This document shows positions 1-64,000 of a stretch of 64,000 bases of DNA, one piece after another (within the stretch, counting starts at the first letter, position 1; every line of letters starts with the position of its first letter). Under the pieces are notes generated by a model that was given only the letters and a program-made list of their open reading frames with translations, was not told where the DNA came from and did no database searches. A program made the position numbers and the translations under genes. This DNA is from Salisapilia sapeloensis CBS 127946 (lineage: Eukaryota > Protista > Oomycota): assembly GCA_023334545.1 (NCBI GenBank), contig JAADVB010000031.1, positions 44,529-108,528 of the forward strand. The letters run 5' to 3'.

Positions 1-1936
1 CTCGGTCGCTTCAGACTCGTATGGGACGTCCTCAGCATCGGCTTCATCTTCTATAATGCTATTGCGCTGCCTGTAGATTCCTTCTAAACATACTTGTACG
101 ATGTGGTAACTTAGTGTTCATAAATGTAGTTTGATGCGTCCTTCGACACGTCAGCTTGGTCGAAGAGCGCGATCGAGACCTGCGTCGACATCTTTTTCAT
201 GTTTGACATTGTAGAAACTTCCTACCACCTTTACTTGTAGTAGCGTCTCATGTTGATATATGTAGTTTATCACGTTCAACACGGCAGCAGAGATTGGCGG
301 GTCACTTCGATACAGTCGGAAGGAGGCGGCTAGAACGTACTTGACGTCGTGGTTTATCGTGGACCTGACGGCCGCGCTTCCGTATGACTTGTTCTTCTCC
401 GACCAGGACGTCGAGGACAGCTCTTCCTCCTATACACTACTGCAGACGCTTCGATTGCTTCGACTCGTCCGACTATTGCGTCTCTTTCGAGTGTCTCGCA
501 TCCTGCGTCGCATCCAGAACACCATCTTCATTCGCTCGACGCTCAGTTCCTTACTCAAGTACTGCCTCATGGTCATGTTCATCGCCCACTGGTTCAGCTG
601 TATCTTCCACGCCATCGCCGTATCATCCACGTATGAAAAGAACTGGGTAACCGAGCAAAGACTTCAGGAGCCGAACGCTAACAAGTGGGACCGATACGTC
701 GCTGCACTCTACTTCTCCGTCATGACACTGTAAGCTACGTAGGCAAAGGTAGTCGATAGACCACGTAATCTCTTGTATCAATCTAGAGCGACCATTGGAT
801 TCGGCGACGTCGCTGGGACCAACCCAGACGAACGCTTCTTCTGCATCTTTGCCATGATCGTCGGAGGTGGCGTCTTTGCCTATGGAATCACGAATGTAAC
901 CTCTACATTATCCTGCTGCTGTGCAGTATCTCTGACTATGTCACTTGACTGCTAGATCGTGGAGCTCGTGTCGAGTCTGACGATCCACGAGACACGGTTT
1001 CGACAGAAGATGGACGAAGTGAACGAATACATGACTGCACGCGAGCTACCGATGCGTCTTCGGATGGAAATCCGAGAGTTCTATCACAACACACGGTTGT
1101 CTCGCGAAAGCAAGTTGAACGCTGAGCAACGTATTTTGAATGACTTGTCGTCCAAACTCCGGTCGAAGATCGCGTTAAGCATAAATGATCAGTTTCTACG
1201 TAAATTCAAGTTCTTTGCTGGGAGCGACCCTGACTTTCTCATGGAGCTGGCACTGAATATGCGCATGATCCACTTTGCACCTTTGGAAGACGTAATTGTC
1301 GAAGGCGAGGTCGGGTACGAGATGTTCTTCATCTTCCGAGGCGCCGTCGAAGTCATTCGAGGTGGAAGGCAGTTGGGGATCATGGGAGAGAACCAGTACT
1401 TTGGAGAGCTCGCGATCTTGAATGATGACAATCGACGGACAGCTACCGTGCGTACGATTTGCTTTTGCGAATTGAGATTGCTGTCGCGAACCAGGTTTCT
1501 CGATGCCCTTGCGCTGTTTCCAGCGATGCAGGCAAAGATGGAGGAGCTGGCTGCTCAGAGGAACAAACAGAAGAGTCCTCGACCGAGACTTGCGTCAATG
1601 CGGGCAGCGGGGACTCCGGAAGAAAAGGACCTGTCAGCTCCTGTCAAGCTGCGAGCAGGACCACAGCACGCCAATTCCCAGTCTCGACTGAATGTAACGA
1701 TGCAAAGGAGACAATCGGCAGCCAAGACAGCTCCGCTCGGGGCCACTGCACGCATGCCAACTGCCAAGTTACCATCGTACACGGTGAACGAAGGGAGCAA
1801 CGAGTCGGTGCCGGCGTCGATATCAAGCGCCATCGCCGAAACGTGCACCTTGCTTGACGAAGCCACGCGTCGCCAAGAGCTCTTGCTTCAACGCATCAAC
1901 CGAGTTACCGGGACAATGCGTCAGAATCGCTCTTGA
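1..1936 (+). CDS. Voltage-gated, cyclic-nucleotide-binding-domain K+ channel (KCNH/HCN/Shaker-CNBD superfamily); 5' end truncated by the window; introns 73-129, 211-265, 730-786, 896-955
   Basis: Splicing at these GT-AG introns gives one continuous frame (LVWDVLSIGFIFYNAIALP-FDASF...FDI-FITFN). It contains an Arg-rich S4 (LRLLRLVRLLRLFRVSRILRR), the pore AALYFSVMTLATIGFGDV, a C-linker and a CNBD (FGELAIL...RRTATVR). Confidence 0.92.
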
Positions 1937-2408
1937 TAAATCAACACGTGCTTTTATTCTTCATATCAAGGACGATGGTGTCAAGAGCATGTAGCAAAGT
2001 CTACTTATTCGTCTCTGGTCTTCTTCTTGGATGTGGCAGTATCTTTAGAAGCAACAAACACACACCATGTATTCGTTCGTACCGCTTTCTCTCACCTGAC
2101 TGGATCTGGTAACCCAGCATTTTCAATCAAGTCTTCCAAGCTTTGCATCGAAATTTCTAGTCTAGTATACTTTTTCCCATACCGTTTGCTATCAAAAACG
2201 CATGTCGTCCCCTACCTCGACATCCTATACTCTCGCCAAGTCGTTTACCCGCAGAGAGCGTCCATGCCATCCAGTAACCTCGCATCCAGTCTTCGGAGCT
2301 CTCCAATGATCGTTCGTCATGGGACAGCGCCTCCACACCTCAATTCAAGTATGGCCCATAAAACCTGCGAAAGACAGGTGGACTGACACAAGCAGAAGAG
2401 GACAAGAG

Positions 2409-5400
2409 ATGGCAAGTCGACGCGAGGTGAGTCCGGCCGAGGTGCAGATGCTCCAGCAGCCCTTCGTCCGTGGCGAGACGGACATCTTTGCCTACTTGAC
2501 TGCCTTGATGAAGCAAAAGCCGCTCATCTTTGACGGTGGCATGGGCACCATGATCCAGCAGCACAAGCTGTCGGAAGAAGACTTTCGAGGCGACCGCTTT
2601 AAAGACTTTGACGTGCTCGTGCGTGGCAACAACGACTTGTTGTCTATCACGCAGCCAAAGCTGATCAAGGACATTCACAAGCAGTACATGGAGGTCGGTG
2701 GCTCGCAGCTCATCGGGACCAATACCTTCAGTGGTACGTGGGTGGCACAGGCCGACTACAAGATGGAGGACCTCGTGTACGAGCTCAACTACGAGTCAGC
2801 TCGAGTGGCACGAGAGGCAGCAGACGAGGTGGCTGCCAAGAACCCTCTTTTGCCCCGTTTCGTCGCCGGTTCCATCGGCCCAACGAACCGGACGCTGTCG
2901 ATATCGCCCAACGTAGAGGACCCTGGCTTTCGTAACATCACGTTCGATGAGCTCGTGGACGCGTACTATACGCAGGTGGAGGCTCTGGTGGACGGCGGGA
3001 GTGACGTGTTACTCGTCGAGACGATCTTTGACACTTTAAACGCCAAAGCCGCCGTCTACGCCATCGATGTATTCCAGGAGAAGACTGGCAAGAAGCTCCC
3101 GCTCTTCATCTCCGGTACTATTGTCGACATGAGCGGACGGACCTTGTCTGGGCAGACGACGGAAGCTTTCTACGTCAGTCTACGCCACTCGAAGCCCTTC
3201 TGCATCGGTCTCAACTGCGCTCTCGGCGCGAATCAGATGAAGCCCTTCCTCCAGCGCCTCGCCAACGTCGCCGAGTGCTTCGTCTCGGTCTATGCGAACG
3301 CAGGTCTTCCGAACGCCATGGGCGGATACGACGACAGTCCGGAGCTCATGGCCGAGTACTGCGGCGAATTCTGCAAGGACGGACTGATCAACATGATCGG
3401 CGGCTGCTGTGGCACGACGCCAGAGCACATTCGAGCCATCGCAGACATCGCCGCGACGTACCCCGTGCGTCCTCTCCCGGACCTATCCGATCCGTACATG
3501 TGGCTGTCTGGGCTGGAAGACATGGTCGTCACAAAGGATCGATTCCAGTTTTTAAACGTCGGAGAGAGGTGTAACATCTCTGGTAGCATCCGTTTCAAGC
3601 GGCTGATCCTCAAGGGTGACTATGGTACAGCCATGGACGTAGCTCGACAGCAAGTCGAGGACGGTGCGATGGTCATCGACGTGAATGTGGACGACGGCAT
3701 GCTGGATGGTGTCAAGGCGATGGAGAGATTTTTGAAGATCGCTGTGACGGAGCCAGATGTGTCTAAAGTGCCGTTCATGGTAGACTCGAGCAAGTTCCAC
3801 GTTGTGGAAGCTGGTCTCAAGTGCGTCCAGGGCAAGTGCATCGTGAATAGCATCAGTCTGAAGGTCGGTGAAGACGAGTTTTGTAAGCAGGCAAAGATCA
3901 TGAAGCGTCACGGAGCTGCGATCGTCGTCATGGCGTTTGATGAAGAAGGGCAGGCCGCGACGGAATCGGAAAAGGTGCGTATTTGCAAGCGGTCGTACGA
4001 TGTCTTGGTGGACAAGGTCGGCTTCCCACCGGAAGACATTGTCTTTGATCCGAACATTCTGACGATTGCGACGGGCATGGAGGAACATAACAACTATGCG
4101 GTGGACTTTATCAACGCCACGAGACGTATTAAGGAAGAGTGCCCGTATGCCAAGATCAGTGGTGGCGTGTCGAATCTGTCGTTTGGCTTTCGAGGCGTCA
4201 ATGTCATTCGAGAAGCCATACACAGTGTCTTCCTCTACCACGCAGTCCACGCAGGCATGGACATGGGCATCGTGAACGCTGCGCAGTTGGAAGTGTATGA
4301 CGACATTCCGTCGGACCTATTAAAGCTCGTAGAAGACGTCGTGCTCAATCGGCATGACGGCGCGACGGAGGCCTTGTTAGATCGCAGTTTAATCGAAAAG
4401 GAAAAGATGGAAGCTGCCAAGAAGGGGGGAGCGAGTGCTGTCGTGAACAAGCAAGAGTGGCGAACCAAGTCGATTCAGGAGCGACTGACGCACTCGCTCG
4501 TCAAGGGCATCTCCGAGTTCATCCATCAGGACGTCGAGGAGATGCGCGTCGAGTGCTCTCGTCCGTTGGACGTGATCGAAGGGCCGTTGATGGCTGGCAT
4601 GAATGTCGTGGGCGAGTTGTTCGGCAGTGGCAAGATGTTTCTGCCGCAGGTGATCAAGTCTGCTCGTGTCATGAAGAAGGCAGTCGCGTACCTCTTGCCG
4701 TACATGGAAGAGGAAAAGAAGAGGAAGCTGGCGGAGGAAGGAGTGGACCCGGAGGCGGATGACGACTCGCAGTACGCTGGCAAAGTGCTGCTGGCGACCG
4801 TCAAGGGGGACGTGCATGACATTGGCAAGAACATCGTCGGCGTCGTCCTTGGCTGTAACAACTACAAGGTCATCGACATGGGCGTCATGGTGCCTGCAGA
4901 GGACATTCTGGCTCGAGCAAAGGAGGAGAAAGTGGATGTCATCGGCTTGTCTGGGCTCATCACGCCTTCGCTAGACGAAATGGTAACTGTCGCGCGGGAG
5001 ATGAAGAAGCAGAACATGCCGCAGCCGCTCCTGATCGGCGGCGCGACCACGAGTAAGATGCACGCGGCCGTCAAGATCGCTCCTCAGTTCTCGAATGAAG
5101 CGCATCCGGTCATTCACGTCTTAGACGCTTCTCGTAGCGTCGTGGTGGTCGGCAACCTCCTTCGGTATGGAGAGGAGAGGGAGGAGTATGTGGAGGAAGT
5201 GCTGGAGGACTATGAGGACATGCGGGAAGAGTACTACGCTTCTCTCGACGACATTAAGCTCGTGTCGTATGAGAGTGCCAAGAGCAAGAGGTGTGCGATC
5301 GACTTTGATACGCGACGTCCGTTCCAGCACCCACGTCGCTTAGGTGTACACAAGGTAGAGGACGTGCCGCTGGAAGAAGTCGTGCCGTTTATCGACTGGA

Positions 5401-6257
5401 ACCCATTCTTCCAGACGTGGGAGCTGCGTGGTAGGTATCCGAATCGAGGGTACCCTAAGATCTTTGACGACGACCGTGTCGGAGTCGAAGCTAGGAAGGT
5501 GTTCGACGAAGGGCAGAAGCTCCTGCAGGAGATTATCGACAAGAAGCTCTTGAGCGTACGTGGTGTCTCGGGTGTCTTTCCAGCGTATCGACAGGAAGAA
5601 GACGTCGTCGTGTGTGATCCGAATGACATGACGACGCCCGTGAGCAAGTTCTGTATGCTCCGACAGCAAGCGGAGAAGGAGACGTCGGACCCGTTCATGA
5701 GCATGGCGGACTTTATCGCACCGAAGAGTGACGACTACAAGGACTTTATCGGAGGCTTTGCCGTTGGTGTCTTTGGCGTCGAGGAGCTCGTGGCCAAGTT
5801 CGAGGCCGAGCACGATGACTTCAATAAGATCATGACGCAGGCCATTGGCGATCGACTGGCAGAAGCTTTTGCAGAGTACATGCACCGGCAGATGCGTGTG
5901 TTCGACTGGGGATATGCGTCGGAAGAGGACTTGAGCCAGGAAGATCTGCTGAAAGTCAAGTACGACGGCATCCGTCCGGCGCCTGGGTACCCGTCCCAGC
6001 CGGATCATACCGAGAAGCGAGTGCTGTGGGAACTGCTCAAGGCAGAGGACATCGGGCTGACGCTGACGGATAGCTGCATGATGCTGCCTGGATCGGCCGT
6101 CAGTGCCCTGTGCTTTGCGCACCCGGACTCGCAGTACTTTGCCGTGGGGAAAATCAGTAAGGAGCAAGTGGAGGAGTATGCTGGTCGAAAGAAGCAGTCA
6201 CTGGAAGAGACGGAAAAGTGGCTGGCTCCGATCTTGGGGTACGAGCGAGGTGCTTAG
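2409..6257 (+). CDS. METH: Cobalamin-dependent methionine synthase (MetH/MTR), intronless
   Basis: Hcy-binding domain ([28 protein letters not shown]), pterin-binding domain (NVGERCN), cap domain, B12-binding motif [12 protein letters not shown], and activation domain ([15 protein letters not shown]). ATG 2409 (MASRRE) is preferred over the upstream in-frame ATG 2319. Confidence 0.97.
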
Positions 6258-6394
6258 TGGGAAGGATAGAGTAGGGTCTAGTGTACTGGTGACGGAGGTG
6301 CCATGATAGCATGCCATCTCTGCTGACGTTCAGGAGTTCTTCGCTCGATTCTGCTTCTTGGAGCAAAGGACCAAGCTATGTCGCTCGAAATCTA

Positions 6395-6421
6395 CTTTTT
6401 CTTTTCTTTTCTTTTCTTTTC
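6395..6421. repeat. (CTTTT)5 pyrimidine microsatellite between METH and MUT
   Basis: ctttttcttttcttttcttttcttttc read directly; it is followed by ctgatcgtctctag. Confidence 0.85.
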
Positions 6422-6543
6422 TGATCGTCTCTAGTTCGGTCGTGCTGGATGGACCTATAGAGGTCCTTGTGGTCAGTCCTGTCACTAATCTGTGGACGAT
6501 ATACTTGAACTTGAGGCCGGAAGGGCGGAGAGACGAGACCAAG

Positions 6544-9102
6544 ATGCTGGCGATGCGACGTGCACAAGAGAAGGCCGTGCGAGGCGTGATTGCACGGCAT
6601 GGACGACTGTCGTTCTGGAGGAGTTTAAGTGATCGACCGACGAATTTAAGTGCAGATGCGTACCCGGAAGAGTGGCTGAAGAACGCGACGAAAGAGATCA
6701 AGGGACAGGACCCGACGGAAAAGCTCGTCTGGCATACCCCCGAGGGCATTCCCATCAAGCCTTTGTATACGCAACAGGACCTCGAGGTTACCACATGAAA
6801 AGAGGTATGTAGATAAAGACTAACGATAGTACGTCCGTAGGATCTGGAGATCTCACAGGCCCCCTCGACCTTCCCGTTCACGAGAGGACCCTACGCGAGT
6901 ATGTACACTGCCAAGCCATGGACCATCCGACAGGTACCTCTATAAGATACGCCCAAATTACCATGACGTGACGTCGGCTGTAGTACGCAGGTTTTAGCAC
7001 AGCGGAAGAGTCGAACGCGTTCTACCGTCGAAACTTGGCGGCAGGACAGCAAGGACTCAGCGTAGCGTTTGACTTGGCGACTCATCGAGGCTACGACTCG
7101 GACCATCCACGCGTGACGGGTGATGTCGGGATGGCTGGCGTCCCCATCGATTCGATCGAAGACATGAAAATCCTCTTTGACGGCATTCCTCTCGACAAAA
7201 TGTCCGTGTCCATGACCATGAATGGAGCTGTCTTACCGGTGTTAGCCATGTACATTGTGGCTGCAGAGGAGCAGGGTGTGGATAAGAAACTACTGTCGGG
7301 TACGATCCAGAACGACATTTTAAAGGAGTTCATGGTCCGCAACACGTTCATCTACCCCCCTGAACCGTCCATGCGGATCATCCAGGACATCTTCGGATAC
7401 ACGTCCGAGTACATGCCCAAGTACAATTCGATTTCGATCTCAGGTTACCACATGCAAGAAGCTGGGGCCGATGCGGTCTTGGAGCTCGCTTTTACCATTG
7501 CAGACGGTATCGAGTACGTCAAGGCGGCACAGGCAGCAGGACTAGATGTAGACTCGGTTGCGCCGCGTCTGTCGTTCTTCTTTGCGATAGGCATGAACTT
7601 TTACATGGAAGTGGCCAAACTACGTGCTGCTCGTACTTTATGGGCAAAGCTGATGCAGGACAAGTTCCAGCCGAAAAATAAGAAGAGTCTGCTCTTACGA
7701 ACGCATTGCCAAACGTCTGGGTACTCTTTGACGGAGCAGGATCCGTTTAATAATATCATTCGGACGACAGTGGAGGCCATGGCGGCTGTCATGGGTGGTA
7801 CGCAGAGTCTACATACGAATGCGCTGGATGAAGCACTGGGACTCCCGACGGAGTTTAGTGCTCGTATGGCACGTAACACGCAGTTGGTGCTTCAGGAAGA
7901 AACTGGGATTCCGAAAGTTGCGGATCCATGGGGAGGTTCGTACTTGATGGAATCGCTTACGAATGATCTGGTGGATGCGGCGATGAAGGTGATCGAGGAA
8001 GTGGATGAACTGGGAGGTATGGCGAAAGCGATCGAGTCTGGCATGGCCAAGCACCGAATCGAAGAGAGTGCAACGAGGAAGCAGGCACGCATTGATTCAA
8101 GAGAAGAGACAATCGTAGGTGTCAACAAGTATGTCGCGGAAGATGTAGATGCCGTGGATGTCTTATCGATTGATAATACGTCGGTGCGGAAGAAGCAGAT
8201 TAAGCGGCTGGAGGACACGAGAGCGAATCGGAATGAACAAAAAGCGCAAGAGTGTCTGGATAGATTGAAGGAATCGGCGGCTTTGACCGAGAGCACAGGC
8301 GCTGGGTCACATCCGATGAACCTTTTGAAGCTGGCGGTGGACGCAGCCAGAGAGCGGTGCACGGTGGGAGAGATCTCTGGTGCACTGGAATCCGCGTGGG
8401 GACGTCACGTGCCAAAGGTAGTGTCTTGTGTAGCTATAGGAAGGACGTGGCTCATGCGTGCGGTAGAGTGATGTCGTGTCCGGAGCGTACCGGACGTCGT
8501 ACCAGCATAATCAGCAAGCAGAGGACGAGTATGAGGCCGTTGTGCGGGAGATTGAGGAATTTGCTGAGCGTGAAGGTCGCCGTCCGCGTCTGCTTGTGGC
8601 CAAGATGGGGCAGGACGGTCATGATCGCGGTGCGAAGGTCGTCGCATCCAGTTACTCTGACCTGGGCTTTGACGTAGATGTCGGCCCGCTCTTCTCCGTA
8701 CGTACCTCACTAATTGTAGGGTCTAATTTAAAAGATTCATAATGGTTGCAGACACCGGAGGAAGCGGCGAGACAAGCGGTGGATGCCGATGTTCACTGCG
8801 TAGGTGTGAGTTCCCAAGCTGCTGGCCACAAGACGCTGGTGCCGGCACTGTTGGAGGCTTTAAAGAAGGAGAATGCCGAGCACATTCTCGTCATCTGTGG
8901 AGGTGTCATTCCTCCAAAGGTACTCGTTCTACTACCCTCATCGACGATAGAAACCTCACCTCGATCCTAGGACTATGACTACTTGTACGACTTGGGCGTC
9001 GGCGCTATCTTCGGTCCAGGCACGAGACTGACGGAAGCAGCGCACGATACGCTCGTGGCTATCTCGAAGCGTTTGGAAGAGAATCGAGCGAAAGACATGT
9101 AA
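6544..9102 (+). CDS. MUT: Methylmalonyl-CoA mutase (adenosylcobalamin-dependent), probably mitochondrial; introns 6787-6840, 6934-6983, 8418-8466, 8698-8751, 8920-8970
   Basis: Spliced protein contains [83 protein letters not shown], and the B12 motif [10 protein letters not shown]. It ends GAIFGPGT...KDM*. The N-terminus is Arg-rich and presequence-like. Confidence 0.97.
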
Positions 9103-9185
9103 AGCGACGAGAGAGGAATAAGGTCTTCCTGGCATCTTGTTTCGACTTACTTGGCAACTTTACTACGCTACTTCATAAAAATATA

Positions 9186-10844
9186 TCATTGCTCCTTGGT
9201 CTTTTCCTTCTTGGCTCGTTGAAACTCCTCCGACATGCTCCGCAAGGCAAAGTTCGGGAACACTTGCTTCGTCGGCATCTTGGCACCCGTCATCGGCGAC
9301 TTGTCACTCGTCGAGAACCAGTGCAGAATCGCCTTCCGGTCGTACGTGTGTCCATCGGCTGCGACTACAGGGTCCAGCATCGGACAGCCTGTGATGGGGC
9401 AGATGAGTTGCTCTGGACAGTCCTCGTCGTCCGTCCAGTCGTCCATGTCTGCCTCCTTGACCTCTTCCTCTTCAAGAGAGAGAGAGGACAATCGAGCAGC
9501 AGGCTTCTCCTCTGTCTCGTCATTTATGCCAGTCGAATCAGCCACTGCATCGTTGATCTCCTGCGTCGTGACAAACCCAGCGACGATGCGTCCACGACCT
9601 CGAGACCCACCAGTGATCTGCGGATCTCCGTCCTCAGCACTCGTGTCTCGAGACCAAATGGCGTGATAGCTATTGACTAGTTCCTGTCGAATGGTATGAT
9701 ACGCTTCTTCCGACTTGGCTCTCGACGTCCGGAAGCCAGAAACTGGACCTTCCGAGACAGTGGACCTAGCCGTCTCGTACGCTGCTCCGACCACGGAGGA
9801 GCCAGAGACTTTGGAAAAGTGGTAGACGATGCCAATCTGTCGTCTGCTCCAGGACGGGAGTTTCATGTACATCTTATTGGCCTCTGACACGAGCGGCGAG
9901 TCCCGGACGCGGGTCATTTGCCCTTGTATCTGCGTCTGGGCGTCCTGGAGCATCGATGGCCGACGCTCGAGATGCAGGAGGTTGCGATGGCACTCCAGGA
10001 CGATCGGCCATCCCTCGACACTCTGTGTCTCGACGACAGCTTCGTCCTGGAACGTATCCACGACCTCGAGCCTCGCGCCTGGTGGCAGCAGCTTGCCATA
10101 GTACTCCATGCCACCAAAGCCAGTTATGCGGACGATGTCCCCTTTCTCCAGCATCACATCGGCACAGTCATAGTTGAGCGATAGCTGGATCTGCCCTGCG
10201 GTCTGGAACTCGTCGTCCACGAGTGTATGCCAGCCTCGATGGCTGGACGATTGGGACAGCAGACAAGGTAAAAGAGGAACAAGAACAGAACCTATGAGTT
10301 TATCATTCGTATGTGCCGAATCGCCTTCTCGGCCTTGTCCATGCAGCTCGACGGAGCCGTCTGATCCGGCAGATGCAGCCGATGGAGACGTGTTCTCGGC
10401 GCGATGGAAAACTCGGATCACAAGTTCCGGCGTGCAAGGTTTATAGTGTTGCATGGAAGCGTTTGCCTGATCGCCTGCAGCTAGCTTGCCCACTGTCTTA
10501 CCGTTTTTACTGGCTTTCGTGAGCACGCCGAGGCTGTTTATGGTGGACTGCTCATCGCCAAAGGATGAGAGCGTCTGTAGGAGCTCTTGCTCCGTCGGCA
10601 ATGGGACGGAAACGACTCCAGACTCTTTCCACGTCGGATTCAGCGTCTGTGACTGAGGTCTCGTGACGAACTCTTCTTTGCCGAGTGCGACTGCGACGTA
10701 CGGATTGGAGTAGCTCGGTGTCCACTTGAGTAGACTGCCGAGTACTGCTGGTTGTAGATTGCGAGCTCCTAGCACTTCGATGCTGAGTGTCCCAGCCGTA
10801 CGCAACGCTTTGGGCGCCGGTTCCGATGACGTCTTGGACGCCAT
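9186..10844 (-). CDS. C2-domain / U-box protein (putative E3 ubiquitin ligase)
   Basis: N-terminal C2 (LSIEVLGARNL...SNPYVAV...QTLNPTWKE...DKLIGSV) and C-terminal U-box (CPEQLICPITGCPMLDPVVAADGHTYDRKAILHWF...SPMTG...PNFALRSM). Confidence 0.9.
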   Translation of the reverse strand: MASKTSSEPAPKALRTAGTLSIEVLGARNLQPAVLGSLLKWTPSYSNPYVAVALGKEEFVTRPQSQTLNPTWKESGVVSVPLPTEQELLQTLSSFGDEQSTINSLGVLTKASKNGKTVGKLAAGDQANASMQHYKPCTPELVIRVFHRAENTSPSAASAGSDGSVELHGQGREGDSAHTNDKLIGSVLVPLLPCLLSQSSSHRGWHTLVDDEFQTAGQIQLSLNYDCADVMLEKGDIVRITGFGGMEYYGKLLPPGARLEVVDTFQDEAVVETQSVEGWPIVLECHRNLLHLERRPSMLQDAQTQIQGQMTRVRDSPLVSEANKMYMKLPSWSRRQIGIVYHFSKVSGSSVVGAAYETARSTVSEGPVSGFRTSRAKSEEAYHTIRQELVNSYHAIWSRDTSAEDGDPQITGGSRGRGRIVAGFVTTQEINDAVADSTGINDETEEKPAARLSSLSLEEEEVKEADMDDWTDDEDCPEQLICPITGCPMLDPVVAADGHTYDRKAILHWFSTSDKSPMTGAKMPTKQVFPNFALRSMSEEFQRAKKEKTKEQ

Positions 10845-11859
10845 GAAAGAAGACGAATGAGCTCTCTTCCGACTCGACTTGGGAAGCTACGTCCCGCCGT
10901 GTCACTATCTGACAGCTATTTTGCAGCGAAAGGGTTAAATTGACTCTATTGGTCTTTTCATAGAGACCTAATTTGGACTTGATTTTTGTATACACTTGGG
11001 AGGTATGTTTTATGTACGGTCCTACGTGGGAATTAGGTAATATTCTACTAAACAGGTTGCTTTAGGCGACGCGCTGCGAGATCGATGCGTTTTTATCTTT
11101 TCACCTGGAGGAGATGGATCTTGTCTAGAGTATACTCATGTATGCTGCTTAAAGGCAAAGATAGATGCTGAGATAATTGTCGAGCTTTTTGTCTGCTTAC
11201 TAAAGTGGGTTCGACTTGTTCGTCATGTAGATAAATCAGCCATGTAATCGAATGTGGCTTCCACATCCTCTCCCGGCTTGCATGCACTACCACGTTAGCT
11301 CTAGCAGAGCTTTATCTAAGTTTCTGCTCTTTCAGCTTTGTGTCCGATGCAGGGGTTGTAGAGGCCGAAGATAAAGAGGTAGATGTTTTGCCATTTAACC
11401 TGCAATCGAAATAAATAACATACGGTCATAACCTTTCATACGCTCCGAACCATCACGGTAGCTTCATGCCAAATCCTGAAAAGGTTTGCTCCAATCAGGA
11501 TAATTTGGATTGACAACATGTCTTTTGCGTCTGTCTTTTTGTCCGATACGAAGAATTGCTATTTGACCCTTGACGTGGTCCACTACGCCTTGCAACCTTA
11601 GCTACAAGACAAGAGACTATGGCTGCGATTGCACTGAATACCGATTCGGCATGGTTCGGATTCACCTTTTGTAATTACATTAACGACCATCAAATAGGAC
11701 AGCTCTATATTCGTTGCAAATTACCGATTCGGAGTAGCTGCATGCTATGGAAACCTAACATAGCACTTCAATATATCTTTCTCCCGCTACGCCGAAGGCA
11801 TAAGCGAGTGTTCTGAACTGTGAACGGAGATGCCACTCTATATTCTTGATCTATGTATA

Positions 11860-12360
11860 CCTTGATCTTTGTGAAATCAAGAGGAAAGGATCGTCGAGAA
11901 GACTTCCAGTCACGTCGGATGCTCGAAGTGTGCAAATTCGAGAAAGCGCGCGAAAGACTGAGCTCTTCGCTTTACTTGCGCTAGTTAGCTCTTCGCTATT
12001 ATTTCGGAACAGGCGTAGCACAGTGGTGGACGAAATAATTGGATGGCATTTGTGACTCGCACTGTAACCGTCCCAGTGAAATGACGAAGAGCTCAATGTT
12101 GCAAGTAAATCGAATGACACTTCAACCTGAAGGACTTCGATGATCAACCACGATGAGCTCGATACTAGCCTCACTAAAGCATGGCAGAGGAGCGGACGAT
12201 ACATGTGCATAGGCTTAGAAAGATAAATAGCAGCGTAAGAATAACGCGAAACGCCAAAGACTTAAGCATTGACTCTTACTATAGTTTGTACATCTTTGTT
12301 CACATGATGCCTAATATTACTAGCTTAACACTTGATTGTCTGCTTAACGAACACGGCCTA
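11860..12360 (+). repeat. Dispersed ~500-bp element, copy A (hairpin 11966-12114 plus small ORF 12181-12402)
   Basis: Colinear similarity to 38100-38596 and to the reverse complement of 42171-42633 (gaagacttc.agtcacg, gctcgaa.tgtgcaaatt, cgcgaaagact, gagctcttcgc, acttcaacctgaa, gcattga.tc, aacg.acacg.cct). Confidence 0.9.
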
Positions 12361-12895
12361 CGTGTCGGTTTAAACTGTCACCAACTTCTCCAATTCTATT
12401 AGTGAGGCTGCCAAGTCGACAAACGATGATGCATCGACTAGACTGGAAATCTACGCGAGTACAACTTCAAATGGCAAGATGACATCGTAGCGATAGCATT
12501 GCTCTGCACTGCAATTCATCTTGTGACCTCATGTAAATGTACACTGCCTCAAGTTCGATGCAGCATGATTGGTTCTGCACAGTAAACTATCATCCAATTT
12601 CTGCGATCAAGTTCATACATCACGTTATCCCCACCAAGTTTCATGAATTGCCATCGCTCGTTGTACTCGCACTAGTCAAGGTCTAAAAGTAAACCAGTAG
12701 ACCAGCATATCTTCCAATATTTCCTACACTATACACTAGAGGTCGATCGACCACCAACGGAAGCCCCCATCTCCGTTTCCATCCAGTCACGATCAACTCA
12801 GACGTAATCGACCATCACTCATCCCCACTCCCATACAAAGTCTAGTATACACGCTTCCGACTAGGTCTATCGGCCGCCACGAGCACCAAGTCTGA

Positions 12896-14025
12896 ATGGA
12901 GCAAGTGAATTCGAATGCACCAAAGAAACGAGTGCATACGCCGTTCGAATGGGCTCTAGGTATCTTCTACATCGTCTGCGTGGCACTCATCTGGACGTTC
13001 GCCAGCGTACTTGTGCAGTACATTTTCCAAGAGATGGAACTCGATGCGTACAACTCGTTTATTATTATGCCATGTCGAGGTAGTGACCGTATCTTTATGA
13101 TAGACCCTTCTTCCTCACGTATGTCTGTGCCTCGCTATTTGCCGTCAATCTACCGATATGGTGGATCGGGCGAGTAGTGTACCCTCGAGTAGCTCGCTAC
13201 TTGGGCTTAACTAGCCGCATGCTGTATGAACCGCTAGCCGAGCCAGCAGTCGATCGAAAGTATTATACGCGAGTCCTTCGGGTCAGTGCAATCGTCGCGC
13301 CGATCTGGTTCCTCGCGAGTTACGCGTACAATGAAAGTCTGAACGAAACGAGCATCACAAGCAGTACGCTCATCTCATCGACGTCGACGATTTTCACCTT
13401 TTTACTCAGTCTACTCGTACTCGGCGAGCGGTTCTTTATGGTGAAACTAGTTGGCGTACTACTCTGTGTCGCTGGGTGCATGACAACGATATTCAATGAA
13501 GACAAGAGCCACGGACCGGTGTTAAAAGACCATGTCGGAGGCGACGTGCTTGCTCTGCTATCCGCCGTCTTGTATGGTGTCTACACTGTGGTCATCCGGC
13601 GTTTGATTCCGGACGACGACAGCATCAGCGTCGCGCTTTTCTTTGGTTTCCTAGGAGCTCTCCACTTTATCTTCCTCCTACCGCTCGTCATCGCTAACCA
13701 CTACTCTGGCTTTGAACCGCTCGATCGGCTCACATGGCAACACATTGGCCTGATCTGCGTCAAAGGTCTGTTTGACAATGTCCTGTCTGACTACCTTTGG
13801 GCCAAGGCGATTTTGCTGACGTCGCCGACCGTGGCCACCGTCGGTCTCTCCTTGACCGTTCCGCTGGCTATCGTCGCCGACCTCATTTTCCGTCACGTCG
13901 GGCCGACGATCGTGACGTGGCTCGCCTCATTCCTCGTTGTCGCTGGCTTCTTACTCATCAACGTGAGCACGCGCCGACATGAGGCCGAGGACGCGGATCC
14001 GAGCAAGTCATTGGTCATTTCCTAG
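12896..14025 (+). CDS. DMT/EamA-superfamily transporter, SLC35F5/THI74-like; one intron ~13049-13102
   Basis: Spliced WTFASVLVQYIF...PFFLTY, PIWFLASYAYNESL...TSITSSTLISSTSTIFT, GDVLALLSAVLYGVYTVVIRR, DNVLSDYLWAKAILLTSPTVATVGLSLTVPLAIVAD. About 10 hydrophobic segments. Confidence 0.88.
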
Positions 14026-14143
14026 TTTTTTGGATTTGTCGTGGCTAGTTTGGGAAACCATGTTGAAGTGTCAGGTAGAACAAATAGGCGACAAGAAATT
14101 CCTGAAACGAACTTGATTATTCCTCGTGCTTGTCACACGATTC

Positions 14144-14150
14144 TCATTTC
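14144..14150 (+). promoter_or_regulatory. Possible oomycete Inr-like core promoter element (TCATTTC) upstream of the F-box gene
   Basis: Matches YCAYTYY about 25 bp before ATG 14175 and is followed by a T-rich tract. The motif is short, so it could be chance. Confidence 0.3.
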
Positions 14151-14174
14151 ATCTTTTTCTTCTATTCGTCTACG

Positions 14175-15376
14175 ATGACAGCAAAAATGTCGACCTCTAT
14201 GTTTTCACAAGACATGGACATTGCTCAGCAAGATGCATATGCTATGGCAACCGTCGCCATGGTTGCAGGCGCGATGCTCGCTTTTAAACGGACGTCGATG
14301 AATGTTCAAGCACCGGAAGTATCCCTTGTAGCATCTCGGTCCAAGATGACCATGTTGCCAACGGATATGTTACAGCACGTCCTGTCCTTCGTCGGACATT
14401 CTGATCTACACGCAGTGGAGCAAGTGTCCGTCGCGTCCTTCCGACTCGTAAATGAAAATCGTAAGCTGCTTTCTTGTAGACTCAATGTACCTATATGAAC
14501 CCTCAATTTCTTAGCTTTCGTATGGAGACAACATGCTCTCCGGTCTCTCGTCTCTTCCGCTTCTACTCGACATCTTATGTCATTCAAGCAGCAGGCATGT
14601 CTCGCCCATCGAAGGGAGCAAGACTCGGACCTCCTGACTTCCATACAAGGTAAACTCGTCCTGCATCTGATTCCTACGTTTCCTAGTCTTACAATCTATT
14701 TATAGGATTCTCGTCAGAAGATCGACCGACAGAGAGCGTCCATAACACATTACGCCAGTCGAAATGCTGGCGAGAGTTTCAGAATCTAGCGATTAGCACC
14801 CCATCGCGCAATCCACAGCAGTCGCTATGGAAACAAGTTACGTGCGAACGCATCCAGCGTGTCTGTGGCTGCATGCACGGTCGAGCTTGTTACTGGAGTA
14901 GCTCCCCTTCGTCTCTCCCGGATGCGTCGGATTACATCGACTATGGCTTCGACGCGACTTGTATCGTCAGTCGCGTTCAGCTATCGCCTTACCAAGTGTA
15001 CTGGCATCCGAATAACCCGACGTACGGCCCGCAGAGCATCTCGATCGAGTTCCGAACCAAAGACGGCAGTGTCTTGTACCACTCCCGTCGCTACAGCGTC
15101 GACAATCGGATGACTCTACAGGAGTTTGCGCTCGGATCTAAAGTTCTCGTGACGACCGACACTGTCATGCGGGTGAACCTCATCGGTCGACAGCAGGAGC
15201 AGACGTACCATAACGCTAGTCTCCAAGGCTATCCCTCGGCCGAGGCACCAGAGTACTATTGCTGCATCAGCTATGTGGGTGCTGTTGGTATCCGATGTGA
15301 TAACCAGAGCATGGAGAAACGTCGTGACCAGGTGCGAAAGACACTGCTGGACTGGTGGACGTCGCGGAACGTGTAA
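14175..15376 (+). CDS. F-box protein of the plant At4g00755-like type; two introns (~14462-14514, ~14651-14706)
   Basis: F-box-like MLPTDMLQHVLSFVGHSDLHAVEQVS. Spliced C-terminal domain SSEDRPTESVHNTL...YWSSSPS...QLSPYQVYWHPNNPTYGPQSISIEF...LIGRQQEQ...YYCCISYVGAVG, recalled as matching the family pattern. Confidence 0.72.
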
Positions 15377-15410
15377 AGAGTATCTTAACGATATAGATTT
15401 ATTCTGTCTT

Positions 15411-16037
15411 CTAGAGCTTTTCGATTTCCACACGTAATCCACAGACACATTTTTTATACCATTGTAACGTCTGAGGGTTTTGCTCTTCCTCGAATGTATG
15501 TTGATGGTCTGTAGTAGAGATCGGAGTGTAGTCTTTGTGTGCGTTCTGTTCGAGCTTGGGATCTAGTCGACGAACCTTTTTCTTCGGAGCAATGTCAGAA
15601 GCATGTCGGAGATAGCCTTTGGTTTTGATAGCTGCTTTCGAGTAAGATTCTTTCCGTCGACGACGTACCTCTGCTTCGAGACCATTTTTGTCTTTATATC
15701 GGCGATAGGCTTCTTCTAAAAGAGTCTTTTTCAAGTAGAGTTTGACTGGTGCAAAGCTTTCGTGACGAGGGTTTGGACGTGTAGCGTATGGTAGGGACCG
15801 AGACGGATCGAAGAAGCTTTCTGGAAGAGCAAACTCGATCTTGGCTCGGCCTTTGGCGACGAGCTCATAGCGTCCGTCAAGCATATTTAAGTCGTGTTTG
15901 CAATGAGAGCATACTTGGATGTGGAAAGTGTCTTGTAGAGTACGATCCAAGTATCTATCAGGAAGTTCACACTCGCTGCATTCGCCACGAGGTAGTTCAG
16001 CCTTTTGCATGCTCGTGTCGTCCGGATTGCTGGTCAT
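15411..16037 (-). CDS. XPA: XPA/Rad14 nucleotide-excision-repair protein
   Basis: C4 zinc finger CSEC...VCSHCK, central PYATRPNPRHESFAPVKLYLK, C-terminal HQHTF...KKCVCGLRVEIEKL. Start is taken at MTSNPDD. Confidence 0.9.
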   Translation of the reverse strand: MTSNPDDTSMQKAELPRGECSECELPDRYLDRTLQDTFHIQVCSHCKHDLNMLDGRYELVAKGRAKIEFALPESFFDPSRSLPYATRPNPRHESFAPVKLYLKKTLLEEAYRRYKDKNGLEAEVRRRRKESYSKAAIKTKGYLRHASDIAPKKKVRRLDPKLEQNAHKDYTPISTTDHQHTFEEEQNPQTLQWYKKCVCGLRVEIEKL

Positions 16038-16684
16038 GATGTACAGAATTTCTTTTCTTTGATGAGGTAGTGGGGCTTTATTGGTTGAAAAGATAGATAA
16101 TAGCGAATCAGTGGAGAGAGATTGGCGGGAAATGGAAGCAGCTCCTGGTACCACCAAGAGCTCTTTCTGCTTGAACTCTTCAAGCAGAGATTATAGGCCT
16201 GTAAAAGGGGGTTGGAATGGACATTGGTATTAGGATGATTCTTAATTGGTGGGGATGAACAGTGGTTGGTCGTATCGATCGCCATGATGTACTCGAAAGT
16301 ACATTCTTAGGTCAAGATGGTAGAAAACACTTTAAAGTTGATATAGGGTGCCGAAAAGAGTCCTTAGAGCTTTGATCTATTGCTAGTGTATTGGTGTCGA
16401 AGAATGACTTGACTCAGTTTCTTGAGGCAGTCCTTCGAAAGAATATTCCGAATGAAATACCTATCAATATAAAGTCACTTCTGTGTACACGGCTGAGTCA
16501 TCCAGCGAAGACAAGACACGTGGATATGTCGTGGAAGCCACCTTGTTTTCACAACTTGCCCAAGCTTCCTGTCCTCGTGTCGTTCGTGCAACCTCCACCG
16601 AGCCACATTTCTAACAGCCCAAAGCTAGATAACTGTGATATTTGTTGTTCGTAACACCACCATATTCAGCTCCTTTAACTCGCC

Positions 16685-17768
<1,084 letters not shown>

Positions 17769-18095
17769 CTGCGAAAACGAATACAAAGAGTGTTTTCTTT
17801 TCTTTGTTGGCAGTTTGGATAGTAGGTTGCACGAAGGTATGGATACAATCGCACTTGATTGAAATCGAGGAGCTACGGATGTGATTTGGGAACCGAGCGT
17901 CTTGGGCGAAGGCGGTGCATACTCTCCGTCGCGCTTCTCGTCCTTTACTAGTTTAGTCGTCCGCGTTACAGACGAAAAGGTTGAGGGGAGACTCGCGTTT
18001 TCTGATTGCAATTTGTGGCATTCATACTAGTGTCCAAGACATTTTTCATCGGCGAAAAGGGAGAGCAGCTCCCATCCTTATAAGTGTGGTAACTC

Positions 18096-21000
18096 ATGTC
18101 TTCTGAGCAAGACAAGACCGTATCTACTTTTCTACAAGACTTACGTACGTATATCTTCTTATTCCTCTTGTATGGTCAAATCTGACTTTGATATGTAGTT
18201 GGTGGAAAGGAGTATGTCGAGGCAGATGCGAGTAAGCTGCACATCTCCCACCCGTCGACTCTCCAGTCGCTCTTCACCTCTATCATCGGCGTACTGGATG
18301 AAGCTCACCAGGTATACTCGTCTCTATATCGTCCTGTCAATCAAAAATTAATCGCATACGTTTGTATTAAAGATCTCGACACTCGAGGCGTTAATCAGTC
18401 TCGTTCGGAGTAATTGTACCAACGTCGAGGCCTGTGCAAGCGTCGGTCTGCCACAAGACGTGTTATCTTTTCTAAGTGAGCGAGGGCTCTTTGTCGATCC
18501 GTCCTTCACCATTCGTGTGCTCAAGAAAATCTATCGTTTGTTCCTTTACTTGTCCAGCTACTCGGTCACGAGTCAGGACATCCAGTCGATGCTATCTGTC
18601 TTCCAAAGCTCTCGTATGCAGAAAGAAGCACCAGACGATGCAGCCGTCAGCTACTTTCTAGCGACCATGGAGATGATCGCTCGTGACTCGTTCGGCCCGC
18701 CGTCCTACTTTGACTTGAGTGGCGAGTACTCTGGTTTGAACATGGAGGCATTAGATGCCTTCCCGACAAATGGATACACGTTCTGTGCCTGGATCAAGTT
18801 CGAATGTCTTCCGGACGTCCCGGCGCCGCTTTACACTTTCTGTGGCAAGTCAGACGTCGGTGTCTCTTGCTCCTTCACTCGTTCCTCTTTGCTCCTCTCA
18901 ACGTTCGATAAGAAAAAGAACGACGGACATGTCGAAGTTCCAGACTTGTTGACACCTGGGAGGTGGCACTTTGTCTGCATCGCACATACGCACCGGCAGT
19001 TCCGTGGCTCCAAGGTCGACGTCTTTTTGAACGGAGAGCTGCGACATAGTAGTAAGCTCGTGTACCCGAACGCAGCGCTCATGTCTCCCGTGGAAAAGTC
19101 GTTAATCGGGATGCGAGACAGCAAGGGCAGTAACTCGTTACGCGTCCTCCTCGGTCCCACAGCGCTCTTCGGCCAAGCACTGTCAGCGACAACCATCTCT
19201 GGCATCCGCAGTGCTGAAGAGTACGACGCGCTTGTCTTCCAATTCAATTCGTACATTTCATCCTCTTCGACGTCCGGCGGTACGACATCCACCGCTGCTT
19301 CGAACACTGCGGCAAGTTCTCCGAACGCAAATGACGGGCTGCTCTTTGCCTTTGACGCCCGCAACTGCGACAAGTCGAAGGGCGTCTGCTACGATTCGAG
19401 CGGGAACGACCATCACGCATCGGCTATCAGCGCTGGCGTGCGACTGCGTCACGCAGGTACGTTCAAGCAGGCTGTGGCAGAGCTAGGCGGTCCCTTAGTC
19501 TGTCTCCCGTTGCTTGTGAGCGTGACGCAGCCCAAGGGACACACGGAGACTGTGGAGGATGCTCGTCGGTCTCTCGTGGAGGCTCCATCTGTAGATAAAG
19601 TGTCGACACAGTTCGATGAGGACGCTGCGTTCCTCGTGCAGATGGGCGACTTGCTATCGAGTCCACTAGGTCCTCGAACGATCCCGAAGGTCGTGCTCTT
19701 GATCGCTGAGATCATGCGCCATTCGCTCGTGAATAAATTCATCTTCCGTCGCAACGGAGGTGTGCGTCTCATGGCGCTCTTAATCCGATCTTTACCAGCA
19801 GCGTACTTGACGCATGACCTCTTAACATCCGTCGAACGTCTTCGTAGCGCAGTCTCCTCCGATCGTATCCTTACGGATGAAGTGTACAAGTTCCTCTTGT
19901 TCAACTTTCGCATCTGGGTGAATGCTCCACTAGACGTCCAAGACCTCGTGTTCGACAAGTTCGAGATCTCGAAACGTGAAGGTGCGACTACGACATCAAC
20001 AGCATCTACTCGCCACTTTCTCCGTTGTCTCTCATGGATCTACTGGAAAGATAGCGATGATATGTCGCTCCGTCGGTCGCGAGACTTTAGCCTAGACGAG
20101 ATCAATCACTTGCGTACGAGAGTGTTGAATATCCTCGAGATCGTCTTGTGTGAAGCGCCGTCCGTGAAACCTGTGGCTGGTCGCGGAGGTAAGCTCCGGG
20201 AGCCTAAGAAGCAGCTTTCCTACGACAACATCCGTACACTCATCTTTAGTATGATCGGGAAACCGACGAACGTGAATGCCTTTGCGTCGCAACAGGAAGG
20301 AGATGGCGGACAAGAGGAAGGAGAGCTCAAGATTGCTGGAGGGTACACTTCGTCTCCGCCGAAGATCACGAATCCGGATGATGATAGCGAAGCGAGTTTG
20401 ATCGTCGAAAACGTCCCGGAGCATGACCTCCCGGATCTACTGCAGCTCCTGATCGAACTGTCCGTCCAGCCGACTGCTCCGTCAGGTCTACTGTCGCTGT
20501 TCACGCGTCTTGGCGGTCTGCGCATCTGGCTACCGCTTCTGGACTTTGCGAGTGACGCCACGAGAGTCATGGCACTCCGTCTTCTACGCACATACCTCTA
20601 TTTCAAATGCTCTTGTTCTCGTGATAAGGATAAAGCCACGAGTACGGACAAGGTGCACTTGTCTCGCATCGATGCTCGGCTTATTATGCACGCTTTAAAC
20701 TTTGAATATCATCCGTTAACGATGGGTGTGTATGGTGAACTACTACTCATCCTCCTTGGTGTGCAGGTGACGCCGGATGACATGAAGGTTCTAAGTGGTA
20801 AGACGCAAGCGCATGACTTTTTAATCGACGACGAACTCCTTTCGAACGCCATGATATGGCATAGTAACCTCGTCTACCCGCTCTTGGAGATTCTACGTGC
20901 GTGTCCGACTGCCATTCGGATGCTCGCCGTTCGACACATGAAGATCCTCTTTGGATCCACGACGGCCGCGAGTGCTGTCAATCGACACATGCTCATCTTT

Positions 21001-24000
21001 AATGGCCACTACGTCCACGGCGGTCCCGCAGCGACGGCTATCGTGCCGCCTATCGACATGGTTCCTGTCGTCGAAGCGGTCATGAGCGTCAGTCGAGGAG
21101 AGACAGATCGTGCGGAGATGCAGGCGCAGTCACCTCCGTCTGTTCTCTTCGGCATTAAGCTTGAGACAATGGAAGCGGTGGGGGTGAATGAGCTACGACA
21201 AAAGGTGCTGGATGCTTCGGAGAGTGAAGACGACCGCGTGAACGCCGTGTATACTTTGCTGCAGCGAGAGGACGTAGCGTTCGTGAAGCAGTTGCTGCTA
21301 GTGCCGAGTGCAGAGGAGAAGCTGTCGAACGGATTGGCGTATGGCGACATGTCGAATCGTGTCAAGCTCGCGATCGTCGAGTTGCTCGCTCACATGGCAC
21401 CCAAGGAGGCGAGTGATAGTATCGCGGACGGTGCATGCGACGTTTTGTCTTCTGTCGTTTGTCTTGAAGCGAAAACGAATGACCTTGCGTGGTCGTTGCT
21501 CCAGGACGTCTTCCCGAACATGTCACGATGCTGCTCTTCGCAGGAAGAAGCAGAGCGTGCTGCGATTGGACTGTTACGTATGACACTTGATAAGCTGAGT
21601 GCCGTCCTCGCGACGGAGATGAATGGCGAGATTGGAGAAGAGACGCCTACGCGAGACTCGACGTTATGGCGGAATGCAGAGAGCGTTGCGACCTTGGCGT
21701 CTGCTGTCGTGCTCCACTACGATCCGGATGCGCTAGGTCAAGTAGATCCGAACGCGACGGCCAAGATGCCAGAGGAAGAAGCTGCCACCGCAGACGTCTT
21801 CTGGCGCTGCGAGCGTGTAATGCCACAGGAAGCAGACCTGGTAAACTCGATCCTATCGATCTGGCAGCACTTTGCGCCGCTCTTCCATGCAGATAACGAC
21901 GCCAGCTTTGCTCGTCGAACGAGTACAGCGGCGAAGAGTGCAGAGGAGACTGCTAGAGCTTCGAGTGGACGCAAGACGTTTGGTATTGGTATGCTCACAG
22001 GTACGTCCATCCCTGGCGGCGTGTACGGCACACCTGTATCATCTCGACCACATCCTGGTGGTGCCATGCGACAAGTGCTGCAGCTCTTGCTCCGTCACTT
22101 TTACCTTGCGCTCTTTGAAGACGTGGATCATAGCGCTGATGCGGACTTTAAAGCGTCTGAGACGACGCCTGATGCAGTCTTCTTCGCGCGTATCGAAAAG
22201 CTCGAGCACTTTATCGACGCCATGAGCCTCGGTCGTGAGCTGGCCAAGTTCGAGTCCTCCTTCACACCGCAGCGTCGGCGCAGTCTGTCGCAACCAGGCA
22301 CAGGCGGTCTCGTCACGACGTGCGACAGCATCCGCGCTGCTCCCGGAGACGAGACGTCGCTCTTATTATGGTTTATCCCGGAGCTAGCGCACTTGATCCA
22401 CCAAGTGCGCCGTCGGTCGTGGTCGGATGCCGCCGTGAAGCTCGCGAGTCTCCTCGCATCCTTCGTGACCGTCCCGCTACGATCATCCGGCGCACTGGCG
22501 TCGCTACTAGACAAGTCCGAGTTCAAGTCGAATAACGAAGACGTGCGACGTCGAGACTTGTTCTATCATGAGCAAGTAGCACACGCTAAAGACGGACGTC
22601 TCAAGAGTCGCGACGGACAGCTCCAAGAAGAGAAAGATGCCAAGGATCTCGCTCGCAACGAGATGGAACGTATACGTCGATCTGTTCGCCCGAATACTGT
22701 TCGCGTGCGTACGAATAAGAGTGGTGAGCCGCTGGAACAAGTGTGGTTGCAGCGAGTGAAAGCGAAAGACATTGATGACTGGACCAAGCTTCGAGTGTTG
22801 CTCAAGTGGAATATTCGACATGTCTGGGGATCCTCGAGTCCATTGCCGAGCGATAGTGCGCTGATCGAATTGTCTGGAGAGAATGAGTTCTGGCGTGTCG
22901 ATCCGTATACTTCGAGTAACTACGTCCGCTGTCGATTGCTCCCGGATACGAATGACGCTGTTGCAGAGTATGCCAAGTACGACGCGGCGTCAGATATGAA
23001 CCTCCCGTCGGGAGAAGATATTGTCGGTGCGTTGGCGACACCTGAGACGCAGGAGTCAAGTACTGAGACGCTTAAAGAGGACTCTGGTGACTCTTCAAAT
23101 GAGGAGACGGAGGAGAAGGAAGAGGAGGATCGACCTTCGCTACTAAACATGACGCAGGATCTACGTGGTAGTCAGTTGCAGACGCAGACTAGTAGTGGGG
23201 AGTTGATGGAAGGCACGAACCAAGAGTACGCTTCCATCTCTCTTCATGACGTTGGAGCACCAGTGGAGGAGGTCGAGACAGTAGAAAAGTCTGGTGTGTC
23301 GGAAGAAGCTTTGGAAGTGAAGACGACGGAGGCGGTCGCGGCGGAGAATGAAAACAAGTCGAGAGGTTCGATCACACGTATCGGCAGTCGTTTCTCGACT
23401 GGTCTCCAGCGTCTCGCGAGTGGATTGAGTCTCAAGTCTGGTGACGAAAGCGTTGCGGAGGTTACGGAAAGGATTCGATCAAATAGTCAGTCTGTTCCTG
23501 CCAGTCGCGACAGAGTGGAGAGTGAGGAAAATGCGGTTGAAAGCAGCTCACCCAAGAAGTTGAGTCGAGAGGATAGTGTGGAGGATGCGGTGGCACCCAA
23601 GAGGACGAGGTCTCTTACGGCCGACGCGAGTAAGAATGAGCAGTGGAAGAACCTCGGTGCGGCGTACAGGACCAAGACGTACCTAGTGCTACCGTCCGGT
23701 GTGATCGTATACGGCAGCCTCCGCATCGGATCCACCACGATCATTTTTGAAGGCGAACAGCTAAGTACGCTCAAGGACATCTCGGCGCGTAAGTCGGCAA
23801 GTGACTCGGCAGATATCGATCAAGCGTATGTGTCAGAGCTTCGACGTCGTATCTGGGGCGTTCGAGTCATTCGAGTCATGCAACGCCGTCGGTTCCTCTT
23901 GAACGTCCGCAACGGCATTGAGATCTACTTTGTCGATGGCAGTTCGTGCTTTTGGGGACTCGAGAGCGAAGGAGAGGCGGATCTAGTGTACGCCGTGTTG

Positions 24001-27000
24001 CGTGAGCGTAAGCCTCCTTGTCTGAACAAGTGGAGCAAGCGACTGCTGTCGGCTGATCGGATGTTTGCTCGTAGCAACTGGACGGATATGTGGACGAGAC
24101 GAGAGATCAGTAACTTTGAGTACTTGATGGTCTTGAACGTCTCGTCTGGACGATCGTATAATGACATGACGCAGTACCCAGTGTTCCCGTGGGTGCTTCG
24201 AGACTATGATTCGTGTAAGCTGCAGCTCGATGACCCGTCAGTCTTCCGGGACTTGAAGAGACCGATTGGTGCGCAGACGGAGGCGTCTGTGGCGTCTGCT
24301 AGAGAGAGGTATGAAAGCCATGATCCGAGCAAAAGTAAGCTCCCGGCAAGCCACTTTTCCACGCCGTACTCGAACATGCGTTCGATCCTCTACTTCCTCG
24401 TGCGCCTAGCGCCGTTCACGAGTGCAGCGCTCGATGGCGTGAAGCAAGACGCTGTTGCGTTCAACTCTGTCCAAGAAGCTTTTGACATGTGCACACAAGA
24501 TGAGAAGAGTGCGTTTGAGTTACCTCCAGAGCTATTTTATCTTCCAGATATGTTCGTTAGTGCACGTAGTAAAAAGTTATCGAGTGAACAGTCCGATCAG
24601 AATGTCCAAAGCAGTGTCGCACTACCAAAGTGGGCACGCTCGCCGTATGATTTCATCCGACAGCACCGCTTAGCGCTTGAAAGCGACTACGTGTCGGAGA
24701 ATCTGCACCATTGGATCGACCTCATCTTTGGATATAAGCAGACAGGAAAGGCTGCGGTTGACAGCATGAACGTATACAACGCCGGGAGCTACCCCGAGTG
24801 GTTAGATCTGAGCTCTGTAGACGTCAGCATCCGTGCCAAGCTCACACAACGTGGAACCGTGCCTCTGCAGCTCTTTACCAAGCCGCATCCGTCTCGTATG
24901 ACACAGGATGAGGCTCTGAAAGCGCGGTTCCCGGCCTCCCATGAAGTAGCTGCGCTTACGTCTCGACGCCAAGCACGGCGTCAGGATCTGACGTCTAAAC
25001 ACACTTCTGCGATTGCGAGTATCCGCTTCTCTAGTGCCATGAACCCTGGGCTTGGTCTGAGTGGACCTACGATGGGCAGCGGGACGGGCATGGGCACCCA
25101 TGGAGGTGCGACGGACCAAGCGAGCGTCGTGTACATGAGCGATAGCAACGGTCTGGTGCTGGCGAAGCGGTACCTTGGCGGCACACCGGACACGGCGAGT
25201 GTCAGTCCTTTTACGCTTGTGGATGTGGACCAATGGTGGCGACTACCTGCCGGGTGTCTCGTGAGCGACGGCATCGTCTTCTACGAGCAGATGATCAGTT
25301 GTGGTTACTGGGATGGTAGTTGGCGTATTCACTGGTCTGCTGATGGAGAGCTTCTGCAACGCATTGCTTTCCACAAGAAGCCGATCTTGTGCACGGCGCG
25401 TAGTGAGGATGACTTCACGGGAGATTTAGCTGTCGCGTTTGGCAGCGAAGACTGCACCGTGTCGGTGTGGGCGATCTCAAAGCTCGCGGCTTCGAGGTCT
25501 CGACGCATGTTCCTGAAGAAAGAGACACCTGTCGGAGGACTGCCGTGGGTGCTCTTATACGGCCACACGACCCCTGTGGTCGCCGTGGCGCTAAATGTAG
25601 ACTTGGACCTCGTCATCAGCTCTAGTAAGGACAACACAGTGCTCTTCCATTCGCTCCGGTCTGCCACGCCGCTGCATCACTTGACGTTCCGAGCACCTAG
25701 TAACGCAGTCGTAAAGCATCTAGAGATCTCTCCTTTAGGCGACGCACTCATCCACTTTGTCTCTTCGAAAGACGATGGGGAAGAGCAGTCGGAGCTGTAC
25801 TTAGTATCGTTGAATGGTCATTTGATTTCGCATGATCAGCTACAGGATTCGAACGGAAACGCGCAGCGGATTCTTGATCATGGTGCGATCTTCACTCGCT
25901 CCGGAGAGTACGTCATCACGGCATGCGGTGGTGCAGACGCTGCTATTGAGGTGCGTGATGCCGGATCTCCTGGGTCCGTCGTGCGACGTGTCGACTGCAA
26001 GCGGTCATCGGACGTGACGTCCATCGGTATGGCTCCGGATGAACGCTGTATCGTCTGTGGCTATGCGGATGGCTCGGTCGTGTCCTACGCGCTCCACTAT
26101 GGCGTAGCCGATGGCTGTAAGAGTGTCGTGCTGGACCGTCGAGCGCGAGAAGAAGAGGCCGATGCGTTCGCTCGAGCGCAGAAGAGAGACCTGTTGCAGC
26201 AAGAGAGTAGACGCTCGGACTTAGCTCCATCTGCGAGTGGCATTAATGAGACCAAGGAGCTCTGGTCGGATGGAGAGATGCCTCCTCCGTCATATCTAAC
26301 GAATATGCAAGCGAGGTTCGAGGAGCTCAAGCATTCGTGCACGAGTGATGATGATGACTATGAAAGCTTACTACCAAAGCTCTGGTCGAATGTGTATGTC
26401 AAGCGTCCGTTTAATGAAGAGATGCCGGTCGAGTTTGAGCGTGTAGGCGAGTCATGGAGTCGACTGGGTTTCCAGCGTCCGGACCCGACGACAGACTTTC
26501 GAGCGGGCGGTCTCCTGAGCTTGCATTGCCTCGTCCACTTTGCGTCTCACGAGACGGATGACGCGGTTCGGATGATCACTGCGCAGGTCCCTGGCTCTCA
26601 TAGTAATGCCTATCCGTGGGGACCTGCAGGGATTAATGTTACGTGCATGTTGGCTCGACTGTTCTGGCAGTTTGATGGGAAAATTGTGCTCGAGAGGAAG
26701 GCGAGCTGGCCTTTGTTCGAGACAGAGGAGACGTTCTTCTCTGTCTTTTGCCAGGCATTCCTGCTCTTTGATAGTCTTTGGGCCGCGATGCATGCCAACT
26801 ATGGCGGCTTTTCATTCGTGATTCGAGCTACGGCGGAGAGAGTGGAGAAGGCGCTGGAGGAGGCACAAGGAGATGCGCAGGTGTTGTTGGAGAAGCTTCG
26901 GTCGGAACGACAGACACCGTTGGGTGAAGAGGAGAAGGTAGAGATGGAGAAGGCAAGGCAGGATCTACCTCCGGATGTGTCTGCTGCCACAGACAAGAAG

Positions 27001-27132
27001 GATGCGATTGCGGTTGAAGAGGAAATCCTAGACAGCTCGACGAAGGAGGAAAAGAGTGGTGATGAAAGTGTGACCAAGGAGGAAGAGAATGGTGGTGAGA
27101 GTGAGGAGGACCCATTTGCGAAACTGAGCTAA
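18096..27132 (+). CDS. Giant BEACH-domain protein (ConA-like, PH, BEACH, WD40) with C-terminal ELMO/CED-12 domain; two short 5' introns
   Basis: GYTFCAWIK...WHFVCIAH (ConA/LamG), RRFLLNVRNGIEIYF (PH), WTRREISNFEYLMVLNVSSGRSYNDMTQYPVFPWVL (BEACH), WD40 (SCGYWDGS, LYGHTTPVVAVA), and WSRLGFQRPDPTTDFRAGGLLSL...YPWGPAGINVT (ELMO). The start is inferred from spliced exons at 18096. Confidence 0.9.
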
Positions 27133-28838
27133 CCATATGGAAGAAATGAAGATGATGTTTGCCTTTGTTCATGCTATCGTATACTCTTTCGTCTGAGAAG
27201 GCTCGTTTACAAGTGTAGGCGACAGATTGTTTCTAGTGCTTCCTCGTCTTACCCATATACGTTCGCCTAGTTATATTACTTGTACATGATGGAAAGTGAG
27301 ATCAATGTGAAGGTTCTTTATCTTTTAAAAGCTCTCGATCGTAATAGTTCGAAATGAACTACCTTCAGGATATTCAAAATGGCGCTAGCTACGTTGGCAT
27401 TGATATTTGAGAAGGGCTTTGGATAGCATTGGATTTTGCAAGGCAGGATTTCCAGGTAGTAGATCGCTTAAACTACGTGGTTAATCGTAATGAGTCAGGT
27501 TGATCCTCTTGGAGAATCCAGAGACCGCTTGCGCACGAGCACTTTACGACTTGGCAGTGGAAATGTAATGCATCGTCGCATTTGTAGCTACAGATGCAGT
27601 CATGTCACCTTTTAATGTACCCACGCATGCGTGCATACGACAAAATCCATAATGCTTGATCAACCAAATAATGGTCGTGCATAAAAATTGAGTACGACTC
27701 TGGTCCTCTGCTTGCTCTCCGAGTCAACCATAGCGGCCCAAGTTTCCACCTAGTATCGTTTAAGACCTCTCTAGTATCCAGATGTGTTAGAAGTCAGCTG
27801 CATGGAATCCTTTCGAAGAGAAATCCTTCTCAAGGTCACTCGTAATCGCAACATAGCACAGTGCCCAAAGACATGCTGACTTGGTCAGTCATCTTCATGC
27901 CAACTTTTTGGTCGTTTTGAACCTGAAAAGAGAGTACGCTCTCAGAAGGCATCATCAAGCGCAATTTATTCTATTCTTTGCTTCATTGAAGGCAGGTAGG
28001 TTTCCATGAATAAGAAGAGAAAGCGACTTAGGAAGAGGAGAACAATTGTCATGAGCAACAATCCAAATCAATTAAGAGAGCATCGAAATTCTTAATTTGG
28101 CCACAGGAAAGGTGCGCGAATGCTCTCGTGATGTGAGCTGACTCAGATCGTACCTCTGAAACATCTGTAAGACAGATCGATGTCAAAGGTGCATCGTCAA
28201 TCAACAGTACAATTGAAATGGGGATGGAGGAAAATGTACGGTTGCTGGACGGAGTTTTCATCCAGTGCAAGAATGATACCTTTAAATGTTTCTGCCTCTT
28301 TCCTGCCTAGTATTGACGAGTGTTCATCCTCTACATGCATACAGCGTGGGGCAACTATGATACTTATGTAAATTTTGGTGATTAACGAAGGGACAGTTGC
28401 TATGAAAGTATGGTAGCTCGAGTAAAAACGCGACAAGAGCCACGCTTTAGGAAGACGGAGAGCGTAAAAATTTGCCACTAACCTGCTTCGCACGTACTTG
28501 GTTCCATCCGAGATCCAAATTTCTCATCTGCCCTCTCCTTTTTGCGTTTGGGCGTCACCTGATCCGAGTCTAGACTACTGTCTATTCCTGCCTATATTCA
28601 TCACATGCAATTTCAGGCATCTGATCGCAGCTATAAAGATCGCATAGTACATCTTGTATGTGATATGCATAGAGAAATATGGTTAGCATCCAGCAAACTC
28701 GGCTGAAATCGCCATAGCATGGGCGGAAAGTGTCAACTCTGCGAGTACTCCGAGTTGAAGTTAAGCTGAAGTTTATGGCATTGTATAGAACTTAAGTTCT
28801 GACACCCAAAGGTCGACACGAAGCACAACGGTTCAGCG

Positions 28839-29621
28839 ATGGGGGAGTCCAAGCCATGGAAGCACGATCTACGGGTACTCGGTGGCATCCTAGGAGTATC
28901 GACACTCGCGCTCTTCACAGCGCTCTATTTCCTCGTAGTCACAGCTCTTAGCGAAAGTGAGTGGGCGTCAATTCGAGCCCCGACGTCCCTAGAAGCCGTG
29001 CAGCAGCTCGAGGATGCCCTCCGCCATTTCTCCGCAAGAGCACCGCTCCGACTCATCGTGGCGCATATGTGTTGCTACCTGTATTTGCAAAGCTTTGCGA
29101 TTCCAGGAACGGTCTTTTTTAATTTGCTCGGCGGTGCGCTCTTCGGCATGAGCATCGGCTTCCCATTGTGTCTGCTGTACAATACACTCGGGTCTGTCTT
29201 CATGTACCTATTGTCGCAGCGCTTTGGCTATCGCGTGATGGAGCACTACTTTCCCGAGCGTCTAGTAGCGCTACGAGAGCGACTGGACGGTCATCGCCAC
29301 AACTTGGCACTCTACATGATCTTCCTCCGCGTCTTCCCGTTCTCTCCCAATTGGTTCATTAACATGGCAGCCCCTCACTTGCACATTCCATTGGGCCAAT
29401 TCACAATCGGTCCTCTCATCGGTCTCATTCCGTACAACTTTCTAAGTTGCCAAGCCGGTCTGATTCTTAGCCAACTCCGGTCCAAGGGCGATATCATCGA
29501 CACGACGACGACAGTGCAGCTCATTGTCGTAGCTGTCGTCGGCGCAGTTGTTTTGCCATGGCTTAAGAATCAATTCGGTGGGGAAACAAGTAACAAAGCA
29601 GCCGCGACGAAACAAGATTAA
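28839..29621 (+). CDS. TMEM41: TMEM41/VTT (DedA-family) membrane protein
   Basis: YLYLQSFAIPGTVFFNLLGGALFG, IFLRVFPFSPNWFINMAAP, GLIPYNFL. Multiple TM segments. Confidence 0.9.
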   Translation: MGESKPWKHDLRVLGGILGVSTLALFTALYFLVVTALSESEWASIRAPTSLEAVQQLEDALRHFSARAPLRLIVAHMCCYLYLQSFAIPGTVFFNLLGGALFGMSIGFPLCLLYNTLGSVFMYLLSQRFGYRVMEHYFPERLVALRERLDGHRHNLALYMIFLRVFPFSPNWFINMAAPHLHIPLGQFTIGPLIGLIPYNFLSCQAGLILSQLRSKGDIIDTTTTVQLIVVAVVGAVVLPWLKNQFGGETSNKAAATKQD

Positions 29622-29677
29622 AAAGATGCGGATATAGACGAGGTGTGTCCAAGGGAATATAAACCTAGAGCTATATT

Positions 29678-30945
29678 TTAATTCGCTGCGTTGCGCCGTG
29701 TAAATTCTTCCTCTAATTGCGCAATCTGGGTACGTTTAAGCGGTAATTTGAACGCAGTTGCGAAGACGAGATCCGGATCCACCTATATTCAGCTGCCGTG
29801 AGGCAATCAACCCAGTTTCAAGGTTACCACATGCGTGTGTACCTTGTGTGGAAGTTCCTTTAGATACCCCATGATGGCGTCGAACTCCATCGTCAGCAAA
29901 GCTTCTAATATCGATGGAAGAAATAGTGAGTACGAGTCGTAGAAATCCAGTGAAATGCATCTACTTTGTGACAGTTTCATGAGGGCGAGCGCGATACGGA
30001 AGACGACCTTCCAGCCTTCTAATAAGAAGACGTCCCATACGCGTGTGACGAAAGCAAAGGGAAAGTTGTATGTGAAGATCGTGATGAACCATTGGGAACT
30101 GTACATGGTCGGATGGACACCCATGAGATCCAAGTGCTTGGCGACTGCTGGGACCATGCGATGGAGCAGACGCTCATAGACATGCAGTACTTGAGCGACT
30201 TTGGGCATGCGAGGGCGGTAGAGCCCCGAAAGATCGTAACGGCGGTGGGTGAGACAAGCGACGAGGGTCCAAAAGGCCTGCGACTCTGGCATGTAGCTTA
30301 GGAAGAGTGCAGTGAGGAAGCCCATACCTTGGCAGTAGCCGACTTCCGGGTCGTAGAGCGAGTATGCTGTTAATACATTGCGCAGAGCCGTTTGGCCGGG
30401 TGACAGTGGCGAGTTGAAGAGCGCATGGTGCGGAAACGTCCGGCCGATGTCTCGGTTGATGGCGTCAAGACAAGCTGCACCGGACTGACGTTGCACGAGG
30501 TCTGAATATACTTTCGGATTGTCCTGTTGGATCTGAAGGGCGTTAGTTAATCTACACCACACACTTCCTCGCATCGCTTCCGGAATTCCTTTTCGCATGC
30601 GCTTCTGGAGTAACTTGGGTTTCGCCTGCTGACATCTGCACGCGCAAGAGGTCGGCATTAGGGGCGTCGGCTACGATCTAAGTATTCCTGCTGATTTCCT
30701 AGTTACGTACGTTTGCCATTGCTCGAATTGTGATCCGAGCATCGCGACCCATTTCTGGGTGCGCCGGTTCTCAAGCCAGACGTGAGCAGGGTTCGCAGGT
30801 GTCAACGTGTCCGATTTCATTTCGTTCGGACTACAAGGACAAGTGTAGGTAGCCAATTCTAGACATCCGGAAAACCAAAAGCGTACGTATCATCGAGGTA
30901 GAAGCCAAATCGGTCGGTTCGTGACGCGCCAACCTGCGATGCCAT
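29678..30945 (-). CDS. Rab-GAP TBC-domain protein (EVI5/Gyp-like), several introns
   Basis: Spliced start MASQVGASRTDRFGFYLDD..., then RKGIPEAMRGSVW, INRDIGRTFP (Arg finger), GYCQGM (Gln finger) and YSSQWFITIF...RVWDVFLLEG. The last exon reads VDPDLVFATAF...AAN*. Confidence 0.92.
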
Positions 30946-31292
30946 CCTGCTACTGCGCACGCCAGAGCGCCTTTGTACTTAAAATAGCCTCATTTCCGTA
31001 TATTGAAGTTATGGTCCGTATGTCGCTCGTCCTGGACTACTTGGTGCGTGTCTGGCTCGTTTGCCCCAATTTTTACTATGAAAAAGTCCATGTCTGCACG
31101 TGTCTACGTCGATCTATTTTCCATACGAATGGTCCTGTCGGTATCTGATTTATCAGGTCTTTGCCTTGAACGAACCATCCTCGCGTACGTCCAAAGCTAG
31201 TTGAAAGATCCAGTTGCACTGGATTTCTGACTATACAAAGACCAAGTGGAATTGATGACGGCTGGTGCCTGGCGATTTGCGTTGCTTACTAC

Positions 31293-32282
31293 TTGCTTGA
31301 TGTTCCCATCCGACGCACAGGCTCATTCCTCGACTTGCACGCGACCCTCGCGTTCTTCATTCGTAGCATGGGCATGGAAGTTTTGCCGCTACCGAACGTA
31401 TCGACCATGTCGAAGAAGCGCAAGCGAGAGGTACCGCTCGACACGCCGTCGATTGTATCTCTGCCATCCAACGTCGTCCAGGAGCCCATGGCTGCTGTCG
31501 TCGACAAGGAGTTTAATCCGAATGGCGATGAAACGCCGCCGCGACGGACTTCTCTAGATACAGACGGTAGCTTAAGTCGAAGTCTCATGGGTCTCAGTCT
31601 ACAGCTTAAGCTCAAGATGATGATCGTCGAGGCCTGGGCGTCCGACATGAACAGCGTCGTCATGGAACGCAACTTGTTTGCGATCGCTAAGGAGCTCGCG
31701 ACGCTATCAGACCAAGGCATTTACCCCGAAGACACGTGTCTTCGCTTCTTGGAACTAGCTCGCTCGCGCATGAACGATCTGCTGTGTCAGACGGAACGGT
31801 CGGAGCGACTGCAGATGCAGGCGTCGCAGATGTGGACCATGGCGCAAGTTCAGAGCGGTGGCTCGAGTCCATCCGTCTCGAACGAGTTCCCACTTCTTAG
31901 TGGCAATGGCTTTGACGCTTCGAGTCGAGACCTGACGATGCTATGGAAAGCCATGTCCTTAGCAAAAGATCGAGGGGCTCAGCTCTGGCACGAGAACAAG
32001 ACGGAGCAAGCACTTCCGTTCCTCATCGCCGCGGATTCGTATATGAAGCGCTTTACGCTCAAATATCAAAAGCTGAAAGTCGATCACGCGATGCTCGAGA
32101 GTTTCCACGATGCCTCGAACGACGATCCGAAGCAATCGAAAGTCCGGTTCATGCCGGAGCCCGAGGTGCTTGGCGTTGCCGATGCTGATGTCGATCGTCG
32201 TCCGATCAGTCCATCCAAGCCATCCAAGCTCGAATCCTTGTTGCTCCGTACATCTCGAGCTTTCCCAACACCAAATCTGTAG
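31293..32282 (+). CDS. Hypothetical protein, predicted mostly helical; true start uncertain
   Basis: 329-codon ORF with coding-like composition and no recognisable motif. Confidence 0.7.
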   Translation: MLDVPIRRTGSFLDLHATLAFFIRSMGMEVLPLPNVSTMSKKRKREVPLDTPSIVSLPSNVVQEPMAAVVDKEFNPNGDETPPRRTSLDTDGSLSRSLMGLSLQLKLKMMIVEAWASDMNSVVMERNLFAIAKELATLSDQGIYPEDTCLRFLELARSRMNDLLCQTERSERLQMQASQMWTMAQVQSGGSSPSVSNEFPLLSGNGFDASSRDLTMLWKAMSLAKDRGAQLWHENKTEQALPFLIAADSYMKRFTLKYQKLKVDHAMLESFHDASNDDPKQSKVRFMPEPEVLGVADADVDRRPISPSKPSKLESLLLRTSRAFPTPNL

Positions 32283-32350
32283 GCAGTACAAGTCGAAAGA
32301 AATAACTTATGAAGCAATCTAGCATCTTGTCCATTACATTCCCTGTTATC

Positions 32351-34290
32351 TTATGTCACTTTCATCTTCCAGATCTTGAGTTTAAACCCAAAGATTTCAG
32401 ATGCAGCGGAGGAGAAAGCAGAGAGGACGACGACCCTCGTGAGATTATACAGGAGCGGATTCATGGTGAGGCCAGAGACCTTGTTGGGCGAATTGAGCTC
32501 CTTGAGGAGCTTACTCGCAAGTTTCAAGACGTTGTTCGAGATCAAGAGCTTCTCTTTCTTCTGAGGCTTGACGAGTAGACGCAAGTAGACGTTCATCTGC
32601 TCCGTTAGGAGGAGAGACGTGTTCTGGTACTTGCGATTGATGTGGCTGCCGAGCATGATGAAGCGCAGCATGAAGATGCTCGCAATGAGCGACCAGATCG
32701 TCACTTCGGCGTGGATCAAGTTGTTCTGGAGCGGACCAGTGGACTCGGAAACGAGTTGGAGACCCATGACAGCGAGGAGGACGAGGTTGATGACGAAAGA
32801 CGTCGAGACGATCTCGTCGGCTGCGCGCTGCTTGCCCTGGCGCTTCAGCCACGTCCGACCGCCACGCAGAGCGATCCACGCCTTGATGTTCACGACATTT
32901 TTCAATCGAAAGTGCGGCAGGTTGTTCTGACGCGAGCGACGAGAAGACGTGAGTGCAGTGAAGCACTTGGCGTAGAGGAACCGACGGTGGTACGTTGCCT
33001 CGGCGTCTGCGAGAGCAGAGAAGATGGTGGACGCCATAAAGTAGGTCGTGAGCATGCAGGAGAAGGCGATGAAAGCAGATGACAAGGGGAGTGTCTCGAG
33101 GTCTAGGTCCCATGGGTTCAACTGCTGATACCTGTCCGATAGGAGAGACATGGAGTCGAGCATGTCTTGCTCCTGGAACGACCTTAGGCAGTCCGTCTTG
33201 ACGCACGAGACGTACATCCGGACGAGGAGCGGTACTGTGGCGAGGATGATGGACGATAGGAAGCCAATGTTACGGTAGATAGCTCTCGGCTGGGTCATGC
33301 GGACCTTGGCGAGGATCGTGTTGCGTAGCTCCGTCACGGTCATCTCTTGCTTGACGGGCAGACCGTCCTCCCACATGCACACTTTAACGTGACGTCGCGA
33401 GAGCGAGTCTGACTTGTCTTCTCCTGCTCGAGCAGAGTACGCGGATCGAAGTCGAGACTGGTTTGGCGTGCGAGGATATCGTCTCGGACTCGCAGGTTCT
33501 GAGACCGTGTGGTAGTACGGATCTTTCTTATCCTCGCGCTCTTCTTCGCTCGAAGTAGACACGTTGTCGCTTTCTTCACCGCTGTCGGTGCTATTGTCCG
33601 AGTTATCCGACTCGCCTAGACTGGACGAGAGACCTGTGAGCATCGCTGCTGTCGTCAATGGGTTCTGCGTCGGCTGGTACTTAGAGTCGGACGATCCGTT
33701 CTGGTTCTTCGGCGAGAAGATATGAAGGGATGGGTCGCCGTCCGTGGCTTGGAGTGCACTGGAGACACGTCCGTACTCGACAGCGATGAGCAGGAGGAGG
33801 CAGACGGGGAAAATGACTTCGAATGTACTGACGATGGAGGTTTCTGTCTGCTGGAGGAAGATGCAGATCGCTGTCATGTGTAGTAGGAATAACGCAGTCG
33901 CGATTTCGTAGAAATGGGGCTATGCACATGCGTCTTAGACTTGGATGGTCATGAGAAAGGAATGAGAACTTACTTTTTGTCGCCAAAAGCTGGCGTAGAA
34001 TGGGAGGAAGAGGACACGGTAGATGCCTTCTTTAATGAGCTTTCGATCATGATTCGAAGGTTTCGTGTGGAACAAGGCAGAGCTAGTGCATGATAAGTCG
34101 ATTGCATAGTCATTTAAATGGAATCGACGTACCCTTTGATCACATCAAAGTCGATAAACTCTCTCGTCATGTTCAGGTCATTCTTGGGATTCCGCGGGTC
34201 TTTGTGGCTGCGTGCACGTGGGGACGTGCTTCGCGTCGTCCCACGCTTTCCTTCTTTCCTCGGTCGAGAGCTATCAAATTCGTCTTCCAT
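32351..34290 (-). CDS. PHTF: PHTF-family (putative homeodomain transcription factor-like) membrane protein; two 5' introns, start uncertain
   Basis: AEATYHRRFLYAKCFTALTSSRRSRQNNLPHFRLKNVVNIKAWIAL...KRQGKQRAADEIVS, recalled as matching the PHTF C-terminus. Upstream exons give FIDFDVIKG-SALFHTKP...EGIYRVLFLPFY. Confidence 0.82.
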
Positions 34291-34582
34291 ATCTATCTAT
34301 CGTCACTGGTCTTTCGCATGCGTCGAGACAAGAGGGAAGGAGTGCCAGTCGATTAAATACAAGGAGGGAATTCAGCTCGTGCCAGATGGGACGTAGGTAT
34401 AAATGGTTGCAATGCCTTCGTCGACAGAAACGAGGGACACGAGTTGATGGCTTGTGATCGATGCGTCCGATCCGATTGTGCTACGAATTCAGCTTAAATA
34501 TTTCTCCGTGAAACTTCCATCAAGCGACGTACAGACGATGGCGATCACCAAGAGATAGAGACACACATTGTATTCGATCTAA

Positions 34583-35588
34583 TTATAACATCCGCTGCTT
34601 TGTCTTTCGTTCACGCCACTTGCGCCATGCGACGATACTGATGCATGTGCCCAGAAGCACGAGCACGAGGTGAGTCGCGAACAAGAGCGGACTTATCCAA
34701 AAGCCGCACGCGACGCCCTTCCAGCCCTATAGAATCGATTAGCGCTATGAAACCCAAAATCCGTGTCGAGGACAACTGTACCTTGATCTCGCGTGTCATG
34801 AGGCTAGCAGAACCATATTGCGTGGTCAAGTACTGCGCCACGTCGTTTGGTAATGGCTGCAACTGCGTGGGTGAGATGCCGTCGCTGACACCGACGGGCG
34901 CAGTACGCAATGGGAACACAGAATTCTTGGCGACGCATCCGCCGCAGCACATGTGGTCTGTATACTCGCGCAAGCCTTCCGAGCAGCATACGAGACTCGA
35001 GTTATAGTCATAATGATCTGGTATTAACACGTTCTCCGGGTTCGTACGGACTTGCAAAGCATTCTTTTCAATGTACCAATAGATGTCAACCCAAATGGAC
35101 AGATCTTTTCGATCGTAGACACGGATGCACGGGTCATGCAGTCTCGGGTCTGACCAGTAGAAATAGTGGTTCTCCGTATCGTATGTGATCTTGGACTTGT
35201 GAGGAATATCGTCCTGACGGTCATACGCGATGAGTCCTTGCGCCGTAAACTCGTGCTTGAGCTGGGAAATGGCGTCGCACGTCGTATTCATGACGCCCAG
35301 ATCGATGTCGTACTCCCATGGAATCAAACCTTCTTCGCGATAGATACCTAGTAAAGTACCTTTGTCGAGCCAATATTTGATCTCGTGGGCTTGTAGTACG
35401 CGTGATGTCCTCGTGAGCATATCTGCCATCGGTGCACGTGTATCACACTTGCTGTAGACGAAAAAAGTGCCCCATAGCACGACGACGAGAAGTACTAGCA
35501 ACAAGAGGAGACGCTTGATGAGCGCAGGCGTACTCGTCGACCGACTTCCGTGAGACGGACGTGATGTGGATCCCTTCGTAGGTAGCAT
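34583..35588 (-). CDS. LicD/fukutin-family nucleotidyl-phosphotransferase; intron 34727-34781
   Basis: YWLDKGTLLGIYREEGLIPWEYDIDLG (DxD motif), an N-terminal TM, and a spliced last exon GWKGVACGFWISPLLFATHLVLVLLGTCISIVAWRKWRERK...ML*. Confidence 0.88.
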
Positions 35589-35828
35589 TGCTCGATGCTA
35601 GTAGATAAGAGAGCCCCAGACGTTCGCTGCGCACTTATCGCGGGATGCCAGATGCTTTGGGCTGACTGGACCAGTGGATACGCAATCAAGATCGTAGCAA
35701 TCTCATGTCTCGATAGAAATGTATATCGGTAGGTAGCGTGGTGTGATGAAAGGATAAATATAGCGTAGGAAGATGTTGAAACTGCTTTTACACTTTCGAC
35801 GAAGTACGCGTTGTGCTTTTTAATCAAT

Positions 35829-37597
35829 ATGCTGCGAAAGTTGTTTTACTGCTCGAGCGCTGGGAACAATGAATATGCGCTAACTGAAGACTCGTCTGGG
35901 TTTCCAGAGCTCACTGCACAGCTCGATTTGGTCGAAAGTATGCCTTTTGTATACATATACTCTGGCGGGATATTGAGATGGAATGGCTTGGTAGGTCGAT
36001 TAATGGAGGTAGTAACTGAAGTCAGACGACACATCCACGCAGCGAATGGTAGTCTGCAACTCGCGATTCAACGCACTAGACTTAATTTTGTCTAACCGGA
36101 AAGATGTAGATCTGGTATTGTCCGGACGAGCACTTCGTACGCTATCGTTAAGTGAAGGCAGCTCTCCCGAGACCGAGGAAGATGAGTTTGTCCGTCAATT
36201 AGAAGGATTTGAAGACTCGACGACATCCCCCTTGCTGAAACTGCTGGACAGCATTCCTCACCTTCGCGTAAGGATGATCTTCATGAATATTTATCCATGC
36301 TACTGAGACTAAATTATATACTTGTGCTTATAGGTTCGTAGTGATCATCGAAATTGTGCCATGTCCCTAACGCACCAATATCAACGCAAGATGGATCACT
36401 TACAAGCCGAGAAGGCAGTCAAAACCAGTCGCTTTCGAAGAGTAACTTGTCGATTATCTTCCTGTACGGCTTTGATCAACTCCCTCATCTCGTTTTCTTT
36501 TAGAATTGTGCCAAGCTCAATGCTGCATCTACACGTTTCAAGGACCTTGATCTGAAAGTTCGAGCAGACATGCAAAAGCTATTTGAAGAAGAAAAAAAGC
36601 TGACAAGAGATGCACTATCGGTCAAGGTACTTGTCTATCCACTACTTTGTTTATCGTCTTATCCTCATAGGATTTCTAGGTTTTATACTTGCAAAAGCTA
36701 GTACGAATGCAGCTTGATACGGAAGCATCTTTAATAAAGAAACAGGTTGCAGACCAAACAAAAGATGACGGCAGAGAACCATGCCGTTCTCCAAAGTGTG
36801 ACAAGTACCTGAATGACCGTGCGATATCTGAGGAGACCGTTGACCTAGAGGTTGGTGTATGCCCTTCACCATCCATCGACGATGCAGGGTCACCTAAAGG
36901 AGGTGCGCTGCGATCTCCAAAAGAACCTAGCCCAAAGTCCCGTGTTATGCCGCAGCATGTACTCGATGAAGACCGCAGTGTCTGTCCTCGACGCAAGCAT
37001 GTATATGGTACGAGTACTTGGAAGTTACACCAGCATATCAAGATGACCATGGCGGATGGATTTGATCTATCCGAATGCATCCAGTTACCGGACGGCACCC
37101 CGATCGAAGAATGGATTGCAGTGCATGTAATAGATTTCTTCAATGAGATCAGTCTCCTGTATGGAACTATCAGTGAGCTTTGCACACCAACGACATGTCC
37201 GGAGATGACTGCTGGACCACGGTACACTTATCTGTGGGCTGACGGTGTCGACCAAATCATCCCAGTCTCCATCCCGGCTCCGGAATACGTCGCGAAACTC
37301 TTGGAATGGATCGATCTGCAAGTGAATAACCCTGAACTATTTCCAGTGGATGGAGAGCATCATGAAGTCCGAGGCTTCATGTCTATCGCAAAGACCATTC
37401 TAAAGCGTTTATTCCGTGTCTATGCGCACATCTACCACAGCCATCTTCAGAACTATGCCATGTTGGAAGCAGAAACCCATCTTAACTTTTGCTTTAAACG
37501 ATTTGTTCTATTCGTACGCGAATACCGACTGATCGATCCGAAGGAACTAAATGCGCTTCGTGTACTCATCCATCGCATCGTCGGGCAACCACATTGA
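35829..37597 (+). CDS. MOB1-family kinase activator with long N-terminal helical/coiled-coil extension; five introns
   Basis: Exons splice in frame from MLRKLFYC... through DALSVK-VLYLQKLVRMQLD to the MOB domain EWIAVHVIDFFNEISLLYGTISELCTPTTCPEM...AHIYHSH...HLNFCFKRF. Zn ligands C,C,H,H are retained. Confidence 0.82.
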
Positions 37598-38099
37598 CAA
37601 CATTTATAATCAAATACACTGCATGATATCATTTGGTGTAGTAACTTTGTTTGATATGGGATTAAGACGCACTCATGATCTGAGTTTGTAGCCACGATCC
37701 AGCAATGAAAGCTCATCTGGCCCTTTGATTTACATCTACAGTGACATGCGTATTAAACTATATCCTGCTGACCTTCTCATGCCTAAAATTCACACTGCCT
37801 CCTTGCATCTTTATTTCATTGCTCAGTTCCCAGAAGGTCTTAAAGTGTTTAGATATGCACATAATAGAGAGCTAGCAGCGATCGAGTAGGTTGCCAGATA
37901 GTGAGGCCATGGTCGCGCTGAATCAGTGTTCAAAGAACTTGCGGATTCGCATGTTGTCATTCCACTCATGACAATTGAATAGGCAAACTCTGCGTTTGCT
38001 GAGAATAGCCAATTTTGTTTTGCCATTTACCATTGGAAACCCAACGAAGCACTTCAATGTAACTTTTTCACCATAGTAGGAGTACAAAAGCAAGTAATC

Positions 38100-38596
38100 G
38101 TTCGTCTTGGATGCAATCAGGAGAAAACCATCTTCGCGAAGACTTCAAGTCACGCCTATTGCTCGAAATGTGCAAATTTGAAAAAGTGCGCGAAAGACTC
38201 GGTGAGCTCTTCGCTTTAGTTGCGGTATTGAGCTCTTCGCTATTATTTCAGAACAGGCGTAGTACAGTGTCAAACGCAATAATTTAGTGATATATGTGAC
38301 TCGCACCGTACTTTGTCCCACTAAAATGGCGAAGAGCTAACTAGCGCAAGTAAAGCGAAAGCAACTTCAACCTGAAGGGTTCTGAGGACACGCTCGACAC
38401 TATGCCCCGCCAAAGCTTGGCTGAGAACCGGACTGTATACGTGGAAAGAGAAGGAAATGTGGACAATCATGGTAAAGTAGGACGAATCGCCAAAGATGTA
38501 GGCATTGATTCCAATTATAATTCATCTATGTTTCTTTTCATAATACCAGTTATTCCTTGCATAATACCCGGTTACCCGCTGAACGAACACGACCTC
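38100..38596 (+). repeat. Dispersed ~500-bp element, copy B (hairpin 38210-38359 plus small ORF 38402-38605)
   Basis: Colinear with copies A and C. 38329-38359 is the exact reverse complement of 11966-11996. Confidence 0.9.
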
Positions 38597-38769
38597 ATAC
38601 AGTAGTACAAACCAAAAAGCATTGGGACCAAGTAGACGTTAACTTGGCGAAACTGGAATTAACGCGGTCCCCGTAAAGTATCTTTGCTGCATACGTAATC
38701 AAGCTCAAGTTCAAGGTGAAGCTCTGCTCTCACAAATCCTTTAAGCGCATCGAGCTCGAAGAAAGAATC

Positions 38770-39512
38770 ATGAGCACGAAAACTGTCCTTATTACCGGAG
38801 CCTCTCGGAGCATCGGGCTAGAGCTGGCGAAAGAGTACAAGGGGCTCGGCTGGAATGTCATCGGCGCCGTCCGTAGCCCGGACTCAGCTACTCAGGTACA
38901 TTATTGTTAGGCATACTAGAAATGCACATCCTCATGCCAGTGTGATAGCTCAAGGAGCTGAGCCCGTACAAGGTTGTTCGGATGGATATGAAGGACGAGT
39001 CTTCCATCCTGGATGCTGCCAAGAGCGTCGAGTCCGAGCCCATCGACCTGCTCATTAACAACGCTGGTATCTTGTATCGTCGCGGCTTCCAAGACACGAC
39101 GAAAGAAGACATGATGGAACAGTTCGAAGTGAACGTTACAGGTCCCTTCTTGACGACGCGTGCCTTCTTACCGAACTTGAAAGAGGCCGTCAAGCAGCGT
39201 GGAGAAGCCAAAGTCGTGCAAATCTCGTCCTACCTCGGCAGTATCGAATTAGCTCCGCCAAGCACATACGGCTACAACACTTCCAAGGCAGGTGTCAATA
39301 TGGTTCAAAAGTGCATTTCGCAAGACTTCAAGGACGAAAAGATCACTACTGTCAGCCTGCACCCTGGCTACGTCGCTACGGATATGAACGACTACAAGGG
39401 CGTCGTCAAGGTGACTGACAGTGCAAAAGGTCTCGTAAGTGTCATCCAAGGTCTTACGCATGACAATACCGGCAAGTTCTTTGACTACACCGGAGCTCCA
39501 CTACCGTGGTAG
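38770..39512 (+). CDS. Short-chain dehydrogenase/reductase, C-factor (CsgA)-like; intron 38896-38948
   Basis: TVLITGASRSIGLELAK, LLINNAGI, catalytic YNTSKAG, SLHPGYVATDM. Confidence 0.93.
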
Positions 39513-39612
39513 GCTTGGCGCTACTAGCTGAGAGCATCTGCCTGAAAAAATAATTTTCAATTTCTTTTCTTTTCTTTGTTTGAGCACAATAAATCTCCAC
39601 CATCAAGTCGGA

Positions 39613-40653
39613 ATGGCTACGAGGTCGCTCCGTACGCTCGTATCGGCGGCAGGACAAGCTGTCCGTCGCAACAATGTTGCTGCACGTGTAGCTAGCTTCC
39701 ATCCACTCGTGAATACGCCTATGAATGCTAGTGTCCACTTCCCGTCTTCTGTAGCATCCAATGGCAGTGTGCGCTTCATGGCGAGTGACCGAGCTGAACG
39801 TCGTAAGAAGCTTCGTAAGCAGAAGAAGAAAGGTGGTAAGCAAGCACCGCTCTTGAAAGACACACTCCGAAAGCTTTATTTGCGTACACACCCGGATCTG
39901 TTTGCTCAATACCCAGAGCAGCAGCAGCAGAATGAGGAATCGTACAAGGAATTGATGGGCATCTTGGATTCGATTGAAAAGAATAACGAGTACCCGCCTG
40001 CGAAGACGCAGATCCTACCTTTCTACTTGAAAACACCTCAGGAAGGGGAGTTCCGAGAAGTGTCGCTACACCTCCGTACCACTGGCGGTGCTTGCAATAC
40101 GTTAGTGGAGGAAGCTCTCGGGCAGTTTTTCAGCGACTGTGGTCTCCCACCGTCGTTCCAGTGGGGAGAAGGTAGCTGGGGAAGAGCAGTCGGTAAGGAA
40201 GAAGTGAAGAACTCGAACATGGATTTCCATGAAGAGGAGAGTCGACCTGTGCAGCCAGAACCGGAGCCAGAGTACACTCCGAGTCCGCCGTCTTCGAATG
40301 AAAAGTCGATTGAGACGATTCTGGATGAACTAAATGATGTCTTTGAGATCATTGCAGCTGTGCCTGTGATGGATGAAGAAGAGTTTGGTGAGCTGAGGGG
40401 GTACTACGTCGATGGTGAAGGACTGGATGAGATCGAGTCGAGAGGCTTTATGATCAAAGAGCCGACGCATAGGATTTGGGAAGGCGAGCGTGACTTGAGT
40501 GTGCTCACCAAGGGACTTGACAGCGATAGTGCGTTGATTGTGCAGCGAATTTTACTCCACACGCAGGTTATTGAACAGAAGATTCAGGAGATCTTGGAGA
40601 ATGGAGGTGTAGACCCGGATGACGACTCGAACGATACTTCCAAGTCGACGTAG
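39613..40653 (+). CDS. Probable mitochondrial DUF4460/TCAIM-like protein
   Basis: Arg/Ser/Ala-rich presequence-like N-terminus, then LRKLYLRTHPDLFAQYPEQQQQNEESYKEL (J-like HPD motif of DUF4460). Confidence 0.7.
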   Translation: MATRSLRTLVSAAGQAVRRNNVAARVASFHPLVNTPMNASVHFPSSVASNGSVRFMASDRAERRKKLRKQKKKGGKQAPLLKDTLRKLYLRTHPDLFAQYPEQQQQNEESYKELMGILDSIEKNNEYPPAKTQILPFYLKTPQEGEFREVSLHLRTTGGACNTLVEEALGQFFSDCGLPPSFQWGEGSWGRAVGKEEVKNSNMDFHEEESRPVQPEPEPEYTPSPPSSNEKSIETILDELNDVFEIIAAVPVMDEEEFGELRGYYVDGEGLDEIESRGFMIKEPTHRIWEGERDLSVLTKGLDSDSALIVQRILLHTQVIEQKIQEILENGGVDPDDDSNDTSKST

Positions 40654-40870
40654 ATTGCTTGCACTGCATTAGACTAGACATGCCGCATCAATGTTCATCC
40701 TTTTGCATTCACTTTTGGTTGATGAAGGCTAGAGTTCGATTGGTATATGACCGCTTTCGTACAGGACATAGCTATAGCAGAGGTAGCATTTACGAAGAAT
40801 AGCTAAAAGGATCGGTTCACAGGCCTGTGTATGTTGTCAATGTTTCCTGGTGTATAAAATATAAAAAGTG

Positions 40871-40942
40871 GGGCCTTGCCGGAGATCGAATCCGGGACCT
40901 CACGCACCCTAAGCGTGAATCATACCACTAGACCACAAGGCC
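40871..40942 (-). tRNA. tRNA-Pro(AGG): tRNA-Pro (anticodon AGG)
   Basis: The reverse complement folds as a cloverleaf: GGCCTTG/CAAGGCC acceptor, CACGC-TTAGGGT-GCGTG anticodon arm, CCGGA-TTCGATC-TCCGG T arm. It is followed by CACTTTTT (Pol III terminator). Confidence 0.97.
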
Positions 40943-42170
40943 AGCTGTCCGTTTCATTAAATGCTATATATAAAAAATAATGATATATTTGTTGTAGTAA
41001 CCTGGTACGAATTGCGAGTCTATAAGCTGGAAACTAATGAGTGATACTTTCGTTCTTGTGAGGCGTAGACGCTATGGTGTTGTAAAACCAGACTCTAAAG
41101 CTTTTGCATTTGGTGAGGATATCACTAGAAAGTTGTATGGAGGGTAAGCATGAGATCCAAAGCTGTGATACATCGTTGAATAAATATGCACGCTATCATG
41201 GACCCTGCATCATTTTATCTGCCCTTACGCATGCGTATCCAAAAGTTGTTTGCTTCTTTATAAACACAGCTATCATCGGGCGCGTATCGATGTCAACATG
41301 TTACCATTTTCATGCTCGATTTATCTTCTAAGAGAGGCAATGCACTCTGTTCTGGCAGAAATGAAGCTTGTCACAAAATCTAGACCCGAGTTTAGACCGT
41401 GGAAATGGCTTATCTGTCGGTCCCTTTATCAGTACAAAATCAATACTTGACTCGGTAGGGACTGTGCTTGCATTGCATACTGAATACAAGCTAGAGATAA
41501 GCTTAGGCATTTCACAGTATCTAGAAATAGCTGGAGGCAAAGTTTGTGAACAAAAGCCGCCTTTCAAACCGATTAGTACCATCAGAACTGGTCCTCTCAC
41601 ACAGACATTTTTGCTACACTAAGCTTTCGCTTCTTGATCAAAAATTTTACTAAGTGTATTCCTTTTTAAATGTATGTAAGGGGAGGTCAAGTGTTTTTTC
41701 ATTGTATCCGAGCTAAATATTGTTTTTATTTGTAGCTGCACGGCTGAGTTTTCAAGGTTGTAAATGCAAACCATGATGATCAAAGCACTACGCGAACTAC
41801 TTTGTTGGTCACAAATGCTTTGTATGGATGAACATTGCACCTTTCGGCACTGTCGCCCATGAAGCGAGACTTCGTTTAAAATATTTCTCGACTCACTACT
41901 ATAATCTTCACTGAAGCCTTCCAGTATAGATTTTGGTATCTGCAATGAAGGAAGACGAGTTCTAGGTATTATTTGCGTAATAGGCATGGTCTATTTCATA
42001 TCATCATTACCTAGATCTAATCATCTATATATAAATGAACAAGTGCTCAAGTGTCCACCATGAGACATACGTTCAGAAGCGCTACCCAGCCCAGTAACCT
42101 TCACATCCATCTCATCGGTCATTTGACCGTGTCTTGACGATCACATTCCAGCGGATGCATCGTAAATAAT

Positions 42171-42633
42171 CAGGCCGTGTACGTTCAGCGGATTATCGGG
42201 CATTTTGAAAAGAAACACGGATGAATTGTAATAGGAATCAATGCCCAAGTCTCTGGCTGTTGATCCTACTCCTAGATTTCTATCCGCGTGTAATGTCTGT
42301 TCCTCTGGCGTGTCTTGGCGGGAATAGTGTCGAGAGTATAGTGATAGATCGTCGGAAGTCATTCAGGTTGAAGTTGCATTCGATTTACTTGCAACATTGA
42401 GCTTTTCGCCATTTCAGTGGGACGGGTACAGTGTGAGTCGCAAATGCCGCCCAATTAGTTCACCCACCACTGTACTATGCCTGTTTCGAAATAATAGCGA
42501 AGGGCTCACTAGCGCAAGCGAAGAGCTCACCGAGTCTTTCGCGCGGTTTTACAAATTTGCACATTTCGAGCAATAGGCGTGACTTGAAGTCTTCTCCAAG
42601 ATCATTTCCTCCTGATTACATCGAAGACCAAGG
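42171..42633 (-). repeat. Dispersed ~500-bp element, copy C (hairpin 42379-42522 plus small ORF 42141-42362)
   Basis: The reverse complement is colinear with copies A and B, with two short deletions in the ORF part. Confidence 0.9.
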
Positions 42634-43203
42634 CGGTGGTTGACCAAAAGAAGCAAGGTTGTATTCGTTGAGAGGATAATCGAGGATCATGCGAGATAGA
42701 ATATACAGTATGGTAACGAGCACGTGCGAACTGTGATCGGTATTATGCCTCTTGAATCGGCTTACTTGAAATGCACGCAAAAGGTAGGTGATGTCGAAAG
42801 GTATGTCGATCCAGGCCTAATTTGCCCCAAGAACGTCATTTGTATGTTGCAACTTCCACACAATTCGTGCTACACCAAGCATGGCAATGGAAACGTCAAT
42901 TTCAGCAGAAGATGGAGCACGAGAGATATGTTAGATTAAGAGTATGGAGTCACGTCCTCATCAGTAGTAGAAATCACTTGCTTTGTATTTCTAGTTTAGC
43001 GGGAAAGTCATATCGAAGTGTTTCATTGGGTTTTCACTGGCAAGTGGTAAAACACTATCGGCAATTCTGAGCGAACGCGGAATTGCCCTAGTCTACCACC
43101 ATAAATAAAATTACAAAGTGCAAATCTCTAAAGTTACCAAATGTATATTCGGCGTAATTTACTCTTGTATTATTATATTTATTAATTGAACTATTGATTA
43201 AGC

Positions 43204-43275
43204 GGCCTTGTGGTCTAGTGGTATGATTCACGCTTAGGGTGCGTGAGGTCCCGGATTCGATCTCCGGCAAGGCCC
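43204..43275 (+). tRNA. tRNA-Pro(AGG): tRNA-Pro (anticodon AGG), identical to the 40871-40942 copy
   Basis: Same 72-nt cloverleaf, followed by CACTTTTTT. Confidence 0.97.
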
Positions 43276-43582
43276 CACTTTTTTGATTTTTATATCCAGA
43301 GCTGAATACTTCATAGACGACTTTGCAAAATGAATTTCGAGATACATATCTGCATCCTGCGTACGAATGTTTTTCGCTCGATTTTTAACAAATATATCAG
43401 TATAATGCATTGAGCGTTATACGAAAGCAATCTCCTCTGCATCGACAAAACCATCCAAGGATCAATCCATCATACCTACACGCTATGCCTTTCAAAGAAC
43501 ACACAAAACACCTGCAGCAAACCCACAAGGTCTGTTATTTCAACCACGACAAGCCTATCCAACGCAAGGTTTACATTGCTTA

Positions 43583-46293
43583 TTACCTACCCTTTTGCTC
43601 CTGCCTCTGCTCCTTTTGCATAATCACTAGCGACTGCAGTAGCTCCGACGAAACCATCTCCGGGTTCTTCTTACAGTACCTGACAAACCCATGGAGCTTC
43701 ATCATCGAGTCCGCCGGACATGACTTGACTGCACTTTGGACCTTGGGATGTATGAGCACTTTTGCGAGTGCATGAACAAACTTGGACGAGTACGGTGGCG
43801 AGATACGACGAATGAGTTCCGTGACAAAATCTCGAAGCAACGCTTGATCGAGCTCTAATGTATTCGTCTGGACAAACTCAAGGACTGGAAGGACGTATCC
43901 ACTTGTGATCATAAAGATCATGCAGCGCAAACTCTCTCGCTTTAGCTCTAGCGCCTACACAAGTTACAAGTGAGCTAGAGAAGAGTACAAGGGAATTCAT
44001 AGCAAGTACCTTGACAGGATTCACTTCCAAGTGGAGTCGAAGTGCCGTCACGAGTACTCGAAAGACGATCGGCCATTGACCAGAGTGAAGACGGATGGAC
44101 GCTTTGAGGATACGCAAGAGACTTGGGAAACAGATATGCAGCAAGGTACTCGTGAGGAAAGCGGGAGACTTGAGGATGACCTCGAGCCAATGAAGGACAC
44201 CCATGGACGCAATGGGGACATCCATGACCGACACCAGTCTCTCCACAACTCCCGACTGACTCATCTACATCCAAGACATTCTCTTGTTAGTACTATTGGC
44301 ATCATAATCTCGAGACATAGGTTCTTACATTGTAGCCGAGGGTGCTGTCGGATTTGCAGATGACAGACGCTTCTTCCAGCGCTTTCTTCGTCTTGTCCAC
44401 TTCGTCCTGATCTACGGACACACCTGCCTCGTCTGCAGGACCAGTCGGATCCAAGATGCTCCGTTCATCACGAGCAGAAGCTGCATACGCTAGTAACTCA
44501 ATGCAGTTCTGTGTGAACGTCGTCGAGATGGATTCAGACGGATCGAACAAGCGATCGAGGAGGCTACGGAAGACCATAGGGTCACGAAGATGAGCGACAG
44601 GAGGTGGTCGCTGTGTAAATTCCTTCACTAGCACTTCACTCGCTTCTTCCGAACACTTTTTCGATTGTACGATACTTAGGATAGCAGTACTCAATCGCTT
44701 ATTCTCTTGATACAAATGTTTTCGTCGTAATGGATGCAAAGCTTCGACTTGTCCTCCAAAGAGGTCAAACGCTTTTTCATGCAGTTCGAGTCGTACACGA
44801 TTTAATTTCGACCGGACGGTTCGATAGTGAAGTAGCGTCTGTCGATCACCTGCACTCATCTGCAGTTGATGGAGCTTCTGATCCATCTTACACAGTAGCT
44901 CTTGCGTATAAGTGAACGAGTACGAGGAGTGGCAGCATATTTTTTTTAAAGCAGCCAAGTCTTCTAGCACCTGTTCTTCACTTGCGAGCGGGATGCGGCA
45001 GAAAGCATCGAGGACGACGCCGTTAAAGACGGAGAAGAAGGCATCAGCGTTCGTGACGGACGCAATCTCCTTGTGGTGTCCTGCTTCGGAGATACGGCGG
45101 ATGGCGTATTGGAGCAATGTACATGTCTTGTGCTTTTCTGCTAGCTCGATGAGCATACGTCGCCACTTGTTGTCTCCAAGCATTTGCGTCAGCCATTCCG
45201 GTTCCACTGTCGAGTCACTCAGGACGTTTGAGACCATAGACGGATCGTAGTGCTCTGCGATGAGACCTTTGAGATGTTTATAAAGCGTCTCGTTAGATGC
45301 TTCCCACGTCGGGCCATCTTTTCCAGACTCAGAGCTATTAAGCATCTGCCGCTCGGCAGACGTCTTTGAGAGAGGGAAGGCATCAAGCCATGAGGCTGCG
45401 AGACCGATGAGCTGGGCGTGACCACGGTAGGAGGAAGAAAGTCTTTCAACGAGGATCTCTGGACCGTTCGACTCTGGATGGACGCGGAGGAAGGCGTTGA
45501 TGACGCTCAAGACGTTAGCTTCCATGATCGCGTCTGTGCGTGACATTTCCTGTAAGAGTCGGGTGGCCTCTTTACCATCGTCCGTGTCCTTCTCTTTCAT
45601 GCTGGAAGACGGGTCGAGTACCTGTCCTTCATCATCACAAATGATTAAACGCTTTTCATTATCCTTCCTACGCTTCCGCTTGGCATTCTCCACATCGGAC
45701 TTATCTTTTTTAACCTTCTTCTTGCGCTTCTTCGTCGGGACAGACGTAGAGTTATTCGTCTGCGCTGTCTCTACAGCTGGAGCTTCGTCCTTTGCTGTAT
45801 CATTCGACTGCTTATCGATTACGTCATTGGATGCTTTCATCGTCTCATCTTCCTTTTGAGGCGTCTCCACCGATTCCTCTTCCTGCTTTTCCGTATTATT
45901 ATTGCTACTAGCCTTTGGTTCAGTCGCATGAGTCGCTTTTGCCTTCACCGAGTCGTCTTGGCTGCTAGCGACCGGACCTTCCGACGTCTTATGGTGCTTC
46001 TTATCTTTTCGACTCGAAGCGCCTCTTTTACCACTATAAGGCTTAATTTCGACGTTTTCAGGCTTGAGCCATTGAGTCTTTCGAGTAGCCCGATTATGAT
46101 AGTACGGTCGCTCATTCTTGGGATCCCACAGTTCCTCCCAATCATCCGGCGCCTGCTTCACTGGCTGTTCATTGCTGGATTTAGTCGTAGCATCCATCTC
46201 TGCCGGTCGGTCCCATGAGCTTTCCCGTGTCTCTCGATTGTAATAGTAGGTCCGACCTTCCTTGGTCACATGCTCACTCCACGTTCCGGCCAT
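43583..46293 (-). CDS. NELFCD: Negative elongation factor C/D (TH1-like) with two N-terminal WW domains; introns 44265-44328 and ~43956-44007
   Basis: WW motifs WSEHVTKEGRTYYYNRETRESSWDRP and WEELWDPKNERPYYHNRATRKTQWLKP. TH1 domain DAIMEANVLSVINAFL...LSSSYRGHAQLIGLAASWL...WRRMLIELAE...YAIRRISEAGH, and C-terminal ITSGYVLPVL...LLRDFVTELIRRISPPYS. Confidence 0.88.
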
Positions 46294-46495
46294 CGCCTCG
46301 GTTTCGCCGTGCTCTGCTGTGGTGTAAGTTTAAAGACACTATACCGTGATAACCGTACTAAATACGAATATAAGATGACGTAAACGTATTTAAATGAAAA
46401 CAAGGTTTTTCTCGAATGTCAACATATAGAGGTCGCTTTTTGTCAAAGAGTTTTTCTCGAACGTCTAGCAGCCAATTTGTCGACTTACGAGTTCC

Positions 46496-47188
46496 ATGTC
46501 GGACGAGGAAAAGGACCAAAAGATTCATGCTGGGTACCATGGATGGTGGTCAACTGTTGCAAAGACGACACAGGTATGCATGGCTTTGAGAGATGTAAAA
46601 TTGTGGACGTAGTGATTGACTAATGAATGGATATAGGATTTCACACCTGCTCGTATCGATTCGTCGGAAGTGAAGGAGGCACCGACTTCGGTTGGAAAAT
46701 CGGCATGGAATTCTGCTGGAACGTGGGAAGAACGAGATAAGTCGCAATGGGCATGCGATCAATTGAAGCAGCACATCATGAACTCGTTCCGGATTGAAGA
46801 CTCGGCTCGGAAGGTATCCATTGCAGCGACTTCGATCGTCCGTTGCGAAGGTGATGCCAAGGTAGTTTTTATCTTTACAGATGTATGCACTGGAGCACTA
46901 AGCTCTCGTATATAGGTTGTGTTCAGCAGAGGTAAGAAGCGATGTGGATACGACATTGCGCTCAAGTTCGCTTGGACATCCACGAGAGTCGATGACGATG
47001 CAGATCAAGTTTCAGGAAACGTAGAGATTCGAGACTTTGACGACATGACTGGTGAAGACTACGAAGTGGACATTACGACAGATGGAAATGGACCACATGG
47101 AAAGGATGCGACGAAGGCTATCTTGAGTTGGGAGAACGAGCTACGTCAGCTTTTCGCAACGTGGAGGAGCGAATTGCTCGAGCAATAA
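46496..47188 (+). CDS. Aha1 N-terminal-domain (Hch1-like) Hsp90 co-chaperone; two introns
   Basis: SAWNSAGTWEERDKSQWA, EGDAK-VVFSRGKKRCGYDIALKFAW, GNVEIRDFDD. Confidence 0.85.
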
Positions 47189-47388
47189 CATTAGACATGG
47201 ATTTGATCATACTTCTTGAACGGCAATAACCTGATTCTGTACCACTTCTCGCTAGCGTAGATGCTTACGTAGACTTAAATAGAATCACTTGTCGATCGAT
47301 TCCCATTCGTTTGATCTGCTTTCCATCTTGGGCAGTATAACTGCCATGCTTCTTGAGATTGATGTTGAAACCGATTTTAAAGTGTCGG

Positions 47389-48284
47389 ATGACGTGGTCA
47401 AGTGTCTTGATCACGCTCATCTGCCTTGCTCGTGTGGCGAGTGGCAGTGGTATTGGAGCATCGAATGTGCATGTCTAGTCACCAATCCTGACAAGCTATC
47501 GTATTCATACATGTGTGTATAGAGGTCAGAAGTCTGTTCGACGACGGAAAAGGAGCTTCAAGCACTCTTGATAGATGATACGCAGCTGCATGAAGGTATT
47601 GAAGGCAACCAGGTTGCCGAAACCGAGTGCAAGTACATTCTTGAAACTGGTATCCTTCGACATCGTACGGATGAGGAGCAGGCAGCGTTGTGTGATCTCG
47701 ATTGCTTTGCCACACTTGCTACAAAGTATAAGACTCTGCTAGATAATGACTGCTACGTGGGTGAAGATGAGGATGCTAGGGCCAGTGCTAGTCTCCAAGC
47801 TGCATCCTTCCAAATCGCTTGTCAAACGACTATCGAAGGCAAATACTGCAGTAAGCACATGCTTGTGCATAGGCGGCAAGTAGATACGTCCTGACGCTGA
47901 TACTAGTTCAGAAACTTGCGAATCTAGTGCTTTCTGCAGGTGATACGATCGACCTTTGTAGTGATGTTGTGAGTGGACTGGGATGTTGCTTTCAAAGCTA
48001 TCGACAGTACATGATGTATGGGACGGAAGCTAGCAAGGAGGAGATGAACAAGGCACAGCAGCTATGCATCGAAGATGGCGTGGATGACATACAGGACGTG
48101 TGTCCATGTGGAGAAGGGAACATGTTCAACATCCATGCAACAAAAGACTCCAAGATCTGTTCGGGTATGTTTCCAATGTGCATTTGGTTTACGATTCTAA
48201 CGAGTGGACGTAGCATCAGTAGCACAGAGCCTATCGCTTGCAGTAACCACTCTCGTAACTCTCGCTTCTCTCCTCCTGTTCTAA
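47389..48284 (+). CDS. Secreted cysteine-rich, probably GPI-anchored surface protein; three introns (first 47467-47522)
   Basis: Signal peptide MTWSSVLITLICLARVASG, about 15 Cys (CDLDC, CQTTIEGKYC, LGCC, VCPC), and a spliced hydrophobic tail SASVAQSLSLAVTTLVTLASLLLF*. Confidence 0.75.
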
Positions 48285-48321
48285 CGAAACAAATTGGAAA
48301 CTCAAGTGACTCAATATTACT

Positions 48322-49326
48322 TTAACTGTCGATCATCATGTCGTTCGTCCCTTCCTTTTCGTCACGCATGACCTCGTCTAGACCACGTCGACTTATTTCG
48401 TTCTTCATGTAATCCACAAACTCATCCAGAATGACAGGCCATGCCCCATTCTCATCAAAGTTACTCAAATCGTGATGAATCTGGTGTCCAAACTGAAGTA
48501 CTTGAAGCCAAACGTCTTTCGAGACGGCATTGCGCTGGTTCTCACGCACGAATTGGAGCCAATGATGCAACCAGAAGAAGTGTCCTGGTAGCAAGATTCG
48601 CCATAGTTCTAATGCCGATTCGAGCGACAAACTCTTTTGGGTTGGATCTTTACTATAATTAAAAGTGTACGCATAAACTTGTGCAAAGTCTTGGAGAGAA
48701 AATAGTTTGGAGCGTAGCATGGGGAGCTGCTGCTTGATCTGGTCGGTAGTGACGCAGTCTAGTACTTCCATCCCATGATGGAACTCTTTTCGGGTGTAGA
48801 TACACGCTGTTTCTGCTTGCATCGCCCAGCTAATAACAAGCACGACAGGGTCCTCTGGTGTGATCCCGAGCTCTTCACAAAAAGCGACAATACCGTCGTC
48901 AGTCATTTCATCTGGGCTATCTGGATCCTGGAAGCGATTGAACGTAGCATCAATTTCCTTGGACGTCGCTTTCTTCTGGACTCGCTGTTTCTTCGTGCCA
49001 AACGTATTGGATAGCTACGATGCATTTCCGTCATACACACCCTACATTCGTCTCGCTAACTAAAATACCTCTGTAGAAGCACTTCGTTTCGTTCGAATCT
49101 TGCTATGATCCTGCCTTTCATGCGCTGTTCGCTGCTGAATGCGTTCCACCAGCTCCGACTTGCGTCCTGTGCTACGAATTCCTACATGCACTTGACTAAG
49201 TATCGTAGCTCAATTGCATAGAGCCATGTCTAGCAAATATGATGTACTACCTAATCGCTTGCACATCTCAGACAGTTCCTTCACACGTAGACTCGTGAGA
49301 TCCATCTCGGATGTGAGCTTTTCCAT
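48322..49326 (-). CDS. DCN1: DCN1-like cullin neddylation E3 with N-terminal SAP motif; introns 49182-49250 and ~49015-49068
   Basis: Spliced MEKLTSEMDLTSLRVKELSEMCKRLGIRSTGRKSELVERIQQ (SAP), then DGIVAFCEELGITPED...LVISWAMQA, FAQVYAYTFNYSK..QKSLSLESALELW, SKDVWLQVLQF...DENGAWPVILDEFV (PONY domain). Confidence 0.9.
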
Positions 49327-49481
49327 TCCTAATAGCTAGCTGTCTTGTTTGACATATCGTCTCCTCGTCTCTCTCCGCCGGCTGTTCTCTGACGCCACGG
49401 CAGGCGATTCGAGCGACTCGTAACTTGGCATCCACATTTTCCATCCTTCTACACGACTTGAAAGCTTCTTCTTGTTGCAAT

Positions 49482-50288
49482 ATGACAAGGAATAATGGAG
49501 CGCAGCGATTCTTGCTTAAAAGAAGACGGAAACGATGTATGGAGGATGTGGCACTCCAGAATACGATGCGACAGAGCTCGTATAACTACTTCGAGCAGTG
49601 CGTTGATACGAATGCACGAGCGTTTAAGCGCCAGCGAACGCTTGCGGAGCAATTGGATGCATTGTGTTTAAAGCAGCCCACGTATAGTAATGAGTCGATG
49701 TGTGGGACGCAGGAAGTGGACATGGAACGAGAGAAGAAGACGCGAGACTTGACGACGACAGACATGGGTGCTGTCGTCATGAGTGCTCCAAGTGACAGAG
49801 CTTCGCAGAATTTAATGAACTTTTTAGTCGATGGAAGAGGAAATGTCCTCTATCCGATGGACAAGTTGCTACGAGAATGTGCTGCAGCCTTGCATCAGAG
49901 CGTGGATGGGATGGCGTTGGACGAAGTCGAAGGAACGGAGGTTGTTGCGTACAGACCTCCAGAGACGCCAGCTCCACACCGGTCATACTTATCTTTTACG
50001 CCGGACGAGCTAGAGGCGTTTGCTGGTCAAGAGAGACTAGTCCGGTTCTTGCATCGACAAGGTCGAGCGACAGCACGAGAGGGATACGAGCCTCGTTTTA
50101 TTCCTATCCAAGACCAAGACGAAGGCGAAGACCTGCGTCGGACACCACTGGAGCAACGGCTGGAAGCAGAGGCCATGCAGAGCAGTGACGAGGAAGACGA
50201 TATGCCTATGAAAAAGGTCCAGCCACATGGCTCTGGTGTGATCACCCATCAGGAATGGTTCCTCGAAGACACGGACGATTCGCTTTAA
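49482..50288 (+). CDS. Hypothetical protein (start uncertain, 49482 or 49539)
   Basis: Long single ORF with coding-like composition, divergent from DCN1, no recognised motif. Confidence 0.65.
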   Translation: MTRNNGAQRFLLKRRRKRCMEDVALQNTMRQSSYNYFEQCVDTNARAFKRQRTLAEQLDALCLKQPTYSNESMCGTQEVDMEREKKTRDLTTTDMGAVVMSAPSDRASQNLMNFLVDGRGNVLYPMDKLLRECAAALHQSVDGMALDEVEGTEVVAYRPPETPAPHRSYLSFTPDELEAFAGQERLVRFLHRQGRATAREGYEPRFIPIQDQDEGEDLRRTPLEQRLEAEAMQSSDEEDDMPMKKVQPHGSGVITHQEWFLEDTDDSL

Positions 50289-50419
50289 CATTTTTAATCA
50301 TCTATGAAGTTTACAATCCAAGTGCATTGGATGTCTATCTGTAGAAATGTTCGTTTATACGAGTTATGCATATCGTGATTCGGACGTTCTTAAACTTGTC
50401 AAAATGTATTTCGCCTTCG

Positions 50420-52462
50420 TTACTTGTAGTAGACACGAAGAGCTGCCGTGAGCATGAGCAGTCCAGTCGTGATGACGACACCCGATCGGCCTCGCTTGGC
50501 CTTGACATTCGCCTTGACAAGAGGATCCTTCGTCTCGATCAAGAGTTCGTGGTGCATGACTTTCGGATCGTGGCGGTAGCAGAGGATCTCGTAGCCATCA
50601 TTTTTTTGCACTTCGAGGCTTCCGTCCGAAATATGGACCGTGTAGCCTTCGCGATAGTGGACATGAGGCACAAACACTTCCGTGGCTCCTTCCATGGTAG
50701 TTTCCGTCATTTCCGTCGTGTCGAATTTCAGTTCATACGTCTTAAGGTCCTTGGAGAATCGAGACTCACGAGGTAGTCCCGCCACCTTTTGTGGACAAGG
50801 TCTCGCGAATGCGTACAAAGCTCTCGCTGATCCGTCTCGATCGTTCGAGAACTGCTTTTGCTGGTCTGGACTAACGAGACTCAAGTCCTCCAGGTTCCAT
50901 AAATCACCATATCCGTTCTTGTTGTCGGTCGCGTAGCACCATAGCGTGTAGTTTGCCATGTTCGCTTCCAGACAAGAGATCGTACGGTCCAGTGCTTCCT
51001 CTTGTTCCGAAAAGTCTCCAGTCTTGAAGGCGTAGCCATTGGACAGATTGTACGGGATGCCAACTTCACCCACGAGGGATGGAGCGTTGTGCATCTTGTC
51101 TTTGCCGAAGGATAAGACATGCTTAATCTGCCCTTCATGGAGCTTGCGCACAGCATCACGGCCGTACACAATACTTGATGTGCCCAAGTCGAAAGTGAAG
51201 CTTGGCATGTACTTGCATAGAAGAAGCGTGACGCCGTCGTACCAGTGCATGGCGTTGACAGCATTTGGTACAACTTGCGGATCAATGTCCGGAAACGGCA
51301 TGCCACCCAACTCGATTGGTGGCATTTCCGCAAAGAGCATGGCGTTGGGTAGCACTGATTGAATTTGCTTGGCATAACGAGCCGCGAATGGAACGTAGCA
51401 CTCGGTACCAAAGTCACAGTGAGCGAAGTAGTCCTTTCGGATCGCTTCAGGTGCTCCATCAGCACCGATACGCCAGACACCAGCATCTTTCCAGATACAG
51501 TTCTTGCCATTTTGCCACGCTCGAGTATTTCCAGGCTGCACGCTTTCGATGGCATCAGGACGACCAAGGAGGAAAGTTTTCATACCTCCTTCCCATCGCT
51601 CAACGTTACGAGGATAGCCTTCTCCGAGGCACATGCCATCGAAAGGGGTCGGATTGAGCCCCTTGCGAAGGGCTACGGCGCCAAAGCCTTCGGTAATGTC
51701 CTTGACACCGATATAGCCTGGGCATGGCTCGTTCATGGACCCGAATCCAGCTACATTCGGAAGATTCGTTAGACTCTTGGCGAGAGCAACCATAGCGTTT
51801 ATATAATGCGATTGGAGGTATTCCTGCACTTGTACACCATGGATGAAGCAGTTCGGAGCAAACTTGGAGCCAGCCCAAAACAGCGTAAACATGGTGGCAC
51901 AGGCCAACTTGTGAACATTGGTCGGCCAGATCATCTTCGGGTAGTCGGAAGCTTTCCCTCCGTACGTTTCAATGCAGATCGCAGCCTTGGTCTTTTCAAA
52001 GTTACGCGGTTCAAAGCCGACGCTTTCGAGAGTCCACATCGGAGCTCCATCACCTCCAGTCCAGCGACTCCAGACATCTTGGTGCGGATCCACGTAGATC
52101 TGCATACCGTACTCGTCCGCCTTCTTGATCAAGTCACGAATGTACTGGATGTAGGCGTAGTCATAGATTCCAGGACCTTCATGTTCGATAGCTTCCCACG
52201 TAATGATGAGACGAAGGAACGTAAGGCCCCATCGCTGGAGCTGAGCAAAGTGGACATCCGCATCTTCTAGCGGAAATGGTCTGTTTACGAACGAGACGGT
52301 CTTGGCAGCATCGAAAAAGTCCCTCGCATCCAGATCATCCGTGTGACCATATCCATATGGTAACTTGGACGATCCTCCAAGGTTCACACCTCGTAAGAAC
52401 TGCACTCGACCTTGTTGGTCGACAAAGTGCCCATCACGCATAAAGAGTTTCCCAGCAGACAT
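50420..52462 (-). CDS. Glycoside hydrolase family 5, endoglycoceramidase-related (EGCrP/steryl-glucosidase-like), with C-terminal hydrophobic anchor
   Basis: FLRGVNLGGSSKLP, RLIITWEAIEHEGPGIYD, DPHQDVWSRWTGGDGAP, acid/base motif SMNEP, HWYDG, nucleophile region VGEVGIP. Confidence 0.92.
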   Translation of the reverse strand: MSAGKLFMRDGHFVDQQGRVQFLRGVNLGGSSKLPYGYGHTDDLDARDFFDAAKTVSFVNRPFPLEDADVHFAQLQRWGLTFLRLIITWEAIEHEGPGIYDYAYIQYIRDLIKKADEYGMQIYVDPHQDVWSRWTGGDGAPMWTLESVGFEPRNFEKTKAAICIETYGGKASDYPKMIWPTNVHKLACATMFTLFWAGSKFAPNCFIHGVQVQEYLQSHYINAMVALAKSLTNLPNVAGFGSMNEPCPGYIGVKDITEGFGAVALRKGLNPTPFDGMCLGEGYPRNVERWEGGMKTFLLGRPDAIESVQPGNTRAWQNGKNCIWKDAGVWRIGADGAPEAIRKDYFAHCDFGTECYVPFAARYAKQIQSVLPNAMLFAEMPPIELGGMPFPDIDPQVVPNAVNAMHWYDGVTLLLCKYMPSFTFDLGTSSIVYGRDAVRKLHEGQIKHVLSFGKDKMHNAPSLVGEVGIPYNLSNGYAFKTGDFSEQEEALDRTISCLEANMANYTLWCYATDNKNGYGDLWNLEDLSLVSPDQQKQFSNDRDGSARALYAFARPCPQKVAGLPRESRFSKDLKTYELKFDTTEMTETTMEGATEVFVPHVHYREGYTVHISDGSLEVQKNDGYEILCYRHDPKVMHHELLIETKDPLVKANVKAKRGRSGVVITTGLLMLTAALRVYYK

Positions 52463-52644
52463 GATGTCAAGAGATCAAATTAAAATGTGGCGTAGAGCAA
52501 AATGATCGACAGGATGTAGCCACCATGTGATGAGACTTGCCCTTTTCAACCAATCACAACCATATACAATTCTAACTTCAACATGTATCCAAAGATGACT
52601 GAAAACACGCCAAAGTCGCTTAATTACTGCAAGTGTTTCGAGTA

Positions 52645-55600
52645 CTATTCTGCCGACGGTTGCTCTGCTTGCTCCTGTCCTGGCTTGGGCTTAAACACAG
52701 CGAATTGAGGGCGAGGCGGCTTTCGACCAGGTGCGCCACGCCCAGCAGGCCCACGGCCGCCACGCTGCATACCAGGTCGAGGTGGAGGTGCCATCATGGC
52801 AGCGACGGGATCCTTGCTCATAGTCGGTTTGCGTGCAGGTGGAGGCGCCATGAGAGAAGCTACAGGGTCCTTACTAGTGTCTCCACTCATGGATCCTGGA
52901 GCAGAGTGCGACGTGTCCTGAGGTGGAGGCGCCGGGCCCTTTGGCGGAGCACTTGGCATCGATGGTTCCGCAGATGCCTCCGGCTCTCCTGGAAAGACCC
53001 AGCGCTGGTTGGTCTCGTCATAGTACGCCTCCATGTGCTCACCAAGCTTGGCGACCTTGGCATCTGGGTTCATCTTGTTCGCAATGTAGGAAGACAGACC
53101 CGACAGCCAGCCGCTGGACGCGCCCTTTGAGCCACTTGGCGGTGGCGTCTTCGACCGTGGCTTTGTCTTGTCGTCCTTCTTCATGTGCGGACTCGCTACG
53201 CCTCTGTCACTAGCTGGACCGGACGGAGGGCGCACGTGTGGTGGTAAGAGCGGCTTTCCAGCATTCGACTGACGACCTTCCGTGCTATGGGCAGGAGACA
53301 TTGGCGCTAGAGTAGGCGCCGATTGGGATGTTGGAGGCTGCATAGGCGAACCAGCAGCTTCAGGCTGCTGACGTTGAGCAGGAGATTGCGGCTGCTGGAA
53401 CTGAGGAGGCTGCTGAGGAGGTTGCTGGAACTGAGCAGGAGACTGCGGCGGCTGTGCAGCCTGTTGAGCTGGTCGCTGGAATTGAGCAGGGGACTGCGGA
53501 GGTTGTTGGAACTGAGCTGCGTTCGTGTCATCGCTTGGGTAAGAAGGTTGACTATCCTGCGGTGCGTTGACGTCTGCTTGGTGTTGGAAGGACTGAGTTG
53601 CAAACGAGTCTTCTGGCATGTGAGCTCCAGTCGCAAATGGATCGTTGCCATCAGCTTGAGGCACTTGACTATCATACGCCTGTTGCTGCTCGAAGCCTTG
53701 CTGACCGAACTGCTGCGCCTGGTCAAATCCTTCCGGACCATAGCTTTGCTGCCCAACTTGGCTTCCATCAAAGCTTTCCTGACCAAGGTACTGGGACTGA
53801 TCCAAGCTTTGCTGATCAAGCTGTTGCGATTGATCCAAGCCTTGCTGACCAAATTGTTGAGACTGGTCGAAGTCATGTTGCTCGAACTGTTGCGACGGAT
53901 CATGTTGCTCATTCCCTGACGCACCTTGATGATCGTACTGCTGTTCGAACTGTTGCGACTGATTGAAGACTTGCTGTTCATGGCCTGGAATACCTTGCTG
54001 ATCAAAAGCTTGCTCCTGGCCTTGCTGTTCAAAGCTTTGCTGACTCATGTGCATTTGGTCCGAGACTTGGTATTCCAGAGACTGTTGCGAAGGATCAAAC
54101 TGCTGCTCCGTCTCTTGACCTACTTGCTGCGGATCAAACGGCTGCTGTTGTTCAAAGCCTTGCTGCCCATTGTACATGTGCTGCTCAGATCCTTGGTATT
54201 GATACTGCTGCTCTTGGAACTCTCCATACGGCGCATAGTTCGGATCATACTGCTCTGGATAACCAGGTGGATACTGACTCTGCATCTCTTGTTCGGCATA
54301 TTGCGAAGGATCAAACTGTTGCTCTCCATCAGGTAGCATCGCTCCACCCACATACGCTTGGGCTTGCTCTGGCATAGACGGAGGTTGCGGTCGAGCGAAC
54401 TGTGTTCCTGCAGTAGCTTTTGGCGCACCTTGGAAGAGACTACCTCCACCTTTGCGTCCACTTGGAGCATTTCCTTCATTCCCTTCGACCACACGATTGA
54501 CAAACTTGCCCATAATACTCAAAGCACTTCCAAAGCCCCATTTGCCTTGCTTCCCACTTGACGTCGCGACACTTTCAATACGTGCATCACCCAAGTACTG
54601 TCGCAATCGATCATCCAATACTGTCAATTGCATCTGAAGACCATCAAGATACGGCGACGATCCTTGTTTCATATTCACCGTTGCGTTGCGTAGTACCGAC
54701 AGCATCGATTGGACGTATCGAAAGGACATCTCGAGCTTCCCGTGATCGGCTAGTACCATAGCATGGATCAGTTTAAACGCTTGGAACGGAATCATACGAC
54801 TCGAGTCGCCCTTGAGCTTCGTCTGGATCCATTCATACACTTCCGTGCGTTGGACGGCCGGTGCAGAGACATATAAGCGTGCTAGTGCAGGCGTGTAGTG
54901 GTCAGCACCTAAGAGAGCAATCTTACTTTGCGGCGAAGGAGCTTCTACAGGTACACCGGCAAGCAAGTAGCACGTGTGTGCCGCGACAATGTTGTTCGTT
55001 TCTCGCCACAGGCGATCTCCGAGCTCTGTTAGTACGCGAGAAGTGTCTGCCGTGCGGTTCGCTAGGATCATCTGTGCGTGTGCGACCCAAGACGATAGGA
55101 TCGGTGAAGGTGCGTGAGGTGCATTAGCTGTCGGCATGAGTTTCTGCGGCTCTTGCACGCTCTTCTCTTGCTGGTCTGCAAAGCACATGTACAACGCTCG
55201 ACACGGATCTCCAGCAGCATAGTGCGTGCTTAGATAGGCTTGTAGCACTCGCTTATACTCTTCTCTACCGGTAAAAGACGCCAAGAGCATGGCTTCCGGC
55301 CACATATTCGCATGCACAGCCGTATCGACAGCAGTCTTCCGGTCGCCTACCATGAGCAAGTCACGCAGTTTGTCAGCGTTGGCAGATGCAGTGCTTGGCT
55401 GCACGGGCTTGGGCGTCGGGTAGTTTGTCTGTTGATTACGACGTCGACGCTGATCGCTCTCCTTGAGCATCGATAGCACTTGGACTTCTGGGCTCTTCGG
55501 GTCATTCGGATCGGTCGATGGGTCTGACCGAAGACGTCCGTTGCAGCGCATCATGACCTTGAGGACACCCAAAAGCAGACGTTCGTCTTCACTCGGGACG

Positions 55601-58600
55601 CGCTTCGCATGCAGTCTCCGGAGTCGGTCTTCCATCCATTTGAAGATAGCGGCATCGTCGGCGTCGTCTACGAGCGGACCAGGGAAGTCCTCTAGCTCCT
55701 CAAGCTGTTCATCACGCGCATGGACTTGGGACATGCGATAGACATCGACCGGACCTTTTCGTAGCTGTCCATTCGACTCATCTTCGTACTGCGGATGTGG
55801 CGACCCAGGTGCACGCGGACTATGCCGGAAGCTCTTGCCTGCGAGATTAAGATGCAGCTTTCTCTTCGGGAACATCGTCACGAGATTTCCACCAAAGCCA
55901 AAGCACGCGAGACAGGATGGAGGGACACGCGTAGGGTCCTTGGCGTACGCATTCGTCTTGATGGCTGTAGCTGGTTGCGCAGCGCCACCTTGTGTGTAGC
56001 TACTATTGTAGCTATAGTTCTGTTCATTCGGACGATCCAAGCTGTTGTAATTGCCTGGAGGTGCGTAATAGTTGGTAGGATACGCCTGTTGGTTCGGGGT
56101 ATATCCTCCGGCAAACTGTTGCGTCATGCCTTGTGCGTGAGGTGTGGACGTGTATTGGACATGGGTTGAGTCGACGCTTTCAGTCGAGACGTGTGACTGG
56201 TTAAAAGCATTGGTTGCATCGTTAAAAGCGTCTTGGTCAGGTCCGTGGCTCATGGCGAGTGGATTCGAGACGTTCGAGTCTTGTGGATGGTCTGCAGGTG
56301 GGGCATGAGTAGGTGCATCAAGAGCGCTGTAGGTCATGTCGCCACTCGACTGTGCTGCAAGCGTGCTCTCTGCCTCGTTCATGGGATACAACTGCTGCGT
56401 CTGGTCGAACTGTGTCGACGTGAGAGGCTGGTTAGCATACGGCTGGACGGTTTCACTCGTGGTAGCATCGATGTCTTGCGTCATATTCTCTTGGTAGCCC
56501 CAGAAATCACTTGAAGGACCTTGAGAGTACGCTAGCTGATCATCCGTTAGACCGACAGGTGCATTGGCATACTCTTCCGTCGATTTCTCGTACGCTGGCT
56601 CTTCAAACGTCTGCGGTGGAAGAGCGAAACTAGCGGCCGTAGGAGACGCCACGAAGAGATCGCTGGCATCAGCTGCCTCTTGGCTTTCAGCCATGTCTTG
56701 TTGCTGCTCCGGCGTCGCGTATGGCTCCAAGGCAGATGACGTGTCTTCTTCCGAGACGCCAAAGAGAGACGAAGCGTTGTTGACACGACTACCTTCTGGA
56801 GACGGAGCTCTCGGCGGACTTGCAGGAGGTGACAGCAACGGCATATCGTCTTCGCTAGTAAAGATCGTACCGGCCTGCATCGCCGTATCGTCAAACTCTT
56901 CGGATGCATGTGCCGAGCCACCGAATGGACTCTCTTCTGCAAGTGGAGACGCTGGTTCCTGTGGTGCAGTCGTCTCTGTAAACGCCGATCGGTTCGTTGT
57001 ACTGGCGTTCGAAGAGCCGACGACACTAGGTGCACGAGACGTGTCTTCATCCGAGAACGAGTGCTCACTATCGTTCTCCGAGCCATCGACTGTCGTGCCG
57101 ATGTGGGAGAACGGGCCTTCACTTACGGACGGGAAGTCCGTGGCGAAAGCAGTGCTGGCGTTCGACGAGTTCGCAATGCTCCGGTTGTCGGAGAACTCAC
57201 CGTCAGAGAGCTGTCCGTCGCTCACACGGTCGGAGCCACCGAATGTAGCACCAGCAGAGGAGACGCCGAAGGACGCGATGGAGCTACGCTCGTCTCGTGC
57301 TGTGCTCAGGAGCGTGCTAGGCGGCACGGCATCTCGCATTGGTTGGTCCGCGAACGAGATGGATGGGGAGCGACCGACTTCCCGCGTCTCTTGTCGCGGC
57401 TGCGGTGTCGTCTCCATCGTGTTTCTGGACTCGACAGTTTCTTGCATGTCTGTTTGATCGTGATGCCAGTAGAAATCATCTGACGTATGCGTCGCGTCGG
57501 CTGAAGAGTCTTCTGTCGCATTCTGATGTGACGATGCAGTCGATGCGAAGGGGTCCTGTGCTTCACTTTGATATCCTTCAGACGAAAAAGGTTGGCTAAA
57601 GTCTGCTACTTGTGCTTGATGCGATACAGACTCTTCTTTTTCCTCGACTTCATGCGAAGAAAGGAACGAATCGCTCGTTTCAGCAGAGTATTCGAACGCT
57701 AGAGAATCATCTTCTGGTGGTGGTGAGTCGGATGGAATACTTCCGAGCTGAGCCATCGTCGAACTGTTTTCTCTCGAGTCCGATTCGATTTCTTCTTTGG
57801 ATAATTTCCCAATCTCCGGCATTTCATCTAGATCGACTACGTCGTTGCCCCATCCGTCTGCATCATCTACTGGTGCTTCAAAGAGCGAATCGTCTGTAGC
57901 TGATGCATCCCAAAAGTTCGCGGCAGGAGTCGTTTCAGGAGCGATGGAGTCCGTGGTGTCTTGTCGAGGAAGCTCCGACTCTTTTACTACAGCAGGCTCA
58001 GAGGTTTCATCCACGTGATTGATTATCGAGGTCGTCGAAGTTGGTGGAGTCAATGTGTCATCAACTGCTGGCTCTTGCTGAGTGACAGGATGCGACTCGT
58101 ACGTGAACGAGTCTTCCGAAGGCTCTGAATTAGATTCACTGATGGCAGGTATGTCGGCTTCATCACCCCATGCATCACCTCCCCAATCTTCTTCCCACGC
58201 GAGTTCATCTGCTGGTGCTGGAGCATCGAATGGAGAAGTATGGAGCGAGTCTTCTTGGTTCCAAGACGGATTGGACGACTGTTCTTGTAGTGCATCCGTT
58301 TCATGCATGCTAAAAGGGTCTTCGACATGCGTTGGCATGTCTGCCGTAGACTCTGATTCGACTGGGAATGGCGTTTCAACGTTCTTTGGAGACAGAGCTG
58401 CAAAGTCATCGTCCGTAAGTTCGTCTTGACCCCACGCGTCATCGTTTAACTCGTCTAATTCTTCATCTTCATGGAGATTGGACTCGTTTGCGAACATGGC
58501 AGACGGTGAGGATGGACCCCACGTGTCTGCTTCATTCGAATCAAACGCATCGCTCTCTTCCATGCTGAATAAATCGGACGCGGGTGGCGCTATCGAAGCA

Positions 58601-58875
58601 GTAGGCTTCGGTGCAGTCTCTTGACTTTTCAAAGAAGATATAGGCGGACGTAAGGACTGCATCTGATGCGCACTCGCGACAGGAGACGATGTTCTGCCGG
58701 GAGAGGCGTGTGACATCGAGCGAGAGGTAGCTTTGCTACTGTCTAGACTAAGCGAAGCGAAGAGGTCTTGATGGTTTGGAGCCGACGGCTTCTGTCGAAG
58801 TGGCGTACCAGCACTTGATGGTCTTGTACGCCTCGAGGAGGGAAGCGGGAAGGGTGGAGGCGCTGCCATGGACAT
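52645..58875 (-). CDS. SEC16: COPII coat assembly scaffold Sec16
   Basis: Central conserved domain FGFGGNLVTMFP, DFPGPL, LMVGDRKTAV..AVHANMWPEAMLLAS, ELGDRL...AAHTCYLLAG, QRTEVYEW, FQAFKLIHAMVLADHG. C-terminal AKLGEHMEAYYDETNQRWVFPG. Flanked by disordered regions. Confidence 0.9.
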   Translation of the reverse strand: MSMAAPPPFPLPSSRRTRPSSAGTPLRQKPSAPNHQDLFASLSLDSSKATSRSMSHASPGRTSSPVASAHQMQSLRPPISSLKSQETAPKPTASIAPPASDLFSMEESDAFDSNEADTWGPSSPSAMFANESNLHEDEELDELNDDAWGQDELTDDDFAALSPKNVETPFPVESESTADMPTHVEDPFSMHETDALQEQSSNPSWNQEDSLHTSPFDAPAPADELAWEEDWGGDAWGDEADIPAISESNSEPSEDSFTYESHPVTQQEPAVDDTLTPPTSTTSIINHVDETSEPAVVKESELPRQDTTDSIAPETTPAANFWDASATDDSLFEAPVDDADGWGNDVVDLDEMPEIGKLSKEEIESDSRENSSTMAQLGSIPSDSPPPEDDSLAFEYSAETSDSFLSSHEVEEKEESVSHQAQVADFSQPFSSEGYQSEAQDPFASTASSHQNATEDSSADATHTSDDFYWHHDQTDMQETVESRNTMETTPQPRQETREVGRSPSISFADQPMRDAVPPSTLLSTARDERSSIASFGVSSAGATFGGSDRVSDGQLSDGEFSDNRSIANSSNASTAFATDFPSVSEGPFSHIGTTVDGSENDSEHSFSDEDTSRAPSVVGSSNASTTNRSAFTETTAPQEPASPLAEESPFGGSAHASEEFDDTAMQAGTIFTSEDDMPLLSPPASPPRAPSPEGSRVNNASSLFGVSEEDTSSALEPYATPEQQQDMAESQEAADASDLFVASPTAASFALPPQTFEEPAYEKSTEEYANAPVGLTDDQLAYSQGPSSDFWGYQENMTQDIDATTSETVQPYANQPLTSTQFDQTQQLYPMNEAESTLAAQSSGDMTYSALDAPTHAPPADHPQDSNVSNPLAMSHGPDQDAFNDATNAFNQSHVSTESVDSTHVQYTSTPHAQGMTQQFAGGYTPNQQAYPTNYYAPPGNYNSLDRPNEQNYSYNSSYTQGGAAQPATAIKTNAYAKDPTRVPPSCLACFGFGGNLVTMFPKRKLHLNLAGKSFRHSPRAPGSPHPQYEDESNGQLRKGPVDVYRMSQVHARDEQLEELEDFPGPLVDDADDAAIFKWMEDRLRRLHAKRVPSEDERLLLGVLKVMMRCNGRLRSDPSTDPNDPKSPEVQVLSMLKESDQRRRRNQQTNYPTPKPVQPSTASANADKLRDLLMVGDRKTAVDTAVHANMWPEAMLLASFTGREEYKRVLQAYLSTHYAAGDPCRALYMCFADQQEKSVQEPQKLMPTANAPHAPSPILSSWVAHAQMILANRTADTSRVLTELGDRLWRETNNIVAAHTCYLLAGVPVEAPSPQSKIALLGADHYTPALARLYVSAPAVQRTEVYEWIQTKLKGDSSRMIPFQAFKLIHAMVLADHGKLEMSFRYVQSMLSVLRNATVNMKQGSSPYLDGLQMQLTVLDDRLRQYLGDARIESVATSSGKQGKWGFGSALSIMGKFVNRVVEGNEGNAPSGRKGGGSLFQGAPKATAGTQFARPQPPSMPEQAQAYVGGAMLPDGEQQFDPSQYAEQEMQSQYPPGYPEQYDPNYAPYGEFQEQQYQYQGSEQHMYNGQQGFEQQQPFDPQQVGQETEQQFDPSQQSLEYQVSDQMHMSQQSFEQQGQEQAFDQQGIPGHEQQVFNQSQQFEQQYDHQGASGNEQHDPSQQFEQHDFDQSQQFGQQGLDQSQQLDQQSLDQSQYLGQESFDGSQVGQQSYGPEGFDQAQQFGQQGFEQQQAYDSQVPQADGNDPFATGAHMPEDSFATQSFQHQADVNAPQDSQPSYPSDDTNAAQFQQPPQSPAQFQRPAQQAAQPPQSPAQFQQPPQQPPQFQQPQSPAQRQQPEAAGSPMQPPTSQSAPTLAPMSPAHSTEGRQSNAGKPLLPPHVRPPSGPASDRGVASPHMKKDDKTKPRSKTPPPSGSKGASSGWLSGLSSYIANKMNPDAKVAKLGEHMEAYYDETNQRWVFPGEPEASAEPSMPSAPPKGPAPPPQDTSHSAPGSMSGDTSKDPVASLMAPPPARKPTMSKDPVAAMMAPPPRPGMQRGGRGPAGRGAPGRKPPRPQFAVFKPKPGQEQAEQPSAE
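53670..54340 (-). repeat. Coding Gln-rich tandem repeats (QQF/LDP/QSQ-like) inside Sec16
   Basis: EQQFDPSQY, EQQFDPSQQ, FNQSQQFEQQ, FDQSQQFGQQGLDQSQQLDQQSLDQSQ, FDQAQQFGQQ. Confidence 0.8.
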
Positions 58876-60100
58876 GCTATCGGTTTCGTCTTTTCAGCGT
58901 TTTTACTGTTTCTTTTTGCAGGACTGGATTATCCCTTCCACTGCAGTCGTGGAGGGATCCTTTGTAGATACAGCTGAGTGCACTAGAAAGTGTCTTGATG
59001 GGATAAGAAGAGCGTCCGAGGTGGCTACTATCGCCCGTAGCTGCCCGTCGGATAACGATCTGCCACGCGTTGCCATACAAACACCAAGAGAATTTGAAAA
59101 ACATAAAATGCCATATATATAGATTAGAAGCTACAAATGGGGGTGAGTTATAGATGGGTCGTTTCGTCCGCTCTTGCGGTCACGTTGGATGATGTATCGC
59201 GCTTCTTCATCGGGTTTGTGTACATTCATTTTGCTTAACCAAACTTCTTGTGCAAGGTAGAGCTTAAATACAAGCAAGATGGTCTTACTATACTAGAGGC
59301 AATAGGTCTCGATGATATTTAAAGTTGAGGTTATAGGATGTTCATAGAATATATGGCAGCGACTGCTAGCTTTAGCCCTTCCAACTATTGTCATGAAAAG
59401 GTAGATAGCAGCATTGACGACGCCACTTTAAATGGAGCTTTTCGTGGTAGATTTAACAGATGTTCCCCTTCATCGTCCTCATGACACGATTGAGCAGACA
59501 TCTTTCATGCGTTCCAACATAGTTTTTTCGTCTAACAACAGATCGGGCCTATCGACTTTAGCATGGCTATCACTTCCCATCAAAGCTGGATAAACTTTCG
59601 AGACATTTCATCCTGCAAAAATCGACTCCAGAATGACTCTATCTACTTTTATTACTTCTTTTCTAACTTTTGCTCTCGTCTATGGGTGTCTAAGATGCTT
59701 GTCAACCATTGATTGATGCTAACACATCATCATTGTCTATAGCGGCTACAGTGTATGTTTGGGGCCTAACAAAGGCAGGTATAAAGGCAGTGGTAATTTG
59801 GCCGTTGCGGTCTATTACAGGTCAAAATATGGTCAGACCACAGCGCCATGAATGGTCCCATTGTACGGATAATCAAAGCAAGATTTGTGTTGTACAGAGT
59901 ACTATACTACCACACACATATCATAGATGAAGAATATGTTAGACTTTTACCTAATGAACGGCTGAAATGCATACTGATACCCTCTAGCAAAATCTATTAA
60001 TGATAGTGGAAATAATCCGTTTCTGTAATTGCGCACATCGTCTTTTTATAAGGACCTGATTGCTCTTAGTTCAGTAAGTGGAGCAGCAACATCCGCTCAG

Positions 60101-62045
60101 ATGAAGGTAGCTGTCTCCGCTCCATCGTTAGAAACCCACCATCAAGAGAAAGCCTCAACCTCAGCTACTTCGATCCAGACTTTACTGTGGAAGAACGTTC
60201 AGCAGATCATTATAGCTCTATACGATGCGTACCTCAAAGTGCAGATTTACAATCGAGGAGCGTACTCTATCGAACATCTTCACGATTTCGATCAGCACTG
60301 TTTAACAGCTTCTAGTTGGGAAGTTTTATGGTACTGCTTAATTGTAACATTTCCGGGACTTGTTTTGGAAATTATCATCGAGCTGGTTCCACTAAACTCA
60401 CCTCTTGACCCCTGGAATCATAACGTTGTCTTCTGGATACGACACTTTGTCTCAACAGCAATTATAAGCTATTCATTTGCTTATCAAGTTTTATTTTTTG
60501 TGCCAAATGTACAGATCCACCCTGCAAAACTAATACTTATTGCAATTACCACTGGAATGTTCGCACTTGGGGCAAACTTAGTTCTTGCTGCATATTGGAC
60601 ATTTCCAATCCCTTTTACAGCAGTGGTTACTTCTGTACCTTTTGCAGCAGTACATACACCTCTTCTCTATCTATTAATGAAGACTGAAGGGTACAATGGC
60701 AGTCCACTCCAGACACATGCATTGAAAGCCCAATGTTTAGTTATATCGCTTCATGTAACGATGTTAGTAGTCTACAATGGCTATAATGCTATCTTTCAAG
60801 TGCTTTCTCAGACAGATCAAGTCTTCTTTATCAGTGTGTTACCTCTCTTGAAATTTGGCCTCAAGAATCTTTATGCTTGGGCTATGTCATCCGAGCTAGA
60901 ATCAATTCCGGAACTCACAACATTTACTGTCGAGGTACGTGATCATAAAAATGTACCATTGTAATATTTGACGGGCTTCCTAGCTCCACATATTTATGGT
61001 TCTGTAGGTCTTTCATGCTCTCTTCGTTTCTATCTGTATGCGGACTGCAAAATCGATGTGGGCGTCTGTCATTTTCATCGGCATCGATGCTATCCAAGCT
61101 TTACTGTCAGTCTTAGAGATGGAAAGCGTTAGTAAAGCATTGATTCAAGCATTAAAAAATCATGATAGAACGAGCTCACCGGATGGAGATTTGCTATTTA
61201 GTGTTCTAGCGTTATGCCAAAACCCGCAGACTAGAGAGAGAATACGGACGTTGGGTGGACGCAAAAGCTTTCAAATGACGCACACTAAGGCTACGCTAGG
61301 ACCGTTGCCGTTTAACATTGATGCGGTTGTAGACAAAACATTTGATGTCCACGGAAATTGTAAGGAAAATGCCACTCAGAAGCCTACATCCCCCTCAAAA
61401 ATACCTGTTGCAGAAGTACAGCAGACAAACCCCGGGAGTAATTCATTTATAGCTAAAATGAAGATAAAACCGATCGCACCAATTGCAGAACCAAAATTCG
61501 ATCCGCAAGGACATGTTCATCCAGAATCAGAGGAAGTCAAACTTGTTTCTGAAGCACTTAAGCTACTCTTTCATGCTGAGTATTGTATGATGATTGAGCT
61601 TGTCGAAGTTACGATTCCGATTGTGTATGTCGTGCACACAATGGTGATATTTTACTTGCCAAATGCGATATACTTTCCACACACAAGCCATATGGCATTC
61701 GGAGAGCTGAGATCAAGAGCTCTTAACATTCTTCTCTATGCACTGATGGAAGTGGTGACACTACTTGCTTTCCATTACATGCTAAAAAGACGATTTAAAT
61801 TTTCACCAATGCATTTGCTTGGGTACTCATTAAAAATCCAATGGCGCCAGATTATGGCAAGAGGTACTGTTACAGTCTGGTTTGTTCTTCAATTTACTCT
61901 CATGCACTATGGTGGGCGACAACTTTTACATGTTACTTTTACTCATTCCTTCCGACTAACTTTAGTAATTTATCTAGGCGTTGACTTCACTTTAAAGTTC
62001 GATTGGGCTGAGCAGCTAGGTATCAATCATACTGAAGGAACATGA
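60101..62045 (+). CDS. Uncharacterised multi-pass membrane protein of a family I recall as expanded in oomycetes; introns near 60934-61008 and 61912-61977
   Basis: YSIEHLHDF...IELVPLNSPLDPWNHNVVFWIRH, many TM segments, LKLLFHAEYCMMIELVEVTIP, and a terminal HYGVDFTLKFDW after splicing. Confidence 0.75.
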
Positions 62046-62700
62046 AGCAATTTCAAATTTAGCACTGGATATATGGCACAAAGCTTATCAGTATACCTCA
62101 TCATATGCTCAACGATGTACTAAAGGCAGCTTTGTTGCGTACCTCGGTACATTCCCTGCTTTAAAAGAAAACAGATATGGATATCATCATTTCACAGGCA
62201 TCAAAATTTAAGGATGAGCACTTCGGAAGGCTTTCAATTAGTGAGGAACGATAGATCTATCTACTGATTTTAGTATAGATTGAAAGGCACGAGAAGCTCG
62301 GACGAATCCAGCGTGTATAAATTTATAATATGTTTACACCTTCGTTTCTGTAAGTTAAGAAGACAAAGAAAGACTACCTGCTTACCATTTCACGAAAAAG
62401 TTGAGCTTACCTTCGGCGACTTTTATTAAGTAGTCGTAGATTTGGATAAAGTTACCATCACCTTTGCTGCAATGAGTAAAAGCGAAGGCATTGCGTAGCT
62501 AAAATCTCTCACAACTAATAGCTATGACTTCAGTTTGACCAGGTATTTTCGACAACTATCAATTCAAGGAAGGTAAAAAGCAATTTTATTGTAGAGGTGT
62601 TAAGAAACTTCTTCATTGAGTTTTGAATGCAAGGAGTACTTTGCTTTCGCTCATTCATTCGCGAAGCGCAAATTGTTTGTTTAGTTGCCGATGGTGACTT

Positions 62701-64000
62701 TCAGTTTTCTTTATTGCCGTAGTAATTGCTCTGATGAGACTTAGTCGAATTGCGGTGCTGAGTGACATCAGATGAATCACGCGTGCTTGTAGCCCGAACT
62801 ACCTTCGATGAATGCGCTTGTGCCTTGACTTTCATAAATTTTGGTACCAACATGAGCGCCATTACGATTCCAGTGCACAAAAAGATAGAGGCGGACAAGA
62901 ACAAGAAAAAGGCGGTCGCTGGCATTTTTACCAAGTAGGCTAATGGCAAAATGACCAGGCATCCGAGCAATACAACGACGCTTGATGCAAATATCCAAAT
63001 GGCTTCCTGGAAATCAGCGGAGACATTTCGAATTAAGAAGGAGGAGTATAAGCCCAAGAAGAGCATCACGGCTTTCCAAAACAGAATTAAGATGCTAAAG
63101 ATGTCATTCTGTGAGCGACATTCAAGTACGTCAACGTAACCAGCGAAATCCGTAGACTTGACATCAGAAATCGTTGGCACAGGTGGGTCAACAGCATACC
63201 ACACTAGTATAATGCTTCCATCAACCAGGAGGAAGCCGAATAGTTTGAGAAACGCGTTCCATGCCGATACGGTTTGCTTCTTCATGGAGCTCTTTAAAAA
63301 TACACGATGAACTCGTAGAGATTTCACAATCAAGGCACCGAATACAGTTGTGAATCCGAAGCACGGTAGAATTGGTCGCATGAAGCAGGTTGTACTGGTT
63401 GGTTTCCCAGCATATAGCACTGTACCTGATACCATCATGATACCGCCGCTGATCATCGTCATTAAAAGTTGGTACTGTGATCGTTTGATAATTGGCGACT
63501 CACCATAGATAAAGACTGCGACCAGTAAGGTGAAAAGCACAGCGTCGAATAGTATGCAGATGATGAGAATAGCGGTATACGACGAGGAAGAAGATGGAGC
63601 GTATTCACAGCCAATGGCCACATCATCCGGCAATGTGATGTCTTTGACTGTACAATCAATGGGCTTAGACGGGTCGCTTTCATTCGGAAGAAGCCAGCGG
63701 TACGTGACATAGCGCTTCGCGTTTTCATCACAGCTAGAGACTGTGTATGTGTAATACGCTTCATCACAATATTCTAGTTGCTCAACCCATCCTATCAATA
63801 TCCTGTAGCGGATATCCAACCATTCGCACGTACGACTCGTTCGAATTGGTTCCGGTAATTTCAATACTCCTCCATTGCAGTCAAGAGGCTTGGATGGGTC
63901 AGAGAGGTCAGGATCGTTCCATTCAAATACGATGACCCTTTCATCCGATGAGTTACTACATCCGTTGATCGTGTACTTGACATGCTTTTCTAGAGTACAA
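62701..64000 (-). CDS. Class C (glutamate/GABA-B-like, 7tm_3) GPCR; N-terminus runs off the window
   Basis: The frame stays open from 63864 to the window end. 7TM with IIKRSQYQLL, CFMRPILPCFGFTTVFGALIVKSLRVHRVF, KAVMLFLGLYSSFLIRNVSADFQEA, LVPKF. Confidence 0.88.
   Translation of the reverse strand, partial: CTLEKHVKYTINGCSNSSDERVIVFEWNDPDLSDPSKPLDCNGGVLKLPEPIRTSRTCEWLDIRYRILIGWVEQLEYCDEAYYTYTVSSCDENAKRYVTYRWLLPNESDPSKPIDCTVKDITLPDDVAIGCEYAPSSSSSYTAILIICILFDAVLFTLLVAVFIYGESPIIKRSQYQLLMTMISGGIMMVSGTVLYAGKPTSTTCFMRPILPCFGFTTVFGALIVKSLRVHRVFLKSSMKKQTVSAWNAFLKLFGFLLVDGSIILVWYAVDPPVPTISDVKSTDFAGYVDVLECRSQNDIFSILILFWKAVMLFLGLYSSFLIRNVSADFQEAIWIFASSVVVLLGCLVILPLAYLVKMPATAFFLFLSASIFLCTGIVMALMLVPKFMKVKAQAHSSKVVRATSTRDSSDVTQHRNSTKSHQSNYYGNKEN

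Follow-up and report, generated by a model that had tools for sequence, protein, structure and literature searches.

Hairpin-bearing repeats of Salisapilia sapeloensis are remnants of an old, non-coding transposon family, probably of the Tourist-like type

What are the three diverged repeats of about 500 bp, each a long hairpin followed by an open reading frame, that lie within a 64,000-nucleotide stretch of contig JAADVB010000031.1 of Salisapilia sapeloensis CBS 127946 (hereafter, the window)? The initial annotation proposed two answers: an undescribed non-autonomous mobile element or a structured-RNA-plus-micropeptide family. All three copies were found where they had been reported, colinear and 72-74% identical pairwise, and their intergenic placement was upheld, with copy B ending 177 bp short of an expressed, spliced SDR-like gene. 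The proposed extent was not upheld, since the start had been set too far in. Homology continues about 240-280 bp further upstream in copies A and B and about 530 bp in copy C (Table 1). The 500-bp repeats are the best-preserved portion of what is left of an old cut-and-paste transposon that does not code for protein, and the 500-bp module consists of internal filler and the 3' end of one subfamily.

Table 1. Positions of the three element copies and their parts in the window
Feature	Position	Strand	Description
Copy A, full element	11621-12358	+	V1 form, 738 bp; decayed 5' TIR GGCTGCGATTGCAC, 5' part, ~500-bp module, 3' end ...AACGAACACGGCC; flanks TAT / TAC
Copy A, hairpin core	11966-12114	+	Internal inverted repeat
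Copy B, full element	37905-38594	+	V1 form, 690 bp; 5' TIR GGCCATGGTCGCGC, 3' end ...GAACGAACACGACC; flanks TGA / TCA
Copy B, 58-62-codon frame (MQSGxN.LREDFK...)	38111-38284	+	Overlaps 5' arm; judged non-coding
Copy B, hairpin core	38210-38359	+	-68.7 kcal/mol
Copy C, full element	about 42173-43165	-	V2 form, ~990 bp; 5' TIR decayed, start placed by alignment to the 5' part
Copy C, hairpin core	42379-42522	-	
Copy C, extra segment	42655-42916	-	Confined to V2 and S forms; terminates in a second copy of the 3' terminus
Copy C, second 3' terminus	42657-42670		caacgaatacaacc, then TTG

The element ends were located with an alignment of 32 copies and their flanks. Homology begins directly after TTA with GGCCGTGTTCGCG and stops at CAACGAACACGGCC directly before TTA, and in about 20 loci the flanking sequence was unique past both ends. 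Terminal inverted repeats (TIRs) lie at these limits, namely GGCCGTGTTCG and, at the opposite end, CGAACACGGCC. The earlier statement that there are no TIRs was, therefore, overturned by the TIRs and a 3-bp duplication at the true ends. A search of the genome for TTAGGCCGTGTTCG with a TTA flank and at most one mismatch gave 45 matches, compared to 2 in the control. On average, the 3-nt flanks of 26 copies agreed at 1.69 of 3 positions, compared to 0.69 in an offset control, and the left flank was TTA in 12 of them. Because the copies are old, a perfect 3-bp duplication is seen in just 5 of the 26. Perfect flank pairs were seen at L008, L023, L015, L011, L024, C578, and C589; complete end pairs include C578 (TTA/TTA) and C589 (TAA/TAA), and the flanks of L006 read TAA/TAA once its 3' end is shifted by one base. 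No empty sites or insertion polymorphism were seen and, thus, the mobility of the family is deduced from its structure.

A 3-bp TTA/TAA or TNA duplication is a hallmark of PIF/Harbinger and Tourist elements (PMC2836001, PMC12477816). TIRs and TTA/TAA duplications at the true ends would make the family a PIF/Harbinger-type MITE and not an unrecognised kind of element. The earlier proposal was, therefore, borne out as to a mobile, non-autonomous element and had to be given up as to an undescribed kind. Judged from its sequence features, the family very likely consists of old DNA transposons that are neither coding nor autonomous and that arose as MITE-like deletion derivatives, most probably within PIF/Harbinger ("Tourist-like"). 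Like Tourist-like MITEs such as mPing, which is mobilised by Ping/Pong, the elements are non-coding and have a high copy number, carry short TIRs starting with GGCC next to a 3-bp TTA/TAA (TNA) duplication, insert near genes, and form subfamilies with common ends and different interiors (PMC2836001, PMC12477816). They also count as short, but their size range of 460-1000 bp reaches the upper limit for such elements and is larger than most, and lengths of 690-1000 bp, at or beyond the usual MITE size, count against the MITE reading. Two other differences are that the ends are more decayed than the internal 250-bp hairpin core and that an autonomous partner with matching ends was not found among the loci examined here.

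Such a partner would be expected to encode a Myb-like ORF1 besides the DDE_Tnp_4 transposase (PF13359). The search for one, which had been suggested as a check, was centred on this transposase, for which the genome has 19 matches, 17 of them above the curated cut-off. No element termini were found at 10 of these loci (1.5-kb flanks), 6 of which were extended to about 5 kb on each side, and no element sequence of any kind was found at the loci examined in this fragmented assembly (22.4 Mb, 1365 contigs). Scans for inverted repeats and for pairs of the terminal-repeat pattern returned short elements only. As these searches turned up no autonomous counterpart, the superfamily is assigned from the pattern of repeats and duplications. 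In the mechanism that we propose, the transposase of a different element would recognise the TIRs, excise the copy, and insert it at TTA/TAA, thereby duplicating 3 bp. The long hairpin would be an internal inverted repeat passed down from the founder copy.

The expectation of a high copy number was confirmed. A 27-mer of the core occurred 149 times in the genome with up to three mismatches, compared to 0 in the control, giving at least 149 hairpin-bearing copies. The S, V1, and V2 forms have their termini in common; V2, the form of copy C, has a duplicated 3' end, and one related form is without the hairpin module. The trees of core and tail were star-like and unresolved, with long, short, V1, and V2 labels intermixed. 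The spread of per-copy divergence from the consensus was no greater than the binomial expectation, which suggests a single old burst, after which all copies, which look to be about the same age, became heavily decayed. Since the copies are similar in age and this decayed, the family is probably immobile now. The main use of the result is in annotation, as one family (S, V1, V2, and hAT-nested) explains well over 100 intergenic hairpins in the genome. Many contigs of the assembly are broken by it.

In the nested form, a composite with 29 or more copies, the element sits inside a hAT-like element. Short CAGGG-type ends and 8-bp target duplications are hallmarks of hAT elements. The composite resembles non-autonomous hAT-type elements in both, with CAGGGTTTGGAA and TTCCAAACCCTG as its ends, and the comparison applies to this long form only. 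It differs from them in that the Tourist-like element occupies the same internal site in every copy of the shell (29 of 29). Flanks compared automatically matched at 1, 3, 5, 6, 1, 6, 7, 7, 6, and 4 of 8 positions against a control mean of 2.7, and those of L042 rose from 1 to 8 of 8 (ATCCATAG/ATCCATAG) when the left end was read one base further in. The hAT dimerisation domain had a single weak match in the assembly. One copy may have inserted into the hAT-like element, with the resulting composite then multiplying via its own ends. Both V1 and V2 interiors are present within the same hAT-like context, so exchange between copies or repeated deletion is needed.

The family would be an ordinary MITE family were it not for its uneven decay, which is the point of wider interest. 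Pairwise identity is 0.80-0.90 in the hairpin core and 0.62-0.72 in the TIRs, the 5' part, and the tail, which means that the ends of the element have decayed about twice as fast as its internal hairpin. The hairpin half had been described as better conserved than the half with the reading frame, and this agrees with our values (0.80-0.90 vs 0.62-0.75 for the 3' half). The contrast is also seen in copies found by the 5' part alone (81-85% for the core vs 70-75%). The flanking duplications, which fall within the 0.62-0.72 range as well, have decayed about like the tail and unlike the core, and the arms of the hairpin are more conserved than its loop. TIRs that are less conserved than an internal core are the opposite of what selection for mobility would leave and are not predicted by plain neutral decay. 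A palindrome that outlasts the ends of its element offers a clean case for weighing palindrome-driven conversion against host exaptation in oomycete repeats. Singleton counts, tried as a way to separate change before and after insertion, were rejected as invalid because most independent hits coincide among 39 copies at about 20% divergence.

Our best guess is that the palindrome sets off ectopic gene conversion and that this accounts for the slow decay of the core. Breaks at the palindrome would be repaired from other copies, keeping the centre in concert while the ends drift. We hold this explanation tentatively, as a possibility on the unlikely side. Identity on the 3' side falls smoothly away from the hairpin (0.86, 0.79, 0.75, 0.71, 0.67, and 0.62 at the end), and the V1 and V2 interiors within one hAT-like context are consistent with exchange. 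Within the composite, the 5' part and tail of the element are more diverse (identity of 0.68-0.70) than the composite's own arms (0.76-0.79). Some pairs of copies also had longer identical runs than column permutations in a GENECONV-like test, but the rate differs along the sequence, which confounds this signal. The trees show no clear mosaics, and a loop less conserved than the arms is not what conversion centred on a palindrome predicts. Alternatively, the GAGCTCTTCGC motif, which is repeated three times, may have a secondary function at the level of sequence.

The hairpin itself is as it had been described. The GACTTCAAGTC block, the outer stem AGCTCTTCG/CGAAGAGCT, the inner stem ACAGTG/CACTGT, and ACTTCAACCTGAA were all confirmed, and folding is far beyond chance. 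The fold of copy B has a z of -4.9 and a nearly equal counterpart on the opposite strand; copy L018 has a perfect stem of 26 bp and folds at -86.5 kcal/mol (z -9.9). None of 43 cores examined had an inverted loop. RNAalifold gave a consensus of only -1.96 kcal/mol in which the hairpin was not recovered and, thus, covariation was measured with a single-copy fold mapped onto the alignment. The fraction of hairpin cells that were paired (86.2%) was about the same as in shuffles (86.3%), and double changes were found in 14 pairs where 10.7 were expected. Rfam returned nothing at the gathering score for the window and nothing at E <=1 for three loci. RNA contig depth was 0-16 over the copies, compared to 460-970 for the neighbouring gene, and the hairpins of B and C had no coverage in these contigs, a type of data in which small RNAs are invisible. 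The hairpin is not an RNA gene. The idea of a structured-RNA-plus-micropeptide family is not supported, as covariation, Rfam and Pfam matches, a coding signature, and protein relatives were all absent and RNA coverage was almost nil.

Another explanation for the slow decay is that the core is a functional, exapted unit borne by the transposon and held intact through selection at many loci, either as a source of hairpin RNA or siRNA or as a protein-binding palindrome built on the three GAGCTCTTCGC motifs. We consider both variants improbable. Foldback or MITE-derived hairpin loci yield small RNAs in plants, and the family resembles such microRNA and hairpin-siRNA genes in having a transposon-borne long inverted repeat that can fold from either strand (PMC9641971). 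It differs from them in that its hairpin is internal rather than built from the terminal repeats, is without covariation, and shows no sign of transcription or processing in the RNA contigs. Exaptation would account for the identity contrast, including that in copies retrieved through the 5' part, for flanking duplications as decayed as the tail, and for the lower conservation of the loop relative to the arms. Neighbouring genes also tend to have their 5' ends directed toward the element (14 of 23 on the downstream side, 14 of 20 on the upstream side), but the copies themselves have no clear orientation bias relative to genes in this small sample. Compensatory change was at the chance level and, therefore, nothing indicates selection on pairing. 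No relatives outside the S. sapeloensis genome, against which constraint could be measured, were found in metagenome scans (0 matches for the core 27-mer and for a degenerate 25-mer). It is similarly doubtful that a core of about 250 bp was seeded next to promoters by the transposon and then shielded from neutral decay at about 150 dispersed loci. If true, the module that spread across a compact oomycete genome would either serve as a source of hairpin siRNA or offer a palindromic platform for binding.

A family of micropeptide or small-protein genes after or overlapping the hairpin is hardly credible. Some open frame is present in the 3' half of each copy in the window, 67 codons long in B and 73 in C, but these frames vary in position, frame, and strand, so the small ORF of the initial annotation changes between copies and is not conserved. 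About one copy in three keeps the 62-codon frame across the 5' arm open; in most, stops or frameshifts interrupt this frame, and it has no third-position excess (diversity of 0.208/0.145/0.167 by codon position). There was no Pfam match, and a profile search found 0 matches in 1.84 billion proteins. With neither a conserved frame with third-position excess nor homologues, the reading frames are chance frames.

There is scarcely any probability that the repeat is instead part of a different kind of transposon, be it a solo LTR, SINE, Helitron end, or IS200/605-like hairpin element. In favour of this, the 500-bp module starts with TG, the loop string TAGTACAGTGG resembles a polymerase-III A box, and HUH elements use hairpins. 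Set against it are true ends made of inverted repeats and a 3-bp duplication rather than TG...CA with duplications of 4-6 bp, the lack of a poly(A) or tRNA-like head, and a hairpin that lies some 350 bp in from both ends and is not subterminal. A decayed LTR, the outcome named in advance as refuting a new element, was not found either. ARAGORN detected two tRNA-Pro genes in the window and nothing else. One tRNA-Pro gene lies 38 bp from the end of copy C, and an 87-nt inverted repeat around this copy, considered as a pair of transposon ends, was rejected because it is formed by the two tRNA-Pro genes.

Three colinear repeats, copies A, B and C, were confirmed at the places given in the initial annotation (Table), and every motif listed there was found in the copies. 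Copies C and A were 74% and 72% identical to copy B, respectively. The long hairpin was borne out by fold energies beyond chance. The folding energy of copy B was -68.7 kcal/mol (z -4.9) and that of its complement -63.5 (z -4.5), while L018, a better preserved genome copy, folded at -86.5 (z -9.9) with a perfect stem of 26 bp. The window is eukaryotic and densely packed with genes, whose introns are short and of the GT..AG type. Copy C is enclosed between two tRNA-Pro(AGG) genes in opposite orientation, 2.3 kb apart (40870-40942, minus; 43204-43276, plus), which are 98% identical over 87 nt, short flanks included; an apparent inverted repeat around copy C was this gene pair itself. Elsewhere in the window, a 33-nt (11-codon) unit in eight diverged copies (53687-54189) sits within a minus-strand reading frame of 2076 codons (52645-58875), and a 680-codon frame (50420-52462, minus) resembles glycoside hydrolase family 5 with a GH5 C-terminal domain, with a very high Atlas feature score.

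Full elements in the window and mean pairwise identity by region among 12 composite copies
Feature	Window position	Strand	Mean pairwise identity	Basis
Copy A, full element	11621-12358			alignment of family ends
Copy B, full element	37905-38594			alignment of family ends
Copy C, full element	about 42173-43165	minus		start from alignment to the 5' part
5' hairpin arm			0.89	12 composite copies
3' hairpin arm			0.84	12 composite copies
Shell arms			0.76-0.79	12 composite copies
5' part and tail			0.68-0.70	12 composite copies

The ends were mapped by aligning 32 copies, each with 300-bp flanks. The annotated start had been set too far in, as homology reached about 240-280 bp farther upstream (about 530 bp in copy C). 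Homology began with GGCCGTGTTCGCG, preceded by TTA, and ended with CAACGAACACGGCC, followed by TTA. No terminal inverted repeats (TIRs) had been seen in the initial annotation, but TIRs of at least 11 bp lie at these limits, with weaker similarity out to about 25 bp, and the flanks outside them were unique in about 20 loci. With up to one mismatch, TTAGGCCGTGTTCG had 45 genome matches compared to 2 for the control. Among these matches are complete end pairs, such as C578:52882-53641 (flanks TTA/TTA) and C589:11932-12394 (flanks TAA/TAA). For 26 copies the ends could be placed with confidence; their 3-nt flanks agreed at 1.69 of 3 positions versus 0.69 in an offset control, and 12 of the 26 had TTA as the left flank.

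Short terminal repeats with a 3-bp TTA/TAA (TNA) duplication define PIF/Harbinger elements and Tourist-like MITEs (PMC2836001, PMC12477816). The repeat is most probably a species-level addition to a familiar class of element: a new family of Tourist-like MITEs, some of whose copies are nested in a hAT-like shell. The TIRs and 3-bp duplication support the earlier reading of a non-autonomous mobile element. An autonomous version with the same ends was not found. The genome contains 19 DDE_Tnp_4 matches, some uninterrupted; MITE termini and any other element sequence were absent from the ten loci examined, six of them with flanks extended to about 5 kb per side. The superfamily assignment is therefore based on the terminal-repeat and duplication pattern. 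At L057:1454-1535 (contig G000:C581), an element of about 80 bp, flanked by TAC on one side and TTA on the other, has the same type of ends (GACTGTGTTCGCGCAG, CTGCGCGAACACAC) and probably arose from this MITE family by extreme deletion. An intact-looking DDE_Tnp_4 gene lies about 5 kb away.

A search of the window's own assembly (22.4 Mb, 1365 contigs) with copy B gave 192 candidates. The 40 that were scored were all full-length and 74-81% identical, and many of them lay at the ends of contigs. The expected high copy number held: with up to 3 mismatches allowed, the most conserved core 27-mer occurred 149 times and a reversed control 0 times. At L074 (G000:C447) and L075 (G000:C1322), an insertion of about 150 bp within the hairpin loop splits the core.

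The family occurs in several forms. Form S (460-640 bp) consists of the 5' TIR, the 5' part, a segment of about 300 bp and the 3' TIR, without the originally annotated module. In form V1 (copies A and B) the 5' part is joined to the module, and in form V2 (copy C) form S is followed by the module, so the 3' terminal 60 bp or so is present twice. A long composite, in at least 29 copies, carries a V1 or V2 element at one fixed site within a shell with arms of about 275 and 160 bp; the insert was present in 29 of 29 shell copies found. The shell ends, CAGGGTTTGGAA and TTCCAAACCCTG, with 8-bp duplications, are a hAT-like signature. One duplication is ATCCATAG/ATCCATAG once the left end is moved inward by one base relative to the automatic call, and further flank pairs agreed at 7/8, 7/8 and 6/8 positions compared to a control mean of 2.7. 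The assembly held a single weak match to the hAT dimerisation domain. Five loci (L008, L027, L030, L055 and L056) retain about 110 bp more of the shell, located 3' of the inner element and before the right arm; in other composite copies this piece is gone, precisely to the junction.

Two further readings, a structured RNA and a micropeptide, found no support. When the hairpin structure was mapped onto 38 aligned copies, 86.2% of cells paired versus 86.3% with shuffled partners, and double changes occurred at 14 pairs, barely higher than the 10.7 expected by chance. Since both values are near the shuffled or chance level, the pairing is explained by an inherited inverted repeat whose sequence is conserved, and not by selection on structure. 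An Rfam search gave no match. Three runs of the same organism were taken as RNA because the 53-nt GT..AG intron (38894-38946) of an SDR-like gene (38771-40898, plus), immediately 3' of copy B, was spliced out. In these runs, the contigs of this gene begin at about 38755-38778 with a depth of 460-970. Copy B was essentially without contig coverage, and coverage of copy C was confined to its 5' half (42490-43088; depth 6-16), in data uninformative on small RNAs. The 3'-half frames vary in position, frame and strand from copy to copy. A 62-codon frame (MQSGGN.LREDFK...) recurs over the 5' arm and is interrupted by stops or frameshifts in most copies, with no third-position excess (diversity by codon position 0.208/0.145/0.167). 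The frames had no Pfam match, and a profile from ten intact 62-codon versions found no relative among 1.84 billion proteins.

Per copy, the core diverged from the consensus by 10.9% (sd 2.1) and the tail by 19.3% (sd 3.1). The copies fit a single old burst, after which each decayed independently, since their spread was not above binomial, core and tail values were uncorrelated and the trees were star-like. Mean pairwise identity was highest in the hairpin core (0.80-0.90) and lower in the tail (0.62-0.75), the 5' part (0.59-0.71) and the 3' terminal repeat (about 0.62). Copies found solely via the 5' part showed the same pattern (core 81-85%, all other regions 70-75%), so the uneven conservation is not a search artefact. 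Three rate classes were seen among the 12 composite copies, with bootstrap intervals that did not overlap (Table). The 3-bp duplications consist of host DNA and had decayed as much as or more than the tail. Because core identity exceeds that of the tail, the 5' part and these duplications, the core has changed since insertion at about half the rate of sequence that appears neutral. The element's own ends are unprotected, which argues against selection for mobility. Two possible explanations of the slow decay were considered: gene conversion between copies, initiated at the palindrome, and a sequence-level function of the hairpin arms. The arms carry GAGCTCTTCGC three times.
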